Assembly (NCBI GenBank): GCA_905178155.1
Contig: CAJINV010000024.1
Span: 352,715 to 416,714 of the forward strand
Length of the DNA stretch: 64,000 bases
Source of the DNA: Amoebophrya sp. A120
Taxonomy: Eukaryota; Protista; Dinoflagellata
Direction of reading: 5' to 3'
Shown: piece by piece, positions 1 through 64,000 of the stretch
Position numbering within the stretch: position 1 is the stretch's first letter
Layout of the letters: the number at the start of each line of letters is the position of its first letter
The notes under the pieces: generated by a model
What the model was told of the DNA's origin: nothing
The model's database searches: none
The model's input: only the letters and a program-made list of their open reading frames with translations
Program-made: the position numbers and the translations under genes

Positions 1-152
1 GCAACAACAGCGGAGGCCTGCAGTGTCAAGTCCGTGACGCGACCTGCAGTGCTGATGCTATCGGTGCCAGGAGGAGGAGCACAAGCAACAGCAGCGGAGG
101 CCTGCAGTGTCAAGTCCGTGACGCGACCTGCAGTGCTGATGCTATCGGTGCC
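1..152. repeat. Two copies of an 84-bp-period tandem repeat (truncated by window start)
   Basis: gcggaggcctgcagtgtcaagtccgtgacgcgacctgcagtgctgatgctatcggtgcc occurs twice 84 bp apart. Confidence 0.8.
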
Positions 153-1459
153 ACCCGCGGGGAACGAGGAGGAGGAGCACAAGCCAACAACAATAACAAA
201 GGAAACGCCCACACCATGGAGCCGCAAAAAGTCTTCAGCCGCCGACAATCTGTACAAGCTAGTCGAATGCTGTGGGCAAAGTAGTGATGAAAGCCGAATG
301 AGGCGGACGCGTGTGGTGCGGGGAAGGCGTTTTGCTGTCGTACTTATCCGGTCAGCTCCAGCAACAGCAATAGTCTCTATTTGCCGCGCCAACCCCGATC
401 GACGAGTTTTGCAGCCCCAATCATCCCTGGTCGGCGGCTGGAGGTGGCGGAGTGCCGGATTTTTGGTTGTAGAATCCAGGCGTTAATAGCACCGAATCTG
501 ATGTCCCATCTGCCAACCGTGCTCCGCCAGCGTTGTACCCCGGCGCATGGCCAATTGATGATGATCAGAAGCGGCTTCAAAAGCTAGCTGAGACAGCGAT
601 CTAGTCAAAAGAAACGAAGTGTGCAGTCACTGCACCCCAGGATCTTCCTCCCGGCCTGGAGCTGTAGAGGTTCTTTGAAAAGTGCGCCCCAAGTTCAGCT
701 TCCGCAGGGAGGACTGCAGCGGAGTGATTGCACTGTAGAAAGCGAATTTTTGAAAGTCCTGTACCCCGAGGGCAGCAAAAAAAAAATGGGAAAAAAAAAG
801 AAAAAAATAAATGAAAAAAGACAACAAAATAAAGTATGTAGGACTGGCAAGCACTAGTTGGTGTGTCGCTCGAGATGCACACGTAGTTTGCCAAGAAATA
901 ATATCGCTGGATGATGAACGCAAATTGTTCAGGTGGGAATCTGAATCCGAATGCGCTGGCTTACCGAGCGGACACAAATCTTGTAGGTGAGAGAGTTGAG
1001 TGAGCGGCTGAGAGTGCGCTCCAACCGGAGAGAGTATTATTGTTTTGCAAAGTGAAACTCATGAGGACGAACATGATTCCATAGCACCACGAAGAAAGAA
1101 CGAGAGTTGTGACTTGTGAGTTGCCAGCTGTCTTGTCTGCACCGCTTTTCTGGTATTCTTGATACGAGCGACAAATTGCAATCTTTTTGTTTACTTCCGA
1201 CACGTGTTTTTTCTGTGATTCCAATTTATGACTCGTATCTGTAGTTTAAGCCCTAGCTTCGAGCGGAGCTCGCTCTTCGGCTGGGCGGTTGCTGTTGCGT
1301 CTGGCTAGGCGGTGGGCGATCACGATCCAAAGCTGCTGCGCGAAACTGGGGAGCGCCATCCGCCTTGCGCAGATGCAGGAGAAGGAAACGGCTCGCCCCG
1401 CCTTTTGCAGGAAGGCCGGGCAGGATCGGCCCGCCTTGTAGCAGACCGCGCGCCGCCCA

Positions 1460-3060
1460 CGAGTGGAAGCCGGCGGCCCCCGCCGGTATATCTGTTGGCC
1501 CCGTTCTTTGTGTGCGCGCAAACGCGCCCCGCCCGCTGACAGGCAGCGGCCCAGCGGGTGTGGCCGCGCGGCCCCCGCGCAGTGGCCCAGCACGGTCGCT
1601 CGCACCGTTGCGACGGCCCCAGGCATCCGGTCGCCTGCCCCGGTGCGGGGCGACGCGTGTTGGCTTCTTGGCTTCTTCATTCAGAGGAGCTGGGCCCGGG
1701 CATTCCCATGTGTCGCCGCGCGTAAGCTTTGGTTCCAGTATTCGGTCCGTTCGGGCCCACAAAGCTGTGCGCAGGGCCAAGCGCTCCGCGGCGCGCGATT
1801 GCGTCTTACTGTCATTGTTCTCGGGGCGACCGGCTGTAAATCAAGTTGGACTCGTGATGTGAGCACCCAAATACGCCTTTCGCTGTACTAAGTCCCTGTG
1901 TCGAGGGCGATTAGGGCTGACCGGTGATTTGCCGTTGTTCGGGAAAATTTGTAAAGTATTCATGCGGAAAGTAGTACTCTAACGCCAAATCGAAATAGAA
2001 GACAGTGCCTTGCCTATGAAATCTACGTTAGGGTGCATGCAAAAAGAATTCGAATATCATGCGTGGCAAAAATGGGAGCGCAAAACACTGAGAGCGAGTG
2101 TCACCGCAATGAGCGTTAGTCTTTTACATTGCAAGAAGCCGTCTGGCTCTAAAGATGCAAACGGCAATATGACACAGAGTATGGAGAAAGTGGGAGCTTA
2201 TTACCTGCTTGGGTAAAATAACTGCGGGGCGCGATTCATCTATCAGCAAAAGACTGAGTGTGAGTACCCGGGGCTAGCGGGATGATTTCTTTCACTAGGA
2301 GCAAGAAATGCGAGAGGAGACAGTCACGTATTGCACACCATGAGAGACTTGCTTGAGGTCACATGTGGGACCAACAGTTGGGAGCGACGCACAGAGATAT
2401 GACCGTTGTCAATTTCCTTTACATCACCTAATATTGATGCGATGTAAGTTGTATTGGTACAACTAGCTTCATGCGGTCCTACGTCGCACTTCGTACTGCT
2501 TGTTGTGCCGCATGGCTACTCACTGACCAGAGTAGCACCTGCCGCGGCTGGCGCGCTCCCGGACCCAGACTCCACTCGCCTGTAGCCATGGGGAGTTGTA
2601 GTTTTCTATCCGGCAGTGCCTACCGAGGACGGCACTCATCACGCACCCTGTGCCGTCCTCCTGGTGGTTAAAAGGTCATAGCCATGGCTCCGGTGCTGAA
2701 AGACAGAAGCTGCTCTCCAGCGGCAACAATAAACGGCGCGGCGATGTTTCAAACGGAAATCCCGTCTGTAGCAATGTTCCAGCACGTCAGTGGCCCCGCC
2801 TGATAGGGTTTCCGACCGCTTTTGATGGCAAGGGGCTACCAGTTCCGCCTGCGATTTTGACGGACGCGACATCGCCACGGGAAACGCATTCGCCGCGCCG
2901 CCCAAGAGTGGAACGCCGGCGGTGCCCGCCGGTATATCTGTTGGCCCCGTTCTTTGTGTGCGCGCAAACGCGCCCCACCCGCTGACCCGCAGCGGCCGAG
3001 CGGGTGCGGCCGCGCGCGCGGCCCCCGCGCAGTGGCCCAGAGCGCTCGCTCGGCCGCGCG
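1460..3060. repeat. Dispersed ~140-bp GC-rich direct repeat (copies at ~1460-1600 and ~2905-3060)
   Basis: Both copies contain ccggtatatctgttggccccgttctttgtgtgcgcgcaaacgcgcccc. Confidence 0.8.
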
Positions 3061-3606
3061 CCGACTTGGGCTAGCTTCGGCCCCCGACCAGTCCGTGCCT
3101 TTTGTTGCTATTGGGCCGGCGGCGGCGGGCCGGCGCGTCCGCCCCCGTCTTCTTGTGTTTCGCACTGACTCAGACCTCAGTGGGCCGGCTCCCGCCCACA
3201 CATGGTGGCGCGGCAGGCTGGTCAGCCGATTCAGGATATCAGCGTAGTGGCCTGGCCCGGCTGCGCGGCTGGGTTCCGAGGATGGAGTTGGTTTGTTGCA
3301 TTTTCGCACTCCGCTCCGAAGAGGACGAGAATTGATCCTGAAGTCAAATTGTTGTTGAGACAATGTCTGAGGCTTCTTGTTTTCCAACGACTCTCCTTGA
3401 CGTTTGTCTTCGAGTGGTTTCTCTTTACCACACTGCTTTAGTTCACACCGACCTGTGCAGGGGGTTGTTCGTTTCAAACAAAACATCCGATCTCCGGTTT
3501 GTAGATCCTGTTCGTCATTTGAATGCATTCAGTGGGTCGTGAGTTTTAATATAGTAGCGAAGATGGAACTGAGGATCCACCACTTAATGAAGATGATCTG
3601 ACTGTC

Positions 3607-3812
3607 TATGCAAAGAGAAAAGTGTTACAGTTACACACTGCAGAAAGCGCAAGAGAGATTACCTCTCTCATGCCGGAAAGGCATGTGAGCCTCGTTCCAT
3701 ACGTGTTTTCTTTTATGATCTTTGCATTGCAAGGTTCCTCTCTCATGCAGAGAAAATTTGTCTTGCTAAATTTCCAACAAATGTGTAACTGTAACACTTT
3801 TTTCGTTGGATA
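3607..3812. mobile_element. TAT...ATA inverted-repeat element, same family as 50376-50592
   Basis: TIR tatgcaaagagaaaagtgttacag / ctgtaacacttttttcgttggata; flanked by a 6-bp direct repeat actgtc. Confidence 0.85.
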
Positions 3813-4362
3813 ACTGTCTCCATTATCAACCTCTGTTCAGCCTCTATCTTTCGCGTAAGTACGCTCAACCAGCAGTCCTAAACAAATTTTCGTATGATAG
3901 CCTGAAGTTTTACTTGTACGGAAAGTTTATCAGCGTCGGTGGGTCGTCTCGTGGATCGACATGGTCGCAAAAGCGCATAATTTTATTCGTGAGTACCAGA
4001 ATATGTATGTAATATGTCCTTCAAGGGGAATCTGTTGGATCACATGAAGAAATGTCATTTTGCCATCGTGGGGGCCGTTTCACTTTCATCGTTTGTCGTG
4101 GGAGAATAAATAAATGAGCGCTCTTGTGTGTTGTTGGAGTTCAAGTTCTTCACCTCAACATCGACCGTTGCTCGCCATCACAAAACCTACAAATAAATTC
4201 GTTTCCTCTTATTTTTCATCAAACAGCGTTTTTTGTCTATTTCGTTGAAACGAAAACGACATTTTTGGTTTTTTGATTTATTTCATCCTTTTGCGTAAAA
4301 TTTATCTGTGATTTTGTTTTGGGCTTCCACAGGACTCAAAGAAGCATCAACTTTATCTTCAA

Positions 4363-7259
4363 ATGACAATTTTGCACTGTAGTTCTGCTTCCCCAACGTG
4401 GGAACTTGTGGCGGACAGGTTTAAGAATGCCTTTGAGTTTTTGACTCGTCAGCCCTCGCAGTTGTTTTGTCTACCCGGGGGAGCAGTCGGCAGCTCGCCA
4501 GTGTCTAGTGACGAAGATGTTGACACGCCGACCGCGGCGAGTGTCGTGTCTGGCGATGGACGAGGGAGCAACTCTGTCGTGGCAGCTGAAACGACAATTA
4601 TTTCCTCCGATGAGACGAGGATCACATGCGAAGAAGTCCACTACCGCACCTGTACGGCACAGCACGTCAATTTTATTTCAATTCTGCATGATTCTCATTC
4701 TTCTTCGCAGAAGGGCGCAGGAGAACAACAACACACCACCAGGGCTTGCGGTCCGGCGTTGGGAAGTGCTGACAGGAACAAGCACAAAAACGACCTGGAG
4801 TTTTTATCCGGCGGCGCGAAAGCCACGGGTGCAGGAGCAAGAATTGCTGCGATCTTTCACGACGACCGAAAGACGAGTGCGCTGATGATGTTGCCCCCTT
4901 GCGACGTCGGAGGACAGTTCACTACAGCCGGTTCTGACAGAACGGCTTCGACGATAGTGTCGAAAGAGTCAGTGTTGAAACAAATGGAGGTAGAGACGGG
5001 GTTTGCGGACGACATCGCGGGTACTTCTAGCAAAACCGAACAGTTCGAGATTTTGACACCGCGTCGTGGCATTGATGCGGTTCTACTTTTCGAGTCGACG
5101 ACGGTTCCTGCTCGTTCCGGAGATTCTTGCAGCTGTATCGCCACACCAATGACGCCCTGTCAGGTGGGGGACTACAGTCCGCAAGAAGTAGAAACGGACC
5201 GTTATTTGCTCCAGGAAATGACCCTGAAGTTGTGGACAAGACAATTTGCTACTCTTCGCAGACGCTCTTCGCGACTAGCCTTTTTTGGCAGAGGCGATAC
5301 AATGTCACGTTTCTGTCGTCGGCTGCGAAAAAAGTGGACGAGGAACAAGACCACAAGGTGGATCAGGAAGAGCAAAACCGCCTCAGCAGCTCCAGGTCGA
5401 GCCACCTTCCCGTGGACGAAGGGATGAAACAGGGATATGATGCCTATCATTTCTACCCCAAAAAAGAAGAACAAGAAGACCCCGCGACCCTACGTCATCT
5501 TCCGCGCAGCGAGCCTTTGCCTGGCCTCGCCATCCTCTCGGCAACCTGCTCACCGAAAGCCTTCCCGGTGGAGGAGCAAAGGACCGTGTGTGAAACAAAC
5601 GGTGGTGGTGGGAGTGCCGGCACTACTAGCCGACGAGTGCGACGCAGACGGAGGAGGAGGAGCAGGCTCATTGAGTCGTGGACCCTGGTAGAACGCGAGG
5701 TTGAAAATATCGTTGTCCAAGAACAAAACAGCACAACAGTATCAGCTGCCGAGGCCACGCCCGAAATCCACCGCACATCAGGCGTGTCTACTCAAACTCC
5801 CAAAGCGGCTGGAGCTGCTGATCGACAAGAGGGAGGGGGCCACAACGTCGTGGAACCAAAGCAAAGCGGCGACCACGATATTTGCAGCCGTCCCTCTAAA
5901 AGTAGTCCGAAGAGCAGCGAAGCGACGTCGTCCCAACAACAGCGAAGATCGAAGCGACAGCGGAAGAAAAAGCGGGATGGCATGGGCGGAAAACACAACT
6001 TTAGAGACTTGTGCAGCACCACGCCAAATAAGACGGAGCATCCGGAGCCGGAGTTTCTCGTTCCACCAAGCGCTTCTCATCTTCAGCTGGGGTTTCTGAA
6101 AGAAACCACAACTGGGCTAGTCCCGTCGCATCAAGCCGACGGCGCGTCCTTTGGAATACAAGTTGCAGCAAAACGAGGAGATGATGCGAAACCGTTAAAA
6201 AATGGATCGGAAGATGCAGATCCGTGCGTGCACCCTTCCCTCGGTCTCGGACTGGAATTTTCAGACATTGGGATAAAAGCATCGACCTGTTTCTTCGCGA
6301 AGCCTGGTCAGTCAGACTCGGTACAAGAAAAACACGGTGACAGCATTGCCGAGGTGATTTCTCGCCAGAAATGCGCAAGTGTGGAGGTGGACGAGGGCGA
6401 TTCAGATCCGGCTGTAATCGCGATGTCCAAGTCGAGGACGCATGAAACTACTACTGAGACGCAGAGTTCATCTACGCGAAACGCGTCTGAAGATACAACA
6501 ACCTGCAATTCCGCTTTGGCAGCTCCTCGTCTGCTGGAGTCGAACACAAGTGGTCCGGAGCAGCAGTCCGCGCCTGGAGATGCTACTAAAGAAGGTGAAA
6601 CGACACAGGTTAAAGAACTACATGAAACGTCGCTCAGCGCGTTCTTGGAGGAGCTGCCACCCCGAACTCGCTCCACTTCCCAGCATTTGTCGAAGAAGCC
6701 AGCGGTCACGCAGCAGAACAAATTGGCTGTGGAAATGAAACAAAAAAAGTCCGCACCGCGTTCCACGCTCGCAGCCCGTTCCGCGTTCCAAGTGAACAAC
6801 GTGAAGGAAACGACAGTGAAGAGGACCGCGAAGCCGGAGCACCGGCGGAGGGTCGGGGAGGTCCGCGCGCGAGAAACTACACACAAGAACGCTTTATCAG
6901 ATTCCGCCAAGGATCAACATGACGGCGAGGACGGTCGCAAGAGCAACACCGCGGCGGCGGTTACGAATCTGGGTGTTGGTGCTGACGGCATCATGGGCAA
7001 TGGGTGTATCAACGTGCTGCACTTTGAGCAACATTCGAAGGGACAGTCCCAACCCGCCACGCCGACCAGAATAAAGTCCGGCGCAAATAAACAAGAGTCC
7101 GTCTTGGTGGACGTGAGCTTGGATCCGGACGGCCTTGGAAAGATAAACTTCACCGCTGGGGCTAGCACGAGGACAAGCCGGCGAGCGCGACGAAGGAGGA
7201 GAGACAGGCTCTCCTTGGTCAAAGAGGTACTTAATGCACATGCTGTTGCTGGTTCATAA
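4363..7259 (+). CDS. Large low-complexity hypothetical protein, probably one gene split by a frameshift or short intron near 5210-5250
   Basis: 354-aa and 710-aa ORFs overlap in different frames; the paralog at 8161 aligns to the first frame up to PQEVET and to the second frame from SQTLFA. Confidence 0.5.
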
Positions 7260-7271
7260 TGAGTAGAAGTA

Positions 7272-7943
7272 TCTAGGATGTCTTGCCTTTCGCGCTTTTT
7301 CGGAAAAGAGCCCCAAGCTTATTTTTTGAAAAGCACTTTTTTGAGTCATGACCTAAATCTGCGCTTGTATTTCAATTTTTTTTCAATTTTTGGCAGCCCG
7401 GGGTCGCCACTTCCGAGCTCCGTCTTGGGTCATCTTGTGGGGATGAGGACTAGCTAATCCGCATGACAAACTGGCTCTTTTCCGAGAATTTCCTTTCTAG
7501 GATGTCTTGTCTTTCGCTCTTTTTTCGGAAAAGAAACCAAAGCAGATTTTTTGAAAAGCACATTTTTGAGTCACGACCTAAATCTGCGCTTTTATTTCAA
7601 TTTTTTCTTAATTTTTGGCAGCCCGGGGTCGCCACTTCTGAGCTCCGTCTTGGGTCATCTTGTGGGGATGAGGACTAGGTAATCCGCATGACAAACTGGT
7701 TCTGTTCCGAGAATTTCCTTTCTAGGATGTCCTGTCTTTCGCTTTTTTTCGGAAAAGAAACCAACGGAGATTTTTCGAAAAGCAGTTTTTTGAATCACAA
7801 CCTAAATCTGCGCTTTCGTTTCAATTTTTGTCCAATTTTTCACAGCCCGGGGTCGGCATTTCCGAGCTCTGTCTTGGTTCATCTTGTGGGGATGAAGACT
7901 AGCTAATCCGCATCACAAATTGGCTCTCCTCAGAGAATTTCCT
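7272..7943. repeat. Three tandem copies of a ~224-bp unit
   Basis: tctaggatgtc starts at 7272, 7496 and 7721; each unit ends ...aatccgcat(g/c)acaaa...gagaatttcct. Confidence 0.9.
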
Positions 7944-8160
7944 AAGTGATTGCGAATTATGTGAAGACGACAACATCGACTTTTATCTTTTTGGTCCGTC
8001 GTCTCGATCTCGACTTTTTCTACTCCGATTGAGAAGTACGACGAGTTCCGATGAACATTAAACCGAAACTGCAAATAAACAGGTCTCGTCCCCGCACAAT
8101 TCATCGCAGAAGGGCCACGCAGGAGAACAACAACAATCCCCCAAGCCTTCTGGTCCGGCG

Positions 8161-9153
8161 TTGCGAAGTGCTGACGGGAACAAGCAAAAAACCGACCTGG
8201 AGTTTGTATCCGGCGGCGTGACGGTTACGGGCTGTGCAGGAGCAAGTGCTGCGATCTTCCACGGCGACCCGTCGAAGAGTGCGCTGTTGATGTTGTCCCG
8301 TTGCGACGAGGGGCACCACTCCTCATCCGAGATAAAAACGGGCGGAGCATCTTCCAAGGAAAGTACCGCAGCCGGTTCTGAAAAGACGACAGTGTCGAAA
8401 GAGTCAGTGTTGAAACAAATGGAAGTAGAAACGGGGGTAGTTCCGGACATCTTTGGCGCTGCAAGTTGCCCGCAAGAAGTAGAGACACCGCTTTATTTCC
8501 TCCCGAGCCCCGCAGTGGACTCCCCGCAGACGGTGTTCGCGAAGACCCCCGACGAACTCTTCTGCCCCTCGCCTACGGCCAGCGCGACCGAGCTTGTTCT
8601 CCTCGGAGGCGTTTTGCACGGCTGGCCGGTGGTCATTGGTGGACCAGCGTCGCAGGATCTAGGACCAGTGAGACTGCTGGAATGCACAGAAACTACAGAG
8701 GAGTTGGTTTTGCCTAGCGCAAACCACACACAGGAAAAAAGGGCGGCGAAGCGGGTCTCTTTCGATTTGGTGCCGGAAGTGCGTGAGTTTTTCCCCAGGC
8801 CCGAGGAACATTTCACCCCGGCGGAGCGAGCTGGTGCTAAAGTGTCGCGCTCCGGCAGGAGCGAGTTGGGGGACATGGGCGTCAGCCCAGGCTGGAGCGG
8901 GTACCACCGCGGCCACGACGATTTTTGCGATCATTGGTGGACTACGCATTTTTGCGGCGATCAAAACCATTACCATCACCATTGCAGCCATCGGGACTGG
9001 CAGAAGCGCCACGCCGGTCAGAATCATTTCCAGCACCAATACAGCCACCACTATTGGCAGAAGCGGCACGCAGGTCAGCATTATTACCACCACCAGTACA
9101 GCTACAGCCATTGCGATTTTTGGCAGAAGCGCCACGCCGGTCATAATTATTAA
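8161..9153 (+). CDS. Hypothetical protein, partial paralog of the 4363 ORF, with KRVSF motif and His-rich WQKRHAG repeats (start uncertain, possibly pseudogene)
   Basis: 330-aa ORF sharing DLEF.SGG, SAL.ML..CD and SKESVLKQMEVETG with the 4363 ORF. Confidence 0.5.
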   Translation: MRSADGNKQKTDLEFVSGGVTVTGCAGASAAIFHGDPSKSALLMLSRCDEGHHSSSEIKTGGASSKESTAAGSEKTTVSKESVLKQMEVETGVVPDIFGAASCPQEVETPLYFLPSPAVDSPQTVFAKTPDELFCPSPTASATELVLLGGVLHGWPVVIGGPASQDLGPVRLLECTETTEELVLPSANHTQEKRAAKRVSFDLVPEVREFFPRPEEHFTPAERAGAKVSRSGRSELGDMGVSPGWSGYHRGHDDFCDHWWTTHFCGDQNHYHHHCSHRDWQKRHAGQNHFQHQYSHHYWQKRHAGQHYYHHQYSYSHCDFWQKRHAGHNY

Positions 9154-9619
9154 TCATACATACAACACAGATTTTTGGCGAACAAGCCAGCGCAGACAAC
9201 AATTCCTGAGTTAACATTACATTTTTTTGAAGTTTTTTGCAGTTGTTTTGAGTTTATCGTTTCATTGTTGTTCATCACGAGCAGCCCCATTCAAGTTTTC
9301 ATTCGCAAAAGGAAAGTAAACCACGAGAACTTCATCACGACAGTGACACTTACCAACGGTGAAGAGCACCGAAACTTTTTTTGTTGATACAGACACGATT
9401 TTGGCACTTTTTCTTGTTGACAGAAAGTTTTCAGTGCAGCAACGCTCACTGCGCATCTCTTTGGCACTAATCGATCGAACTGCTCACTTTCATCTTCAAA
9501 GCTACACTATTGTGATTATTCGAGACAACTACCGTGGCAGCTACTTGGTGTGCCACCCATGTTTCACAAAAATACGCTTCATCATTACCATTTGGCTTGG
9601 AAAAGCACAACTGAAAGCA

Positions 9620-12600
9620 GGGGGCACTCCAGCTGTGCCGAAAGAAGTAGCTGGGTCTGAACGTCTGATCGTGGAAGTGAAGACGTCGCGTTTCAAATGT
9701 TCATAGCGGGACGACGAGAGCCATTATCGATGAAAAATGCACGAACGCTGGATGGCAACAAAATACACGGAGTAAGCAACAAAAACACTTTCAGACAAAG
9801 GGTTCAGAGGGGATGCTGACATGCAAACGTGTTGACAAGAGAGGCCGGAGATGATGGCACCACTTTCAGTTAGTGAAGCATACCAGAAGTCGTGGTGACG
9901 AGTACGGAAGACTAGGAGTGACAACAAATCAGATATGCTCTTGCTCTTCCTGCTTAGCTGTATGCTAGTACGCGCGCATGGATTGTGACTCGGCAGTCTG
10001 CGGCTGTTTCTTCTATGGCGGTCAGTGGTCCCGGTGCGTGCTCCTGCGGTGGTCCCTTGTTGGAGGTTTCTACCGAGGATTTGGCTGCTCGCCTTCACAA
10101 CCTGCGTGGTGTGGGGGGAGGTAGAATAGCCACTATAATCCCTGCCCGGAGGAGAATGGTGGGCGGTACAGCTGGCACAGCCACTGGCACACGCACCACC
10201 GCCCGTGGGGCCGTGAAAATTGGACCGCGAGCTGGTGAGACGGAAAGTTACACGCTCCGGGCTGTGTGCTCTCAAGTAGTACTGATGCACGTTGATCAGA
10301 AAGCTTCTGCCGCTACTGCAGAAGTGAGCAACTCGCTACAGCTGCTGCCGCTGCTGCAGAGAGAGACGGCGGGGCCCCTAACTGGGGCCCGCCCTTTTCT
10401 TCTTCCGCGCCGCGCGCCGCGTTTTGGTTCGGCGGGCCGTTTCCCCGTGCTATTATCATCTGGGCGGCCGGCGCGAGGTGCGACAGAGGGCCCGAGGCTG
10501 CTTGCAGCGGCAAGCGTGTGGCGCCTACCCCGTGCTCTTGTTGGGATGGAGCCCTCGCTTGGCCGGCCAGCGCGCACTTTGATGCGGTCGGCCGTTGGGT
10601 GTTACAGCGCTGCTACCTGCGCTGCCGGGCGCTCGCTGCGCGCGATGTCGCATCACGGTCGTCAGTAGATTTCATCTACCGGCGCGGCGGCCCAGCCCGG
10701 TTGCGCAGCTGGTTCCTCAGGAGGCGCTTGCGCGTGTTGCTGTTTTCCCTTACGTTGATGTTGCATTTGACTGATCGAGAGGAAGGCGTCCTGGCAGGCG
10801 GATTTCATTCCTTGCTGCGTTCGAGAGGTTTCACTGAAAGGGAGGTTCCCCTTGAGAGGGGACTGAGACGAAGGTGGCAACACTAGTTCTACTTACTTTC
10901 AAGAGCGAACATGCCATCAGAAAGGAGTTTTGGGAGAAAGAGTGTATCCGTGCGTAGAGAGTCATGTGTTGAGAGTAGGAGTGGTGCAGTGCGAGAGTGA
11001 GTCTCTTTCTGCTTTGGCTGCACTAACACCAGATCAGGATAACAATCAGATGTGGTCTTCCTCCTGCTTAGCTGTAACTACTGCGCGCACATGTATTGTG
11101 TGTGACGCGCCAGTCATCTGAGCGCGTTGCTTCCATGGCGGTTGCCCGGTCATGCTGCCGACGAGTTAGGTTTTGTGCACGCGCGCGGGCTGTGCCGCCC
11201 CTGTGCAGTGTTTCTGCAAACACTGCCACGTCGGCGGGGGGGGGCCCGGCCAGCAGCCAACGTTGCCAGTAGGGGCCAGCAGCCCGCACGTTCGTCCTGG
11301 AACCGTAGCCGGCGGCCGGCGCGGTTGTAAAGCTGCGGCGCGTGGCGCCGCTGGCCCCGGGGGGCTTCCTTGGTTCAATTATGTCGGCCCCGGCCACCAT
11401 TGCCAATGCGGGGGGGCGGTTTGTGTGTTGCCTGCCCCCGGCAGGCGCGTCGGCATCGTGCCTCGCCCGCACCGGCCCCCGGCTGCGTGCGCCACTGCCG
11501 TTTCTTTGTGCAGCAGGCCCCCAGCCCCATGCGCCGGGGGCCCTGGTGTCTTTGAGCCCATGCACTGGCTTGTTGCGTTGTCATTTTGCTGCCGGCGCCT
11601 CTTCGGCCACTCGCTGCCGGGTTGCGCGCCTCTCGTGCCGACTGGTCGGCGTCGGGGCGCGGCGGCGACAGTGCAGTGTGCACTCCAGCTGTGCCGATTG
11701 GAAGCACGGGGCACTCCAGCGGTGCCGAAAGAAGTAGCTGGATCTGAACGTCTCATCGTGGAGGTGAAGACGTCGCGTTTCAAATGTTCATAGCGGGACG
11801 ACGAGACCCATTATCGATGAAAAATGCACGAACGCTGGGGAGCAACAGAATGAACGGAGTGTGCAACAAAAACACTTTTAGACAAAGGGTTCAGAGGGGA
11901 TGCTGACATGCAAACTACATGTTGACAAGAGAGGCCGGAGATGATGGCACCACTTTCAGTTAGTGAAGCATACCAGAAGTCGTGGTGACGAGTACGGAAG
12001 ACTAGGAGTGACAACAAATCAGATATGCTCTTGCTCCTGCTTAGCTGTATACTAGTGCGCGCGCATGGATTGTGACGCGGCAGTCTGCGGCCGTTTCTTC
12101 AATGATGGCCTGCGTTGGTTGTACATAACACCGGCGCGGAATGACATATGGGCAGCGATGCTCCTCGCCCAATTGTTGTGCGCGAGGTGGACGTCCCAGA
12201 TTCCGTGCAGGACCAGCCTTTTCTCTCGAAGCTGTTCTGCAAAAAAGAATGGCGGAGCGCCGCCGCTTTTCCTACAGAGCCCTGAAGTGGACCAGGCAGC
12301 GCGCTACCCCCCGCAGACACTGTTCAGGGGTGGCGGGGCTCCCTCGTGGTGGCGGTGCCCCGACCCGGGGCCCGCCCTTTATTTTCTCCTTCCGCGCTGT
12401 GCGCCGGGTTTTGCCTCGGCGGGCCGTTTCTCCGGCCCGTGCTATTATTTGGACGGCCGGCGCGAGGCACGACGGACGGCCCGGGGCTGCCTGCAGTGGC
12501 CGGCGCGTGTCGCTTGCCCCGTGTTATTGTTGGGATAGAGCCCTCGCTGGGCCGGCCAGCGCGCACTGTTTGTGATGCGGCCGGTCGTCAGGCGCTACAG

Positions 12601-13195
12601 CCCTGCTACATGCGCTGCCGGGCGCTCGCTGCGCGCCCGCCACGTCGCGACAGGGTCGTGAGTAGATTTCATTTACCGGCGCGGCGGCCTAGCGAGCCCG
12701 GTTGCGCAGCTGCTTCCTCAGGAGACGCTTGTGCGTATTGCTGTTTTTCCTTCCGTTGAAGATGTTGCATTTGACTTGTCGAGAGGAAGGCGTCCTGGCA
12801 GGCGGATTTCCTTGTTGCGTTCGAGAGGTTTCACTGAAGGGGGCGTTCCCCTGGAGAGGGGACTGAGACGAAGGCAGAAACACCACTTCTACTTACTTAC
12901 TTTCAAGAGCGAACATGCCATCAGAAAGGAGTTTTGGGAGAAACAGTGTATCCGTGCGTAGAGAGTCATGTTTTGAGAGTAGGAGTGGCGCAGTGCGAGA
13001 GTGAGTCTCTTTCTGCTTTGGTTGTACTAACACCAGATCAGGATAACAATCAGATATGATCTTCCTCCTGCTTAGCTGTAACTACTGCGCGCACATGTAT
13101 TGTGTGTGGCGCGCCAGTCATCTGGGCGCGTTGCTTCCATGGCGGTTGCCCGGTCGTGCTGCCGACGACTCAGGTTTTGTGCACGCGCGCGGGCT
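9620..13195. repeat. Tandem segmental duplication, period ~2.09 kb (9620-11190 vs 11707-13195)
   Basis: Near-identical blocks begin ggggcactccagc.gtgccgaaagaagtagctgg at 9620 and 11707; inner module aatcagat.tg...cctgcttagctgta recurs at ~9927, 11045, 12017 and 13048. Confidence 0.9.
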
Positions 13196-14593
13196 GTCCC
13201 GGGCCCTGCTCTGCTCGACCGCCAAAAACAGCGTCGTGCAGCAGAAGAGTGCGACTTCGGTTGCGGCTCCGTGCCTGGCGCAACTATCTGTGGCGCGGCG
13301 TTCTGCTCAGGGCGTGGCGCCTTCGGTGTTCTTTCCTGAAGACTTTTCCCCGAGGGGCCGCTATTGCAGTGCGCGCCACCTCTTGTCTTTGCGGCCCGCG
13401 CTGCGTTTTGGTTGGGCCGGCTATCGTGGCCCGGGCCGCCGCCCTGTGGCGTGGCCATCGAGCCGCGGCGCGATGGGTGGTCTGCGCCTCGGCAACTTTG
13501 TTGCCGGGCTTCTCGTTGCGCCGTGCGACGGCGATGCGCCAGCGCGCGCGCCGGCCTCTGCGTGGTGTTTGGTCAATGAATGGCAGGCGCGCAGCGCATG
13601 CAACTTGTGCTTCACGAGCAGAAGTGTGGCATTGCGTACTGTGACTCTGAAAACAGCTGCGGCCGCTGGGACATGGCGGACACACGCTTTCGGATATAGA
13701 CACGCAGAAGCTAGCTTTGCTAGCGTGATTCGACTTGCGGGCACCCTCAAGTCGGAATTTTTGTGGTGTTGTTCCGTATCGTCTAATTTCGAAACTCCTT
13801 AAAAATCGGTAAGCACTAGCAAAACAAGTTTTGAGCAGCGCGAAGCCTCCGGTATATTTTTGTAACTGCAGCCGGAGCTGCAGCTGAAGCTGATTAGAAA
13901 ATGTTGCACATCAAGAACATCCTCTCGGTCGTGAAAGTGAGTCAGTAGCTTTGGTCTCATATCGTCACAGCATTGCACTTTCAAGAAATATTTATCGTGA
14001 TCGTTTCATGAGAAGTAAAAATAGCTCATGCATTTATTTGACCAAGTTTGAGCAAAATTGTCTTGGCCACCTCGTTACTGAATCTTTCGTGATGAGCATG
14101 TAATTCTCTACTTGACGTCGCACAGCAAGCATTCACTCTCGTCTTTTGGGGTCGTTGATTTCGTGTAATTGTCGTGGAAAAGCAAACCGGTTACTGCAAA
14201 GCCGCCAGACAGTAAGCTTCGTCAGTCAGTGAGCAGTTCTGATGTCTTCGTATGCATGAAACTTTGCAAGATCGAACAACTTTTCCCAAACTCTTGTCAC
14301 AGTGCGGGTCTCTTTGAGACAAATTTTGATTTTTCTTTTTCTTTCAAATTCAATTTGATTCTGCTCTTGTTTTTGATTGCTTCATTTTTGATTTTGATTT
14401 TGATTTCATTTAAGTGTAGTGAAAGGTGGCGCTACAACATCAACTAGTAAAAGATCAACCATTCTCGAGGAGTATAAATTTGCTACTACAACCAACATCA
14501 ACAACTCGCTTTACTCTCAAGAACTCTTCATTGTAATATACACAACTAGTGCCGAAGCCGAAGTCTTGAAATTTGCCCATCTTCACGTGTATC

Positions 14594-16612
14594 ATGTTTG
14601 GATTTAGGATTTTGCGGAGGTCGGGTCAACGGGTGGTTGCCCACACCAAGCACGTGCACCACGATGCCTTACCAACGATCAAACCTGTGTTGCCAGCAGG
14701 ACCCAGCATTGCTGTGCTGGAACACGGTCGAAAAAAAAACCTGACCATCGGGGACGGGATTGTATCCTGAGTAAAAACGTCCTCACATCACCAGATCTGT
14801 CATGCATATTTGCATGCCCAGAACAGCTACAGCACGAACACCTCTCGCGCGGCTCCCTATGGGACGAGGCATTTTGTAAGTAGTCAATTTGCGAGTCCGG
14901 GTACCGCTAAGGGAGTGAATTTGTGATGCGTCCGGAATAGTTCTCAGGCACGACTAGGGTATGTACTTATGTGAGTCGCAAAAGTTCGAGGCAGCTTGGC
15001 TTGCATCGTTCCTATCTTGCCTCTGGGTTGGGTGCGTTTTTACTCGGGATACGGAGAAAAGGTGCAGCCCGCGACAGTGGAGGAAGAGATTGTTCCGAGC
15101 GCGACTGTATCAAATGCAAAAATGTCTGTGTCTGGAAGGATTCGAGGTTTGTTATGCACATTTTGCATGACTCCTGGTCCTGAACCTGATGTCTGTGAAG
15201 CATGCCCTAGCATCACAGATTTTGTGAGGTGGGCTTCCTGATGCCTATACCGCATGACAAATGCTCTTTCTGTGTAGCAAAACTTGGACCCTCGTCTTTG
15301 CTGCTCATGCAATACAGATTTTTTTAGAATCCAAATGCAGCATCACGAGTTCCAACTTTGCAGACCCAGACATTTTTGCGATCCATAGACTGAGTCCACA
15401 GCGACGACGACCCCAGGGTCATCTAGAGTCGGAAGCAAAATCACCACGAACGAAGATGAGAAATCCAGCACGGCTGGGGCGGAGCGTGTGCGGAAAACTG
15501 TGACGTTTAGCGACCATGGGGCTGAGGTGCGGGAGTACGTGCCGGAGTCCGTAAAGGATATCCTGTGTAAAATCGCAACCCACGCCAGCATCGAAATGCA
15601 AATTGGACTTGTTCGAGACAAAGCCGGAAGTTTTGGCTGTTGAGCAACGATGCACATGATCTTCTTGTCTTGTGATTACAGCATGACACAAATTCCAGAA
15701 CCTCAGTAGTTACCATTTCTCAAAACCGTTTCGGGCATCATGTAGATTTGCATGACAAAAACTCATCTGGGGTGGGCCTCGCTTTTACTCAGGATAAAGT
15801 AGCAGTCCTTTGTGGCACAGCTGCTGTGCGAACTGCAATGGAGAAATACTACTCTCCACAACCTGCAGAAGGCAGCTGCCCGCCGTGCCAAAAAAAAGAT
15901 CCGCAGCCGGAACCACAGGCTGCGAAAGGCGACGATATACCGCGAGGACTGCCTCCGAGTCATGAATGCCGGGTGGCGGCGTGCCTACAACTACGTGGAG
16001 ACGAGGGACGAGGACGACAGCGATTTTTGCGCCAAGGCGGAACAGCATGACACGCCCGACGAACCGGGGCCGGTGCAAATGGTCGTCCAAAAGAGCTGTA
16101 GGATGACCATGCTCAAAACAACCGCGTCCCCTTCTTCACCTACACGACCCGCTTTGACCGCCAAGACCGTGACTTCGGTTGCGGAGACGTACTTGCCAGG
16201 AAGAAAGGGTGAGGGAACTTCTACAACCACTCCAGGTCCCTCGCAGGAGGAGGAGTCCTTTTCCGTTGCCCAGGAAGGTGGTGGTTCTACGGGATCGGAA
16301 GAAACGGCGCTGCTGAGGAAAAGCAAAAGGCTGGTGGTCCGCAAGAGCAATGCTGCAGAGGATCTTGCGCAAGAACAACTGGGAAGATGCGAACCCGGCA
16401 TCGGCGGATTCTTCTCGTACCTAAACTCCTTTCCTGCTCCGCCGCCCCTGGCCGTCCCAGCCGCACCCCAGCGTCGCACCACGGTCTTACCGCAGGGAAA
16501 CTACGTCCTGCGCGTGCGGCGGAGCGCCGTCGACACTTCGGTGTACAGGCTGGGAACGACGACTGCGCAGCCCCCGCGCCCGTCGTGGTGGGATTTGAAT
16601 CTTGGGTACTAG
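14594..16612 (+). CDS. Hypothetical protein; 4 exons separated by 3 introner introns; KTVTF (RVxF-like) motif
   Basis: Exons ~14594-14761, 15056-15106, 15392-15557 and 15801-16612 join in one open frame (GDGI|EKVQ...SAT|ESTA...SVK E|QSFVAQLL) when each element plus 5 nt is removed; start codon uncertain. Confidence 0.7.
14763..15051. mobile_element. Introner (tatcctgagtaaaaacg family)
   Basis: TIR tatcctgagtaaaaacg / cgtttttactcgggata; direct repeat decayed. Confidence 0.85.
15108..15387. mobile_element. Introner (tatcaaatgcaaaaatgtctgggtctgg family)
   Basis: ~30-bp TIR; perfect 5-bp direct repeat gactg. Confidence 0.95.
15559..15796. mobile_element. Introner
   Basis: TIR tatcctgtgtaaaa / ttttactcaggata; direct repeat aagga/aagta. 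Confidence 0.9.
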
Positions 16613-17164
16613 GACCGGAGGTTGCCGAAGTTGCAGTCACTCCCCCAAGATCATCCTCGTTGCAGATCTACTTCGCTCTACTACCCTTTTTACAGTGTAA
16701 TCAAAGTCAAAAGTAACCATTTTCCGCACCAAGAAGAACAAAGGACTGAACAATTACACAACCAAAGACGAAGATGAACATCAAAAGCTGAGATTTACTT
16801 TGAAAAAATACTGTCACACAAAGACCAAGCTAGCCTGCTGTTTAAGCCCCTAGTACCGGATTGAATTTTCTCGTTCACCTTCCCGCCCATGATTCGAATC
16901 ATGAGAACGACGAGCGCTGACTTTTTGACGACGATTTTTCCTTTTCCTCTACCGCACTCACGAAGATATTTCTACCAGTTTGATACAGCTCTATACGGTT
17001 ACATCTAGTACGCATTGACACAATTTTCCGAAGTTTTTGAAAGCCACCTGCTAAGTGACACCCGCTTTACAGCGCAGCAGCAGTCGAGCTGCAGTTGCTC
17101 GTCTTATAAGATTTTTTGAATTACTGCCGCACTTTGTGCGTTGTCGAGCCACCGTGCTCCATCA

Positions 17165-17333
17165 GAGAAAAAGAAATGAAAAAAAAGGAAAAAAAAGAAA
17201 AGAAAATGAAAAAAGTAAAAAAAAGGAAAAAAATGAAAAAAGTAAAAAAAAGAAAAAAACGAAAAAAGTAAAAAACAAAAGAAAATCAAAAAAATATAGG
17301 GTTTAGGTGTTTGGGAAGGGTTAGGGTTGGGGG
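17165..17333 (+). repeat. A-rich tract followed by degenerate telomere-like repeats
   Basis: ~130 bp of A-rich sequence, then tagggtttaggtgtttgggaagggttagggttggggg. Confidence 0.55.
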
Positions 17334-17372
17334 TCCTGCGCCTGCAGTTCTGCGTCGCTCGTCGCGCTTATT

Positions 17373-17624
17373 TATCAAATGTAAAAATGTCTGGGTCTGG
17401 AAGAATGCAGGTTTGTCATGCTTGTCTGGCATGACTCTTAAATTTGTCATGCACGCCACCAAAGAGACCCACTTTTCTGTCATGCAGAAACGCAGTCTGT
17501 CATGCTGAATAGGCAACACCTAGAAGCTCAGAAACGTGTCATGCTGAGCCAGCACTTGTGGCTCCCTCCTGATACGCCACCCAGCATCACAAGCTTCCAG
17601 ACCCAGACATATTTGCACTGCATA
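17373..17624. mobile_element. TAT...ATA element, same subfamily as 61525-61766; host gene not evident
   Basis: TIR tatcaaatgtaaaaatgtctgggtctggaag / cttccagacccagacatatttgcactgcata; perfect direct repeat ttatt. Confidence 0.95.
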
Positions 17625-18754
17625 TTATTGGACGTTGAAGAAGCCTGTTGCTCCACGCCACTGTATTACACCGAGTGTAGTAAGTATCAGCAGCGCGACG
17701 ACGCGTCACGGCCGCTACCCCGAACTCCCAGCAGTGTTGCCTCGCTTAGCGCTGGAGTTCAACAAGCAGAAAGGCAAAGGCTCCTGCATCTCCCGTTGCG
17801 GGCACAATCGAACGGGTGTTGCACAGCAGAGCAGTGTGGGTGGTGGAAGCAGCGGCCAGTCTGGAGGTCGTTCGTCGCGCTTGTTGGACGGTGACGAAGC
17901 CTGCCGCCCAGCGCCACTGCAAACCGAGTGAACTAGCAGCAGCACGACGACCCGTCACAACCACTACCGCAAACTCCCAGCAGTGTTGCCTCGCTTAGCA
18001 CAACGAGATGGGCCTTCTGGCGCCTGCGTTCACAGGAATTTCGGCAAGGCGGTTCGTCCTGCGGACGGTGGATGTTTCATGGCGGAGACGATCTGATGCT
18101 AGCGACAGCAATTCGTTCGAACAAATCACCTCCGTGACCGTGGCGACATCAGGGCAGGATCTCGGTACGGGAACAAGGTCGAAATAGAATCCGAGTTGCC
18201 GGTGTAAATGCAATTGCACCTCCCGAAAGAACAAACGGCTCCTGCAGTTGTCCAAGTAAGAAAACGCGAACAGCTGGTGGTGGTGGGATTGAAAAAGCAA
18301 GATGCCCGCATGATCCGACGGTAGCACGGCTAGGAGGTTCTTGAAGCAGATATTGCGCGATCGGGCACCATGCAGACTAGGCACTGGAGTTCAAAAAGCA
18401 GCAAGACAAAGGCTGCATCTCCCGCTGCCGGCACAATCGAACGGGTGTTGCACAGCAGAGCAGTGTGGGTAGTGGAAGCAGCGGCCAGACTGGAGGTGCA
18501 GATGGTAACAGACGGCGAACGGCAAGGTAGCGCAATGTGGCAAGCACCGTGGTGAAGCTGCGACTTTTTTCGGACGTCCCGCTTACGGGTAGGGGACGAC
18601 GGTACAGCGGCGTGGTTGGGGCCCTGTACGGTGACGAGACGGCGAGACTGATCTGTTTGAGGTGTGTAAGCCCGTTGCTAGCAGCGGCCGCACCTCCGCG
18701 GAGCAGACGAAGAAGAGGCGGCGACTTCATACATGCGCAGGCTGCTGCTATCTG

Positions 18755-18868
18755 CGACTGGAACTAGGGCGGAGGATCCGGTGCGCAATCCAGGGGCTGG
18801 AACTAGGGCGTATGATCCAGTGTGCAATGCAGCGACTGGAACTAGGGCGGATGATCCAGTGCGCAATT
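18755..18868. repeat. Three tandem copies of a 39-bp unit
   Basis: ctggaactagggcg.a.gatcc.gtg.gcaat x3. Confidence 0.85.
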
Positions 18869-18898
18869 TGCAGCTCCTACTTCTGTCCAAACACTAAC

Positions 18899-20433
18899 GC
18901 GTTGCCAGCAACGGTCGGCGCAAATACCAGAGCAAATGTGGCAGGTGCTGCGAGGAATATGTGGCCGTCATCGCGCGTTCGAATGGCGACGCCGGGTACA
19001 AATGACGATAAAGCACGTTGCTATCCACGGCAAATTTGTCTCGGTTTGAAAACTTGTCACGCTAAATTTCGGAGGATTGGAATACTTGCAATGGCAGTCA
19101 AGCATACGAAGTTTTTGGAACATCTTGCTCAGATGCCCAGCACGCATTACAGATTACGTTTTCACATCCACGTCAATAAGGAAGCTGTTCATTTGCTGCT
19201 GACGCAACACAGATTTCATTTTCAATCAGGAATGCAAGACACGCATTAATATTCAGACTCAAGCAAATTTGCAGTTGATAGTCGCGAGCAACGGCTATAA
19301 TATCGTGGCGACAAATGAATCCTACGGATGAACGCCGGCGCATTCGGCCTGCAGGCTGGTACCGTTTTATTCCCGTTTGGAGTCAATAGTGACAACCCCT
19401 CGGAAGGTGGAGTTGCGTTGCAAGCAACGCATGATAATTCCGGGGTTTGGTTACCGAACGTTGCCAGCAACGGTTTTTGGGCCCTCGCGTCATTGCTCCG
19501 GCTAATAGCACAGGATGTGTGATATTCGAAAATGACACGGTCAGCAGAATCAAGAGCGACAGTCCCCGGCGGCCACAACTGCGTTGCGAGCAACGTGGGA
19601 GGAGGGCGCGGGTAATACCCACGATGAGGAAGCAGCGCGTTGCCAGCAACGACTCTTCCTGCCCGTCGCTGGTACATGGAATCCCGGTCTGCAGTTGGAG
19701 GCGCAAGATCCGGTCTGCAGTTGGATTCTTCTTGGGACTCCGGTGGAGCAGCGTTGCCAGCAACGCATGATAATACCCGGGCTGCGGAACAAGACGTCGT
19801 TGCCAGCAACGGTTGTTGTGTCCTGCTTCCGTCGTCACTACTCCAGTGAAAATAACGATCAAACACTGACGCGTTGCCAGCAACGGACGGTGCAAATAAC
19901 AGAGCAGATTCGTGTGGCAGGTACCGCGAGGAAGATGTTGATGTGCTTCAAACCTGCACCAACGAGAGGCGCTGCCAGCAACGCTAATTGCGGCTGCGAA
20001 GTTGGCGTCACAGGATTTCGGCCTTTAGCGAGTGGGCTACGGTGGTCTAACCGCGGAAACACGACAGCTCGTTGCGAGCAACGACTGCGCAGCGGCGCTG
20101 TGAAGAAAAGGTACTTTCCGCGACGGCAAAACGATTCTACGAGGCACATCATCCGGTCTGCAGTTGCATTTTTCTTGGGAGTGCGGTGTCCAGGATGCTG
20201 ACGGTCCGTCCCCCTGTGAAGCAGCGTTGCCAGCAACGCATGATACTACCGGGGCTGGGTAACAAGACGTAGTGGCCAGCAACGGTTCATGTGCCCTGCT
20301 TCCCTGGTCACTGCTCCGGTGAAAACGAGGAATGTAAACGTGATTTTTTGCGGTCCGGCTTCATCCTGCAGCGTCGTGCAAAAAGCGAGAACAATGTATC
20401 CGGTGGTAAAAAGAAACGCGTTGCGAGCAACGC
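18899..20433. repeat. Array of ~13 dispersed 14-bp palindromes CGTTGC-NA-GCAACG
   Basis: Copies at about 18900, 19416, 19459, 19582, 19637, 19752, 19798, 19872, 19970, 20070, 20225, 20271 and 20419. Confidence 0.8.
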
Positions 20434-20523
20434 GGAAGTAGTAACACCGGTCAGCTTCATGATGCACCGGCCCAGCTTCTCTGAGACGGAACTTCTACAC
20501 TGCGCCACGCTTTCGAATACTGA

Positions 20524-21192
20524 AGTACCCAGCCAGAGGTCTGCTACCCGAGGTGTGGGGAAAAAGTTCGCAAAGTCGACCACTAATCCAGGACTCGAGT
20601 ACCTGACCGGAGGTCTGCTACCCGAGGTCAGGGAAAGATCAAGAACATGCCCGGGCGGAGCGGTCGACAAGCAATAAGAATGTCGAGTACCCAGGCGGAG
20701 GTCTGCTACCCGAGCCGGGGGAAAGAGGAGGAGCTGTCGGCAAATACGGAATTCGAGTACCTGGCCGGAGGTCTGCTGCCCGAGGTCAGGGAAAGATGAA
20801 GAAAAAGCCCGGGCGAAGTTGTCGATCAGCAGTACAAAGTTCAAGTACCCAGGCGGAGGTCTGCTACCCGAGCCTGGGGAAAGAGGATGTCGGCAAATAA
20901 CACGGAAATCGAGTACCTGATCGGAGGTCTGCTACCCGAGGTCAGGGAAAGATGAAACACAGGCCCGGGCGAAGTTGTCGACCAACAGTACACATTTCAA
21001 GTACCCAGGCGGAGGTCTGCTACCCGAGCCTGGGGAGAGAGGATTTCGGCAAATAGCACGGAAATCGAGTACCTGGCCGGAGGTCTGCTACCCGAGGTCA
21101 GGGAAAGATGAAACACAAGCCCGGGCGGAGTCGACAAGCAGTACACATGTCCAGTACCCAGGCGGAGGTCTGCTACCCGAGCCTGGGGAAAG
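20524..21192. repeat. Alternating dimeric repeat with core GGAGGTCTGCTACCCGAG (9 copies, ~70/~87-bp spacing)
   Basis: Core counted directly; two spacer types alternate. Confidence 0.9.
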
Positions 21193-21609
21193 ACTAGAGG
21201 AGGAGCGGCCGGCACATGCGGGCACAGTCGAACGGGTGTTGCACAGCAGAGCAGTGTGGATTTTGCAATCAGCAGGAACCGTCCCGCAGGTGCAAATGGT
21301 AATCAACAGCGAACGGCCACAATATAATGGCGCAGGAAGGCAAGTATCCCGGAGCTGCAACTTTTTTCGGACGTCCCGCTTGCGGGTAGGGGGCGACGGT
21401 ACAGAGGCGTGGCTGGGGCCCTGTACAGCTGCAGCACGGATAAGATGGCACGAATTTGATATCCTTTGGAGATGCTTGCTCTGCAACAAGAGTGAACAAG
21501 GACGGACAGCAGAAGGATTTCTTTTCAACTACCTCCCGAGAGCAGTGCTGCGGCAAGCTGTTTTTTCCGCACTGCCGTCCCGATAAAAAAAGAAGAGCAA
21601 CAAGAACGA

Positions 21610-21825
21610 CTGACGGCTTGATGCTGCGCACCAGTGAACAAACATGATGTTTGGCGCTGACGGCTTGATGCTGTCTGCCAACTAGGCGGTATTTTTGGCA
21701 CTGAGGGCAGCGTGATGGTGCGTGCCAGCAAAGCAATATTTTTGGCACGGACGGTTTGATGCTGCGTGCCAGCGAAATAACGGCAAGTTTGGCGCTGACG
21801 GTTTGATGCTGTGTGCCAGCGAACC
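21610..21825. repeat. Five degenerate ~46-bp tandem units
   Basis: tgacgg(c/t)ttgatgctg...tttggc(g/a)c recurs. Confidence 0.75.
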
Positions 21826-23554
21826 GGAAATTTTATTGACGACGAGAAACTACTCAAGCTCAACGTAAGCAAAACTACTTCTACCACTTCGCAAAGCCGA
21901 CACTCCGCAAAGCCGACGCTCCGTGTCCACAAAGGCGAACGAATGTAAGCGCTTGGATAAGTAGGCGACTCCAGCAGCAGGAGGAGGTGAGGCAAGCGAA
22001 GACCACGGGAAGGGAAGATGGGCGTGAGCACACAGATGGCAGCAGCGGCGTGGAAATAACTGTGTTCGGTGCTACTCGATCAGCAGGTGAAGATCCATGA
22101 AAGACGATGTTGACGGTGATGGCTTGAAGCCACATCATTACGTGCCTGTGGCCTTGGGGACCACGTCTAGAAAGCTCCCCAGGGCTACGGGCTCCGTCGC
22201 TGTATCGGTGGCTGGTATCCTGCTCGGGAAAAAGCCGTGGCTTGGCTTCTACTGGCCGCACCGATTGAGCACGCCATCCGGGACACGACGCTGCACGGAC
22301 GGCCAACAAAGCGGGAGAAGCTGACCGTGGCGCTTGCAACCCTGCAGCGGCCACCAAAAGCCGAACTACAACGAGGACGAGAGCTTGTTCGTTAGTGCCT
22401 CCGCCTGGAAAGAGCATTGTGGAACTGCAAATACAAAACGCTCAGTTGCCACTCTTGAGCCCGGAGGTTATGGATTGCAAGAGCACATCGACCGGGAAGC
22501 AGCAAGTTTGTCATGCAGATCGGCCACTTCTTTCTGGTTGTCAGGCGGAAAGCTTTCCGTGCGGTACACCGGAACCGGCAGGCGCACGTGAAACTGAATC
22601 CTTGCCATGGGTACTGCCACCTTAATGTCGTCGAGAGAAAGTACCGCATCCGAACTGGGTGCTGCTGACGCGCGTGCTAGGGGGCGCAAAATAGAGCCTG
22701 CACTCTCGGAGGTGGCTGCAACGATGAAGTGCCAGTTCGACGAGCAGTACTTTGGCGATTTTTGTGTAGCCCGGCCGAACAGAAATTGAAGCTTTACCAC
22801 GATGCACGGCTTCCAGCATCGCGTTCCCATTATCGTTTCAAAACCGCGGTGGATGTGCGACAAAACCGATATTACGAATGCGGAAACAAAACGAAGAGGG
22901 AATTCAAAACACAAACAAAGACCGGCTGCACCTGTCCAGTGCAAGACGTCCTCCAGAACTATGTGGCAAAAGGCCCGGGAGAATGGGAAAGGCGCAGCTC
23001 GCAATGCGCCCGGATTGGAACAACTTCGTGTCATACTAAGCACTAGCGTCGACATCAGGCCAGAATTTCGGTTGTGCGGGAAGGTCGAACGAATAAAGCC
23101 CGAGTTGCCGATGTAGATGCAATAGAAACTACTTCCGGAAGAACAAATCACGCCTGCATTTGTTCCAGTAAGAAAAAAGGAGAGCCAGCTGGTGAGATTG
23201 AAAAAACGAAAACCCCGCATGATCCATCGAAAAATTACTTCCACCACGATGACGAAGACCGGCCCGGATTTCAGTATGGCGAGGGCGAAATAAAAGCTGT
23301 CGAAGTGTCACTCTAAATGAAATAAACAATCGGACGAGCAAACGACTGTTGCAGTTGTCTCGCAGTTGTGGCGCCATTTTCTCGATCAGCAGGTGAAGAT
23401 CCATTGAAGACGATGTTGATGTTGATGGCTTGAAGCCACATCTTCCATCAGGAGGCTCCTGAAATGCGGAAACCGTGCGATGCGCTGCAACAGCAGAGGC
23501 AGCAGCAGTGCAAAATCTGCTGCCTGGTCGTGATGTGGGGCAGCAGGAATAACT

Positions 23555-23555
<1 letters not shown>

Positions 23556-23623
<68 letters not shown>

Positions 23624-23628
23624 GCAGC
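23556..23628. repeat. (CAG)n microsatellite, ~24 triplets
   Basis: Seen directly. Confidence 0.95.
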
Positions 23629-25080
23629 ACCAGAAGACGGCGACCTCGACTCCTGTGCAGAATAAACCGAACAGAACAATAGTGAAGGAGAACGAGAAGA
23701 GCGCTCGCTGAAAGACAGCTCTGATCCACCGGTTGTCCAGATCAAACAGAAGAAGGTTTTCGCGGGAGGTCACTAAATGGGACGGGCTGTGCAAGATTAT
23801 CTGTGCGTGTTCGGGTCCAACAGCAGAAGCACCAGCAGATTAAAAACCTGCTGCCTGCTGCGGGGCAGCTGCAAGAATAGCCGCAGCAACCGAAATCGAA
23901 GCTCTTCCAAGTTTTCCGAAGTCACCCTCTCCGGACACACATGAAACGACCGGCGATGCGGTTAGCAACGGGACGTGACTCACCGCTACCGGCCTGGGAG
24001 ACCACGTCTAGAAAGCTCTCTCAGGCCGGTAGCTGCGGAGCAACAGCGGCGCAGGAGCAGTAAGCCGTCCTTCCAGTGTAAAATCGGCAACAGAAGACGC
24101 AATTGCAAGCTGTGCCGATCTAGAACTTCCCCAGGTAATATTACGCTACCCTCGTAAAAACCTTGAGCAACGAAGGATCGCATCGTCTGGCTCAACCTCT
24201 TTGATGCCACGCAGCCGGACTGCCGTCGAAAACGCGATGTCTTGATGCTACTTACGCAGCCGGAGCGCGATCGAAAACGCGATGTCTCGATGCTACACAG
24301 CCGAATTACCAATATTGCAGCTGCGATGCGGAGAATTACTGTCTCAATCAGCAGGTGAAGATCCATGGAAGGCGATGTTGATGGTGATGGCTTGAAGCCA
24401 CGTCATGGAGCCGGACTTTTTGATGGCTTGAAGCCACTTCGGGCCGGCCAGCGGAAGTAGAGCATCAGCAAGCTCTTGGGTGCTGCACTGGAGGAAAGCA
24501 GCTTTTTTGTTGTGGGTAGATCGCAGCCCCCCACCTCCGATCACGCCCTCGTCTTCGAACCAACCGCAGCTTGCAAGGGCACCACGAAGAGGAGCTTTGT
24601 GTCGTGGCGTACCTGCCTCCAATCCATCGGCTAAACTAGTTGATTCGAGTGCACCTCCGCAGCTTGCGAGCTGAGGATGAAGAGGGTGGGCACAACGCAG
24701 CCTAGTAGGGGAGAAGCAAGCTGTTCGCGAATAATTTTCAGCAATTCATCGCCTGCTGTCTCAGAATGAAGAACTCGCTGTTGCAGACGAACCGCAGCCG
24801 ACGCGTTTATTTATTAGTTTGGATACATCTCCGCAGCCCCTTGTTGAGCCGAACTGGATCTTTTTGACGGGTTGAAGCCACTTCGGGCCGGCCAGCGAAA
24901 GCAGGGTCTTGAATCGCTACACCGCCAGAACCGATTTGCCACGGGACTACTCAACAGTCTTCCATTTTCTTTGCAGGAAAGCTGGAGTTGATCGACTGAG
25001 GCCAATTGGAGTTTGTTGGGCCGGAGAACCGACTTCTGCGTTTTCTCGAAGAACCGTCAGCAAACCCGCAACTCCGAGGG

Positions 25081-26800
25081 CTGGACGCGCTTGGCGCGCG
25101 AACAGTTCTCCATGGGAAAACCACCCCACAGTGCCCCGACCTGCATCGCCGACGGCTGGACGCGCTTGGCGCGCGGACAGTCAGCCCAGGACACCAATTG
25201 CGAGAGAGTAGCAGCCCAGGGAGCAGCCGCGACCACGACTGGACGCGCTTGGCGCGCGGACAAACAGGCAGCGACGCGCTCGAAGGAACCGCAACAGCAC
25301 CAGGACCCGCAGTGGTGGCTGGACGCGCTTGGCGCGCGGACAGAAAGTCAAGGACGCCTCAGCCACGAGAGAGGAACAGCCCAGGGAGCAGCCGCGGCCA
25401 CCACTGGACGCACTTGGCGCGCGGACAGACAGCACTAGGACCTGCCGTGACGGCTGGACGCGCTTGGCGCGCGGACAGTCAGTCAAGGACGCCAGAGCCA
25501 CGAGAGAGGAACAGCCCAGGGAGCAGCCGCGACCACGACTGGACGCGCTTGGCGCGCGGACAGACAGGCAGCGACGCCTTCCATGGGACCGCGACAGAAC
25601 CAAGACCCGTCGTGACGACTGGACGCGCCTGGCGTGCGGACAGTCAGTCACGGAAGCGGGCAACTGGAGAGCAACAGCCGAAGGAGCAGCTGCGACCACA
25701 ACTGGACGCGCTTGGCGCGTGGACAGTCGGTTAAGGACGCCAAAGCCACGAGAGAGAAACATCCCAGGGAGCAGCCGCGACCACGACTGGACGCGCTTGG
25801 CGCGCGGACAGACAGGCAGCGACGCCTTCCACGGGACCGCGACAGAACCAGGATCCGCCGCGACCACCACTGGACGCGCTTGGCGCGCGGACAGTCAGGT
25901 AAGGACGCCAGAGCCACGAGACAGCAACAGCCTAGGGGGCAGCCGCGACCACCGCTGGACACGCTTGGCGCGCGGATAGACAGTCAAGGACGCTTTCCAC
26001 GGGACCGCTATAGCACCAGGACCCGCCATGACCGCTGGACGCGCTTAGCGCGCGGACAGACAGCCAAGGGCGCCAGACCTACGAGAGAGGAACAGCCCAG
26101 GGAGCAGGCGCGACCACCACTGGACGCGCTTGGCGCGCGGACAGACAGGCAGCGACGCCTCCCATGGGACCGCGACAGAAGCAGGACCCGCAGTGACGAC
26201 TGGACGCGCTTGGCGCGCGGACAGTCAGTTAGGGACGCCAGAGCCACGCGAGAGCAACAGCCCAGGGAGCAGCCGCGACCACGACTGGACGCGCTTGGCG
26301 TGCGGACAGACAGTCAAGGACGCTCTCCACTGAGCCGCGACCGCACCAGGACCCGCCGGGACGGCTGGACGCGCTTGGCGCGCGGACAGCCAATCAGGGG
26401 CGCCAGAGCCACGAGAGAGGAACAGCCTGGGGAGCAGCCGCGACCACCGCTGGACGCGCTTGGCGCGCGGACAGACAGTCAAGGACGCTTTCCACGGGAC
26501 TGCGACAGAACCAGGGCCCGCCGCGACGACTGGACGCGCCTGGCGCGCGGACAGACAGGCAGCGGCGCGCCCAAAGGAGCCGCAACAGCACCAGGACCCG
26601 CCGTGACGGCTGAACGCGCTTGGCGCGCGGACAGGCAGGCAAGGACGCCAGAACCACGAGACAGCAACAGCCCAGGGAGCAGCCGCGACCACCACTGGAC
26701 GCGCTTGGCGCGCGGACAGACACTCAAGGACGCTTGCCACGGGACCGCGACAGAACAAGGACCCGCCGTGATGGTTGGACGCGCTTGGCGCGCGGACAGA
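25081..26800. repeat. Alternating dimeric repeat (~165 bp = 85+80) with 25-bp core CTGGACGCGCTTGGCGCGCGGACAG, ~22 copies
   Basis: Core counted directly; spacers fall into two related classes. Confidence 0.95.
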
Positions 26801-26922
26801 CAGTCACCGCAACCACGGGACCGCAGACAGAACCAAGACGTGAGGGTACACCGCAACCTCTGCCTGGCGGCAAAGAAGACGTGGAGGTACACCGCGACCT
26901 CCGTTCAGTGGCAACCACGTGG

Positions 26923-27190
26923 TATCAAGTGCAAATATATCTGGGTCTGGATAGATAGAACTTGTAATGCTGCATTTGGATTCCAAAGAAATCTGTATTG
27001 CATGAGCAGCAAAGAGAATGCACTTTTTGCTACGCGGGCAGGGAAATTGTCATGAGTAATAGGCATCCAGAAGCCCTTGCCCTCAAAAACAGTTGTGATG
27101 CTAGGACCTGCATCACAGACTTCACGGGCGATGCAAAATGTGCATGACAAACTGCGAGTCTTGCAGACCCAGACATATTTGCAATCCATA
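26923..27190. mobile_element. TAT...ATA element, inverted relative to 15108-15387
   Basis: TIR tatcaagtgcaaatatatctgggtctgg / cagacccagacatatttgcaatccata; perfect direct repeat cgtgg. Confidence 0.95.
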
Positions 27191-27679
27191 CGTGGAGGTA
27201 CGAAGGCACCATCCCAGGAAAACTAATAGTGGCAAGAAGTAGGGCTAGGAGATACTCAAACCGCCGCCTCCTGGAGCAGTAGGGGCGCTGAGCTACACTG
27301 CGCACTCCTGGAGCGGTATCAGCGAGGAGGTACATTGCAGGCGAGGAATTTCTACGCATAGGAGGCGAGAAGGGTGGACCGTGCAGCTACTTGCAGGCCA
27401 CCTGAGACTACTACAGCAACTCAAGCTCCGGTAATTTTGATTCGCAGAGCAGCTTTTGACAAGCGAGAAGGGTGATTGTTCGTGCACTTCAGTACTTGCA
27501 GGCCACCTGAGACTACAGCTGAAGCTCCGAAAATTCCGGTTTGTAGTGCAGCTTTTTCGACGTGGGCCGGGTGTGTTGTGCAGTTTCTTGCAGGCCACCT
27601 AAGGCAGGAACCGAGTCTACGGAAATTTTGATTCCCAGTCCTACAACTTGCAGCCAGCCGGGGCTTGCCGTGCAGCTTT

Positions 27680-27852
27680 CAACCAGCAATGCGACATTCC
27701 TGAACCAGCAATGCGACCTTCCTGAACCAGCAATGCGGCCTTTCTTTGCCGGGCTGCACATGAACCAGCAATGCGACCGTACAAAGGAACCGTACCGACT
27801 GAGCAACCTTACCGACTGAGCAACCTTACCGACTGAGCAACCGTACTGAGCA
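27680..27852. repeat. Short tandem repeats (aaccagcaatgcg x4; accgactgagcaacc x3)
   Basis: Seen directly. Confidence 0.75.
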
Positions 27853-28275
27853 GCCAACAACTGCGAGCCTCGCTGGCTCGACGCCACACTCGCAGTCTGC
27901 TGAGGAGTTTTTCGATAGCTAGAAGCTACGAAGGCGGGACGCCGTTCCATCGCCGGGGCGAAGCCATCCACTTTGGCAGAAGAGATATGTCCTCGTAAAG
28001 AGAACGCGCGAAGATGAAAAGAAAATTGCTCGAGGAGAAAAAAGAAAAGCGTGATCGCTCAGCATGTGGAAAAAGCAATGAAGATAGGCAGCAAGTTCAC
28101 TGAAACCAATATTAAAATACCCTTGCACGTCGACTTCGAGTTGTGTTCTGTGTCGCATATTGAACAATGTTCATTATCATCATTTTATTTGGTTGGTCGG
28201 TGAAAGAGTCGTAACCGTAAGTAAAGTCGGCTGCGGATTCCTGTATGCACCAAAAAACAAGGATCTCCAGCTCCT

Positions 28276-28574
28276 TATCCTGAGTCAAAAACATTCCCAC
28301 CCCAGAATTGCCACGCAGATTTGCAAAACCAAAATGCTCTCATATGCAGCCTCATAAGGAGGATTTTATTTTTCTCTCCTGGGAGTTTGTCATGCCAAAG
28401 TCCAAGTCGGGATAGGTAAATGAAAATGGATTTGTGCTGGTGTGGCTTCACAGGCAAAGCACATTTACACTGCAAGGCCGGACTCGTCATGCGCAACAGC
28501 CAAAGCTGGGTGGTTTGTGCATTGCAAAATCCCAACTATTTGAATCTGGTGTGGAGATGTTTTTACACAGGATA
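28276..28574. mobile_element. TAT...ATA element; host gene not resolved
   Basis: TIR tatcctgagtcaaaaacat / atgtttttacacaggata; direct repeat ctcct/ctccg. Confidence 0.85.
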
Positions 28575-29145
28575 CTCCGGCAGACTTCCGATCCTATGTG
28601 AACGGCGACGTGGGTTGGTAGGATCGATTGTGAGACAGTTCTAGAAGGCCTGTCGGCGAGGCGCTGCAAAGAAAGTAACGATACACATACACTTCACCTC
28701 TATCGACGAATAGTTGGTCGGTGTGACTTGAAAGCAGGCCTGTGCCACGACAAACTTGATCTGCAAACAAATGATGGCACGAACCAACTCTCATCAAACG
28801 TTTTTTCGTAAATGGATGCTAGACAAAGTTGATTTGTCACAAAGTTGCCCGAGGGTATTCTCGATGCAGCGAGTTTAGGGCTTTCGCAGTTGGGGAAATC
28901 AACTCGGAGCACAAAACGCATGACAAACTTGATTTGTCACAAAGTTGCCCGACGAGGGTATTCTCGACGCAGCGAGTTTGGGGCTTTCGCACTTGGAGAA
29001 ATCCACTCGGAGGCCTCTCTTCTTGAGGTGGCCTTCTCTGACTTGCTTTGTCGCCCTACTTTCCCATGGGAGTCTGAGCACGAAGTAGGTAAGAATTTTC
29101 TTGCTAATTTAGCGAGAAGAATTTGGGCTGCATTTTCATACAAGA

Positions 29146-32100
29146 TGCATGACAGACTTGATTTGTCACAAAGTTGCCCGAGGGTATTCTCGATGCGGCG
29201 AATTTAGGGCTTTCGCAGTTGGGGAAATCAACTCGAACACAAAACGCATGACAAACTTGATTTGTCACAAAGTTGCCCGAGGGTATTCTCGATGCGGCGA
29301 ATTTAGGGCTTTCGCAGTTGGGGAAATCAACTCGAACACAAAACGCATGACAAACTTGATTTGTCACAAAGTTGCCCGAGGGTATTCTCGATGCGGCGAA
29401 TTTAGGGCTTTCGCAGTTGGGGAAATCAACTCGAACACAAAACGCATGACAAACTTGATTTGTCACAAAGTTGCCCGAGGGTATTCTCGATGCGGCGAAT
29501 TTAGGGCTTTCGCAGTTGGGGAAATCAACTCGAACACAAAACGCATGACAAACTTGATTTGTCACAAAGTTGCCCGAGGGTATTCTCGATGCGGCGAATT
29601 TAGGGCTTTCGCAGTTGGGGAAATCAACTCGAACACAAAACGCATGACAAACTTGATTTGTCACAAAGTTGCCCGAGGGTATTCTCGATGCGGCGAATTT
29701 AGGGCTTTCGCAGTTGGGGAAATCAACTCGAACACAAAACGCATGACAAACTTGATTTGTCACAAAGTTGCCCGAGGGTATTCTCGATGCGGCGAATTTA
29801 GGGCTTTCGCAGTTGGGGAAATCAACTCGAACACAAAACGCATGACAAACTTGATTTGTCACAAAGTTGCCCGAGGGTATTCTCGATGCGGCGAATTTAG
29901 GGCTTTCGCAGTTGGGGAAATCAACTCGAACACAAAACGCATGACAAACTTGATTTGTCACAAAGTTGCCCGAGGGTATTCTCGATGCGGCGAATTTAGG
30001 GCTTTCGCAGTTGGGGAAATCAACTCGAACACAAAACGCATGACAAACTTGATTTGTCACAAAGTTGCCCGAGGGTATTCTCGATGCGGCGAATTTAGGG
30101 CTTTCGCAGTTGGGGAAATCAACTCGAACACAAAACGCATGACAAACTTGATTTGTCACAAAGTTGCCCGAGGGTATTCTCGATGCGGCGAATTTAGGGC
30201 TTTCGCAGTTGGGGAAATCAACTCGAACACAAAACGCATGACAAACTTGATTTGTCACAAAGTTGCCCGAGGGTATTCTCGATGCGGCGAATTTAGGGCT
30301 TTCGCAGTTGGGGAAATCAACTCGAACACAAAACGCATGACAAACTTGATTTGTCACAAAGTTGCCCGAGGGTATTCTCGATGCGGCGAATTTAGGGCTT
30401 TCGCAGTTGGGGAAATCAACTCGAACACAAAACGCATGACAAACTTGATTTGTCACAAAGTTGCCCGAGGGTATTCTCGATGCGGCGAATTTAGGGCTTT
30501 CGCAGTTGGGGAAATCAACTCGAACACAAAACGCATGACAAACTTGATTTGTCACAAAGTTGCCCGAGGGTATTCTCGATGCGGCGAATTTAGGGCTTTC
30601 GCAGTTGGGGAAATCAACTCGAACACAAAACGCATGACAAACTTGATTTGTCACAAAGTTGCCCGAGGGTATTCTCGATGCGGCGAATTTAGGGCTTTCG
30701 CAGTTGGGGAAATCAACTCGAACACAAAACGCATGACAAACTTGATTTGTCACAAAGTTGCCCGAGGGTATTCTCGATGCGGCGAATTTAGGGCTTTCGC
30801 AGTTGGGGAAATCAACTCGAACACAAAACGCATGACAAACTTGATTTGTCACAAAGTTGCCCGAGGGTATTCTCGATGCGGCGAATTTAGGGCTTTCGCA
30901 GTTGGGGAAATCAACTCGAACACAAAACGCATGACAAACTTGATTTGTCACAAAGTTGCCCGAGGGTATTCTCGATGCGGCGAATTTAGGGCTTTCGCAG
31001 TTGGGGAAATCAACTCGAACACAAAACGCATGACAAACTTGATTTGTCACAAAGTTGCCCGAGGGTATTCTCGATGCGGCGAATTTAGGGCTTTCGCAGT
31101 TGGGGAAATCAACTCGAACACAAAACGCATGACAAACTTGATTTGTCACAAAGTTGCCCGAGGGTATTCTCGATGCGGCGAATTTAGGGCTTTCGCAGTT
31201 GGGGAAATCAACTCGAACACAAAACGCATGACAAACTTGATTTGTCACAAAGTTGCCCGAGGGTATTCTCGATGCGGCGAATTTAGGGCTTTCGCAGTTG
31301 GGGAAATCAACTCGAACACAAAACGCATGACAAACTTGATTTGTCACAAAGTTGCCCGAGGGTATTCTCGATGCGGCGAATTTAGGGCTTTCGCAGTTGG
31401 GGAAATCAACTCGAACACAAAACGCATGACAAACTTGATTTGTCACAAAGTTGCCCGAGGGTATTCTCGATGCGGCGAATTTAGGGCTTTCGCAGTTGGG
31501 GAAATCAACTCGAACACAAAACGCATGACAAACTTGATTTGTCACAAAGTTGCCCGAGGGTATTCTCGATGCGGCGAATTTAGGGCTTTCGCAGTTGGGG
31601 AAATCAACTCGAACACAAAACGCATGACAAACTTGATTTGTCACAAAGTTGCCCGAGGGTATTCTCGATGCGGCGAATTTAGGGCTTTCGCAGTTGGGGA
31701 AATCAACTCGAACACAAAACGCATGACAAACTTGATTTGTCACAAAGTTGCCCGAGGGTATTCTCGATGCGGCGAATTTAGGGCTTTCGCAGTTGGGGAA
31801 ATCAACTCGAACACAAAACGCATGACAAACTTGATTTGTCACAAAGTTGCCCGAGGGTATTCTCGATGCGGCGAATTTAGGGCTTTCGCAGTTGGGGAAA
31901 TCAACTCGAACACAAAACGCATGACAAACTTGATTTGTCACAAAGTTGCCCGAGGGTATTCTCGATGCGGCGAATTTAGGGCTTTCGCAGTTGGGGAAAT
32001 CAACTCGAACACAAAACGCATGACAAACTTGATTTGTCACAAAGTTGCCCGAGGGTATTCTCGATGCGGCGAATTTAGGGCTTTCGCAGTTGGGGAAATC

Positions 32101-34410
32101 AACTCGAACACAAAACGCATGACAAACTTGATTTGTCACAAAGTTGCCCGAGGGTATTCTCGATGCGGCGAATTTAGGGCTTTCGCAGTTGGGGAAATCA
32201 ACTCGAACACAAAACGCATGACAAACTTGATTTGTCACAAAGTTGCCCGAGGGTATTCTCGATGCGGCGAATTTAGGGCTTTCGCAGTTGGGGAAATCAA
32301 CTCGAACACAAAACGCATGACAAACTTGATTTGTCACAAAGTTGCCCGAGGGTATTCTCGATGCGGCGAATTTAGGGCTTTCGCAGTTGGGGAAATCAAC
32401 TCGAACACAAAACGCATGACAAACTTGATTTGTCACAAAGTTGCCCGAGGGTATTCTCGATGCGGCGAATTTAGGGCTTTCGCAGTTGGGGAAATCAACT
32501 CGAACACAAAACGCATGACAAACTTGATTTGTCACAAAGTTGCCCGAGGGTATTCTCGATGCGGCGAATTTAGGGCTTTCGCAGTTGGGGAAATCAACTC
32601 GAACACAAAACGCATGACAAACTTGATTTGTCACAAAGTTGCCCGAGGGTATTCTCGATGCGGCGAATTTAGGGCTTTCGCAGTTGGGGAAATCAACTCG
32701 AACACAAAACGCATGACAAACTTGATTTGTCACAAAGTTGCCCGAGGGTATTCTCGATGCGGCGAATTTAGGGCTTTCGCAGTTGGGGAAATCAACTCGA
32801 ACACAAAACGCATGACAAACTTGATTTGTCACAAAGTTGCCCGAGGGTATTCTCGATGCGGCGAATTTAGGGCTTTCGCAGTTGGGGAAATCAACTCGAA
32901 CACAAAACGCATGACAAACTTGATTTGTCACAAAGTTGCCCGAGGGTATTCTCGATGCGGCGAATTTAGGGCTTTCGCAGTTGGGGAAATCAACTCGAAC
33001 ACAAAACGCATGACAAACTTGATTTGTCACAAAGTTGCCCGAGGGTATTCTCGATGCGGCGAATTTAGGGCTTTCGCAGTTGGGGAAATCAACTCGAACA
33101 CAAAACGCATGACAAACTTGATTTGTCACAAAGTTGCCCGAGGGTATTCTCGATGCGGCGAATTTAGGGCTTTCGCAGTTGGGGAAATCAACTCGAACAC
33201 AAAACGCATGACAAACTTGATTTGTCACAAAGTTGCCCGAGGGTATTCTCGATGCGGCGAATTTAGGGCTTTCGCAGTTGGGGAAATCAACTCGAACACA
33301 AAACGCATGACAAACTTGATTTGTCACAAAGTTGCCCGAGGGTATTCTCGATGCGGCGAATTTAGGGCTTTCGCAGTTGGGGAAATCAACTCGAACACAA
33401 AACGCATGACAAACTTGATTTGTCACAAAGTTGCCCGAGGGTATTCTCGATGCGGCGAATTTAGGGCTTTCGCAGTTGGGGAAATCAACTCGAACACAAA
33501 ACGCATGACAAACTTGATTTGTCACAAAGTTGCCCGAGGGTATTCTCGATGCGGCGAATTTAGGGCTTTCGCAGTTGGGGAAATCAACTCGAACACAAAA
33601 CGCATGACAAACTTGATTTGTCACAAAGTTGCCCGAGGGTATTCTCGATGCGGCGAATTTAGGGCTTTCGCAGTTGGGGAAATCAACTCGAACACAAAAC
33701 GCATGACAAACTTGATTTGTCACAAAGTTGCCCGAGGGTATTCTCGATGCGGCGAATTTAGGGCTTTCGCAGTTGGGGAAATCAACTCGAACACAAAACG
33801 CATGACAAACTTGATTTGTCACAAAGTTGCCCGAGGGTATTCTCGATGCGGCGAATTTAGGGCTTTCGCAGTTGGGGAAATCAACTCGAACACAAAACGC
33901 ATGACAAACTTGATTTGTCACAAAGTTGCCCGAGGGTATTCTCGATGCGGCGAATTTAGGGCTTTCGCAGTTGGGGAAATCAACTCGAACACAAAACGCA
34001 TGACAAACTTGATTTGTCACAAAGTTGCCCGAGGGTATTCTCGATGCGGCGAATTTAGGGCTTTCGCAGTTGGGGAAATCAACTCGAACACAAAACGCAT
34101 GACAAACTTGATTTGTCACAAAGTTGCCCGAGGGTATTCTCGATGCGGCGAATTTAGGGCTTTCGCAGTTGGGGAAATCAACTCGAACACAAAACGCATG
34201 ACAAACTTGATTTGTCACAAAGTTGCCCGAGGGTATTCTCGATGCGGCGAATTTAGGGCTTTCGCAGTTGGGGAAATCAACTCGAACACAAAACGCATGA
34301 CAAACTTGATTTGTCACAAAGTTGCCCGAGGGTATTCTCGATGCGGCGAATTTAGGGCTTTCGCAGTTGGGGAAATCAACTCGAACACAAAACGCATGAC
34401 AAACTTGATT
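29146..34410. repeat. 99-bp satellite, ~53 essentially identical copies, ending at an N
   Basis: Unit gcatgacaaacttgatttgtcacaaagttgcccgagggtattctcgatgcggcgaatttagggctttcgcagttggggaaatcaactcgaacacaaaac; N at 34411; diverged precursor copies at 28820-29140. Confidence 0.98.
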
Positions 34411-34411
34411 N

Positions 34412-37400
34412 ATTTTTCTGCTTTGAGGCAAGCCAAACACAGTGCGAGGGACTGCGCTTTCATTTTGTGGGAAACACGGCCTACACTTGATTTGTCACAA
34501 TTTTGCACGAGGGTATTCTGGACTGGAGACTTTCCTACGGCCTAAACTTGATTTGTCACAATTTCGCGCCAGGGTATTCTGGACTATAGACTTTTCTACG
34601 GCCTAATCTTGATTTGTCACACTTTTGCACGAGGGTATTCTGGACTAGAGACTTTTCTACGGCCTAATCTTGATTTGGCACAATTTTGCGCGAAGGTATT
34701 CTGGACCAGAGACTTTTCGGCCAAACTTGGCCCGTGCCATACTCCTGGGAAGGACCCCTTTTTGGGTCATTTTTTTGCCCAGATTCCGCACTGAATCACG
34801 GGCATTTGCAAGCTTTTCATGGCAAATTGGGTGAAGATGGAAGCTTCTCTAAATGACTTCTGTTTCTCTCTCCGAAAAATATGCATGACAAACTTGATTT
34901 GTGACCAAGTTGCCCAGCGGTATTCTGGGCGATGCCATTTTTGGCTACTGCCTGGCAATGCCAGCTTTGGGCCAGCAGCGCTTTCTGCTTCCAGGCAACA
35001 CAAACTTGATTTGTAACCAAGTTGCCGAATGGTATTCTGGGCGATGCGTTTTTTGGCTATTGCCAGCTTTGGGCCAGCAGCGTTTTCTGCTTCCAGGCAA
35101 CACAAACTTGATTTGTAACCAAGTTGCCCGATGGTATTCTGGGCGAAGCCTTTTTTGGCCTTTGTCAGCTTTTTTCGGGCAGATTTTTCTGCTCTGAGGC
35201 AAGCCAAACACAGTGCGAGGGACTGCGCTTTCATTTTGTGGGAAACACAGCCTACACTTGATTTGTCACAATTTTGCACGAGGGTGTTCTGGACTGGAGA
35301 CTTTCCTACGGCCTAAACTTGATTTGTCACAATTTTGCACGAGGGTATTCTAGAGTAGAGACTTTTCTACGGCCTAATCTTGATTTGTCACAATTTTGCG
35401 CGAGGGTATTCTGGAGTATAGACTTTTCTACGGCCTGATCTTGATTTGTCACAATTTTGCGCGAAGGTATTCTGGACCAGAGACTTTTCTACGGCCTAAT
35501 CTTGATTTGTCACAATTTTGCGCGAGGGTATTCTGGACTAGAGACTTTTCTACGGCCTAATCTTGATTTGTCACAATTTTGCGCGAGGGTATTCTGGACT
35601 AGAGACTTTTCTACGGCCTAATCTTGATTTGTCACAATTTTGCGCGAAGGTATTCTGGACCAGAGACTTTTCGGCCAAACTTGGCCAGTGCCACACTCCT
35701 GGGAAGGACCCCATTTTGGGTCATTTTTTTGCCCAGATTCCGCACTGGATTCCGGGCATTTGCAAGCTTTTCATGGCAAATTAGGCGCTGGAAGCTTTTC
35801 TGAATGATTTCCATCTCCGAAAAATATGCATGACAAACTTGATTTGTAACCAAGTTGCCCGATGGTATTCTGGGCAGCCCCTTTGTTGGCTCTTGCTAGC
35901 GCTGGACAGCATATTCGTCTTCGAGGCAAGGCAAACACAGCGCGCGACCGTGGGGCCTCCTCCCCACATGTAGGTCTGGCGTGAGAATACTCTGGCTTGT
36001 GCATATTGGTTTCCCGAACTCTTGTCAATTCTCAGAAATTTGCATGACAAACTTGATTTGTAACCAAGTTGCCCAACGGTATTCTGGACGATGCCATTTT
36101 TTGGCTATTGCCAGCTTTGGCCCAGCAGCTTTTTTTTCTTCCAGGCAAGACAAACTTGATTTGTCACAAAATTGCCCGACGGTATTCTCGACGCAGCGGA
36201 TTTGGGGCTTTCACAGTTGAGGAAATCAACTCGGAGCACAAAACGCATGACGAACTTGATTTGTCACAAAGTTGCCCGAGGGTATTCTCGACGAAGCGGG
36301 TTGGGGGCTTTCACAGTTGGAGAAATCCACTCGGAGGCCTCTCTTCTTGAGGTGGCCTTCTCTGACTTGCTTTCCAAACTTGATTTGTCACAAAGTTGCC
36401 CGGCGGTATTCTCCACGAAGCGAGTTGAGGGCCTTCGCAGTTGGAGAAATCAACTTGGAGGCCTCTCTTTTTGAGATGGCTTGCTCTGCCTTGCGTTGTC
36501 GCCCCAATTCCGAATGTGAATCTGGCCAGTAGCAAGCTTGTCGCTCTAATTTTAGCTAGAAGACTTCGAGCTACATTTTTGCACGCGGCGCATGACAAAC
36601 TTGATTTGTCACAAAGTTGCCCGGCGGTATTCTCCACGAAGCGAGTTGAGGGCCTTCGCAGTTGGAGAAATCAACGTGGAGGCCTCTCTTTTTGAGATGG
36701 CCTCCTCTGCCTTGCGTTGTCGCCCCAATTCCCAATGGGAATCTGGCCAGTAGCAAGCTTGTCGCTCTAATTTTTGGTAGAAGGCTTTGCGCTACATTTT
36801 TGCACGCGGCGCATGACAAACTTGATTTGTCACAAAGTTGCCCCACGGTATTCTCGAGTTGAGGGCTTTCGCAGTTGGAGAAGTCAGCTTGTAGGCCTCT
36901 CTTTTTGAGATGGCCTCCTCTGCCTTGCGTTGTCGCCCCAATTCCCAATGGGAATCTGGCCAGTAGCAAGCTTGTCGCTCTAATTAATTTTAGGCAGAAG
37001 ACTTTGAGCTACATTTTTGCACGCGCCGCATGACAAACTTGATTTGTCACAAAGTTGCCCGACGGTATTCTCCACGAGGCGGATTTGGGGCTTTCGCAGT
37101 TGGAAGCGTTTTTTCAGCTTTTTCAGGTTTGGGGAACACTTCTCGGGGCAGACATGAAGCCCCTTACGCACATGTTGTTGCTCTAGGCTGGGAGTAGTTT
37201 GCCTTTCAAATTACAGCCTCTCGAATTCGTGTTAATCTTTCCCAAACTTGCATGACAGACTTGATTTGTAACCAAGTTGCCCAACGGTATTCTGGGCGAT
37301 GCCTCTTTTGGCTAACAAACTTGATTTGTAACCAAGTTGCCCGAGGGTATTCTGGGCCACGTCGTTGGACAGCATTTTCTTCTTCGAGGCGAGGCAAACA

Positions 37401-38122
37401 CAGCGCGCCGGGCGCGCACCCACGGGGCCCCCTCCTCCCCGCATGTAGGTCTGGTGTGGGAGTGCTCTGGCTTGCGCATTTGGGTTTCCCGAAGTATTGC
37501 CAATTCTCCGGAATTTCCATGCCAAACTTGATTTGTAACCAAGTTGCCCAACGGTATTCTGGGCGATGCCTTTTTTGGCTATTGCCAGCTTTCGGCCAGC
37601 AGTGTTTTCTGCTTCCAGGCAAGACACACTTGATTTGTAACCAAGTTGCCCAATGGTATTCTGGGCGATGCCTTTTTTGGCTATTGCCTGCTTTGGGCCA
37701 GCAGTGTTTTTTGCTTCCAGGCAAGACAAGCTTGATTTGTAACCAAGTTGCCCAACGGTATTCTGGCCGAAGCGTTTTTTGTACCTTTTGCAACTTTGGG
37801 AAACATTTCCTGTTTTGAGGCAACGCAATAAAGACAGTGCGCTTTGGGGCAACGCTAAGGCAGTCGCCCATTTTTCCCAGATTTGCATGACAAACTTGAT
37901 TTGTAATCAAGTTTCCCAAGGGTATTCTGGATAAAGCCTTTTTTGGCTTTTTTTGGTAGCTTCGGGTAATATTTTCTGCTTCGAGGCATGGAGCCGCTTT
38001 CGCCAACGCTGGTATACGGTGGAAGTAGTTTGTCTTGCACATTTAAGTTCCTCAAAGTCTTCCCCATTTTTTCCAAGTTTTCATGAGAAATTTGCTTTGT
38101 AACCAAGTTGCCTGACGGTATT
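34412..38122. repeat. Diverged satellite derivatives (61-bp, ~105-bp and ~230-bp units) sharing the core CTTGATTTGT..AA..TT(G/T)C...GGTATTCT
   Basis: 61-bp units at 34486-34720 and 35257-35680; longer units in 34880-35160 and 36040-37930. Confidence 0.9.
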
Positions 38123-39468
38123 TCAACCTCAGCGCTGTTTTAGCTTTTTCCGGCTTTGAGTACTAATGTTCAATCCAGCAGGAGCTTTCAAGATCTTTCG
38201 CTGTAGTTGATTTTTTTAAGCACGAAAAAACAAATTCGGTCGCAAGAAAAAAATCGCTAGTGTTTCAGACTCAATCACTATGGTATACTTCTCCCAAAAA
38301 ATAAAAGCCCATAGAATTGTCCCAAAATAATCTAAGCTTGTGACGCCTGCACGCATAATCGCCAAATCGCAAAGTCACTTGATCACCCCATAAGGACTGC
38401 AACTTGAGTTTTTTTCTTCAGAAAAAGTTTGCAAAACGAAAAACCATCGGTCGCATCGGCTGTTGTTTCTTTTTTTTTTTGAATGCTTATACAGTATTTG
38501 TTACAGTTCGTCACCCTGGCATCTTCGGTCGTTTCATTAATTGTTTTTCCACCAGCAAACGAGAGGGCGTAGTTGTCGTCGCTCCAAAAATTGTAGCCAC
38601 AATGCAGCCCATAAGTACAAAATAGGAGCAGGGACGATGGAATAGTTCTTTGTTACACGAGTGAATAAAATGAAAACCGCCGAGTGAACAAGGAGATGAA
38701 AGAACTTTTTGCACAAAAAGCGTCCACCTTCCCGTCGTAGGATTCGAATCGAAAGTAGTGGTCTTCGGGATTTTTATTCGGTTTGATTTGTTTTGTTCCG
38801 TAGGGTCGTCCTCGTCGCAAAGTCAACTCAAGAATCACAGCCCCTTTCAACACTTGCGAGAGGAACAGAGAGAAACGACAACAAAACTACGAAACGATAA
38901 TTTCTTGTCCCCACGAAATCGAATTCGACGTATTGCCCCACGGCAGGTCTTCACAGTCGCCACGAAGCATCATTTCAAGGCATCAGTTTATCTATCGCAA
39001 TAGTTTACTTTACACTAGTTACCGTTTCGTCGTATTGGTTTCCGCATGGTGGTACGAAGATCTTCGAGACGACATCGATATAAATTATTCTGGCAACACA
39101 GTCCGGAAAGAAATCCAAATCAATCATCCGAAGTAGAAGAAGTGGTGCCTAAACGTTTTGTTCGTGACTTGATCTTCACCACTTCCCCAACAGTTCGTTG
39201 CAACAGTACAAGAAGAACATTTATTCGTCGTTGATTATTCTTTACCCACAGAGGACAATACAAATGGAGACCGGCGTGGGCCATCAACATCGATCACTTC
39301 GGCTATTGTTACAGCTGGTGACGCGCTGCTAGTCCTAGTACACTGACACGACCCATTAATTTCCTGCTCTTCATCAGCGACCGCCAGTACACGACCACTT
39401 GAACAATTGAAGAGATACACGACCCCGTCGAACACCCGTGTCCCGAGCTATATCAGCCCCGTTGCGTC

Positions 39469-42400
39469 ATGGTGCTCGACAACAGTCTATCCTGAGTAAA
39501 AACGTGTCTACCCAGTGGTCAAGTTGGTAATTCTGCAACACAAATCTCCAACTTTGGGGAGGTGTGCATGACAAAGACAAGGAGAGGCGCATTGTAAAGA
39601 CGCCTTTTTGTGCTTTGTACAGCATTACGAATCTTCCCAGAACACGACTACAAGCACAAATTCCTCTCATGCGGATGCGCATGACAAATGTTGTTCTGTT
39701 CGTGTTGATGCAAAATTTTGCATGACAACTCCGGGGTGGAGACCACGTTTTTGCGCGGCATACATTCCTTCAGATTGTTCGCGGCTCTTCAGGCTGGACC
39801 AAAAAGCCGTGCTCGTCCGGGAAGACGACTTCGAAGCGTATTTTGGGCCACTCCTGCGATGGGCGGCGCAACAAGCAGAACGGATGAAAAACTTGGATGC
39901 CAACAATGGAGCAGAAGCGGTTTATTGTGCTGCCACCTCAGGAGGTAGTAGTAGCTCAGCAGCAGGAGCATCGTCTACTTCATCTTCTTCCACCCCCGCC
40001 GTACAAGTAGCATCAGCTTCCGCAGAACCGGTAACAGTACCTTTGCTATGAACTACAAAAGTATCGTACTCATGTAAATGCATTACAAATTTTCTCAGCA
40101 TGAGAAATAGAATCTGTAATGCTGATTTGCCTTGACAAGGAAATTTGCAATCCAAGACCTGCATTAATACGATTACGATACTTGTTTTGCACAGCATACT
40201 TGCCACCCTTCCGGGATTTCAACGAGTTTTTCCTACTGAACACCGAACGTGAGGTATCAAAATGAAAAATCCCCCCTCCCCATACTAAAAAGGGATACTC
40301 CTGAAAATTTGTGATGCTGATTTGTGGCCACAAATCGTCTCTGTATTGCATGAAGGCAAGAACTCCAGAGACTCCGCTGCGTTGTGCAGGCAATTTGTAA
40401 TGCTGTAGCGCCTACAGAGGACGTGCCTGCCTTGCTAGGTGCCTACAGCAAAACGCCCCTCCTCAGGCTGCGCGCCTGGCTGCAGTCCTCTACTGCAACA
40501 CAAAGCCGATTTGTGTAGACAAATCCCGCATCACAGATTTCCATTTTGATATGGGGCGGGGGGATTTTTCATTTTGATATGAGAAGGAACGGCGCGCGCT
40601 GGCGCAGCAGCGACGGGAAGCGGCGGAGCAGGAGAAAAAGCGGCTGCTGGGATCCGAGGACGAGAGCGAGGGCGACGAGCCCTTCTTTCCCGTAGTACGA
40701 CGACCGCCGACGAGGAAGATTGAAACAAAACGTCGACCTCGACCGTTGTTGCACCCCGGCGGAGGTGAGGAGAATCATGAGGACAAGGTCGAACGTCTGC
40801 GGAGGGAGCAGGAGGAGAGAGCGGCTCGAGATAAGGCAATGTGGGATCCTGACAACCCGCTGAATGAGATGGCTTATCTGCAGTCGCACCAAGCGCTCGT
40901 TTTCCACAAGAGCGCCGTTGTGACGATCGGGCCAGACGAGGAGGCCCAGGACTTGGCCGTTGCCGCCATGGATGCGCAGAAGGGCCTGGTGGTGAAAAAT
41001 CTGGCTTCGGGTTTGGGTCTGTCCGTTCTGATGTCGCAGACGGAAACGCAGGCGAAGAAAGAACAGCAGACCGAAGAGGACGAGGACCTACACCCGGTCG
41101 TGAAGACCTTGATACAAGAAGCGATAAGGAGCAACCCGCGCGTCATCGTTGACGAATTTGCAGCTTGGCACGCATCAATGCGGAGGGAATCTGGGGAGTC
41201 GGAGCTGTGTGCGGTGAATGATTTCTTTTCTCCTGGGGATTTTGCAAAAATGTCGGACCGTGAGTACGCTGCAGTGGCGCTGCAGCGGGCTCAGGACGTG
41301 AAAACGTTCTGTGACCAGGTGGAAGCGTATACCACACTATACGAGCGGACGCGGACCGAAGCGGACGACAGGCGCAGGGAGGAAAAAGATCAGTTGAATG
41401 ACCACTATCTTAATCAACATCAGTTGGGGCTAGGCCGCGATCCTTTTCACAAAACGAAAAGTGGTCCTTCGCCGCTGACGAAGCTCGCGGCACAAACTGT
41501 GGAGCAGCTCCCGCCGGGATTCATACCCTTTGTCGAGTTCGAGCTGATGCGGCTGGACCAGGGCCCGGTCGTGCCCGGCGTCGACAAGCAATCCGCCGAG
41601 TGCTTGGTGGAGACCTTGCTCCTGTCACCCGACGAGGAGCACTTCGAGACGGGCCGTCACCGGGCCCAGGTCCGCGCGACGTTTGAAGGCGTCTTGAGCC
41701 GACGCGCGATGACCCAGCTCGGGAAGTTTAAAATCAGTGCCGGAGAGCAATTTTTGCAGCACCTCGGCCTTCCACACAATCTCCTAGAACACCGCCTGTC
41801 GCCCTTTGTCGAGTCGGAGCGGAACGATTACGGAGTACCACGGAAAGACAAGCAGGCGCAAATGTGGGTACGTCCGTCTAGGGTGATCGCAGAAAGCGGA
41901 CTATCCTACGAAGACGATCAACTGTCGATCACATCAACGCCTTTCCCATCCGTCTGGACGGCCGAGCGGACGGCGCACGAGCAGTGGTGGCTTTCCAACT
42001 TTTCACCGGCAACCGAGGACGAGCATTTCTACGGCTTTCGAAAGCAGCACAAACTCTACAAGGATTGGAAAATCGCAAATTCACCAGACCCAGAGGAAGG
42101 AAAAGTATCAAACGACCGAGCCAGCTGTCTGCCTTCCGTCGAAGGGTCGGCGCACGATACGCTCTCGTTCGCCTTTTCAACGAGCATTTCCGGCGGAGAA
42201 GAGGGCATCCTGAACATCGGCATGTTCAAGCGGGAGCGGGAACCACCAGGCACGGCAAAATCTTCGCGTGCGACCAGTTACAGGGATTTTTCATGCTCCA
42301 CCAAGCGGGGGCGGGACACTAAGCGGTATGAGCGACTTTGGCACGACCCGCTTGATTTTTTCTTCCTGCCGAACGCCATCGACACGCGTATTGACCGAGA

Positions 42401-44257
42401 GAAGATATGTCCCGAGGATCCGTCGCGACAACGCTGGGGGGTATGGGTCAGGGCTCGACACTACACCGAGGAATCCGAATCACCATCGCCAGTATTTGGA
42501 ATGTCATGGAGAAGACGTGGCCCAAGCGAGCACGTGAAGGATGATCCCACACGGACACGGACCGAAGAGTTCTACTTCGCGACGGAGGAAGAAGCAGATG
42601 CGTTCGTGGCCGAGTTCGAGATCTGCTGCAGAATCGCACGCGAGTGCCGATTATCAAATGCAAAAATGTCTGGGTCTGGATCTGGAAGGTTGGAACTTGT
42701 CATGCTAAATCTGAATCAGGCAAAAAACTGTGTTGCGTGATTGCCAAAAGTTGTGCACTTTTGACCTGATCGAGAGGCAGTCTCTCATGCAGGATAGCCA
42801 TTGGAAAGGTTTCGCAGAATCTGTCTTGCTATGTCCTGCATACCAGACCTCATGGGTTATGGAAAACCTGCATGACAAGTCTGGTAATCTTCCAGACCCA
42901 GACACTTTTGCAATCCATACCGATACGCGAAGCCGGTGGTAGAGATGATGAGCATGTACGAGCACGTCAAGAACAAAACCGTATCGTACGAAAAAAGTGT
43001 TTCACTGTAAGGGAAAACAAAGCTAAAAATCCATTATTTTGTTGCATGTGTAGCATGACAAACACTTCTTCGCAGATGCATTTTCTGCATTACAAGTTTA
43101 CAGTGAAGCAATTTTTTCTTGCGATGAACCGGAGAGGACAACTACTGTTCCTGGTTTACCCACGTCTACCCCGACAAAGCTGGTGAGAAAAAGTGCAGCC
43201 GCATCTCCTTCATTCTCAACGAAGAAGGATTACCACTGCTCCTATCCACTGCGAATATCATTTCCGGGTCTGGAAACCTGTGATGCTGATGCATCGGGGG
43301 ATGGGGATAATTGCAACACTTATATTTGGAGCCACGAAGCATGACAACTTTATTATTTTCATATAACGCTCTCTGAACCTGAAGCGACGTAGCACGCATG
43401 ACAAGTATGTGTTTTTGTATCACAGATGAAAGTTTGCTTTTGCCTGTCACGGAGAAGAACAGAGATTCTGCTGGCCGCATGCCCGACACGCAATACAAAC
43501 TGAGCTTTAATATTCTTTCCAGACCCAGACATATTTGCAATGCATAGTGCCCCACCGAGACCGAGGAGCTCGACCAAGACCAGGAAGCCGCAGAGGAGGA
43601 GCCCAGCAGCGAAAAGCCGCTCGCTACTCCCGACCTCAACACTGCTACGTGGGCCGAGGTCGCACGCGTCGTCTTTGCGCACCGCCTGAAGCAGCAGGGG
43701 CGATTATCAAGAAGAAAAGTCCCCCCTCCCCATACCAAAACGGAGATCTGTGATGCAGATTTGTGGTCACAAGTCAGCTTTGTCATGCTAGGAGGAAAGA
43801 CGTGCGGAGTGTAGTGCTGGCTGGCGTGGGAAAGCCTCGCGCCTTCAGCATGACAGAGAGCAACTGGAAGTGGGAAACAGCATGACAGATTGCCTGCAAA
43901 CGAGGCCACAAATGCGGCTCTTGGCCTTCTGGCATTACAAGTCGATTTGTGTACTCAAATACAGCATCACAAATTTCGTTTTCGATATGGTGGGGGGGCT
44001 TTTCCCTTTTGATAGCGATCGGAATCCTGGTGTCCTTCCGTGCGAGACCCGATCCGGTTTTATTGCGTGTTTGCCGAGGATATGCATTGCAAATATGTCT
44101 GGGTCTGGTAGTAGGGTGTAACTTGTCATGCTACATCTGGATCGTGGCAAAATTTGTGTTGCAAATGACAAACCTAGCACTCTTCCAGACCGAGACATTT
44201 TTGCATTTGATAAAGTATGAGAAGGAAGAAGGTGATGGTGAGGAAGTGCAACAATGA
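39469..44257 (+). CDS. Large hypothetical protein (gene A), 9 exons and 8 introner introns; paralog of 59195-63242
   Basis: Exons 39469-39486, 39767-40045, 40203-40253, 40584-42650, 42924-42980, 43131-43241, 43551-43703, 44019-44079 and 44217-44257 form one open frame; FRDFNEFFLLNT, TWAEVARVVFAHRLKQQ and RDPIRFYCVFA match the paralog; 5' start uncertain. Confidence 0.85.
39488..39762. mobile_element. Introner
   Basis: TIR tatcctgagtaaaaacgtg / cacgtttttgcgcggcata; direct repeat cagtc/cattc. Confidence 0.85.
40047..40198. mobile_element. Introner (short)
   Basis: TIR tatgaactacaaaagtatcgta / tacgatacttgttttgcacagcata; direct repeat tttgc/cttgc. Confidence 0.8.
40255..40579. mobile_element. 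Introner (cccccctccccata family)
   Basis: TIR tatcaaaatgaaaaatcccccc / ggggggatttttcattttgata; direct repeat tgagg/tgaga. Confidence 0.95.
42652..42919. mobile_element. Introner
   Basis: TIR tatcaaatgcaaaaatgtctgggtctgga; perfect direct repeat ccgat. Confidence 0.95.
42982..43126. mobile_element. Introner (short)
   Basis: TIR tatcgtacgaaaaaagtgtttcactgtaa / ttacagtgaagcaattttttcttgcgatg; perfect direct repeat aaccg. Confidence 0.9.
43243..43546. mobile_element. Introner
   Basis: TIR tatccactgcgaatat...gggtctggaaa / tttccagacccagacatatttgcaatgcata; direct repeat gctcc/gtgcc. Confidence 0.85.
43705..44014. mobile_element. Introner (same family as 40255)
   Basis: TIR tatcaagaagaaaagtcccccc / gggggggcttttcccttttgata; perfect direct repeat gcgat. 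Confidence 0.95.
44081..44212. mobile_element. Introner (short, internally deleted)
   Basis: TIR tatgcattgcaaatatgtctgggtctgg / ccagaccgagacatttttgcatttgata. Confidence 0.9.
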
Positions 44258-45559
44258 ACCAGTTGGAAGATGAACTCAACTTGACGTGGCGAGGAAAAAG
44301 TAACAAAATATAAATGTGCAAACCCAAATCTTTTCTATTCAAAGAAGAAAACAGCAAAAGTTATGTCGAAGACTATGATTATGAGTCTATATGTCGTGTA
44401 ATAAAATTTCGTCGGAAGCTAGTTGAATACGAATACAATTTCGACGAGAGCCAAAAACTTATATACTGTATGAAATTTGTGTTTGATGGTGACAGGAAGT
44501 AGAGCGCTGTACCAAGATACGATAAATCGGCTCATAAGTATTCCTTCGAGTGATCTTGACCGGCCTTCGTCGACCCTCGAACACACGCACCTCAATCAAA
44601 GAGCAAGGATTTAAGCTTTTTGATACAGCGCTATGCTTGATGGAAGCGGCATGTGTTTCTGGGGAGTGGAGGAATGGGCCAGCCACAGTTCTTTCACTAG
44701 CTTTGTGTTCGTGAAAAGAAGTCTATGTTTCGCTTTTTTCTTCGATCGATTGAAGACGAGTGCAAGCACTTCCCAAGGAAGTACTCAAGTAACCAGATCC
44801 ACTTTTTCGACAGAGATGTTCGCTCGGATCGATTTTTTGTTGTTGTTTTTTCCTGTTTCGTCTTTTTCTCGATGTTAGATAGCAAGGAGCTGTAAGTGAG
44901 CATTCTTCTCGACCTTGAATCTTCATCAATATGAAAATGACAACTCTCCAACCCAAATGACAGTGATAGCGAGTTTTTTTTTTGTGTCCCTTTAGGGGGT
45001 AAAGAAAGCAAGCTATTATCGTAATACGTACCACTCCTGTGCCTTCATTTTCCTCTTGTGTCCAAAAATAATTTGTCCACCTTTGTACTCATAAACCACC
45101 ACGAAACTTTTATTCCTCAAGCTCAAGCACCAACTTCGTGAAGAATTTGCGATACACTGTACTGCAGAAACGCATCCACTCCTCAAGCTTTCCTTTACTG
45201 CTGTGTACCAAACTATGTTTCTCACGTTATCTAGTCTGCAAAACAAACCCTGAACAAATAATAGCCTTGCATCACTATCTACGTCATTCAAATACACTTC
45301 TATTGATACAAGGAGGTTGAGTTTGAGAAGGAGGACTCGATTACTTGTCTTTTCTTGAAGAAGTTTCGTCACTACATTACGTACGATTTTAGTTTTACAT
45401 TGATAAATATCTCTAAATTCATCAATACGGCGTTGCTCATCTGTGATATCTACCAATTTGGTGTTTATATGGTGCTATTATTATTTCAATTCTACTTCTG
45501 GTAGTCGTAGTCCACAAATAACCGCTATTTCCTCATCAAATCCACGTTCCTCATCGGCA

Positions 45560-48500
45560 ATGGCTGCTGCTCTCCCTCCGGCTGGGGGCAAGAAAGCTTC
45601 TGCCCGAACGATGGGCCAGATTTCCACGGAATTTCACAAGCGTGAAAGCGAATTTACCACTTTAGAGGGCACAAGATTCTGTCCCTGGGTCGGAAAAATA
45701 ATCATCGACGACAAGAAGAAGAAGCCAGAGGAACTCACCATCCTGGCTCGGGGGGACGCCAAGCTCGCCGTGGAACACCTGTGCAGCGACGGCGCATTCG
45801 GCAAGGTTGTCCGCCTGTGCATGAACCCCGATTCCGACCGTAACAGGAAAGTGCCCGCGGCCCGAAAGAAAAATCTAGCAGTGAAGGTGATCTCCAAGTG
45901 GAACGTATCCATTGAGTGTGTGTCCGGGTCTCGAAACTGGACTTGCACCCCTTCGATGTCTTGTAGCTTTTGCACTACAATCGAATGTTGCTGAACTGCA
46001 TAAAGAAGGCGCATTGCATGGTACCATTAAGTGGCGTGCGCAACCTCCCTGATGGGTGTATACCTATCTTCCCGCATGAGAGGTGGTCACCACCACTCTC
46101 TGCTGGTGAAAAAAGGGTGGGCAGCTGCTCTCGGTACGCTTGCAATGCAGACCTCAGTTGTGATGTACAAGTAGTGACGCGTTGCCAATAACAAGACAAG
46201 TCGCAGATGACCCAGACACATATGCAATGCATAGGCCGAACAGGACAAGGTCGAACAGTTGCGGCAGATGCGCGAGGCGGCGATCAACCTGCAGTTCGAA
46301 AACGGCAAGGAGGGCATTACTCCATGCTTCGGTGTCTTGTTCAGCGTGATTTTATGCAGTGCAAAGGCGTCTGGGTCTGGAAGGGAACAGATAAGCACAA
46401 TTTGTAATGCTGTTTTTCCCTCTGGCGCAGGGGAAGTGTCTGGCATGCACACAGAGCACCTCAATTTCTGTTCCTCATGCTCTTCTTGCATGAGAACTGC
46501 CGCTGCCGAATGGCGCAAACTGTGTGCTCCTTGCTGACCACTACTTACGCAAGGCAAGTTTCTCTCTCTTTCAAAATCAGTCTGAGACGTTTGCATGATC
46601 CTTCGAGCCCCAGGTACATTTGCAATGCATATCATAGCAACATTCTCATGTTCATCATGCCCCAGGCGATGATGAGCTGGGTGAAATTATCCCGAGGAAA
46701 AATGTCCCCATCCCACATTTGTGATGCAAGTCTGGATGCCCAAGAGTTCGGCATGCTCGTATTTGCAGAAGCGGAACACTTTGTGTACGCGGCTTCTACA
46801 GCCGTGCGCGAGTTCTACGCAAAGTGTCCAAATTTGATTTGTTATGCGAACTTTACCAGGGGTTCGAATCTCGATTTGTCGAGGAGCTTGCCCACCTTGA
46901 CTATGGGATGGTTACGTTTTTCCTCAGGATGCCGCTTTGACGCGAAGAAGCACACCCAGGCGTTCTGCGCGTTTACGGTCCACGTTTTGAATGGCTACAG
47001 GTACTTATTTTTTTACGACTTGATGGTGGGTGTTTCTGAGCGCGATGTTTGACGTGCGTTGTAGCATAATGGAATTATGGAAACTGGAGCAAAACGGCGC
47101 TTCATTCCGCAAGAACGACACGAGGATCTACAAACAAACTTTATTTTTTAATCGCAAGCAGGTACTACACGTCGCAAGGGCTTCAGCACCGTGACATCAA
47201 GGTATCATAGTCAAAACTGCCCCACATAACCCATATGGATGGTTGGTCTGTTTTTAGTACGGTTGGTCTGTGAATGTTAAGTAGGTGGAAGCAGGATTCG
47301 TTGACATTTCTCGTGATAAAGATTATCTTCAACAACAAGTTTTATTGATCTTCCTACTCTCTTCTACACGACCTGTGGGACCTGGTAGAGATTTTTTGGA
47401 TAACAAAAGTTCTTGCTTTTGCTGCAGAACGAGTTCGAGGCATCAGTGTGCATACTATAGCAGAAGACAAGTCGCATATGAGGCGGATGGCAGTTTTGAA
47501 TGTGATAAATTCCCAGCAATATGTTGCTTCGGAGTGTATCGGACCTCTCTGAGCTGCCACGGCACTACGTTCCGGTTGATCACTATCAGAAAAAATCCGG
47601 ACCATCGCAAGTACTACCGATGCAGGTTTTGCATTTAAAGATCGGTTCTGGGGCGTCACAGGTATATACAAATGTCGCAGAAACAGAAACACAATCGCCA
47701 TTGGAAACAAGGCTGACTGTGATGTGCCTCTACGCCCGAGAACACGTTTTGTCTTGCAAAAACGGATAAGTACTCAAAAGTGGTTGCGATGATGTTTTTT
47801 TCTTGCATACTGAGGAGTTTTACGGGTTCGTCGCATGCTATTGTACAGTAACTGGTCGGCTCTCATCGATATTCGACAACACTTGCAGCGTCGCGTGTAG
47901 TCATGTTGAAAGAGAGGTATAAGTGGCGTGAAGCGTAAGCCTGTGCATCAGTTTGCATGATTGAAACGGCACTTTCGCAGCAGGTGCACCCACACAGTAA
48001 TTTCCCTATCACTGTCGAAACAGAAAAATACGGCCGGCTGTTCTCCCTGCATACGCGCATCTGCGACTGGGGTTCGGCGAAGCACTTAACCGAGGAGACG
48101 GGCGAAAGTGGACAGCATAGTCCGCGCGGCAGGGTGGGCATTAGGAAGTGGTGAACTTTACCTGCCACACCAGCAGAGGCCTCATTGAAGCCGGGCAAAA
48201 GTAGTGTGAATCTATGCAGACAACTCTGTTGATTCTGATTTTTTTTTTCAAAATTTCTTCGTACAACTTTTTCTTTCCTTCTGATTTCGGATTTTTTTCA
48301 TTTCCTTTTTCCAAAAGAAGCTAGATGCGTCATGTTGTATCTTTTTTGCGGGATGAAAAGTCTTGAACCTCCTATCTGTTATGCATGCCGACGTCTTTAT
48401 AATTTTTTTGCATGCTCTTGTTTGCTATCGTGCAGGCAAAGTTTACACGTTCATAGAAGCCGACAACTACGCCTCCGTGGATTTTCGGATTCATTTCGAC

Positions 48501-51500
48501 GAAGAGGTGGAGTTATCTTCGGATGGCGAGAAGGAGGAAGAAGACGCAGATATCCTATGTCAAAACGTCCCCATCCCATGGCTCTCATGCAAATCTGCAT
48601 GCTCGAAGGATTTCTCATGCGGAGCGTAATCAGAGGCATTTTCTAGTCGTATTTTAATTTTGGGATTTGTCATGGTCCAATCGGCATACTATGTTCCAAA
48701 TTTGTGATGCAACTGAACTAGCGAACAAGCAGGATGACATTTACTAATGCGAACTTGTAATGCGCAGCAAGGAGTAGGAAATAAGCTGGGTCTTTTGTCT
48801 AGCGGATTTCCCCTCTTGACTCTGGGGTGGGGACATTTTTGCTGAGGATAGAAGAAGAGGAAGAAGTAGACCCCGATTTGCCGGAGGCCGTATCATCTGC
48901 AAGTATGTCTGGGTTCCCTGAAAGTAAGATTGTAAAGTTGTAATGCTGATCATTTTGCACCAGAAGGGGGAAAATCTGTCTTGCATAGTCAGCACGAGAT
49001 GCGCACTTTTTGTCTCCTGGACAGGGCGTTTCTTATTCAGGTCAAGCCTGAAGAAGCCTCCGCACAACGCGATCCGCTCTCAGTGCATTTCAGACCTTCA
49101 GGCAGACCCAAAAACAGCATGACAAATTAGCTCTGCATTCATCTTCCAGACCCACACCAGACGTTTGCATTTGATACGCGGGGGAGCAGATGGAGTACAA
49201 CCCCGTCCTGCTGGGTGACGCGCCGATTCCGGACGATGCCTGCGCAGTGTGCTTGGAAAAAGGAAGCGACTTGTTCAGCTTCGGACTGATGTTCCGCGAA
49301 ATGTATCTCGCTATGATCGAAGAACAATCCTTCCGCGCCGCAGGGTTCCTGGTGCGTTTGCAACTCCATCCGAAAATTTTCACCCCGGGGTGTGGGTGCG
49401 GCCGCAAAAGCACACGGGCAGGAACCCGGCGGCGTGGAAATTTTTCGAAAGAATATTTCGAATCAACATGGAGTCGAAGTATAACGAGGCGCACGCTTAC
49501 ATACTCCACCAGCAGGGCATCGACCTGAACAATCTCAAAATCCGCTCGCAAGAGGAATACAAGATGTTCATGTACCAGTTCTGGCACTTTCACTGCAGCT
49601 TGTTGGATCCCAAGGGCGTGCCGGAAGAACACAAGGACTACATCTACATGGATGTTCTGCGCAAATTCGGGCCAGGCAACAAGGGACTGGAACCAAAATT
49701 GAAAAAGGGAATCGAAGGTACACTATAAAGTTGTTTTTGCTGTAGTTCTTGAATGGAGTCAGATCACAGGTGGAGTTTGCAAAAATGCCTTGTAGAAGGA
49801 GGTCTTGGTGTGTGTCGTGTATTGTGCTGTGGTTCAGGACGCTGGAGTTTCTGGCGATTTTTGTGTTTGGGTGTTTACGATAAAAGATCATGGAATCGAA
49901 AATAAATGCCAATACAGCGTTCCTCAAAGAATCCAAGGCGGCCAGTGCGAAAAAAGATGGTCCCGACTTCCACCGCCTCTGCGTGCAGTTGACCAAGTTA
50001 TCCTGCGTAAAAAGCGTCCTTGTCAACTACACAGAGAAGTCGTATGTTATTGGTTCTTGCATGCCCCTCCGAATAACCGGAACGTGTGTCATGCAACACT
50101 CATGAAAATCATATTAATTGCGACGTTTTTTGGACATTTGTCATGCAAAGTTTGGGATCAGAACTAGGTGAAAACCCGAACTCCGTGTAGCCGCATGTAT
50201 GACCAGAAGCTGTGTGGGACGTCCTTGATGGCAAATTTGCCCGACTGGCCTCGGCTCCAAATAGCGGTCATCCCGTGCATCTCTATACAGCTTCTCGACT
50301 GAAGGACGCTGCACAATCATGAATCAAAGGCGACATGGACGTTTTTAGGCAGGATAGTAATGGGACCCGGCCGTGTATGCAAAGAAAAAAGTGTTACAGC
50401 TACATATTGTGTTGCAAAACATACAAGACAGGCGATCTCTGCCATGCGCAAAGTGCTTGCGAGTCTCCTTTTGTGTGTGTTTTGCCTTATGATCTCTGCA
50501 TTGCAAGTCCTCTCCGTCATGCGAGGCAAATTTGTGATGCTGAATTCACTACAAATGTGTAACTCTAAATGTAACACTTTTTTCGTTGGATATCGTACGG
50601 CACAGCGGATTGACCGATGATTTCCTCCGCGAATGCCGCATTTTATCGAAACAGCGTTTCGAGGAAGCTGCCTCATCGGGGTCCGAGTTGATGTTCGACT
50701 TGAAGGCGCCGCTGCCAGTGCCGGAATCCATGGCGCCCAGGATTCAGGACAACGTCAATGACTTGCTCGGCCCGCTGCTAGAGGACGCCGATGAGGACTG
50801 CGATAGGGTGGAGGCCCGCGAAGACCTCAAGGGAAAGGAAACCGAGAAACGTCAGCTGTTAGAGGAAATCGAGGAGAAGGTCAAGGAAGAGACGAGCACA
50901 AAGATCGCCAAGAACCTCCATATAATGCTGTACAACGAGAGGCTATCCCAATGAAAGAGCTAGTTCCCCTGACACAAACCGAGACTTGTGATGGGAGATG
51001 TGTGTGCGCGAATCATCTTCTCTGGCGAGCAGACAGCAGGATGCTTCTGTGATGATTTCTTTGTGTAACAAGTTCAATTTGTCATGCACAGCGTGGCAGG
51101 AAAAGGAAAACCTTCGCCGGTCATACTGACTGACGAGATACGTTAGCTTTTCTGACTTCACGCGAGAAGAAGTTGATTGGTGTACAATAGAAATTGATGG
51201 GTACTTCTACCATCAATTTTGCACACAGATGACGCCCGGAGAATTTCAGTTTTTTCAGTTTGATAGACACCGCTCTTGGACGACGCAGGCAATTTTACGG
51301 GCGAGGTGAAGCCGAGGAAGGCACCCGGCTACGTGGCCGAGATGCAGCGCAAGCACGCCGCTTTGGCCCCCGAGTTCTGGGGCACCGCGTACACCAGCAC
51401 GGGTGATGTGGTATCACATCATCTGACAAAGCTAGTTTACTTTTTCAATGACTTCATATGCTCACATCTATACGTAGAAATACATTCATTTCTGGCGTGG

Positions 51501-53461
51501 AACATTACATTCATTTCTGGTTGTGCTAGACGGATATTTTTTCTACAAATCACATAGCGAAGAAGATAAGGAGGTATTTTTTGTTTCCCAGGTGGAGACG
51601 ATGACAGAAGAACAGCGTGCGGCGTTCAAGGACAAACGACCTATCAAAATGCGAGAGGCTTCCCACACCATTTCTCATCTCAAAGTCAATCCGCATCACC
51701 TGTTCTGCATTGAAAATTGCACCCACCGATACGAAGAGAAATTTGCCCACGTGAAGATCAATCCACGTATCATTTTGTGATGCTTCCCCGCAGAAGATGC
51801 TGCTTCGTTTCATGTCATGTTCGATTATGGTGCAGAGGGTTCTTGCAGCAGGATAAATTCGGATCCAAATTTCCTCAATCCCAACGAGATCGGCGAGAAC
51901 GGCCGAGAACGTAGTCCGAGGCGCAATGCAGGTAAATTCTGTTGCGTTCGCTGCAGACCAGAAACCGAACATTGCTTTTAAATTTCGTGAGCTGATGGAT
52001 TTATTTTCACGTTGCGACTTGTGATTGTGCCACAAATCTGGCGTTCTTCGTGCATGAAGACAGTATACGAAAAGTTGACAAATGATCCAAAATCTGCATA
52101 CCACAGGCTTAAACAACAACCAGTTGAACCTGCTCGCTGATGTCGATGATATCGACGATGTCGACGCTCTGGCGCAAAATGTCGACGCCGACACAACCGT
52201 CCTGATCACCGTGAACGGCAACAGGAAGATATCCAATACAAAAATGCGTGGCGGTGCAATTTTTTGGATAAGATTCACTTGCTTGCGGCATGACAAACCG
52301 GCTCGAGAAGGGAATTCAACTACTATGCCCACCATTGCTAAGTTGTCTTTTCTGTTTCTTTGGCAGGGCAGGAGATGAAATGGTCTTGCGTGACAGGCTC
52401 TGTCGCCACAAATTTGCACTGAGCATTTTTTTTTTTTGGATAGCGTACGATCCAGGATGTGCTCAACGACTACGAACCGAAACACGGCTTTCCCGGCAAC
52501 GGCAAAAGAGCACGGTATCAAGTGCAAAAATGTCTGGGTCTGGAAGGTTGCAACTTGTGATGCTGTCTTTGGAAGGTAAAAACAATCTGTATTGCATGAC
52601 CAGCCAGGCGAGTTCAGTTTGTGCTACACGGAGTGGGCGTTTCTCATGCGGAATACGCATCAGAAGGCCCGTTAAAAATCTATGATGCTAGGTCATGCAT
52701 TACAGCCATCATGGGTTATGCAAGATATGCATGACAGACTTGGCAATCGTCCAGACCCAGACATTTTTGCACTTGATACACGGACGGCGGAGACCAAAGA
52801 GCACTGGGACGTGATACGGCTGCGTGTCGTGCCGACGCCGGATGGCGCAGGAGCCGCCGATCCGACGGGTAACATCGAGCGCAACCGTATCCTATGTAAA
52901 AACGCCCCCACCCCAAGGTCAAGATGGAAAATCTGCTAGTCTTTCACGCTTCGGCCCAGGGCATCACTGTATTTAGCTATTATGGCCGCATCTAAAATTG
53001 ATATTGAACATCAGACTCCATCAAAGCATGACAAATTCCAATGCGCCTTCTTTGGAAAGTGTCGCTTATCTTCAGGAAACTGCGCATGAGACACATCTTC
53101 AGGGTGAATATGGAAAATTGCATGATAAACTTGTCGTGGTAGGAACATTTTTACTGAGGATTGACCGAAAGAACTGGACGAAGCACTGGTTGCCAAACAA
53201 CCCGCTGTTAGTTTACGGGACTCTCAAGCGTTACACCAGTGACTGTATACATGAATGATATTGTAATTGTGCAAGACTACCTCTACCAAAATAATCTGAT
53301 GATGAGTGAAAGGGCTAGGCTTGCGAGTTGCTGTTGCAGGCTTGGCAGTGATTCTATTGCTACCTAGCGCATCCTCGAGCGCACATCGCACGATGTACAT
53401 TGAGTGGTCGGGTGGTTTCACGGTCGCATTGATTCTGTCTGCATCGCAAAAAACTATGTAG
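45560..53461 (+). CDS. Divergent Ser/Thr protein kinase with long C-terminal extension; at least 12 introner introns plus several GT-AG introns
   Basis: Spliced motifs in order: DGAFGKV, LAVKVI, MREAAINL, IMPQAMMS, HRDIK|PSNMLL, RICDWGSAK, SDLFSFGLMFREM, LTK|WDPAV|RHS. 3' end and a few internal junctions unresolved. Confidence 0.88.
45906..46233. mobile_element. Introner
   Basis: TIR tatccattgagtgtgtgtccgggtc / gacccagacacatatgcaatgcata; direct repeat gaacg/ggccg. Confidence 0.85.
46353..46631. mobile_element. Introner
   Basis: TIR tatgcagtgcaaa / tttgcaatgcata; direct repeat decayed. Confidence 0.8.
46688..46931. mobile_element. Introner (stop-free, in frame)
   Basis: TIR tatcccgaggaaaaatgt..catccc / gggatggttacgtttttcctcaggatg; removal restores kinase spacing between hinge and helix E. 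Confidence 0.8.
47203..47507. mobile_element. Introner splitting the kinase catalytic loop
   Basis: TIR tatcatagtcaaaactgcc / ggcagttttgaatgtgata; lies between the HRDIK and PSN codons. Confidence 0.9.
48551..48850. mobile_element. Introner
   Basis: TIR tatcctatgtcaaaacgtccccatccc / ggggtggggacatttttgctgaggata; direct repeat gcaga/gaaga. Confidence 0.9.
48891..49176. mobile_element. Introner
   Basis: TIR tatcatctgcaagtatgtctgg / ccagacgtttgcatttgata; direct repeat ggccg/cgcgg. Confidence 0.85.
49999..50356. mobile_element. Introner
   Basis: TIR tatcctgcgtaaaaagcgtcc / ggacgtttttaggcaggata. Confidence 0.9.
50376..50592. mobile_element. Introner (same family as 3607)
   Basis: TIR tatgcaaagaaaaaagtgttaca / tgtaacacttttttcgttggata; direct repeat ccgtg/tcgta. 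Confidence 0.9.
50944..51265. mobile_element. Introner (degenerate TIR)
   Basis: tatcccaatgaaag / tttttcagtttgata; direct repeat gaggc/gacac; frame restored. Confidence 0.7.
52230..52442. mobile_element. Introner
   Basis: TIR tatccaatacaaaaatgc...gtgcaattt / aaatttgcactgagcatttttttttttggata. Confidence 0.8.
52516..52778. mobile_element. Introner, inverted relative to 15108-15387
   Basis: Perfect TIR tatcaagtgcaaaaatgtctgggtctgga; perfect direct repeat cacgg. Confidence 0.97.
52888..53162. mobile_element. Introner
   Basis: TIR tatcctatgtaaaaacg / catttttactgaggatt; direct repeat aaccg/gaccg. Confidence 0.85.
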
Positions 53462-54237
53462 CAGCGACCAATGTAACGGTTGAGAATGCCATATGTTGAA
53501 CAAGTTCGGCGGAGCGCAGCGAAAACTGCAGCATGCAAGGAACAGCAAAGTGCTATACCCCCGGGCGCGCCCGAATGAGGATGTCGTGATGATGGAAGAA
53601 TAGGCTCGGTTATGACTACTTGTGACAAGAAGAAGATGACTTTATTCGCTGGTGGACAAAATATTTGAAATAAAGGAAAGTATGTAGTTTACTATGAAAA
53701 GGCAAAGGTTGGCTTCGGTTTTTGTATGCAAAGGCTTCGTTCCCGAAGCCCCTGGAACGAAGCACAAACTCATCAGCTTCAAAATTTTTTGTGGTGTTTC
53801 TGTTTACTGTTAAGTAAAATAATTCGTTGTCGCCCCTTCTTTCTATTGTACGCACCTACCATTATTTGTCTTGCTGACATAGGATATCTTGTTTTCGATT
53901 TATATGCGATATTTATGTACATTTGCACGAGATCTAAGAAAAAATGGATTTATCTACGCTTAGTACGTCACGAACTAGGTCTTTCCTACGCAAATTGTAC
54001 TGTATGGGAACCGTTCACAAGATGACTCATCCGTTAGAGAAATGGAAACGGACGAGTAATGCGTTAGACTATTCAGCAGCAACAGTAAACCGGAGAAACA
54101 GCAAGGCGGGCGCTCTTCTAGGTTTGTGAAAGGTGTAGCGCCGCAAAGTATACATCAAGCAGCAAACCGAGTTGTCGGGCTTTTGACTTCACAGGGGCCT
54201 ACTGGATATTCAGGTGGGTCATTGGCCGTTTCAACAT

Positions 54238-55581
54238 GGTCGATGCCCGGTCGGGTCGGGTCCATGGCCGGTCGGGTCGGGTCTCTGGCCGGTCGGGTCG
54301 GGTCCATGGCCGGTCGGGTCGGGTCCATGGCCGGTCGGGTCGGGTCCATGGCCGGTCGGGTCGGGTCCATGGCCGGTCGGGTCGGGTCCATGGCCGGTCG
54401 GGTCGGGTCCATGGCCGGTCGGGTCGGGTCCATGGCCGGTCGGGTCGGGTCCATGGCCGGTCGGGTCGGGTCCATGGCCGGTCGGGTCGGGTCCATGGCC
54501 GGTCGGGTCGGGTCCATGGCCGGTCGGGTCGGGTCCATGGCCGGTCGGGTCGGGTCCATGGCCGGTCGGGTCGGGTCCATGGCCGGTCGGGTCGGGTCCA
54601 TGGCCGGTCGGGTCGGGTCCATGGCCGGTCGGGTCGGGTCCATGGCCGGTCGGGTCGGGTCCATGGCCGGTCGGGTCGGGTCCATGGCCGGTCGGGTCGG
54701 GTCCATGGCCGGTCGGGTCGGGTCCATGGCCGGTCGGGTCGGGTCCATGGCCGGTCGGGTCGGGTCCATGGCCGGTCGGGTCGGGTCCATGGCCGGTCGG
54801 GTCGGGTCCATGGCCGGTCGGGTCGGGTCCATGGCCGGTCGGGTCGGGTCCATGGCCGGTCGGGTCGGGTCCATGGCCGGTCGGGTCGGGTCCATGGCCG
54901 GTCGGGTCGGGTCCATGGCCGGTCGGGTCGGGTCCATGGCCGGTCGGGTCGGGTCCATGGCCGGTCGGGTCGGGTCCATGGCCGGTCGGGTCGGGTCCAT
55001 GGCCGGTCGGGTCGGGTCCATGGCCGGTCGGGTCGGGTCCATGGCCGGTCGGGTCGGGTCCATGGCCGGTCGGGTCGGGTCCATGGCCGGTCGGGTCGGG
55101 TCCATGGCCGGTCGGGTCGGGTCCATGGCCGGTCGGGTCGGGTCCATGGCCGGTCGGGTCGGGTCCATGGCCGGTCGGGTCGGGTCCATGGCCGGTCGGG
55201 TCGGGTCCATGGCCGGTCGGGTCGGGTCCCTGGCCGGTCGGGTCGGGTCCATGGCCGGTCGGGTCGGGTCTCTGGCCGGTCGGGTCGGGTCCATGGCCGG
55301 TCGGGTCGGGTCTCTGGCCGGTCGAGTCGGGTCTCTGGCCGGTCGGGCCGGGTCCCTCCCTGGCCGGTCGGGTCGGGTCCCTGGCCGGTCGGGTCGGGCC
55401 GATGGCCGGTCGGGTCGGGTCCACGCATGGCCGGTCGGGTTGGGTCCATGGCCGGTCGGGTCGGGTCTCTGGCCGGTCGGGTCGGGTCCATGGCCGGTCG
55501 GGTCGGGTCTCTGGCCGGTCGGGTCGGGTCTCTGGCCGGTCGGGTCGGGTCGATGGCCGGTCGGGTCGGGTCGATGCCCGG
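54238..55581. repeat. 21-bp G-rich minisatellite GGTCGGGTCGGGTCCATGGCC, ~63 copies
   Basis: Seen directly; homogeneous centre, variant units at the edges. Confidence 0.98.
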
Positions 55582-57175
55582 GCCGCATACGCCTGTAGTT
55601 TATTTTTTCTTTCGCCCGCGACCGCGATCCGACTACTATTGTCACGTCTGATTGTAGGCGAAGCAAGTTCCTCTTGGTGCCGCAAGCTGAACATCTATCA
55701 TAGATTTTTCGCGGAATTGTATCAAGAAACCAAGTAGCAGTTTCTTGGTAGAGGCACTACGAGCAGCCTGCTACAAGCGAAAGAAGATATCTGCGTGGCC
55801 TCGGTTTCTATGTGCTACGTGAACCTGTCTTGCTGGACCAGAAACCAAAAGCAGCCTTCTAAGACGCGGCAATTAGTCACGCGCTTCTTTCAATACATAA
55901 TTGCGTTAGTTTAATTATATATCTCTAGAGCGTTTTTTCTTATTGGCGAGCCGTATTCGTGGCAGAAGATGAAGAGCAGTTTCGTATTTTCTTTTCGTTT
56001 ATTTTGCGAGTCTGTATTGTGTACAGCTGCAGCAAGGAGGACGAAATAAAGTAAGTAGCAAGGCGAAATCTGCACAGTTCGTCCCGGAAAAATAGACAAA
56101 TCAAAAGCAAGCAGAAAGAGCCAAACTCTTTGTACACAACACTTTGAAATACTAAAATGCGATCCCGATCGCGATCTCGATGTATCACCTCCGCCGTTGA
56201 AGCCGGCGCATGTGATGCTACATCACAGCCTAGACGAGGCACGACCGGTGTTCTAGCGCTTATCGACTGCTGCCTTCTTTGTTACCCGGCTGTGAGGATC
56301 GATATTAACGACAATGTTTTTCAAAGTGTGCCACTGTCTTCTGTCCAGCAGAAATAAAGATCAAGAAGCTGTGACTCCTGAGGTGGGCCAAAGACTGAAT
56401 ATCAGCCACCTAATATTTTCTATGTTGTCTGGCGCTGGCGGACTCGTCAGAGATGTGCAGCTTCCTGCTGCAAGTATGATTCAACGAAACGCGCCGGACT
56501 AATGCATGCGCACAAACGGTCGCAGTATTGCTAGTGTCCCATCCACACTTGCAGTACTTAACTTTCCCTTGCAGCAGCAGGCGTCTTGTTGCTCTCGCTA
56601 GAGAGGTAACCATGACATGCAAAGATATATTTTCATGTTCGCTTTTAGAATCACATCCGATATGATGTCGCGCAAATTGATATAGTAGTGCCTACTTCTT
56701 GGCGTGTTCATGGTCCGTCGCAAACTCGGAGAGAAGTTTTGTCTCGCTCGATCGAAAACGAGAAAAAGCAATCCACGAGACGCACTTTTTCGACGTGGTC
56801 GCCCGCGCATTCGGATCAGTTTTTTTCTTCGCTTCGTTTTTTCGTTTTCTTCCGGTCTTCCCCTATCGAAATCGAAAGCATTTGAAGTGGAAGCCGCAGT
56901 GCTCAAAGGCGCATTGATTTCATGATGATGACCATGAAAAACCTGCAACCCACATGACAGGGATGGTGATTTTTTTATTGCGGCACAATAGGGCCAACGA
57001 CTCTTATTCGAAGCACCCGGGTAAGAAATAAATAGAAATTACATAGTAAGTTGTAGCAATAATACCTAGAAGTTGCCTGCTCTTCCGTGGCATCAACTAG
57101 TAGCGGCACAACCACACAACTCTTAGTACTGTGCCATCCTTCAGTAGAATCCTGTGCAGGGGTGCTTCGGTGCGG

Positions 57176-58030
57176 TTAGGGCGGAAAAGTCGGCAAATGC
57201 CATCACTTTTGCAAGCGCACGTTTTGGGAGGGTAAAAAAACTTTTTTTGTTGGGGGCGCAACATCTTGGAAGTCGACACGCCTCGCGTGTCACTTGATCT
57301 TTTCCGCAGGAAACATGATGGCTGAGCTTTGGAAATGCCGCAACACCAAGACCAGAAGCAGGCCACAGCGCCCTCGCCCTGTGCGCTGTCATTCAGATGG
57401 CCGGACGTTGTGTCGTGGGCCCGCTCTCCGATCAGGGGCCGGGCCGCCTCCGTGACCGGGGCTCGACGAGGCCCATCGCCTGGAAAAGAAGGCCCGGCAG
57501 GGGGGGTGGTCAGGGGGGTGCATTTTTGCCCCCTTCGGACACCCCTTCCGGGTACCCCTTCCGGGTAGCTTTTCGGTAGCCTACGCCGACCCCCAAATCC
57601 CCATTGGAAACTGCTGATTTGGAATGGCCCAAAATGGTAGCCCAACGGCAGCCCAAGCGGACCCCCTTACCCCCCCCCTTCGACACCCCCCCGGACGCAC
57701 CCGACTGGCGGCGCGTCCGCATTTTCAACATCCGGCCGCAGAGGGAAGATGAGAAAATGTCTGGGCGCGTACGGAATTGGATGTGGGAGAGGGGGCGCGG
57801 CTTCTCGCGCCGGAGGGCCGCAGGCCTGTGCAACTTCAGCAAAGTGCTGCGGTTCTATTGGAAAAAGGGGAGGGCCGGATGGCGGACCGTGACAACGAAC
57901 AGTGGCGCCAGCGGCTACATGGCCAACAGGAAAAAGAGCAGTGTCGATACCCCCAACAGCCACAATTTTTTTGCCCCCCCAAAATGCGCGCTCGCGAAAA
58001 TGATGGCATTTGCCGATTTTTCCGCCCTAA
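57176..58030. mobile_element. 855-bp non-autonomous DNA transposon with ~90-bp TIRs and 5-bp TSD
   Basis: ttagggcggaaaagtcggcaaatgccatca... versus ...tgatggcatttgccgatttttccgccctaa; tgcgg on both sides (57171-57175 and 58031-58035). Confidence 0.92.
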
Positions 58031-59194
58031 TGCGGATTGTAACTTGGATAACAGCCGGTGCGTTGTGGTGTAGCAGGATTGCAATCCAGTATATCTTCAT
58101 CAAACTTATTACAACGGATACCCGTGTAACTTTCCACAACTACTTCTGGTCAGGTCGATATCTTTTTCTAGATTGCCGGTTCTATCTATGTGGGTGATCT
58201 GGTGTCGCATCCCGGCACCGGGTTTGTAGATACAAATTCGAATGCAGCGCCGCCTGCTTTATTTGGTTTTCGCAGAGGAAATCGATGTTGTGCAAAGTTG
58301 AAGAAAATCGGCCCCATATATTTCGCTCTTCATCGTCTTGGCGTGGTGGGTCGTAAGCAAGTAGCTCAGGTTCGTGACTAGACAACTTCGAGCGTCGAGT
58401 TTTTCTGCGACAAAACTTCGAGGGAACGCGACCCGATTATAAGAATCGACATCGGTTCGAACGTGGGAATCGTGAAAAGCAAAAAGATAAATCACAAACG
58501 TAGTCGCAAAACTACAAAATCAAAAATAACCAGTGCCGCTTGATACAAAATAACCGCGTGGGGCAGCCGCAAGCAGCCTGTCGACCTCACCCAGAATTTC
58601 ACATGAACTCCAGGTGCTTGATGACTACTAGCACAGACAGAACTACGGAGGTTTTTTGACAAACATTATTGCGATCGCCAGGGTCTGCTCGTCTCGGCGG
58701 ACTGAGAAGAAAACATCACGTCGTGTTGATGATTCTATCCAGCAGCCGGAGACACTAGTATGTGTTGTTGCGAAAGAGTCGACAAAGAAAGGCAAACATA
58801 TATAGAATTTCATACCCAAATGGCAACATTGAAACTGCAGCCCTTCTTGTCTGACTTGTGAGCCACCAGCGGCCGTCTACCGCACCTCAGTTGGCATCCA
58901 GACCAGAATGATGAACAACAAGGGGAAGTGCAAAAATAGGAAGAGGGCCCAGAGACAAAGCATAATATCATGTGCGACAACTTGGTCTTCTGTTTCTCTT
59001 AAACACGACAAGTGCCGCAGGTGTCTAGTATTGTATATTGAACTGCTGAGAATTGTACATAGAACTGCTAGTGCCGGACCTGCAATACGTCACTAGAAGG
59101 ACAATTTTGACATCTTATTTTTGACGCGACGCTTGAACTTGTTATGCTGGGGGCGAAAATGTCAGAGTGACATGAAAGCAAAAATTCGATTAGT

Positions 59195-62100
59195 GTGGTA
59201 AGAACTTCGAAGCTAACAAGTTGTCAAACGGGATACAGTACTCTCCTCCAGGAAGCGCAGTTCGACAAGTTCATTCTGCCACTGGTCCAAAACCAAGCAG
59301 CCTCATCCGGCGGACATCCTGCCACGCCTCTGTTCAGCAACTGGACGGAGTTTTTGCACCTTCTCAACACGTCGGAAGCGGACCGCCGCAAGAAAGAGCA
59401 GGAGACCCTCCCGCAGACGGAAGGACAAGCGGCGCGTGCACGTGCAGAACAATCGCGGACCACGACGTTGCTGCCTCAGGAATCTGAACCTGACAAAAAT
59501 ATCAAACCCGACAAGAATCGCGAACCTGATTCTGAATCTGAAGACGCAATAAACGCCGAACCCGAGTCCGACGGCGTCGATGGAGATCCCTTCTTGAAGG
59601 AGAACCTCTTCAAGGAGAACAAACATGGGCTGTGGACCGCAATGCCGGAATGGGCTGCGAACGACCCGCACGTGCAGCGCATCCTGGAAGCGGTGAGGGG
59701 CCCCGAGGAGCACCTGTCGTTCCCGTGCAAACGCGCCTTCGTAGCGGGGGTCAACGTCACGGGAGACGATTTGGAAGCGGTGCATGCATACCAACTGCAA
59801 GTATAATGTCTGGGTCTGTCGTGTCGGAGAATGAATGCAGCTCGCGGACCCTCGGGTTGGCAATGCTGTACTGGTTTTTGCAATAAATGTATGGGACTAT
59901 TAAAAAATTTTCTCTCTATTATATCGAGCGGTGGATTCAGTTCATTTTTTGAACGGTATGCTGATCCGATGTGGAAGCAGGGTTTTCTGCTGTGCTGTAA
60001 CTACACCACCTCTTTGAGGGCGCTTATCCACAATAATGCTGTGCTGTTACACCTTGGCTTTTTATAGTTTGAGTTGCGTACCAACACCGTGTGAAGTTGG
60101 TACTCTTCTCGACCCAGACATCTTTCCAATTGATAATCAAAGACGGAAACAGATAATTGTAGTTATCCACTGTGAAAACAGCTCCATCCCTCAATCTTCA
60201 CGTGAGGTGTCAGAACATAACATGGCTTTATTGGGACAAAGAGCCATGATATGTTTTCGTTTATTATAAAGAAACACGAAATCGGTTATAGTTATACTAT
60301 TTGAAGTTTTGCATGGATGGCAACCTTCCGTGATATTTAGGGCGAGGGCTGATTTTGTGGAGCATATGGGCCTTGTCCGCTGGACTGGATTTCCCGCAGA
60401 AGAACGCGAAGGAAAACGCACCAAGCGTGGTGTCCTTGGGCAACAATTTGGCCCTCAACCAGCAGACCGCGCAGGCGAAGAGAAGTACTGCAGTTTCGGC
60501 AGATCATCCCAGCGGTCGTGCATCGTCTCCCGACAGCACCGAAGCAAAAGATACTTCATCTGCGCCGGCCGAGGCCGTCGAAGAACGCACTGCTGGGGAA
60601 CAAGAAAGCGACCACCGGTACTATGCGGATTCTAGCGTGAAGCAGCATCTGCTCAGCACCGTCGTTGACGACGTGGTGCGAGCGAACCCCCGGCGCATTA
60701 CGAAAGAGTATGCAGTGATCCAGCAGGAGGGCGAGGCAGCTTCGGATGGAGTTCTCTCCGTGGATTTCGCGCACGCCGCATACTTAACCGACCGCCAGTA
60801 CCTGGCGCTGGCCCTCCAGAGAGCGGAGGACGTGCAGGTCTTTCTCGCCCGCGTTGAGACCTACGCCGCACTGTTTCAGCAGGTGCTGCACGACAAAATT
60901 CATCACTTCCAGCGTCTAGCGTCGTACTGCGAGTCGCAGGTGAGGAGCATCGGCAGGTGCACCGGAAGGAGCAGCATATGGGCCGCCTGGAGTAACAAGT
61001 CGAATATACGATGGATTCCAAATCCTCACTCCAAGAAATCCGAAAAGGAACAATATGGCGGTAAATCTTGCGTGTTGCTTCTTTTACATCGGGACGTGTG
61101 CCATCCGTAGTTGTTTTTTATCATCATTTTTTGTGGTGCTCGGCTTACATATTCTGCGTGTCGAAAAAGAAAAACCAATCTTCAGCATATTTCCTTGGTA
61201 GCTTCGCTGGAGCGGGCGTCGACCATGTCCTGCGACGTCTCGCGAAGAGCGGGTTTTTTCCCGAACTGGCGTTCAGCGTGACGAATATGGGCGGGCACGC
61301 AGTCGCCGAGGGGAAAGCGGAATGTGTCCGGTCTGGGCCCCTCGAAGAACGGCGGAGTTCGCAGTTCAAGAAGAACCTTCCCTCGCGCATCCTGTGGAGA
61401 GCACGACAGGGCGAAGAAACCAAACGCTGGTCCCTGTCGCTGTCCGTAGAGGACACGCTCCACTGCGCGCTCAGCCAGAAGGCAGCGGCCGAGCTCCGAG
61501 AGTTCCAGGTGCAGTCCGGAAAGATATCAAATGCAAAAATGTTTGGGTCTGGAAGATTGCGAGACTTGTCGTGCTTGTCTGGGATGACCAAAAAGTTTGT
61601 GATGCGTGTCCAAGAAGAGACCCTTGTCTCTGTCATGCAAAAACGCAGTTTGTGATGCGAAAAACGCAACACAGCGAAGCGCATGCTTGGCTGGGCATTA
61701 CAGAGCATTCACTATTCCCAACGCAGCATTACAAGTCTCCAGAACCAGACATTTTTGCATCTGATAAAAGAAGATTCTGCACCACTGCGGCCTCAGCAAG
61801 GAGCTGATTGAGGGCAAGTGGTTTCGCTTTGCTGACCATTTCACTAATCCCCTGTCACTTCCAGCTTCTGACCAAGGAACTTGGGCTCCACCCGCGGGCG
61901 CCCGGATCTCGTCCAGGGATCTGATCATGGAGGATGAAACGTTGAAACCGCCAGCGGCGTTCGCCGAGCCGGTCCTGTGGACGGCGCAGAACGGAGACAC
62001 CCAGGAACAATGGCACAACGCTTTCAACTTTGCCGGTACCATGTCACCCCTGCACGTCTTCCGAAGAACGCACCGCATTGCTCGCGTCGCGAGCCGGTTC

Positions 62101-63242
62101 GCCCCCGACGCGCAGAAAAACGACTGCTTTTCGCGGCTGAGAACGCCTGAAGAGTTCTCGTTTGCCTTCGTCACCAGCTTCTCGCAAGACTTGACGTCGC
62201 TGCGGGCGGGGTTGGGCCCCTACAGCGGCATCACTGACATCGGCCTGACCAACCACTCGGCGGTCGGCAAAGACAGAGTTAGCATGAAGCGCAGAGGGTG
62301 CCCGTTGGACCTTTTTCTGTTCGCGGACAGCCTAGACCACAGAAAGTGGTCCGGGACCAGTGATGAAGAAAACCGCAAGATACAGCTTCGCACGACCGTC
62401 AACTATGCATTGCAAAAGCATTGCGCTAGTACAAATCGCCTGAGATGAAATTATTAATAATTGAATTTGTCATGCAGATTCAGATAAGGAAGTGTAGTTG
62501 GTTCGTCATGCAAGACTTTTCCGATTTCTACGAGCACGAGAGCTTTGCACAGGATATCGCATACGATATCACGAAAGTACAACCCGCGGATCCGCTGCAG
62601 GACAGATGGGGTGTCATTCTGCACATCGAGCGGCACGGCCCACCTGACCAGGACCAAGACGCGCCGAACGTGTTGCAGGAGCAGGCGACTACTCGGTACT
62701 ACCTCGAAACGGAAGCGGAGGTGGATGAGTTTCTGGTAGAGTTGAATGCAATATGCAAGATCGGAGCGGAGGCTAGGGCGCAGGCGGTGAAGGATATTAT
62801 CGCGCTTGGCACAGAGGCGATGACAGTGCCATACGAGCATGCGTTCACGCTATCTTCGGATAGAGGCCCGTACGTCCCGTTTGGATTGACGCATTTTCGG
62901 ATCGAGGAGCTGGACAACATTGGCGAGGAGAACTCGGCTGCCAGCGAAGATGATCGCGTGGGGAACGAAGCTGCAGATGGTCTTGTCGAGGAGGAGTGCA
63001 ATAGCCAGCAAAATGAACCGCAGGACGAGGAAGGCAACAGCTCCGACCGGGGGACCGATGACCACAACTCTGCCGACAACATGATTGGCCTCGAGAAACT
63101 CGGATTCCCAACTTGGCTGGAGCTCATGAAGCTCACGTTTTCCCACCGATTCCAGCAGAGCCGCAGCGCCGAACCAGTTCCAGCCCGAGCTCCGATTCAA
63201 ATTTCCTGCAGCTTCGCTGTCCGGGGGTGGTCGGCGTCGTAA
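59195..63242 (+). CDS. Large hypothetical protein (gene B), paralog of 39469-44257; 4 introner introns and one probable GT-AG intron (~60940-61200)
   Basis: Collinear similarity to gene A: VVRANPRRI/AIRSNPRVI, TDRQYLALALQRAEDV/SDREYAAVALQRAQDV, PLDLFLF/PLDFFFL, DPLQDRWGV/DPSRQRWGV; 5' start uncertain. Confidence 0.85.
59789..60135. mobile_element. Introner
   Basis: TIR taccaactgcaag..atgtctgggtc / gacccagacatctttccaattgata; direct repeat atgca/atcaa. Confidence 0.8.
60164..60366. mobile_element. Introner (degenerate)
   Basis: tatccactgtgaaaacagc / gctgattttgtggagcata; frame restored. Confidence 0.65.
61525..61766. mobile_element. Introner (subfamily of 17373)
   Basis: TIR tatcaaatgcaaaaatgtttgggtctgga; perfect direct repeat aaaga. 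Confidence 0.95.
62404..62556. mobile_element. Introner (short, degenerate)
   Basis: tatgcattgcaaaagc / gctttgcacaggata; direct repeat tcaac/tcgca; removal joins ORFs 61927 and 62445 in frame. Confidence 0.7.
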
Positions 63243-64000
63243 CTGCCCCTTCTCCACGTGGCGAAGGGGATTGTCGCATCCTGCTGCGAAAGTGCTCGGA
63301 AGTGTTTCTTTCGTGGAAGTGTAAAATGATTGTTAAACGAAAACAGAGGGGAGAACGAAGTCTGAGTTTCGAAACAGCAGACACAAAAGCAATCGCTCTC
63401 TGCCACTTTCATGACTTCTAAATTCCTTTTATTGGGCGGGATGATCGATGTTGGACGGCAAGACTAAAAAAAGCTCCAAAGAACAAAAAAATCGCCAGTA
63501 TCTTGCTTCGAAACTACTCAAAAGTATATTTTTGTTTCGTGTAAGTGCAATCAAAATGATTCATATTGCGTTCGCTTCTCTAGAGTTGATTCTTCGCGCA
63601 GGAGCAGTTACGAAAAAGTTGCGTGTCTCGGCTGGGATTGAAGAAGAATGTCAAGGTGGAAGAACATATCGACCCATTTTTTCTTGTGGTTGTGTCGTGA
63701 TAATTGCATCGTCACCATGCAAAGGATCTTCAAATAGCTTATATAGAGGAGTTTTTCTAACGAGAGACACAAAATGTTCGAGATGAGATCGAGTTCTGAG
63801 TGCAATAAACACGCAGAAGGCCGACAGCCATATTTTTTCTTACAGCGCCCATACTTCTCCCCTTCACCGGCTACCCGCATTGAACAACCTACAACCACTT
63901 CATCGAGCGCACCCACCAAAATTTTTCTCGTGGAGTACTTTCTGCAACTGTAACTGACAAACAGAATTATAGCGGTCTTTTGCATAAGTGACACAAGAAT

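Follow-up and report, generated by a model that had tools for sequence, protein, structure and literature searches.

A fixed −1/+4 excision register for introners in genes of the dinoflagellate Amoebophrya sp. A120

The introners of Amoebophrya sp. A120 are very probably removed in a single fixed register, in which one nucleotide upstream and four nucleotides downstream leave together with each element (−1/+4), giving introns of the form 5'-N-UAU...AUA-NNNN-3'. The rule was derived from a 64,000-nucleotide stretch of genomic DNA, here called the window. The elements themselves are known: published A120 introners have TAT-N7-AAA inverted repeats, direct repeats of 3-5 nt (5 bp in the example), a hairpin, ~29,850 copies and RNA-supported non-canonical ends (PMC7789003). 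Those in the window are the same elements in the same organism, agreeing with the published ones in their genes, inverted repeats, direct repeats, removal from RNA at non-GT-AG ends and repeated families. The published account places the splice sites at differing distances from the hairpin (1-5 nt) and gives them no end signature (PMC7789003), whereas in our data they share the single split −1/+4 and follow the code N-UAU...AUA-N4. The published 1-5 nt spread likely reflects alignment slippage within the repeat. The −1/+4 rule was not found in print, and it is the splice code, rather than the elements, that is newly defined here.

Four plus-strand genes in the window, A to D, carry 34 introners (3, 8, 18 and 5, respectively), and five more lie outside genes, including same-type elements at 17373..17624, 19022..19280, 26923..27190 and 28276..28574 (no strand assigned). 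A further element of 855 bp (57176..58030, no strand assigned) has TTA-N7-AAA ends, 81-nt arms and a perfect 5-bp repeat. A first-pass annotation, made from the sequence alone, had recognized these elements at slightly lower numbers (~31, with 27 in the four genes). The elements are genuine and exceed chance: strict TAT-N7-AAA...TTT-N7-ATA pairs 100-400 nt apart number 24, against a mean of 0.6 and a maximum of 4 in 50 simulated windows. The shared TAT-N7-AAA ends and 5-bp repeat described in that annotation hold as a consensus present on both arms, but the strict motif occurs at both ends in 17/34 genic elements, and the repeat is perfect in 6/34 and matches at two or fewer of its five positions in 13/34. 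This motif had already been published for A120 (PMC7789003). Nor are the elements unrelated families sharing only their ends, as first proposed; several belong to one family, and 30/39 contain an internal TGT[ACG][AT]TGC motif, for which we found no description in the accessible part of the Farhat 2021 text (PMC7789003). Element lengths range from 132 to 358 bp. Viral contigs gave no match, and an Rfam search of the window returned no family and no U11, U12 or U6atac snRNA.

The elements probably arose as DNA transposons of the MITE type that duplicate 5 bp of target: they have TIRs, a target duplication of fixed length, both orientations and a length below coding size. A Pfam search of nine window ORFs found no family. 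Of 234 elements in another assembly, 181 are flanked by perfect 5-bp repeats, which show no bias in sequence, and none by repeats of 6, 8 or 9 bp. To orient these outside elements, we used a codon score with genes B-D as training set (ORF length oriented just 27/234); the orientations divide 25 versus 20. Since one repeat's worth of bases is removed, the mRNA is unaffected by a fresh insertion, whatever its site and orientation, and later decay of the repeats does not shift the cut. The TIR/TSD introners of Aureococcus, Micromonas and Symbiodinium are likewise DNA transposons of the non-autonomous kind, and one target duplication is lost when they are spliced out (PMC9860276). Because those introners bring or recruit GY/AG sites, however, they depend on particular target sequences, a requirement that the A120 elements lack.

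The cut rule rests on transcript joints and deposited proteins. Among the joints listed from transcript-derived contigs, the element plus 5 nt is removed at 18/18, and 1 nt upstream with 4 nt downstream is the sole split that fits all 18, four of which are unambiguous. Upstream splits of 0, 2, 3 and 4 nt fit 10, 8, 3 and 2 of these listed joints, respectively, and P=4e-9 for the 1/4 split under a uniform 0-5 split model. None of the 18 listed joints can be read as GT-AG, GC-AG, GA-AG or AT-AC. Moreover, the rule gives 31/31 junctions of P0001, P0002 and P0003 exactly, compared with 7-23/31 for other splits, although these proteins may derive from the same RNA data as the joints. The fixed excision anticipated by the first-pass annotation is upheld on both counts, and two of the outcomes it named as contrary, cryptic GT-AG use and variable offsets, are seen at none of the 18 listed joints. 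At 15/31 sites a GT..AG pair that would preserve the frame is available within 12 nt, and 1/34 rule-defined introns has GT-AG ends. The annotation's use of an open frame to test the split had to be abandoned, as 31/31 frames stay open when 0, 1, 2 or 3 nt are removed upstream. A weak frame test at 234 outside loci found 89 open with +5, 87 with +8 and 48-61 with other lengths.

All joints were read from assembled contigs, which a single study supplied at one contig per run, so that minor alternative cuts would be hidden. Contigs X1 and X4 were treated as transcript-derived because GT-AG introns are skipped there but kept in X5 and X6, which are DNA contigs of one sample. Joint rows at 44105-52552 and 58030-61525, and three at 61555-61631, were excluded as repeat cross-matches. 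The raw RNA runs X9 and X10 contributed 38 and 2 reads, respectively, each partial and confined to repeats, and left the genes uncovered. No minus-strand gene was confirmed in the window for a mirror test, and element orientation within the plus-strand genes served as its substitute. The elements starting at 46353 and 48891 are oppositely oriented members of one family (z=33), and a mirrored split is impossible at either joint. Opposite orientations of one family thus obey the same rule, which indicates that the rule tracks the transcript.

The protein matches extend across three genes, all on the plus strand, and window exons match Amoebophrya A120 proteins at 100%. Gene B (39469..44257) encodes P0001, a protein of 945 aa with no Pfam family. 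Its eight introners, at 39488-39762, 40047-40198, 40255-40579, 42652-42919 (of the same family as 26923 and 52516), 42982-43126, 43243-43546, 43705-44014 and 44081-44212, each define an intron from start−1 to end+4; the model spliced in this way includes P0001 letter for letter and matches it exactly at every element. Between 42646 and 44217, a gene B transcript contig measures 386 nt, as the rule predicts. Gene D (58908..63242) encodes P0003 (989 aa), a paralogue of gene B, and has five introners and a GT-AG intron at 61061-61185. Its rule-spliced model also includes P0003 letter for letter, and RNA joints agree, with element+5 removed at 58966..59235, 59789..60135 (which starts TAC), 60164..60366 and 61525..61766, the last from a high-copy family with a perfect repeat that leaves the split ambiguous. 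At 62404..62556 the joint is unambiguously −1/+4 (CT..GC). A weak alignment of genes B and D shows no intron column common to both, and no orthologues of genes B and C were found in other species.

Gene C (45560..53603) encodes P0002, an 817-aa protein kinase (Pkinase E=1.5e-10) to which its rule-spliced model is identical, and combines 18 introners with four GT-AG introns (47001-47161, 49718-49917, 51411-51591 and 51932-52106). RNA joints show removal of element+5 at 45906..46233, 46353..46631 (the element reversed relative to 48891), 46688..46931 (where the last base deviates), 47584..47809, 47839..48053, 48551..48850, 48891..49176 and 50944..51265. Three further joints are unambiguously −1/+4: 47203..47507 (GT..TT), which lies within the kinase HRDIKPSN motif, 48142..48455 (TT..AG), which starts TAG, and 49312..49455 (CT..TC). 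Joints at 49999..50356 and 50376..50592 enclose a 14-nt exon (50361-50374). P0002 supports the remaining elements: 52230..52442, 52516..52778 (25-bp arms and repeat both perfect), 52888..53162 (last base deviating), 53214..53493 (starting TAC and located via P0002) and 51642..51855, whose boundary it sets. A boundary of 51768-51855 was rejected on this basis, though it too kept the frame.

Gene A (14594..16612) is a prediction, with a 406-codon frame that is open only when element+5 (or +8) is removed, and candidates of 147-471 aa matched nothing in protein databases. Its three elements, at 14763..15051 (repeat 1/5), 15108..15387 (repeat 5/5, reversed relative to the 26923/42652/52516 family) and 15559..15796 (repeat 4/5), have predicted boundaries.

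Joints between repeats raise the question of falsitrons, i.e. reverse-transcriptase slips over hairpins between direct repeats. Hairpin plus direct repeat is indeed the falsitron signature (PMC8240250), and the RNA data are all cDNA-derived. However, 4/18 listed joints have no repeated base, 13/34 repeats have decayed to ≤2/5, the split is single and fixed, and kinase coding, catalytic loop included, requires that the elements be removed; the CD19 falsitron, moreover, is abolished by breaking its repeat (PMC8240250). Slippage of this kind is extremely unlikely to explain the joints.

The elements persist in genomic DNA. Four of the five gene D elements (58966..59235, 59789..60135, 60164..60366 and 62404..62556) and the GT-AG intron are read through in the X5 and X6 DNA contigs (depth 45 and 27), in which no element-skipping joint was found across gene D; this answers, for one sample, the check for DNA-level excision suggested in the first-pass annotation. 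The 855-bp element is also retained in DNA, and one transcript contig of low depth skips it (+5). Excision from DNA in some life stage, as for ciliate IESs, would require a symmetric staggered cut centered on the 5-bp repeat and leaving overhangs of 3 nt. The −1/+4 geometry would be compatible with such a cut, the elements resemble DNA transposons, and contigs from a single DNA sample lose rare forms. However, where the repeats are mismatched, a symmetric cut in DNA would leave the template strand with the downstream copy, and transcripts always show upstream positions 1-4. Moreover, at least 13 gene C elements are all missing from one transcript contig from which the GT-AG introns are missing too. 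Given also the retention seen in both DNA contigs, we regard excision from DNA as very unlikely.

What anchors the cut is a short motif (U at intron position +2, A at +3 and A at −7) rather than, in any strict sense, the predicted base of the stem. T at +2 is found in 38/38 window elements and 148/148 oriented outside elements, and A at +3 in 38/38 and 147/148, in a search whose requirement for near-TAT ends inflates conservation. Deviations at +3 or −6 were seen in three of the oriented outside elements. The A at −7 is altered in one case and its partner at +4 in seven, mostly giving mismatches. The arms are unequally conserved along the direction of transcription, with +2 U invariant, −7 A nearly so and their pairing partners varying (pooled p=0.005), although the asymmetry is modest (outside set alone, Fisher p=0.14; predicted class 7/8, p=0.035 one-sided). 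The terminal bases are free: +1 is G10 C9 T8 A7 in 34 introns and the last two positions hold 14 dinucleotides among 34, with no preference at either here or in the 148 outside elements, and the end dinucleotides are thus as arbitrary as first described. The five canonical introns in the window all begin GTA. Intron ends are predicted to pair as a hairpin in 34/34, compared with 0-6.7 pairs in the five canonical introns. This bears out the hairpin-bounded character given in the first-pass annotation, but not its reading that the base of the stem, and not the sequence, sets the cuts: a terminal UAU/AUA helix forms in the predictions for just 21/34, the predicted stem base varies in position, the arms are asymmetric, and introners such as 49312, whose terminal helix is expected to be open, are cut at the same place. 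Bases directly outside the arms pair about as often as expected by chance.

We consider it about an even chance that the introners, which stay in the DNA, are cut from the RNA at −1/+4 by the ordinary spliceosome, acting independently of U1 and reading the element ends. The long hairpin would join the intron ends and so replace U1 snRNA, and the 5' arm would supply U+2 and A+3 in the register of canonical GUA, with +1 relaxed. The branch point would be the near-invariant −7 A of the 3' arm, from which distance would place the 3' cut with no need of AG. This candidate branch point lies inside the predicted helix in 21/34 introns and has no steady U2-pairing context. In A120, U2, U4, U5, U6 and 83/89 spliceosomal proteins are reported, and U1 snRNA was not detected (PMC7789003). 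In Farhat Table S4, the nine commonest A120 non-canonical ends all begin NT and the nine commonest A25 ends all begin TT, the A25 repeat beginning TTA (PMC7789003). With the A25 step read from this table, U+2/A+3 appears to recur in both despite a different repeat offset. Yarrowia, Trichomonas and Giardia have fixed short branch-to-end distances (PMC2483917), with the branch A at −6 and −8 by our own count from that source, and the accessible text on tunicates describes a U2 spliceosome that copes with genomes having 95% non-GT-AG introns (PMC13326754). Introns conserved between A120 and A25, however, are 98.6% canonical, which suggests two systems and counts against a spliceosome. The indifference of +1 and of the last two bases also speaks against it, as does Euglena, the closest analogue, which yields circles rather than lariats. 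We know of no spliceosome that disregards the −2 A.

Alternatively, the introners may be removed by a separate, non-spliceosomal machine, in which an endonuclease would bind the hairpin end plus UAU/AUA and make a fixed staggered cut 1 nt and 4 nt outside, with a ligase joining the exons, a scheme already put forward for nonconventional introns of Euglena and diplonemids. We hold this to be possible, though short of probable. It is favored by the wholly free terminal bases and by the contrast between ends paired in 34/34 introners and the 0-6.7 pairs of canonical introns, which are still strictly GT-AG. The nonconventional introns of Euglena are also MITE-like, with inverted ends, free terminal bases and GT-AG introns alongside, and their paired ends carry a short motif at fixed spacers from both cuts, as shown experimentally (PMC12501133). 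Their code, N3-CDG...CHG-N5-6, is alike in architecture, and its spacer lengths are required (PMC12501133); the motifs are CDG/CHG with spacers of 3 and 5-6, against UAU/AUA with spacers of 1 and 4 in A120. Excised Euglena introns are circles (PMC11282704), and an RNase III plus ligase has been proposed for diplonemids (PMC12621601). Euglena nevertheless belongs to an unrelated lineage, and its downstream exons start with a purine, whereas A120 shows no such need (21/34 in the window; 93/148 outside, the same as flank background) and its excision removes exactly one target duplication. Against such a machine, two unrelated repeat types both place U+2/A+3 in the 5' register of the spliceosome, the cut remains fixed where the terminal helix is predicted open (49312), and a candidate enzyme was not identified in this analysis. 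A second non-spliceosomal splicing machine, applying a hairpin-plus-motif code to tens of thousands of introns independently of Euglena, is a tentative reading; it would disregard every splice-site base and repair insertions of the 5-bp-duplicating transposons tracelessly, and its independent origin would mean that transposon-healing splicing evolved at least twice.

A hidden minor U12-type spliceosome is highly improbable. N-TATCC(T) is in register with [G/A]TATCCTT, and the U12 3' site is distance-dependent (PMC3584512). There is also precedent in Physarum polycephalum, whose U12 introns resemble those of A120 in their inverted-repeat ends, RTATC 5' cut, short fixed branch distance and some non-canonical termini (10.1101/2020.10.12.336362). 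The Physarum introns, however, have a TA target site, a purine at +1, a TTTGA branch 9-12 nt upstream and U12 snRNA, and neither target, purine, branch nor snRNA holds for A120. There, U11, U12, U4atac and U6atac are reported absent (PMC7789003), +1 is a purine in just 17/34, the CC at +5/+6 is unsteady, as are +6 to +8, and the U12 branch motif is missing 9-13 nt upstream. Fritillaria offers a different parallel, as most of its introns are non-GT-AG and the U2 spliceosome is thought responsible, according to the accessible text (PMC13326754). Its ends, as far as they are summarized in PMC7789003, are still biased (AG-AN) whereas those of A120 are free; Fritillaria keeps U1, and "inverted repeat" does not occur in the text of the Fritillaria paper (PMC13326754).

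How about two thirds of A120 introns are removed was posed as a question in the genome paper (PMC7789003). The fixed register turns ends described as variable and without signature into a code with three testable positions, +2 U, +3 A and −7 A, the last of which indicates where a lariat branch is to be sought. The rule would permit A120 gene models to be re-called without GT-AG priors. If a spliceosome reads this code, it is one indifferent to both terminal dinucleotides; if not, A120 has a second splicing chemistry convergent with that of Euglena. Overall, the rule accounts for how transposons enter coding exons, at any site and in any orientation, without cost to the protein.

The window yielded 29 hairpin-ended elements (introners; consensus ends TAT-N7-AAA...TTT-N7-ATA) in a relaxed search and 39 of 132-358 bp once those recognised by hand or through RNA joints and deposited proteins were added, 34 of them inside four plus-strand genes: A (14594..16612; a predicted gene only), B (39469..44257; protein P0001), C (45560..53603; P0002, a protein kinase) and D (58908..63242; P0003). 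The first-pass annotation's claim of multiple genic elements stands, and its counts of about 31 and 27 become 39 and 34. They are commoner than chance: 24 strict end-motif pairs occur, where 50 simulated windows averaged 0.6. Exon queries matched A120 proteins at 100% identity, placing the window in the genome published by Farhat et al. (2021; PMC7789003, available text). The products of genes B and D are 32% alike over the stretches that match, which makes the two genes divergent paralogues; they differ in introner positions, and neither a Pfam family nor a relative beyond A120 was found for them. P0004, encoded elsewhere, is a third member of the set. A gapless transcript contig extends at least 837 nt 5' of the gene C ATG (44723-45559).

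To locate the cut, four runs were compared with 39000-53400 and four with 56200-64000; contigs of runs X1 and X4 were taken as derived from spliced RNA because GT-AG introns are absent from them. The 15 best-supported of 33 joint rows in the first region comprise 12 rows representing 13 element junctions, two GT-AG introns and one repeat cross-match; all 11 rows in the second comprise five element junctions, one GT-AG intron, one TTA-type element and four repeat cross-matches. The element plus 5 nt is missing at 18/18 element junctions and, allowing for repeat slippage, the proposed removal of 1 nt upstream and 4 nt downstream (-1/+4) is compatible with every one, whereas splits of 0, 2, 3 and 4 upstream fit 10, 8, 3 and 2; four junctions admit the 1-upstream split alone (P=4e-9 under a uniform split over 0-5). 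At 15/31 sites a GT..AG pair that would keep the frame is available no more than 12 nt away, yet none of the 18 junctions is readable as GT-AG, GC-AG, GA-AG or AT-AC, in contigs that come from a single study and in which assembly hides minor splice forms. Models spliced by the rule equal P0001, P0002 and P0003 exactly (31/31 junctions; other splits 7-23), a match that is not independent evidence because P0002 guided the placement of two gene C boundaries and the same RNA may underlie the deposited models. Open frames, offered earlier as support, do not fix the split: removing 0 to 3 upstream bases leaves 31/31 open. The splice register is nonetheless well supported and newly resolved, the elements themselves being already known. 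Micro-exons between adjacent introners in transcript contigs (50361-50374, 14 nt; 60140-60162, 23 nt) suggest that introns are defined one by one.

Excision from DNA was also considered. Contigs of DNA runs X5 and X6 (57955-61551 and 61710-64000; one sample) cover the GT-AG intron of gene D and four of its elements without differences from the window, and no element-skipping joint occurs in X5/X6 contigs of 56200-64000. Reverse-transcriptase slippage, which is described as requiring intact repeats (PMC8240250, available text), is very unlikely: four joints lack one, and one joint restores the kinase HRDIKPSN loop. Elements 46353 and 48891 (start positions) belong to one family in opposite orientations (core alignment 89 reverse, 39 forward, z=33); their joints allow upstream splits {1,2} and {0,1}, and the mirrored 4 fits neither, so the asymmetry of the cut follows the transcript rather than the element.

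The suggestion that the cut is measured from the stem base finds no support in its stated form. Terminal 30-mers are predicted to pair in 34/34 introner introns (10.7-28.9 pairs, against 0-6.7 in five canonical introns), but the predicted stem base shifts, whereas the cut keeps a constant distance from the motif: the terminal UAU/AUA helix is predicted at P>0.5 in only 21/34, and pairing is seen at arm positions 4-8 in 55-74% of elements and at 9-14 in 82-100%. In transcript orientation, T (+2) and A (+3) of the 5' arm and A (-7) and T (-6) of the 3' arm are invariant in 38/38 window elements, with three deviations at +4 and three at -5. A pattern scan identified 129 loci with 234 elements outside the window, all in a single public assembly that is not necessarily A120. 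The asymmetry was carried as a prediction to the 148 oriented elements (86/234 have no orientation call; calls agree in 36/36 multi-call loci), where 7/8 outer-or-inner-position deviations fall in the predicted class and three more, at +3 or -6, contradict it (Fisher p=0.005 when pooled with the window elements and 0.14 for the outside set by itself). Wobble pairing accounts for 4/6 changes at -5 and 0/7 at +4. As the elements insert in both orientations, a transposase could not produce this asymmetry, which points to bases read on RNA; the evidence is moderate because the element search favoured TAT ends.

A perfect 5-bp repeat of unbiased base composition flanks 181/234 outside elements, none of the 234 has a 6-, 8- or 9-bp repeat, and the asymmetric family splits 25 vs 20 by orientation. 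The flanking repeats and both orientations suggest MITE-type elements, judged from sequence. Removing element+5 from a fresh repeat would restore the sequence as it was before insertion, whatever the position of the cut within that repeat, and this would be why published offsets appear variable. The nine commonest A120 non-canonical ends in Table S4 all begin NT (Farhat et al. 2021, PMC7789003, available text), in genome-wide agreement with the rule. Under the rule, introner 40255-40579 happens to have GT..AG ends; such cases may explain why repeats are reported there for 15% of canonical A120 introns. Element 3607-3812 (50376 family), outside any known gene, is the sole case observed with a 6-bp direct repeat. 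Introner families are reported as strain-specific in the same source, and 57176-58030 (855 bp; 81-nt arms; perfect 5-bp repeat; longest open frame 163 codons) has the TTA-N7-AAA start of strain A25. One X4 contig (depth 2.3) lacks this element+5, and DNA contigs retain it, reflecting either splicing or an empty-site allele. An internal motif common across families, TGT[ACG][AT]TGC, is a candidate transposase or splicing-factor site, with 79 matches in 10 kb of elements (30/39 elements), 14 in 44.5 kb outside them and 1.8 in shuffles; forward copies favour the 5' half (31/43), reverse copies the 3' half (27/36), and it occurs in 232/234 outside elements. It also occurs 69 times in a satellite (28800-38100; 99-bp unit, 53 copies at 99%, plus variants; the window's only N, at 34411), possibly derived from introner sequence. 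Further tandem arrays have units of 21 bp (54238-55581), 85/165 bp (25294-26839), 156 bp (20595-21193) and 225 bp (7272-7943).

Which machine makes the cut is finely balanced. We favour, at about an even chance, a spliceosome in which the hairpin would take over the bridging role of U1, because of the U+2/A+3 register, the A at -7, and the retention of U2, U4, U5 and U6 without detectable U1 reported for A120 (Farhat et al. 2021, PMC7789003, available text). Introners have this register in common with the window's five canonical introns, each of which begins GTA, and A25 introns probably share it, given Table S4 and the TTA repeat in that source. Yarrowia and Trichomonas/Giardia have fixed branch positions, between which the -7 A falls (PMC2483917, available text). 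Total indifference at +1, -2 and -1 and strictly canonical conserved introns count against a spliceosome and, with a Euglena analogue, make non-spliceosomal endonuclease-ligase excision a serious if less probable alternative; Euglena fixed spacers are reported as proven by mutation (PMC12501133) and its introns as excised as circles (review PMC11282704), and an endonuclease-ligase route is proposed for diplonemids (PMC12621601), each per the available text. A U12 reading was rejected: the reported snRNAs contradict it and +1 does not fit (Physarum preprint; PMC3584512; available text). Neither a fixed offset nor this splice code was found described in the accessible, mostly non-subscription literature on Amoebophrya introns and splicing, or in the available text of PMC12130899, PMC9860276, PMC11282704, PMC11453091, PMC12787238, PMC13326754 and a Karlodinium-strain preprint. 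With its register resolved, the mechanism of introner excision in A120 is now directly testable.

What the first reader, a model, noticed from the sequence alone, without database searches (positions are those of the whole stretch)
15108..52778. The same introner family serves as an intron in both orientations
The interior of 15108-15387 (gcatgccctagcatcacagatttt...catgcaatacagatt...gcagcatcacgagtt) aligns to the reverse complement of 52516-52778 and 26923-27190. Both 15108 and 52516 lie in plus-strand genes and follow the same rule. A strand-specific branch point or pyrimidine tract in the interior is then unlikely to be required, unlike introners that carry an oriented splice site.
Basis: partly seen in the sequence, partly recalled or inferred. 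Interest (0 to 1): 0.8.

Follow-up and report, generated by a model that had tools for sequence, protein, structure and literature searches.

The report
Reversible transposon introns, one fixed cut
In the marine parasite Amoebophrya A120, copies of one already published mini-transposon family sit inside genes facing either way and are missing to the base from likely-mRNA contigs in both directions without the usual GT-AG ends, likely because the splicing machine reads the element's mirror-image tips rather than its interior.

Summary
Confirmed. 15108-15387 is the reverse complement of 52516-52778 and 26923-27190 (75% end to end). The window is Amoebophrya sp. A120; the elements are its published TAT...ATA introners. 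One spliced 3,521-nt contig of a plus-strand kinase-like gene lacks family copies in both orientations (46353 versus 52516 and 48891). All 10 listed element joints remove the element plus 5 nt, and only one cut fits all: 1 nt before TAT, 4 nt after ATA. In 154 related loci the family is 37:35 by orientation, with no sorting on the tree. No strand-specific interior motif or pyrimidine bias was found. Two limits: the tips are not read symmetrically (the A at intron -7 varies in 2 of 227 copies, its pairing partner in 18), so a branch-like signal may sit in the inverted repeat; and 15108 itself has no RNA evidence and could also be cut as GT-AG. Either-orientation introners are already known in Aureococcus and Polarella, but with canonical-type ends. 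This scan noted the same rule and both orientations on other pieces of this genome.

The parts
15108..15387 (-). Family-1 introner, orientation A (opposite to 52516); 5-bp duplication intact; predicted intron 15107-15391 (GT..CT), alternative in-frame GT..AG intron 15107-15388
   Evidence: no RNA evidence
14400..16612 (+). Region holding the predicted plus-strand host frame of 15108 (406 aa stop to stop after removing 14763, 15108 and 15559; last exon 15801-16612); unknown function
   Evidence: no homologue, no Pfam hit for the last exon
52516..52778 (+). Family-1 introner, orientation B, perfect inverted repeat over the first 20 nt; intron = element + 5 nt (52515-52782, GT..CG under -1/+4)
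   Evidence: joint 52510-52779 in X1 and X2 contigs
26923..27190 (+). Family-1 introner, orientation B; host gene uncertain
46353..46631 (-). Diverged family-1 introner, orientation A, in the same gene as 48891 and 52516; intron 46352-46635 (TT..AT)
   Evidence: interior profile 60.5 bits reverse, no hit forward; joint 46350-46635 in X2 contig
48891..49176 (+). Family-1 introner, orientation B; intron 48890-49180
   Evidence: X1 contig piece begins at 49181 and X2 contig length fits; orientation
45550..53603 (+). Protein-kinase-like gene (817 aa; kinase motifs recognised from recall) with 18 TAT..ATA-type elements and 4 GT-AG introns
   Evidence: model matches X2 contig 8 at 8 of 8 checkpoints, 3,521 nt
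42652..42919 (+). Family-1 introner, orientation B
   Evidence: removed in annotated protein P0001
44081..44212 (+). Short family-1 introner, orientation B; intron 44080-44216
   Evidence: X1 contig 2 offsets; P0001 allows -1/+4, 0/+5 or one further shift
40255..40579 (+). Introner of a second family, opposite in orientation to 43705 in the same gene
   Evidence: removed in P0001
43705..44014 (-). Introner of the second family, opposite to 40255
   Evidence: 65-nt exon arithmetic in X1 contig 2; P0001
39403..44257 (+). Host frame with 8 introners and no GT-AG intron; its product is the annotated A120 protein P0001 (945 aa)
   Evidence: 945 of 945 identical
17373..17624 (+). More distant family-1 relative, orientation B by profile (33.5 vs 17.3 bits), outside any clear reading frame
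19022..19280 (-). Distant family-1 relative, orientation A (21.2 bits), outside any clear reading frame
61525..61766 (.). Distant family-1 relative in a plus-strand paralogue of the P0001 gene; orientation ambiguous (pairwise says B, profile 16.9 vs 23.8 bits)

Best explanation
These are non-autonomous DNA-transposon copies that lie in exons in either orientation and are missing from spliced contigs as the element plus 5 nt, and the cut is likely made by a relaxed spliceosome that reads the tips of the terminal inverted repeat instead of GT and AG. Because the two tips are mirror images, the transcript always begins N-U-A-(U) and ends A-U-A-N-N-N-N whichever way the element landed (shown by sequence). 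The cut falls 1 nt before the element and 4 nt after it on the transcribed strand (the only register shared by all listed joints), so four bases of the left target duplication and one of the right stay in the mRNA and the original coding sequence is restored (shown where the duplication is intact). The U+2/A+3 would act as a donor without G+1, the A at -7 as branch point at a fixed distance from the 3' cut, and the U run 11-14 nt inside the tip as a built-in tract (all inferred). The hairpin may help to bring the ends together but need not be the ruler (inferred). The interior is predicted to be dispensable for splicing and to serve transposition.
For: Both orientations in one spliced contig: 46353 (A) with 52516 and 48891 (B), beside GT-AG introns. 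The rule alone rebuilds the annotated protein P0001, 945 of 945. In related loci: 37 A vs 35 B among 72 strand-called copies; 22 A vs 21 B inside frames of 200 aa or more, four frames holding both; frame kept by +5 in 88 of 93 elements, A 17 of 18, B 14 of 15; orientation not clustered on the tree, 25 changes vs 24.2 shuffled. GT..AG in only 8 of 227. Sequence rather than pairing: A(-7) varies in 2 of 227 against 18 of 227 for its partner U(+4), p 8.6e-4, the only one of 24 repeat positions to differ; 0 vs 7 of 163 under a symmetric detection rule, p 0.016; G.U 188 vs A.C 209 mismatches, no excess of RNA-compatible ones; elements with only 4 of the first 10 pairs intact still fit the contig. 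Farhat et al. found 83 of 89 spliceosomal proteins, U2, U4 and U6 in A120 and no U1.
Against: No lariat, branch-point or perturbation data. The context of A(-7) matches a yUnAy branch motif (recalled) only in some copies. All three elements folded form hairpins stronger than shuffles (z -4.2, -9.4, -2.5), and a hairpin-guided nuclease would also cut at a fixed lopsided offset. A first terminal-blind count, which let in false pairs, showed no asymmetry (9 vs 8 of 137); at the stricter pairing threshold the symmetric count was 4 vs 0 of 141, p 0.125. Only one A-orientation family-1 copy has a direct RNA joint, and it is only 58-62% identical to the B copies. Runs X1 and X2 are RNA by guess and come from one sample.
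Confidence: 0.55

Rival explanations
1. Hairpin-guided, spliceosome-independent excision: the paired inverted repeats are recognised as a stem, a nuclease cuts 1 nt outside the 5' arm and 4 nt outside the 3' arm, and a ligase joins the exons, as proposed for SOS splicing and suspected for euglenid nonconventional introns.
For: Explains orientation independence and free terminal dinucleotides directly; strong predicted hairpins; U1 not found in A120; fixed spacers around a paired motif are proven in Euglena; ITR-triggered excision with RTCB exists in animals.
Against: A(-7) is held while its partner U(+4) changes, breaking the pair; no G.U over A.C excess; the stem base is frayed in many copies, including 15108; SOS splicing is imprecise and leaves indels, whereas every joint here is exact.
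Confidence: 0.27
2. A spliceosome uses an interior branch point after all, but one present on both strands: the subterminal GCATnAC motif that sits 43-45 nt from each end.
For: Motif A lies 43-46 nt from the 3' end in 30 hits among 37 A copies and 42-48 nt in 23 hits among 35 B copies; its TnAC core resembles a branch consensus (recalled).
Against: No better conserved at the transcribed 3' end than at the mirror position (122 vs 132 of 227; perfect 105 vs 110, motif A changed in 2 vs 6); absent on the sense strand of the spliced copy 46353; also abundant in a satellite zone, which fits a DNA-binding site.
Confidence: 0.1
3. The general result holds but 15108 itself is spliced as an ordinary GT..AG intron (15107-15388, leaving one extra codon), or is not in an expressed gene.
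For: Its duplication begins and ends with G, creating GT and AG; that reading is in frame, 407 aa; no protein record for the gene.
Against: No listed joint used a shifted AG; elements that start with GT by chance (45906, 47203, 52516, 52888) were removed as element + 5 nt; exons score as plus-strand coding in consistent frames.
Confidence: 0.25
4. The contigs are DNA of a strain or cell state that lacks the elements (empty sites or DNA excision), not spliced RNA.
For: X1 and X2 are RNA by guess only.
Against: The same contigs also lack GT-AG introns; old elements with decayed duplications are removed leaving a hybrid of the two copies; depth is zero over 38200-39261 upstream of the genes; the published gene model agrees.
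Confidence: 0.03

Closest known systems
Introner elements of Amoebophrya sp. A120 (Farhat et al. 2021, PMC7789003; seen: abstract, sections 10, 11, 12, 16, keyword passages, keyword hits in the one supplement held as text; figures not seen)
   Same: Same organism; TAT start, seven variable bases, run of A; 5-bp direct repeats; about 240-nt non-canonical introns; hairpin.
   Different: The paper calls splice sites variable relative to the hairpin. In the passages seen, 'orientation' refers to genes only (3 passages of the 4 main-text hits; 2 of 3 supplement hits seen). Here: either orientation at about 1:1, one register (-1/+4), and a held A at -7.
Either-orientation introners of Aureococcus anophagefferens and Polarella glacialis classes 1, 2, 3, 6, 7, 8, 10 (Roy et al. 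preprint 10.1101/2020.10.14.339549, passages seen; Gozashti et al. 10.1101/2022.06.06.494994, passages seen; the Aureococcus primary paper was not read)
   Same: TIR/TSD elements that create introns when inserted on either strand.
   Different: They use GT/GC/GA and AG carried by the element or recruited from the duplication, so they need suitable target sites; for Polarella classes 6, 8 and 10 the preprint reports a bias to one orientation. Here GT..AG occurs in 8 of 227 and no bias is seen (37:35).
Euglena nonconventional introns (Nomura et al. 2025, PMC12501133; abstract and passages seen; review PMC11282704, passages)
   Same: MITE-like, non-GT-AG, a short complementary motif at fixed unequal distances from the two cuts (N3-CDG / CH'G-N5-6).
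   Different: Different motif and spacers (N1-TAT / ATA-N4); pairing and an exon purine are required in Euglena, while here one tip base is held without its partner; the word 'reverse' does not occur in that paper's main text.
SOS splicing (PMC12779559; abstract and passages seen)
   Same: Removal of DNA transposons from mRNA without GT-AG, tied to terminal inverted repeats.
   Different: Imprecise, many isoforms with indels, spliceosome-independent, needs AKAP17A, CAAP1 and RTCB; here removal is exact and frame-restoring, and the factors were not looked for.

Membership tests
Amoebophrya A120 introner element | Occurs in the A120 genome | tested here: met
   Exon 40584-42650 is 100% identical to a protein named Amoebophrya sp. 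A120
Amoebophrya A120 introner element | Inverted repeat starting TAT, seven variable bases, three or more A | tested here: met
   74 ends of 37 window elements: T71/A74/T72 at 1-3; A 60, 69, 68 at 11-13 (the list was partly chosen by these ends)
Amoebophrya A120 introner element | 3-5 nt direct repeats at the borders | tested here: met
   Perfect 5-bp repeats at the three named copies; 157 of 227 related copies perfect
Amoebophrya A120 introner element | Removed from mRNA with non-canonical ends | tested here: met
   52516, 46353 and eight more listed joints; 15108 and 26923 not seen in RNA
MITE (non-autonomous TIR transposon) | Short, multicopy, TIRs, target duplication, non-coding | tested here: met
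   (128 family-1 copies among 374 elements)
MITE (non-autonomous TIR transposon) | Mobilised by a cognate transposase | not testable with these tools
   No whole genome held; Farhat et al. report no transposase in A120
Aureococcus/Polarella-type either-orientation introner | Creates introns in both orientations | tested here: met
Aureococcus/Polarella-type either-orientation introner | GT/GC/GA and AG supplied by element or duplication | tested here: not met
   GT start 71, AG end 21, both 8 of 227; 0 of 10 listed element joints can be read GT..AG
U2 spliceosomal intron | GT-AG (or GC-AG) ends | tested here: not met
U2 spliceosomal intron | Branch-point adenosine near the 3' end | tested here: inconclusive
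   A(-7) asymmetrically conserved but never shown to branch
U2 spliceosomal intron | Lariat product and spliceosome dependence | not testable with these tools
   Needs lariat sequencing or inhibition
SOS splicing substrate | Imprecise excision with indels | tested here: not met
   10 of 10 joints exact; contigs drop rare variants, so minor isoforms would be missed
SOS splicing substrate | Triggered by pairing of the inverted repeats | tested here: inconclusive
   Hairpins predicted; no G.U excess
SOS splicing substrate | Needs AKAP17A, CAAP1, RTCB | not tested
   No genome to search
Euglenid nonconventional intron | N3-CDG / CH'G-N5-6 signature | tested here: not met
   Signature here is N1-TAT / ATA-N4

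The most novel reading that the evidence does not exclude
A120 runs a splicing code with no terminal dinucleotides: the mirror-image transposon tip is read as donor at the 5' end (N-U-A) and as branch point plus ruler at the 3' end (A at -7, cut 7 nt on), by a U1-less spliceosome or an unknown machine. Any TAT-ended transposon then becomes a scarless intron at any exonic site and in either direction, which would explain tens of thousands of intron gains.
Probability: 0.45. Interest if true: 0.8.

Novelty: new variant of a known kind. Interest (0 to 1): 0.55.

Why it matters
How A120 removes its non-GT-AG introns, apparently without U1, was left open by the genome paper. Orientation independence confines the splice signals to the symmetric tips, and the fixed register plus the held A at -7 name the few bases to test (U+2, A+3, A-7, the pairing). 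It also shows a route to intron gain that needs neither a suitable target sequence nor a lucky orientation. The elements themselves are published and either-orientation introners exist elsewhere, so the gain is a sharper, testable rule rather than a new system.

Tried and rejected
No whole genome is held, so no genome-wide count in A120 and no search for snRNAs, RTCB or transposases. No RNA holder was on record as RNA. Raw-read runs X7 and X8 laid only 38 and 3 partial reads, so strand, retention and efficiency could not be measured. The junction of 15108 was not seen in any run. Two listed joints (42687-43519, 43547-52529) join different element copies and were set aside as contigs of other copies; 23 joints were not shown by the tool. 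Two protein searches with the last exon of the 15108 gene found nothing (the second is weak evidence). Pfam gave no hit for six single exons or frames; Rfam none for the window. Viral contigs held no match to the end pattern. A brute-force search for introns in 47814-48549 gave many solutions; the two elements finally used there (47839, 48142) were picked afterwards, so that stretch is a fit, not a test. A DNA-only test of the register by junction stops and codon score had no power: 23 imperfect duplications, scores 11.6-14.3. A frame scan over registers cannot separate +5 from +2 or +8. The first terminal-blind asymmetry count was contaminated by false pairs and was redone with a symmetric rule. 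One GT-AG intron was entered one base off (49719-49918 for 49718-49917); the length is unchanged. My first idea that 15108 shows a GT-AG rule built from the duplication was dropped once other duplications proved arbitrary. Literature searches showed no paper stating orientation independence or a fixed register for A120; PMC10228655, the one paper holding 'introner' with 'both orientations', was seen only as a listing; subscription papers and figures were not seen.
Full report
Observation. The three named stretches are copies of one element with TAT...ATA ends, inverted repeats of about 30 nt and perfect 5-bp flanking duplications. 15108-15387 matches the reverse complement of 52516-52778 and of 26923-27190 at 75% over the whole length; the same-orientation alignment to 52516 gives 59%. 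With the repeats trimmed off, the opposite-strand match remains (183 vs 26 and 215 vs 35; z 94 and 63). I call 15108 orientation A and 52516 orientation B. A profile of the interior places 46353 (60.5 bits, not in the training set) and weakly 19022 in A, and 42652, 48891, 44081 and weakly 17373 in B; 61525 is ambiguous. A second family pair, 40255 and 43705, is also opposed.

Organism and prior knowledge. One long exon is 100% identical to a protein named Amoebophrya sp. A120. Farhat et al. 2021 (PMC7789003) describe exactly such elements in A120: inverted repeats starting TAT, seven variable bases, a run of A, 3-5 nt direct repeats, non-canonical ends, U1 not found, splice sites 'variable' relative to the hairpin. 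So the elements are published.

Are both orientations spliced? Laying two likely-RNA contig sets and two raw-read runs on 38200-54100 gave 15 displayed joints of 38. Two join different element copies and were set aside, three are GT..AG on the plus strand, and ten skip an element. X2 contig 8 (3,527 nt) runs from 44974 to 54084 and skips 46353 (A) and 52516 (B); 48891 (B) is skipped by length and by an X1 piece starting at 49181. All ten skips equal the element plus 5 nt. Allowing for sliding, the only register common to all ten is 1 nt before TAT and 4 nt after ATA, and one joint allows nothing else. Their ends under this register are arbitrary (GT..CC, TT..AT, TT..GC, GT..TT, CT..CA, CT..TT, AT..GT, GT..CG, GT..CC, TT..TT). 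A model with 18 elements cut at -1/+4 and four GT-AG introns matches the contig at 8 of 8 checkpoints (3,521 nt) and reads as 817 aa with kinase motifs (recalled; Pfam gave nothing on three single exons); the best minus-strand frame is 199 aa. Two of the 18 elements were chosen after a brute-force search with many solutions, so 47814-48549 is fitted. The piece ends 49310 and 49460 and the 14-nt exon between two elements fit the rule without fitting. In the neighbouring gene the rule applied to 8 elements opens 967 codons, identical to the annotated protein P0001 at 945 of 945 residues; that gene holds the opposed pair 40255/43705. The raw-read runs did not cover the stretch, so efficiency is unmeasured, and X1 and X2 are one sample.

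No RNA was seen for 15108. Cutting 14763, 15108 and 15559 at -1/+4 extends a plus-strand frame from 269 to 406 aa; removing the elements alone, or using the minus-strand register, does not. A codon model trained without this gene prefers plus and the matching frames in the three exons scored. No homologue was found. Its duplication also creates GT..AG at 15107-15388, in frame, so this copy cannot by itself argue against canonical sites.

Counting orientations. A strand-symmetric detector recovered 31 of 37 known window elements and gave 3 hits in 242 kb of shuffled DNA. Of 374 unique elements, 227 had a host-strand call by codon score (held-out check: 8 of 12 blocks called, all correctly). Family 1 had 128 members: 37 A, 35 B, 56 uncalled; 46:40 and 25:23 at other margins. 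Because random strand calls would also give 1:1, I checked independently: inside spliced frames of 200 aa or more there are 22 A and 21 B, and 4 of the 9 frames with two or more copies hold both, which needs no strand call. Removal of element + 5 keeps the frame in 88 of 93 elements, 17 of 18 A and 14 of 15 B. Orientation is not clustered on the family tree (25 changes, shuffled mean 24.2; pairs up to 94.7% identical are opposed).

Where are the signals? But the interior has a second inverted motif, GCATnAC, 43-45 nt from both ends; it is not better kept at the 3' end, so it more likely serves the DNA. At the tips one position is asymmetric: repeat position 3 varies in 18 of 227 at the 5' end (U+4) and 2 of 227 at the 3' end (A-7), p 8.6e-4, the only one of 24 positions, a pattern I had noted from five window variants beforehand. 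A symmetric detection rule gave 7 vs 0 of 163 (p 0.016) and 4 vs 0 of 141 at a stricter threshold; a noisier count gave 9 vs 8 of 137. G.U and A.C mismatches are equal (188 vs 209), and elements with 4 of 10 terminal pairs still fit the contig, although hairpins are predicted for the three folded.

Mechanism. Shown: insertion with a 5-bp duplication in either orientation; loss of element + 5 nt from spliced contigs in both orientations; one shared register; no fixed dinucleotides. Inferred: the tip is read by sequence, U+2/A+3 as a donor lacking G+1 and A-7 as branch point with a fixed distance to the cut, by a relaxed spliceosome (0.55). A hairpin-guided nuclease and ligase remains a serious rival (0.27), since it too would cut lopsidedly; an interior two-way branch motif is less likely (0.10).

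Comparison. Either-orientation intron creation is known for Aureococcus and several Polarella classes, but with GT/GC/GA and AG sites. Euglena introns have a proven fixed-spacer code with another motif. SOS splicing removes transposons by repeat pairing but imprecisely. Gozashti et al. 2025 discuss A120 introners as to origin; their one use of 'orientation' is a filter for same-orientation matches. Seven library searches showed no statement of this rule for A120; figures, subscription papers and preprint supplements were not seen. Earlier notes of this scan report the same register, both orientations and the A at -7 on other pieces of this genome; I had the register and orientation result before reading them, and the -7 idea was written down after reading them and then tested here.

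Verdict. Interest 0.55.

Noticed in passing
window 57176-58030: 855-nt element with 81-nt inverted arms, TTAGG ends and a perfect 5-bp duplication, apparently intergenic; its ends fit the TTA-plus-two-purines motif that Farhat et al. give for strain A25 rather than the A120 TAT motif.
   Followed up: no
window 29140-34410 and 28800-38200: 99-bp tandem array, 53 copies at 99% identity, with one open frame on each strand over three units; the zone carries the introners' subterminal GCATnACA motif (63 hits in 9.4 kb, 66 in 10 kb of elements, 7 in the other 44.6 kb). The window's single N is at 34411.
   Followed up: partly
window 39403-44257 and 58833-63239: Two paralogous plus-strand genes (about 33% identity in aligned parts) with different sets of introners, a natural comparison of filled and empty sites.
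   Followed up: partly
window 50361-50374: 14-nt exon between two adjacent introners, present in the spliced contig.
   Followed up: yes
window 51411-51591: GT-AG intron that begins GTATCA, like an introner tip, and has ATA five bases inside its end; possibly an old element that moved to a canonical acceptor.
   Followed up: no
window 3607-3812, 17373-17624, 19022-19280: Elements outside clear reading frames; 3607 has a 6-bp flanking repeat. Whether they lie in untranslated regions or between genes is open.
   Followed up: partly
window 54238-55581 and 25294-26839: 21-bp array (64 copies) and a GC-rich 82/85-bp-type array that forms long plus-strand frames just upstream of 26923.
   Followed up: no
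window 9600-13200: Interleaved duplicated blocks of several hundred bases (e.g. 9700-9990 with 11700-12070; 10670-11180 with 12660-13190), seen by eye.
   Followed up: no

Follow-up and report, generated by a model that had tools for sequence, protein, structure and literature searches.

Introner elements and non-canonical introns of Amoebophrya sp. A120 were described by Farhat et al. 2021 (PMC7789003), the available text of which puts non-canonical introns at over 60% of the A120 total, gives their border positions as variable (1–5 nt) or unknown, leaves the mode of splicing open and records U1 small nuclear RNA (snRNA) as undetected. In Euglena, nonconventional introns follow the pattern N3-CDG ... 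CH'G-N5-6 with a purine next, tested by knock-in; the available part of that report (Nomura et al. 2025, PMC12501133) proposes a MITE origin, gives the machinery as unknown and makes no mention of Amoebophrya. Here we compare with these systems an intron of A120 that interrupts a predicted kinase gene, together with its neighbours in the window (the whole 64-kb stretch of DNA analysed).

A decayed element in the catalytic loop of a predicted kinase

The host gene (45560–53603, plus strand) comprises 23 coding segments and is predicted to encode a divergent protein kinase of 817 aa; its exon 1 is 100% identical to P0001, an 817-aa public protein labelled Amoebophrya sp. A120. P0001 matches Pfam PF00069 (E 1.5e-10, 41.4 bits against a curated cutoff of 31.7), its catalytic loop aligns with HRDLKPSN of ERK2, and both HRDxKxxN and DFG-like motifs are present, the DFG equivalent being a DWG at 48065–48073 (+), two exons further on, as placed by the sequence, the exon map and P0001. 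The gene has 22 introns, 18 of inverted-repeat type and 4 of GT–AG type. With the reading frame open for 817 aa and the kinase motifs in order, a kinase pseudogene, which the original prediction had named as an alternative, is unlikely.

The focal intron splits the catalytic loop. HRDIK, encoded by CAC CGT GAC ATC AAG at 47187–47201 (+), closes the upstream exon (47162–47201, +); the DNA then continues as GTATCATAG...GTGATAAATT and resumes coding with CCC AGC AAT ATG TTG CTT, the PSNMLL that opens the downstream exon (47512–47582, +). The exons were placed by the contig joint and exon lengths and, for the upstream one, also by the sequence. Between them lies a non-canonical intron of 310 nt (47202–47511, +; GT...TT; 41% GC) in which stops close all three frames. 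Contigs of X1 (depth 25.6) and X4 (depth 28.6) join 47201 to 47512, skipping 310 nt with GT..TT ends and no letters shared between the two borders, and the spliced frame is open across the joint. The lengths of the eight exons add up to 460 nt, exactly the space given by the record coordinates, which leaves no room for inserted letters at the contig joints. These contigs bear out the junction forecast from sequence, ATCAAG|CCCAGC, in which removal of 47202–47511 gives HRDIK|PSNMLL, and with it the forecast GT...TT ends. The other junction that had been offered, AAGG|CCAGC in a 5+0 register, would read HRDIKASN and differs from that of the contigs. As had also been stated, removing the element plus 2 nt adds an extra Ile (HRDIKIPSN); the element plus 5 nt gives HRDIKPSN. 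The spacing of the kinase motif is kept, but it does not single out this junction: K-P, K-A and N-P all preserve it, and the contigs, not the motif alone, fix the register. P0001 already reads HRDIKPSNMLL, and both the junction and the element type are already public, in the gene model (P0001) and in PMC7789003; taken alone, the focal junction adds nothing to the public gene model.

The element inside the intron has transposon-like ends. The left copy of a 5-bp target-site duplication, CAAGG (47198–47202, +), leaves four nucleotides in the mRNA, and its last nucleotide is intron position +1. It is followed by the left terminal inverted repeat TATCATAGTCAAAACTGCC (47203–47221, +), in which TATCATAGTCAAAA provides the TAT start with a later A-run; 17 of its 19 positions are complementary to the right terminal inverted repeat (47489–47507, +), which has ATA at its end, and the two arms are paired in the MFE and centroid folds. 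The right copy of the duplication has decayed to AATTC (47508–47512, +), of which four nucleotides are intronic and the last is the first of the next exon. The two flanks agree at 1 of 5 positions, in keeping with the claim that they are no longer a repeat. As a whole, the region has no greater predicted folding stability than shuffled sequences (z −0.86); the arms still pair in both predicted folds. The focal element has no similar copy within the 64-kb window, and the depth of X5 over it equals the baseline of 43.5 (at 97% likeness). Measured against the A120 introner elements (IEs), the intron has contig-supported non-GT–AG ends and an inverted repeat of the TAT type in the length range of 8–20 nt, and lacks the border direct repeat of 3–5 nt (1/5 here); it therefore counts as an IE-type intron in decay and not as a textbook IE. 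Another kinase element, unrelated to the focal one and also decayed, shares its ending ATA-AATT|C (47508–47512 and 51856–51860), which is probably chance.

At its 5′ end the intron looks conventional: AAG|GTATCA resembles the canonical donor GTG|GTATCA in the same kinase gene, the T of the GT being the first base of the terminal inverted repeat. Despite this donor-like 5′ end, the contigs end the intron at TT and ignore a CAG acceptor-like site (47514–47516, +) 5 nt beyond the real 3′ end; of the U2-type border signals, the 5′ GT is present and the AG acceptor is not. Use of that CAG would shift the frame into a stop, and an AG product, if made, could be degraded unseen. Canonical GT...AG readings of the intron were rejected, as they give stops.

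The transcript evidence consists of assembled contigs from one study, in which minor isoforms are hidden and which may not be independent of the public annotation; the labelling of X1, X3 and X4 as RNA in the records is a guess. Four runs were compared with 43500–53500, and of the 15 joints listed among 33, two joins between repeat copies were dropped and 13 belong to the kinase contig. Raw RNA runs contribute one read (X8) and two reads (X9) at the locus, all partial. X1 and X3 have depth 0 at 47392, inside the focal intron, and no cover at 38500–38806, where X5 has cover, and GT–AG introns are also skipped in contigs of X1 and X4; the contigs therefore behave as cDNA. The genomic state is given by an X5 DNA contig that spans 44184–47700 with no difference and no gap, leaving the intron unbroken, and by X7, which crosses the 3′ border of the focal intron unspliced. 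Among the 15 of 77 joints listed, which do not include the focal joint, three kinase joints have zero depth in both X5 and X7; 12 of the 15 are repeat-to-repeat joins of X5, and the junctions of the upstream gene were taken from contig coordinates. At 42491–44332, the summed X5 DNA contig depth over young elements climbs to as much as 67,411, compared with about 43 elsewhere. Large recent families would fit this pattern, although summed depth does not give a copy number.

One register at neighbouring elements

The more important point, which the original prediction had not seen, is that the same spacing recurs at neighbouring elements. In the register that we term 1+4, the intron starts 1 nt before TAT and ends 4 nt after ATA. 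With all offsets mapped, 1+4 fits all 13 of the kinase introns that are non-canonical and verified by contigs (ten seen as direct joints, two flanking a micro-exon and one taken from a contig-coordinate table), whereas 0+5 fits 7, 2+3 fits 6 and the mirror register 4+1 is compatible with only 1. Fixed spacers of one register thus separate the paired terminal motif from the cuts in all 13. Under a random register with fixed length, the chance of 13/13 is 7e-7, or about 4e-6 allowing for six registers. Before sliding was resolved, the aligner output ran from 0+5 to 4+1; sliding within the duplication accounts for an apparent border spread of 0–5. Junctions that cannot slide are free of this ambiguity, and the three such contig junctions in the kinase gene (47203, 48142 and 49312) are all 1+4, as are 4 of 4 among the 31 elements assembled in the window. 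The micro-exon, at 50362–50371, lies between inverted-repeat introns in the X1 and X4 contigs and measures 10 nt as aligned and 13 nt at 1+4; another short exon, of 21 nt, lies at about 60141–60161.

Two flanking genes extended the comparison. The upstream gene (39469–44560, +) holds eight elements of the same kind and has 945 codons open when spliced at 1+4, and its eight junctions were predicted in advance as an out-of-sample test. For six of the eight, the contigs confirmed both sides as element+5, which is compatible with 1+4, with two exons obtained by subtracting record lengths; three of these six junctions have perfect repeats and are uninformative on register. Element 40255 rules out 0+5 from one side, and 40047 was seen on one side only. 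This contig test alone is weak (P about 0.07); combined with the annotation of the downstream gene, P is about 0.001. That gene, P0002 (58908–63239, +; 989 aa), contains five elements and served as an annotation-level test, in which the element at 62404–62556 permits 1+4 alone. Beyond the elements examined through contigs, ten are in agreement with P0001 and P0002 at the level of the public proteins, that at 62404–62556 among them. Altogether, 0 of 31 elements, drawn from several repeat families, exclude 1+4. P0002 has no precomputed Pfam domain; it and the upstream open reading frame are alike by eye in places, and the two may be paralogues flanking the kinase.

The asymmetry of the register has a direction. 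An identical 28-nt repeat end lies 5′ in element 44081 and 3′ in element 43243, and both elements exclude the mirror register, so that the asymmetry follows the transcript and not the element. The register evidence covers three genes, all on the plus strand of one window; a search of 1–39000 found no convincing minus-strand gene.

Comparison of the elements separated what is kept from what decays. In young elements such as 42652, 42982, 43705, 52516 and 61525, a perfect 5-bp duplication lies directly outside TAT...ATA. Over all 31 elements the two copies match at 1 position in seven elements, 2 in five, 3 in nine, 4 in five and 5 in five, and in the kinase elements the identity of the duplication is 28/65 against 76/78 for TAT/ATA. 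The focal site is no lone exception, since 4 of the 13 contig-verified kinase elements retain only 1 of 5 duplicated bases. Across the 31 elements (39488–62556), T at +2, A at +3, A at −7 and T at −6 are invariant, and each of the four bases is found at intron +1 and at the positions from −4 to −1; the 18 elements beyond the initial 13 were located by TAT/ATA scan or by eye, which inflates the conservation of the motif. Conservation is asymmetric, on small numbers, since 3 of 31 elements depart from the motif at each of the mirror positions, +4 and −5; this may reflect sequence-specific reading, with the A at −7 a possible branch nucleotide. Exon position +1 follows no purine rule (A 10, C 9, G 8, T 4).

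Kinase elements 47584, 47839 and 49312 have degenerate stems, with end duplexes of −4.5 to −5.3 kcal/mol against a background mean of −7.5; the ungapped stem finder missed these 3 of the 13 and so allowed no register common to all, whereas mapping of the motif placed them. Because stems are weak at some elements, the TA/AT sequence may matter as much as pairing. Stem energy and repeat decay showed no correlation over the elements (rho −0.19, p 0.30). A bulge-helix-bulge intron was considered and rejected, the best 4-bp flank helix reaching 45/124 pairs, a value attained by 114 of 1000 shuffles. No Rfam family matched at gathering score in 45500–54000, and no group I or II self-splicing intron was found there by that measure.

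Other repeats in the window were also recorded. Element 3607–3812 (3602–3817) has ACTGT on both sides with one extra base on the left, where strict 1+4 would not restore the target, and no open frame crosses it. The well-formed elements at 19022–19280 and 28276–28574 have no open plus-strand frame and no clear coding signal nearby, and are possibly non-coding insertions. Tandem arrays occupy 29041–34500 (99-nt unit, 53 copies listed) and 54091–55700 (21-nt unit, 60 listed), most copies being 99% alike, and an intergenic 81-nt inverted repeat that is not of the TAT...ATA type lies at 57176–58030 (84% complementary, arms 693 nt apart).

The 1+4 spacing rule appears to be new. No fixed Amoebophrya register is stated in the available parts of PMC7789003, PMC12501133, PMC12130899, PMC9860276, PMC11453091, PMC12005148, PMC11282704 or PMC8240250, in a search that covered few subscription papers; Fig. 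3, S21 and S23 of PMC7789003 may show a modal position.

How the elements may be removed

With a probability of about 0.78, we read the focal intron as an old A120 transposon-derived intron with 1+4 ends that is likely cut from pre-mRNA by a machine measuring from the base of a predicted hairpin, and not from GT–AG signals or a direct repeat. This reading builds on the contig junction, the unspliced DNA, the single register of the elements examined and the free bases at +1 and −4 to −1; the direct repeat is dispensable for exact removal. A DNA transposon would have inserted with a 5-bp duplication, and as 1+4 = 5, splicing would have restored the original reading frame at once; the five duplicated bases, then intronic, would have drifted while the TA/AT core was kept. 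The least certain step is the catalyst, which may be a dedicated structure-reading system apart from GT–AG recognition, as proposed for Euglena, and may yield a non-lariat product. Since both terminal bases are free to vary, we favour such a separate system, at about even odds. A wider proposal is more tentative, and we lean slightly against it: A120 would possess a second, spliceosome-independent splicing code, N|TAT...ATA|NNNN, in which a machine that reads hairpins would measure out 1 and 4 nt, in step with the 5-bp duplication that the transposons make, so that insertion in either orientation would create a perfect intron at birth. That code would have arisen independently of the 3+5 code of Euglena, and it would explain the borders of tens of thousands of introns reported as signal-less.

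The same ruler could instead be applied by a U2-type spliceosome so modified that U1 and 3′-site recognition give way to the hairpin and a new protein, with a lariat as the product; this differs from the preferred reading in the last step only, and we take it seriously without favouring it. A120 keeps 83 of 89 spliceosomal proteins along with U2, U4, U5 and U6, with no U1 detected (PMC7789003, available text), and the non-canonical introns of Fritillaria are reported to be spliceosomal in the accessible part of a review (PMC11282704). The invariant A at −7 (31/31) could be a branch point, which is speculation. The spliceosome docks the 3′ site through a terminal G–G contact, whereas all four bases occur here at intron +1 and −1; the elements moreover work in either orientation, and the adjacent CAG is ignored. 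It is unlikely that the register varies genome-wide, as published, and that our three genes are unrepresentative, although the legend to Fig. S23 in the available PMC7789003 gives 1–5 nt and Euglena tolerates 5–6 nt on the 3′ side according to the part of PMC12501133 at hand. Sliding of the duplication yields exactly the 0–5 spread, and no element of the 31, from whichever repeat family, excludes 1+4.

Artefactual skips made by reverse-transcriptase template switching across hairpins (falsitrons) require a direct repeat, and no letters are shared at the focal joint (both=0) or at two others. They are very improbable here, even though the evidence is all of cDNA type and hairpins flanked by repeats are the classic place for such switching (PMC8240250, available part): the 817-aa frame needs 18 of 18 removals, the focal intron has stops in all frames, X1 and X3 have depth 0 within it at 47392, and the register is directional. 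Transposon-like ends and the guessed RNA label of X1, X3 and X4 would suit excision of the element from DNA, by transposase or somatic elimination, or contigs derived from an intron-less copy or empty allele. Such an origin is just as hard to credit, given that X5 runs unbroken over the site without differences, that neither X5 nor X7 shows any depth at three kinase joints among those listed (15 of 77), that GT–AG introns are skipped in the same contigs while X1 and X3 have no cover on 38500–38806, and that the asymmetry follows transcription. Least probable of all is that the direct repeat guides excision by homology. Young elements do carry perfect 5-bp repeats, but 7 of 31 elements stand at 1/5 matches, the chance level, with exact joins where tested, the kinase elements have kept TAT/ATA (76/78) and not the repeat (28/65), and the three non-slidable contig junctions contradict it. 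The exact contig joint, with 4 of 13 kinase elements at a 1/5 match, upholds the earlier contention that exact excision does not appear to depend on the direct repeat and that a homology-driven process is disfavoured.

The 1+4 rule weighs against both repeat-guided excision and a reverse-transcription artefact. With a fixed spacing, the borders of A120 introns that were published as signal-less become a simple code, open to genome-wide checking in data that already exist and to dissection by mutant reporters. Such a code permits correct annotation of the non-canonical introns of A120, and explains why this strain of the marine parasite Amoebophrya tolerates transposons in coding exons. Apparently unreported, the code contradicts the description of borders in the available text of PMC7789003.

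Comparison with known introns

The introns described here share with the A120 introner elements of PMC7789003 TAT-start inverted repeats with an A-run about 10 nt in, border direct repeats of 3–5 nt, a length of a few hundred nucleotides and non-GT–AG ends; unlike the account in the available text, they show one register, a dispensable direct repeat and a spacing that follows the transcript. Among other strains, the repeats of A25 start with TTA, and AT5 and Kv have GT–AG introns only.

Target-site duplications of hAT transposons are 8 bp long, and these transposons often begin with CAG; that would match the 3+5 of Euglena. Copia-type integrases produce duplications of 5 bp, a length that would suit an integrase-like A120 element. 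Such an integrase-like element in A120 is noted in the accessible part of PMC12130899.

With the spliceosomal introners of Micromonas, Aureococcus and Symbiodinium (PMC9860276 and PMC11282704, available parts), the A120 introns have in common a terminal inverted repeat, a target-site duplication and splicing that restores the original mRNA length. Those introners carry or co-opt a canonical donor and acceptor from the element or the duplication, whereas the A120 introns need no terminal dinucleotide. Terminal inverted repeats, target-site duplications and non-canonical ends also occur in the MITE-derived introns of Fritillaria borealis, which, as far as the available part of the review goes (PMC11282704), prefer AG-AC/AG-AT and are reported to be removed by the spliceosome; the A120 introns have no preferred ends except T at +2.

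The 3+5 code of Euglena is the closest parallel. In the available text of PMC12501133, Euglena introns likewise have non-GT–AG ends and a terminal triplet that pairs and lies at set distances from the cuts, and slidable introns were likewise set aside. The A120 signature differs, being N1-TAT ... ATA-N4 with no purine rule at exon +1, in an unrelated lineage, and is read here from contigs and public proteins. The A120 introns thus resemble the Euglena type in their working and are not members of it.
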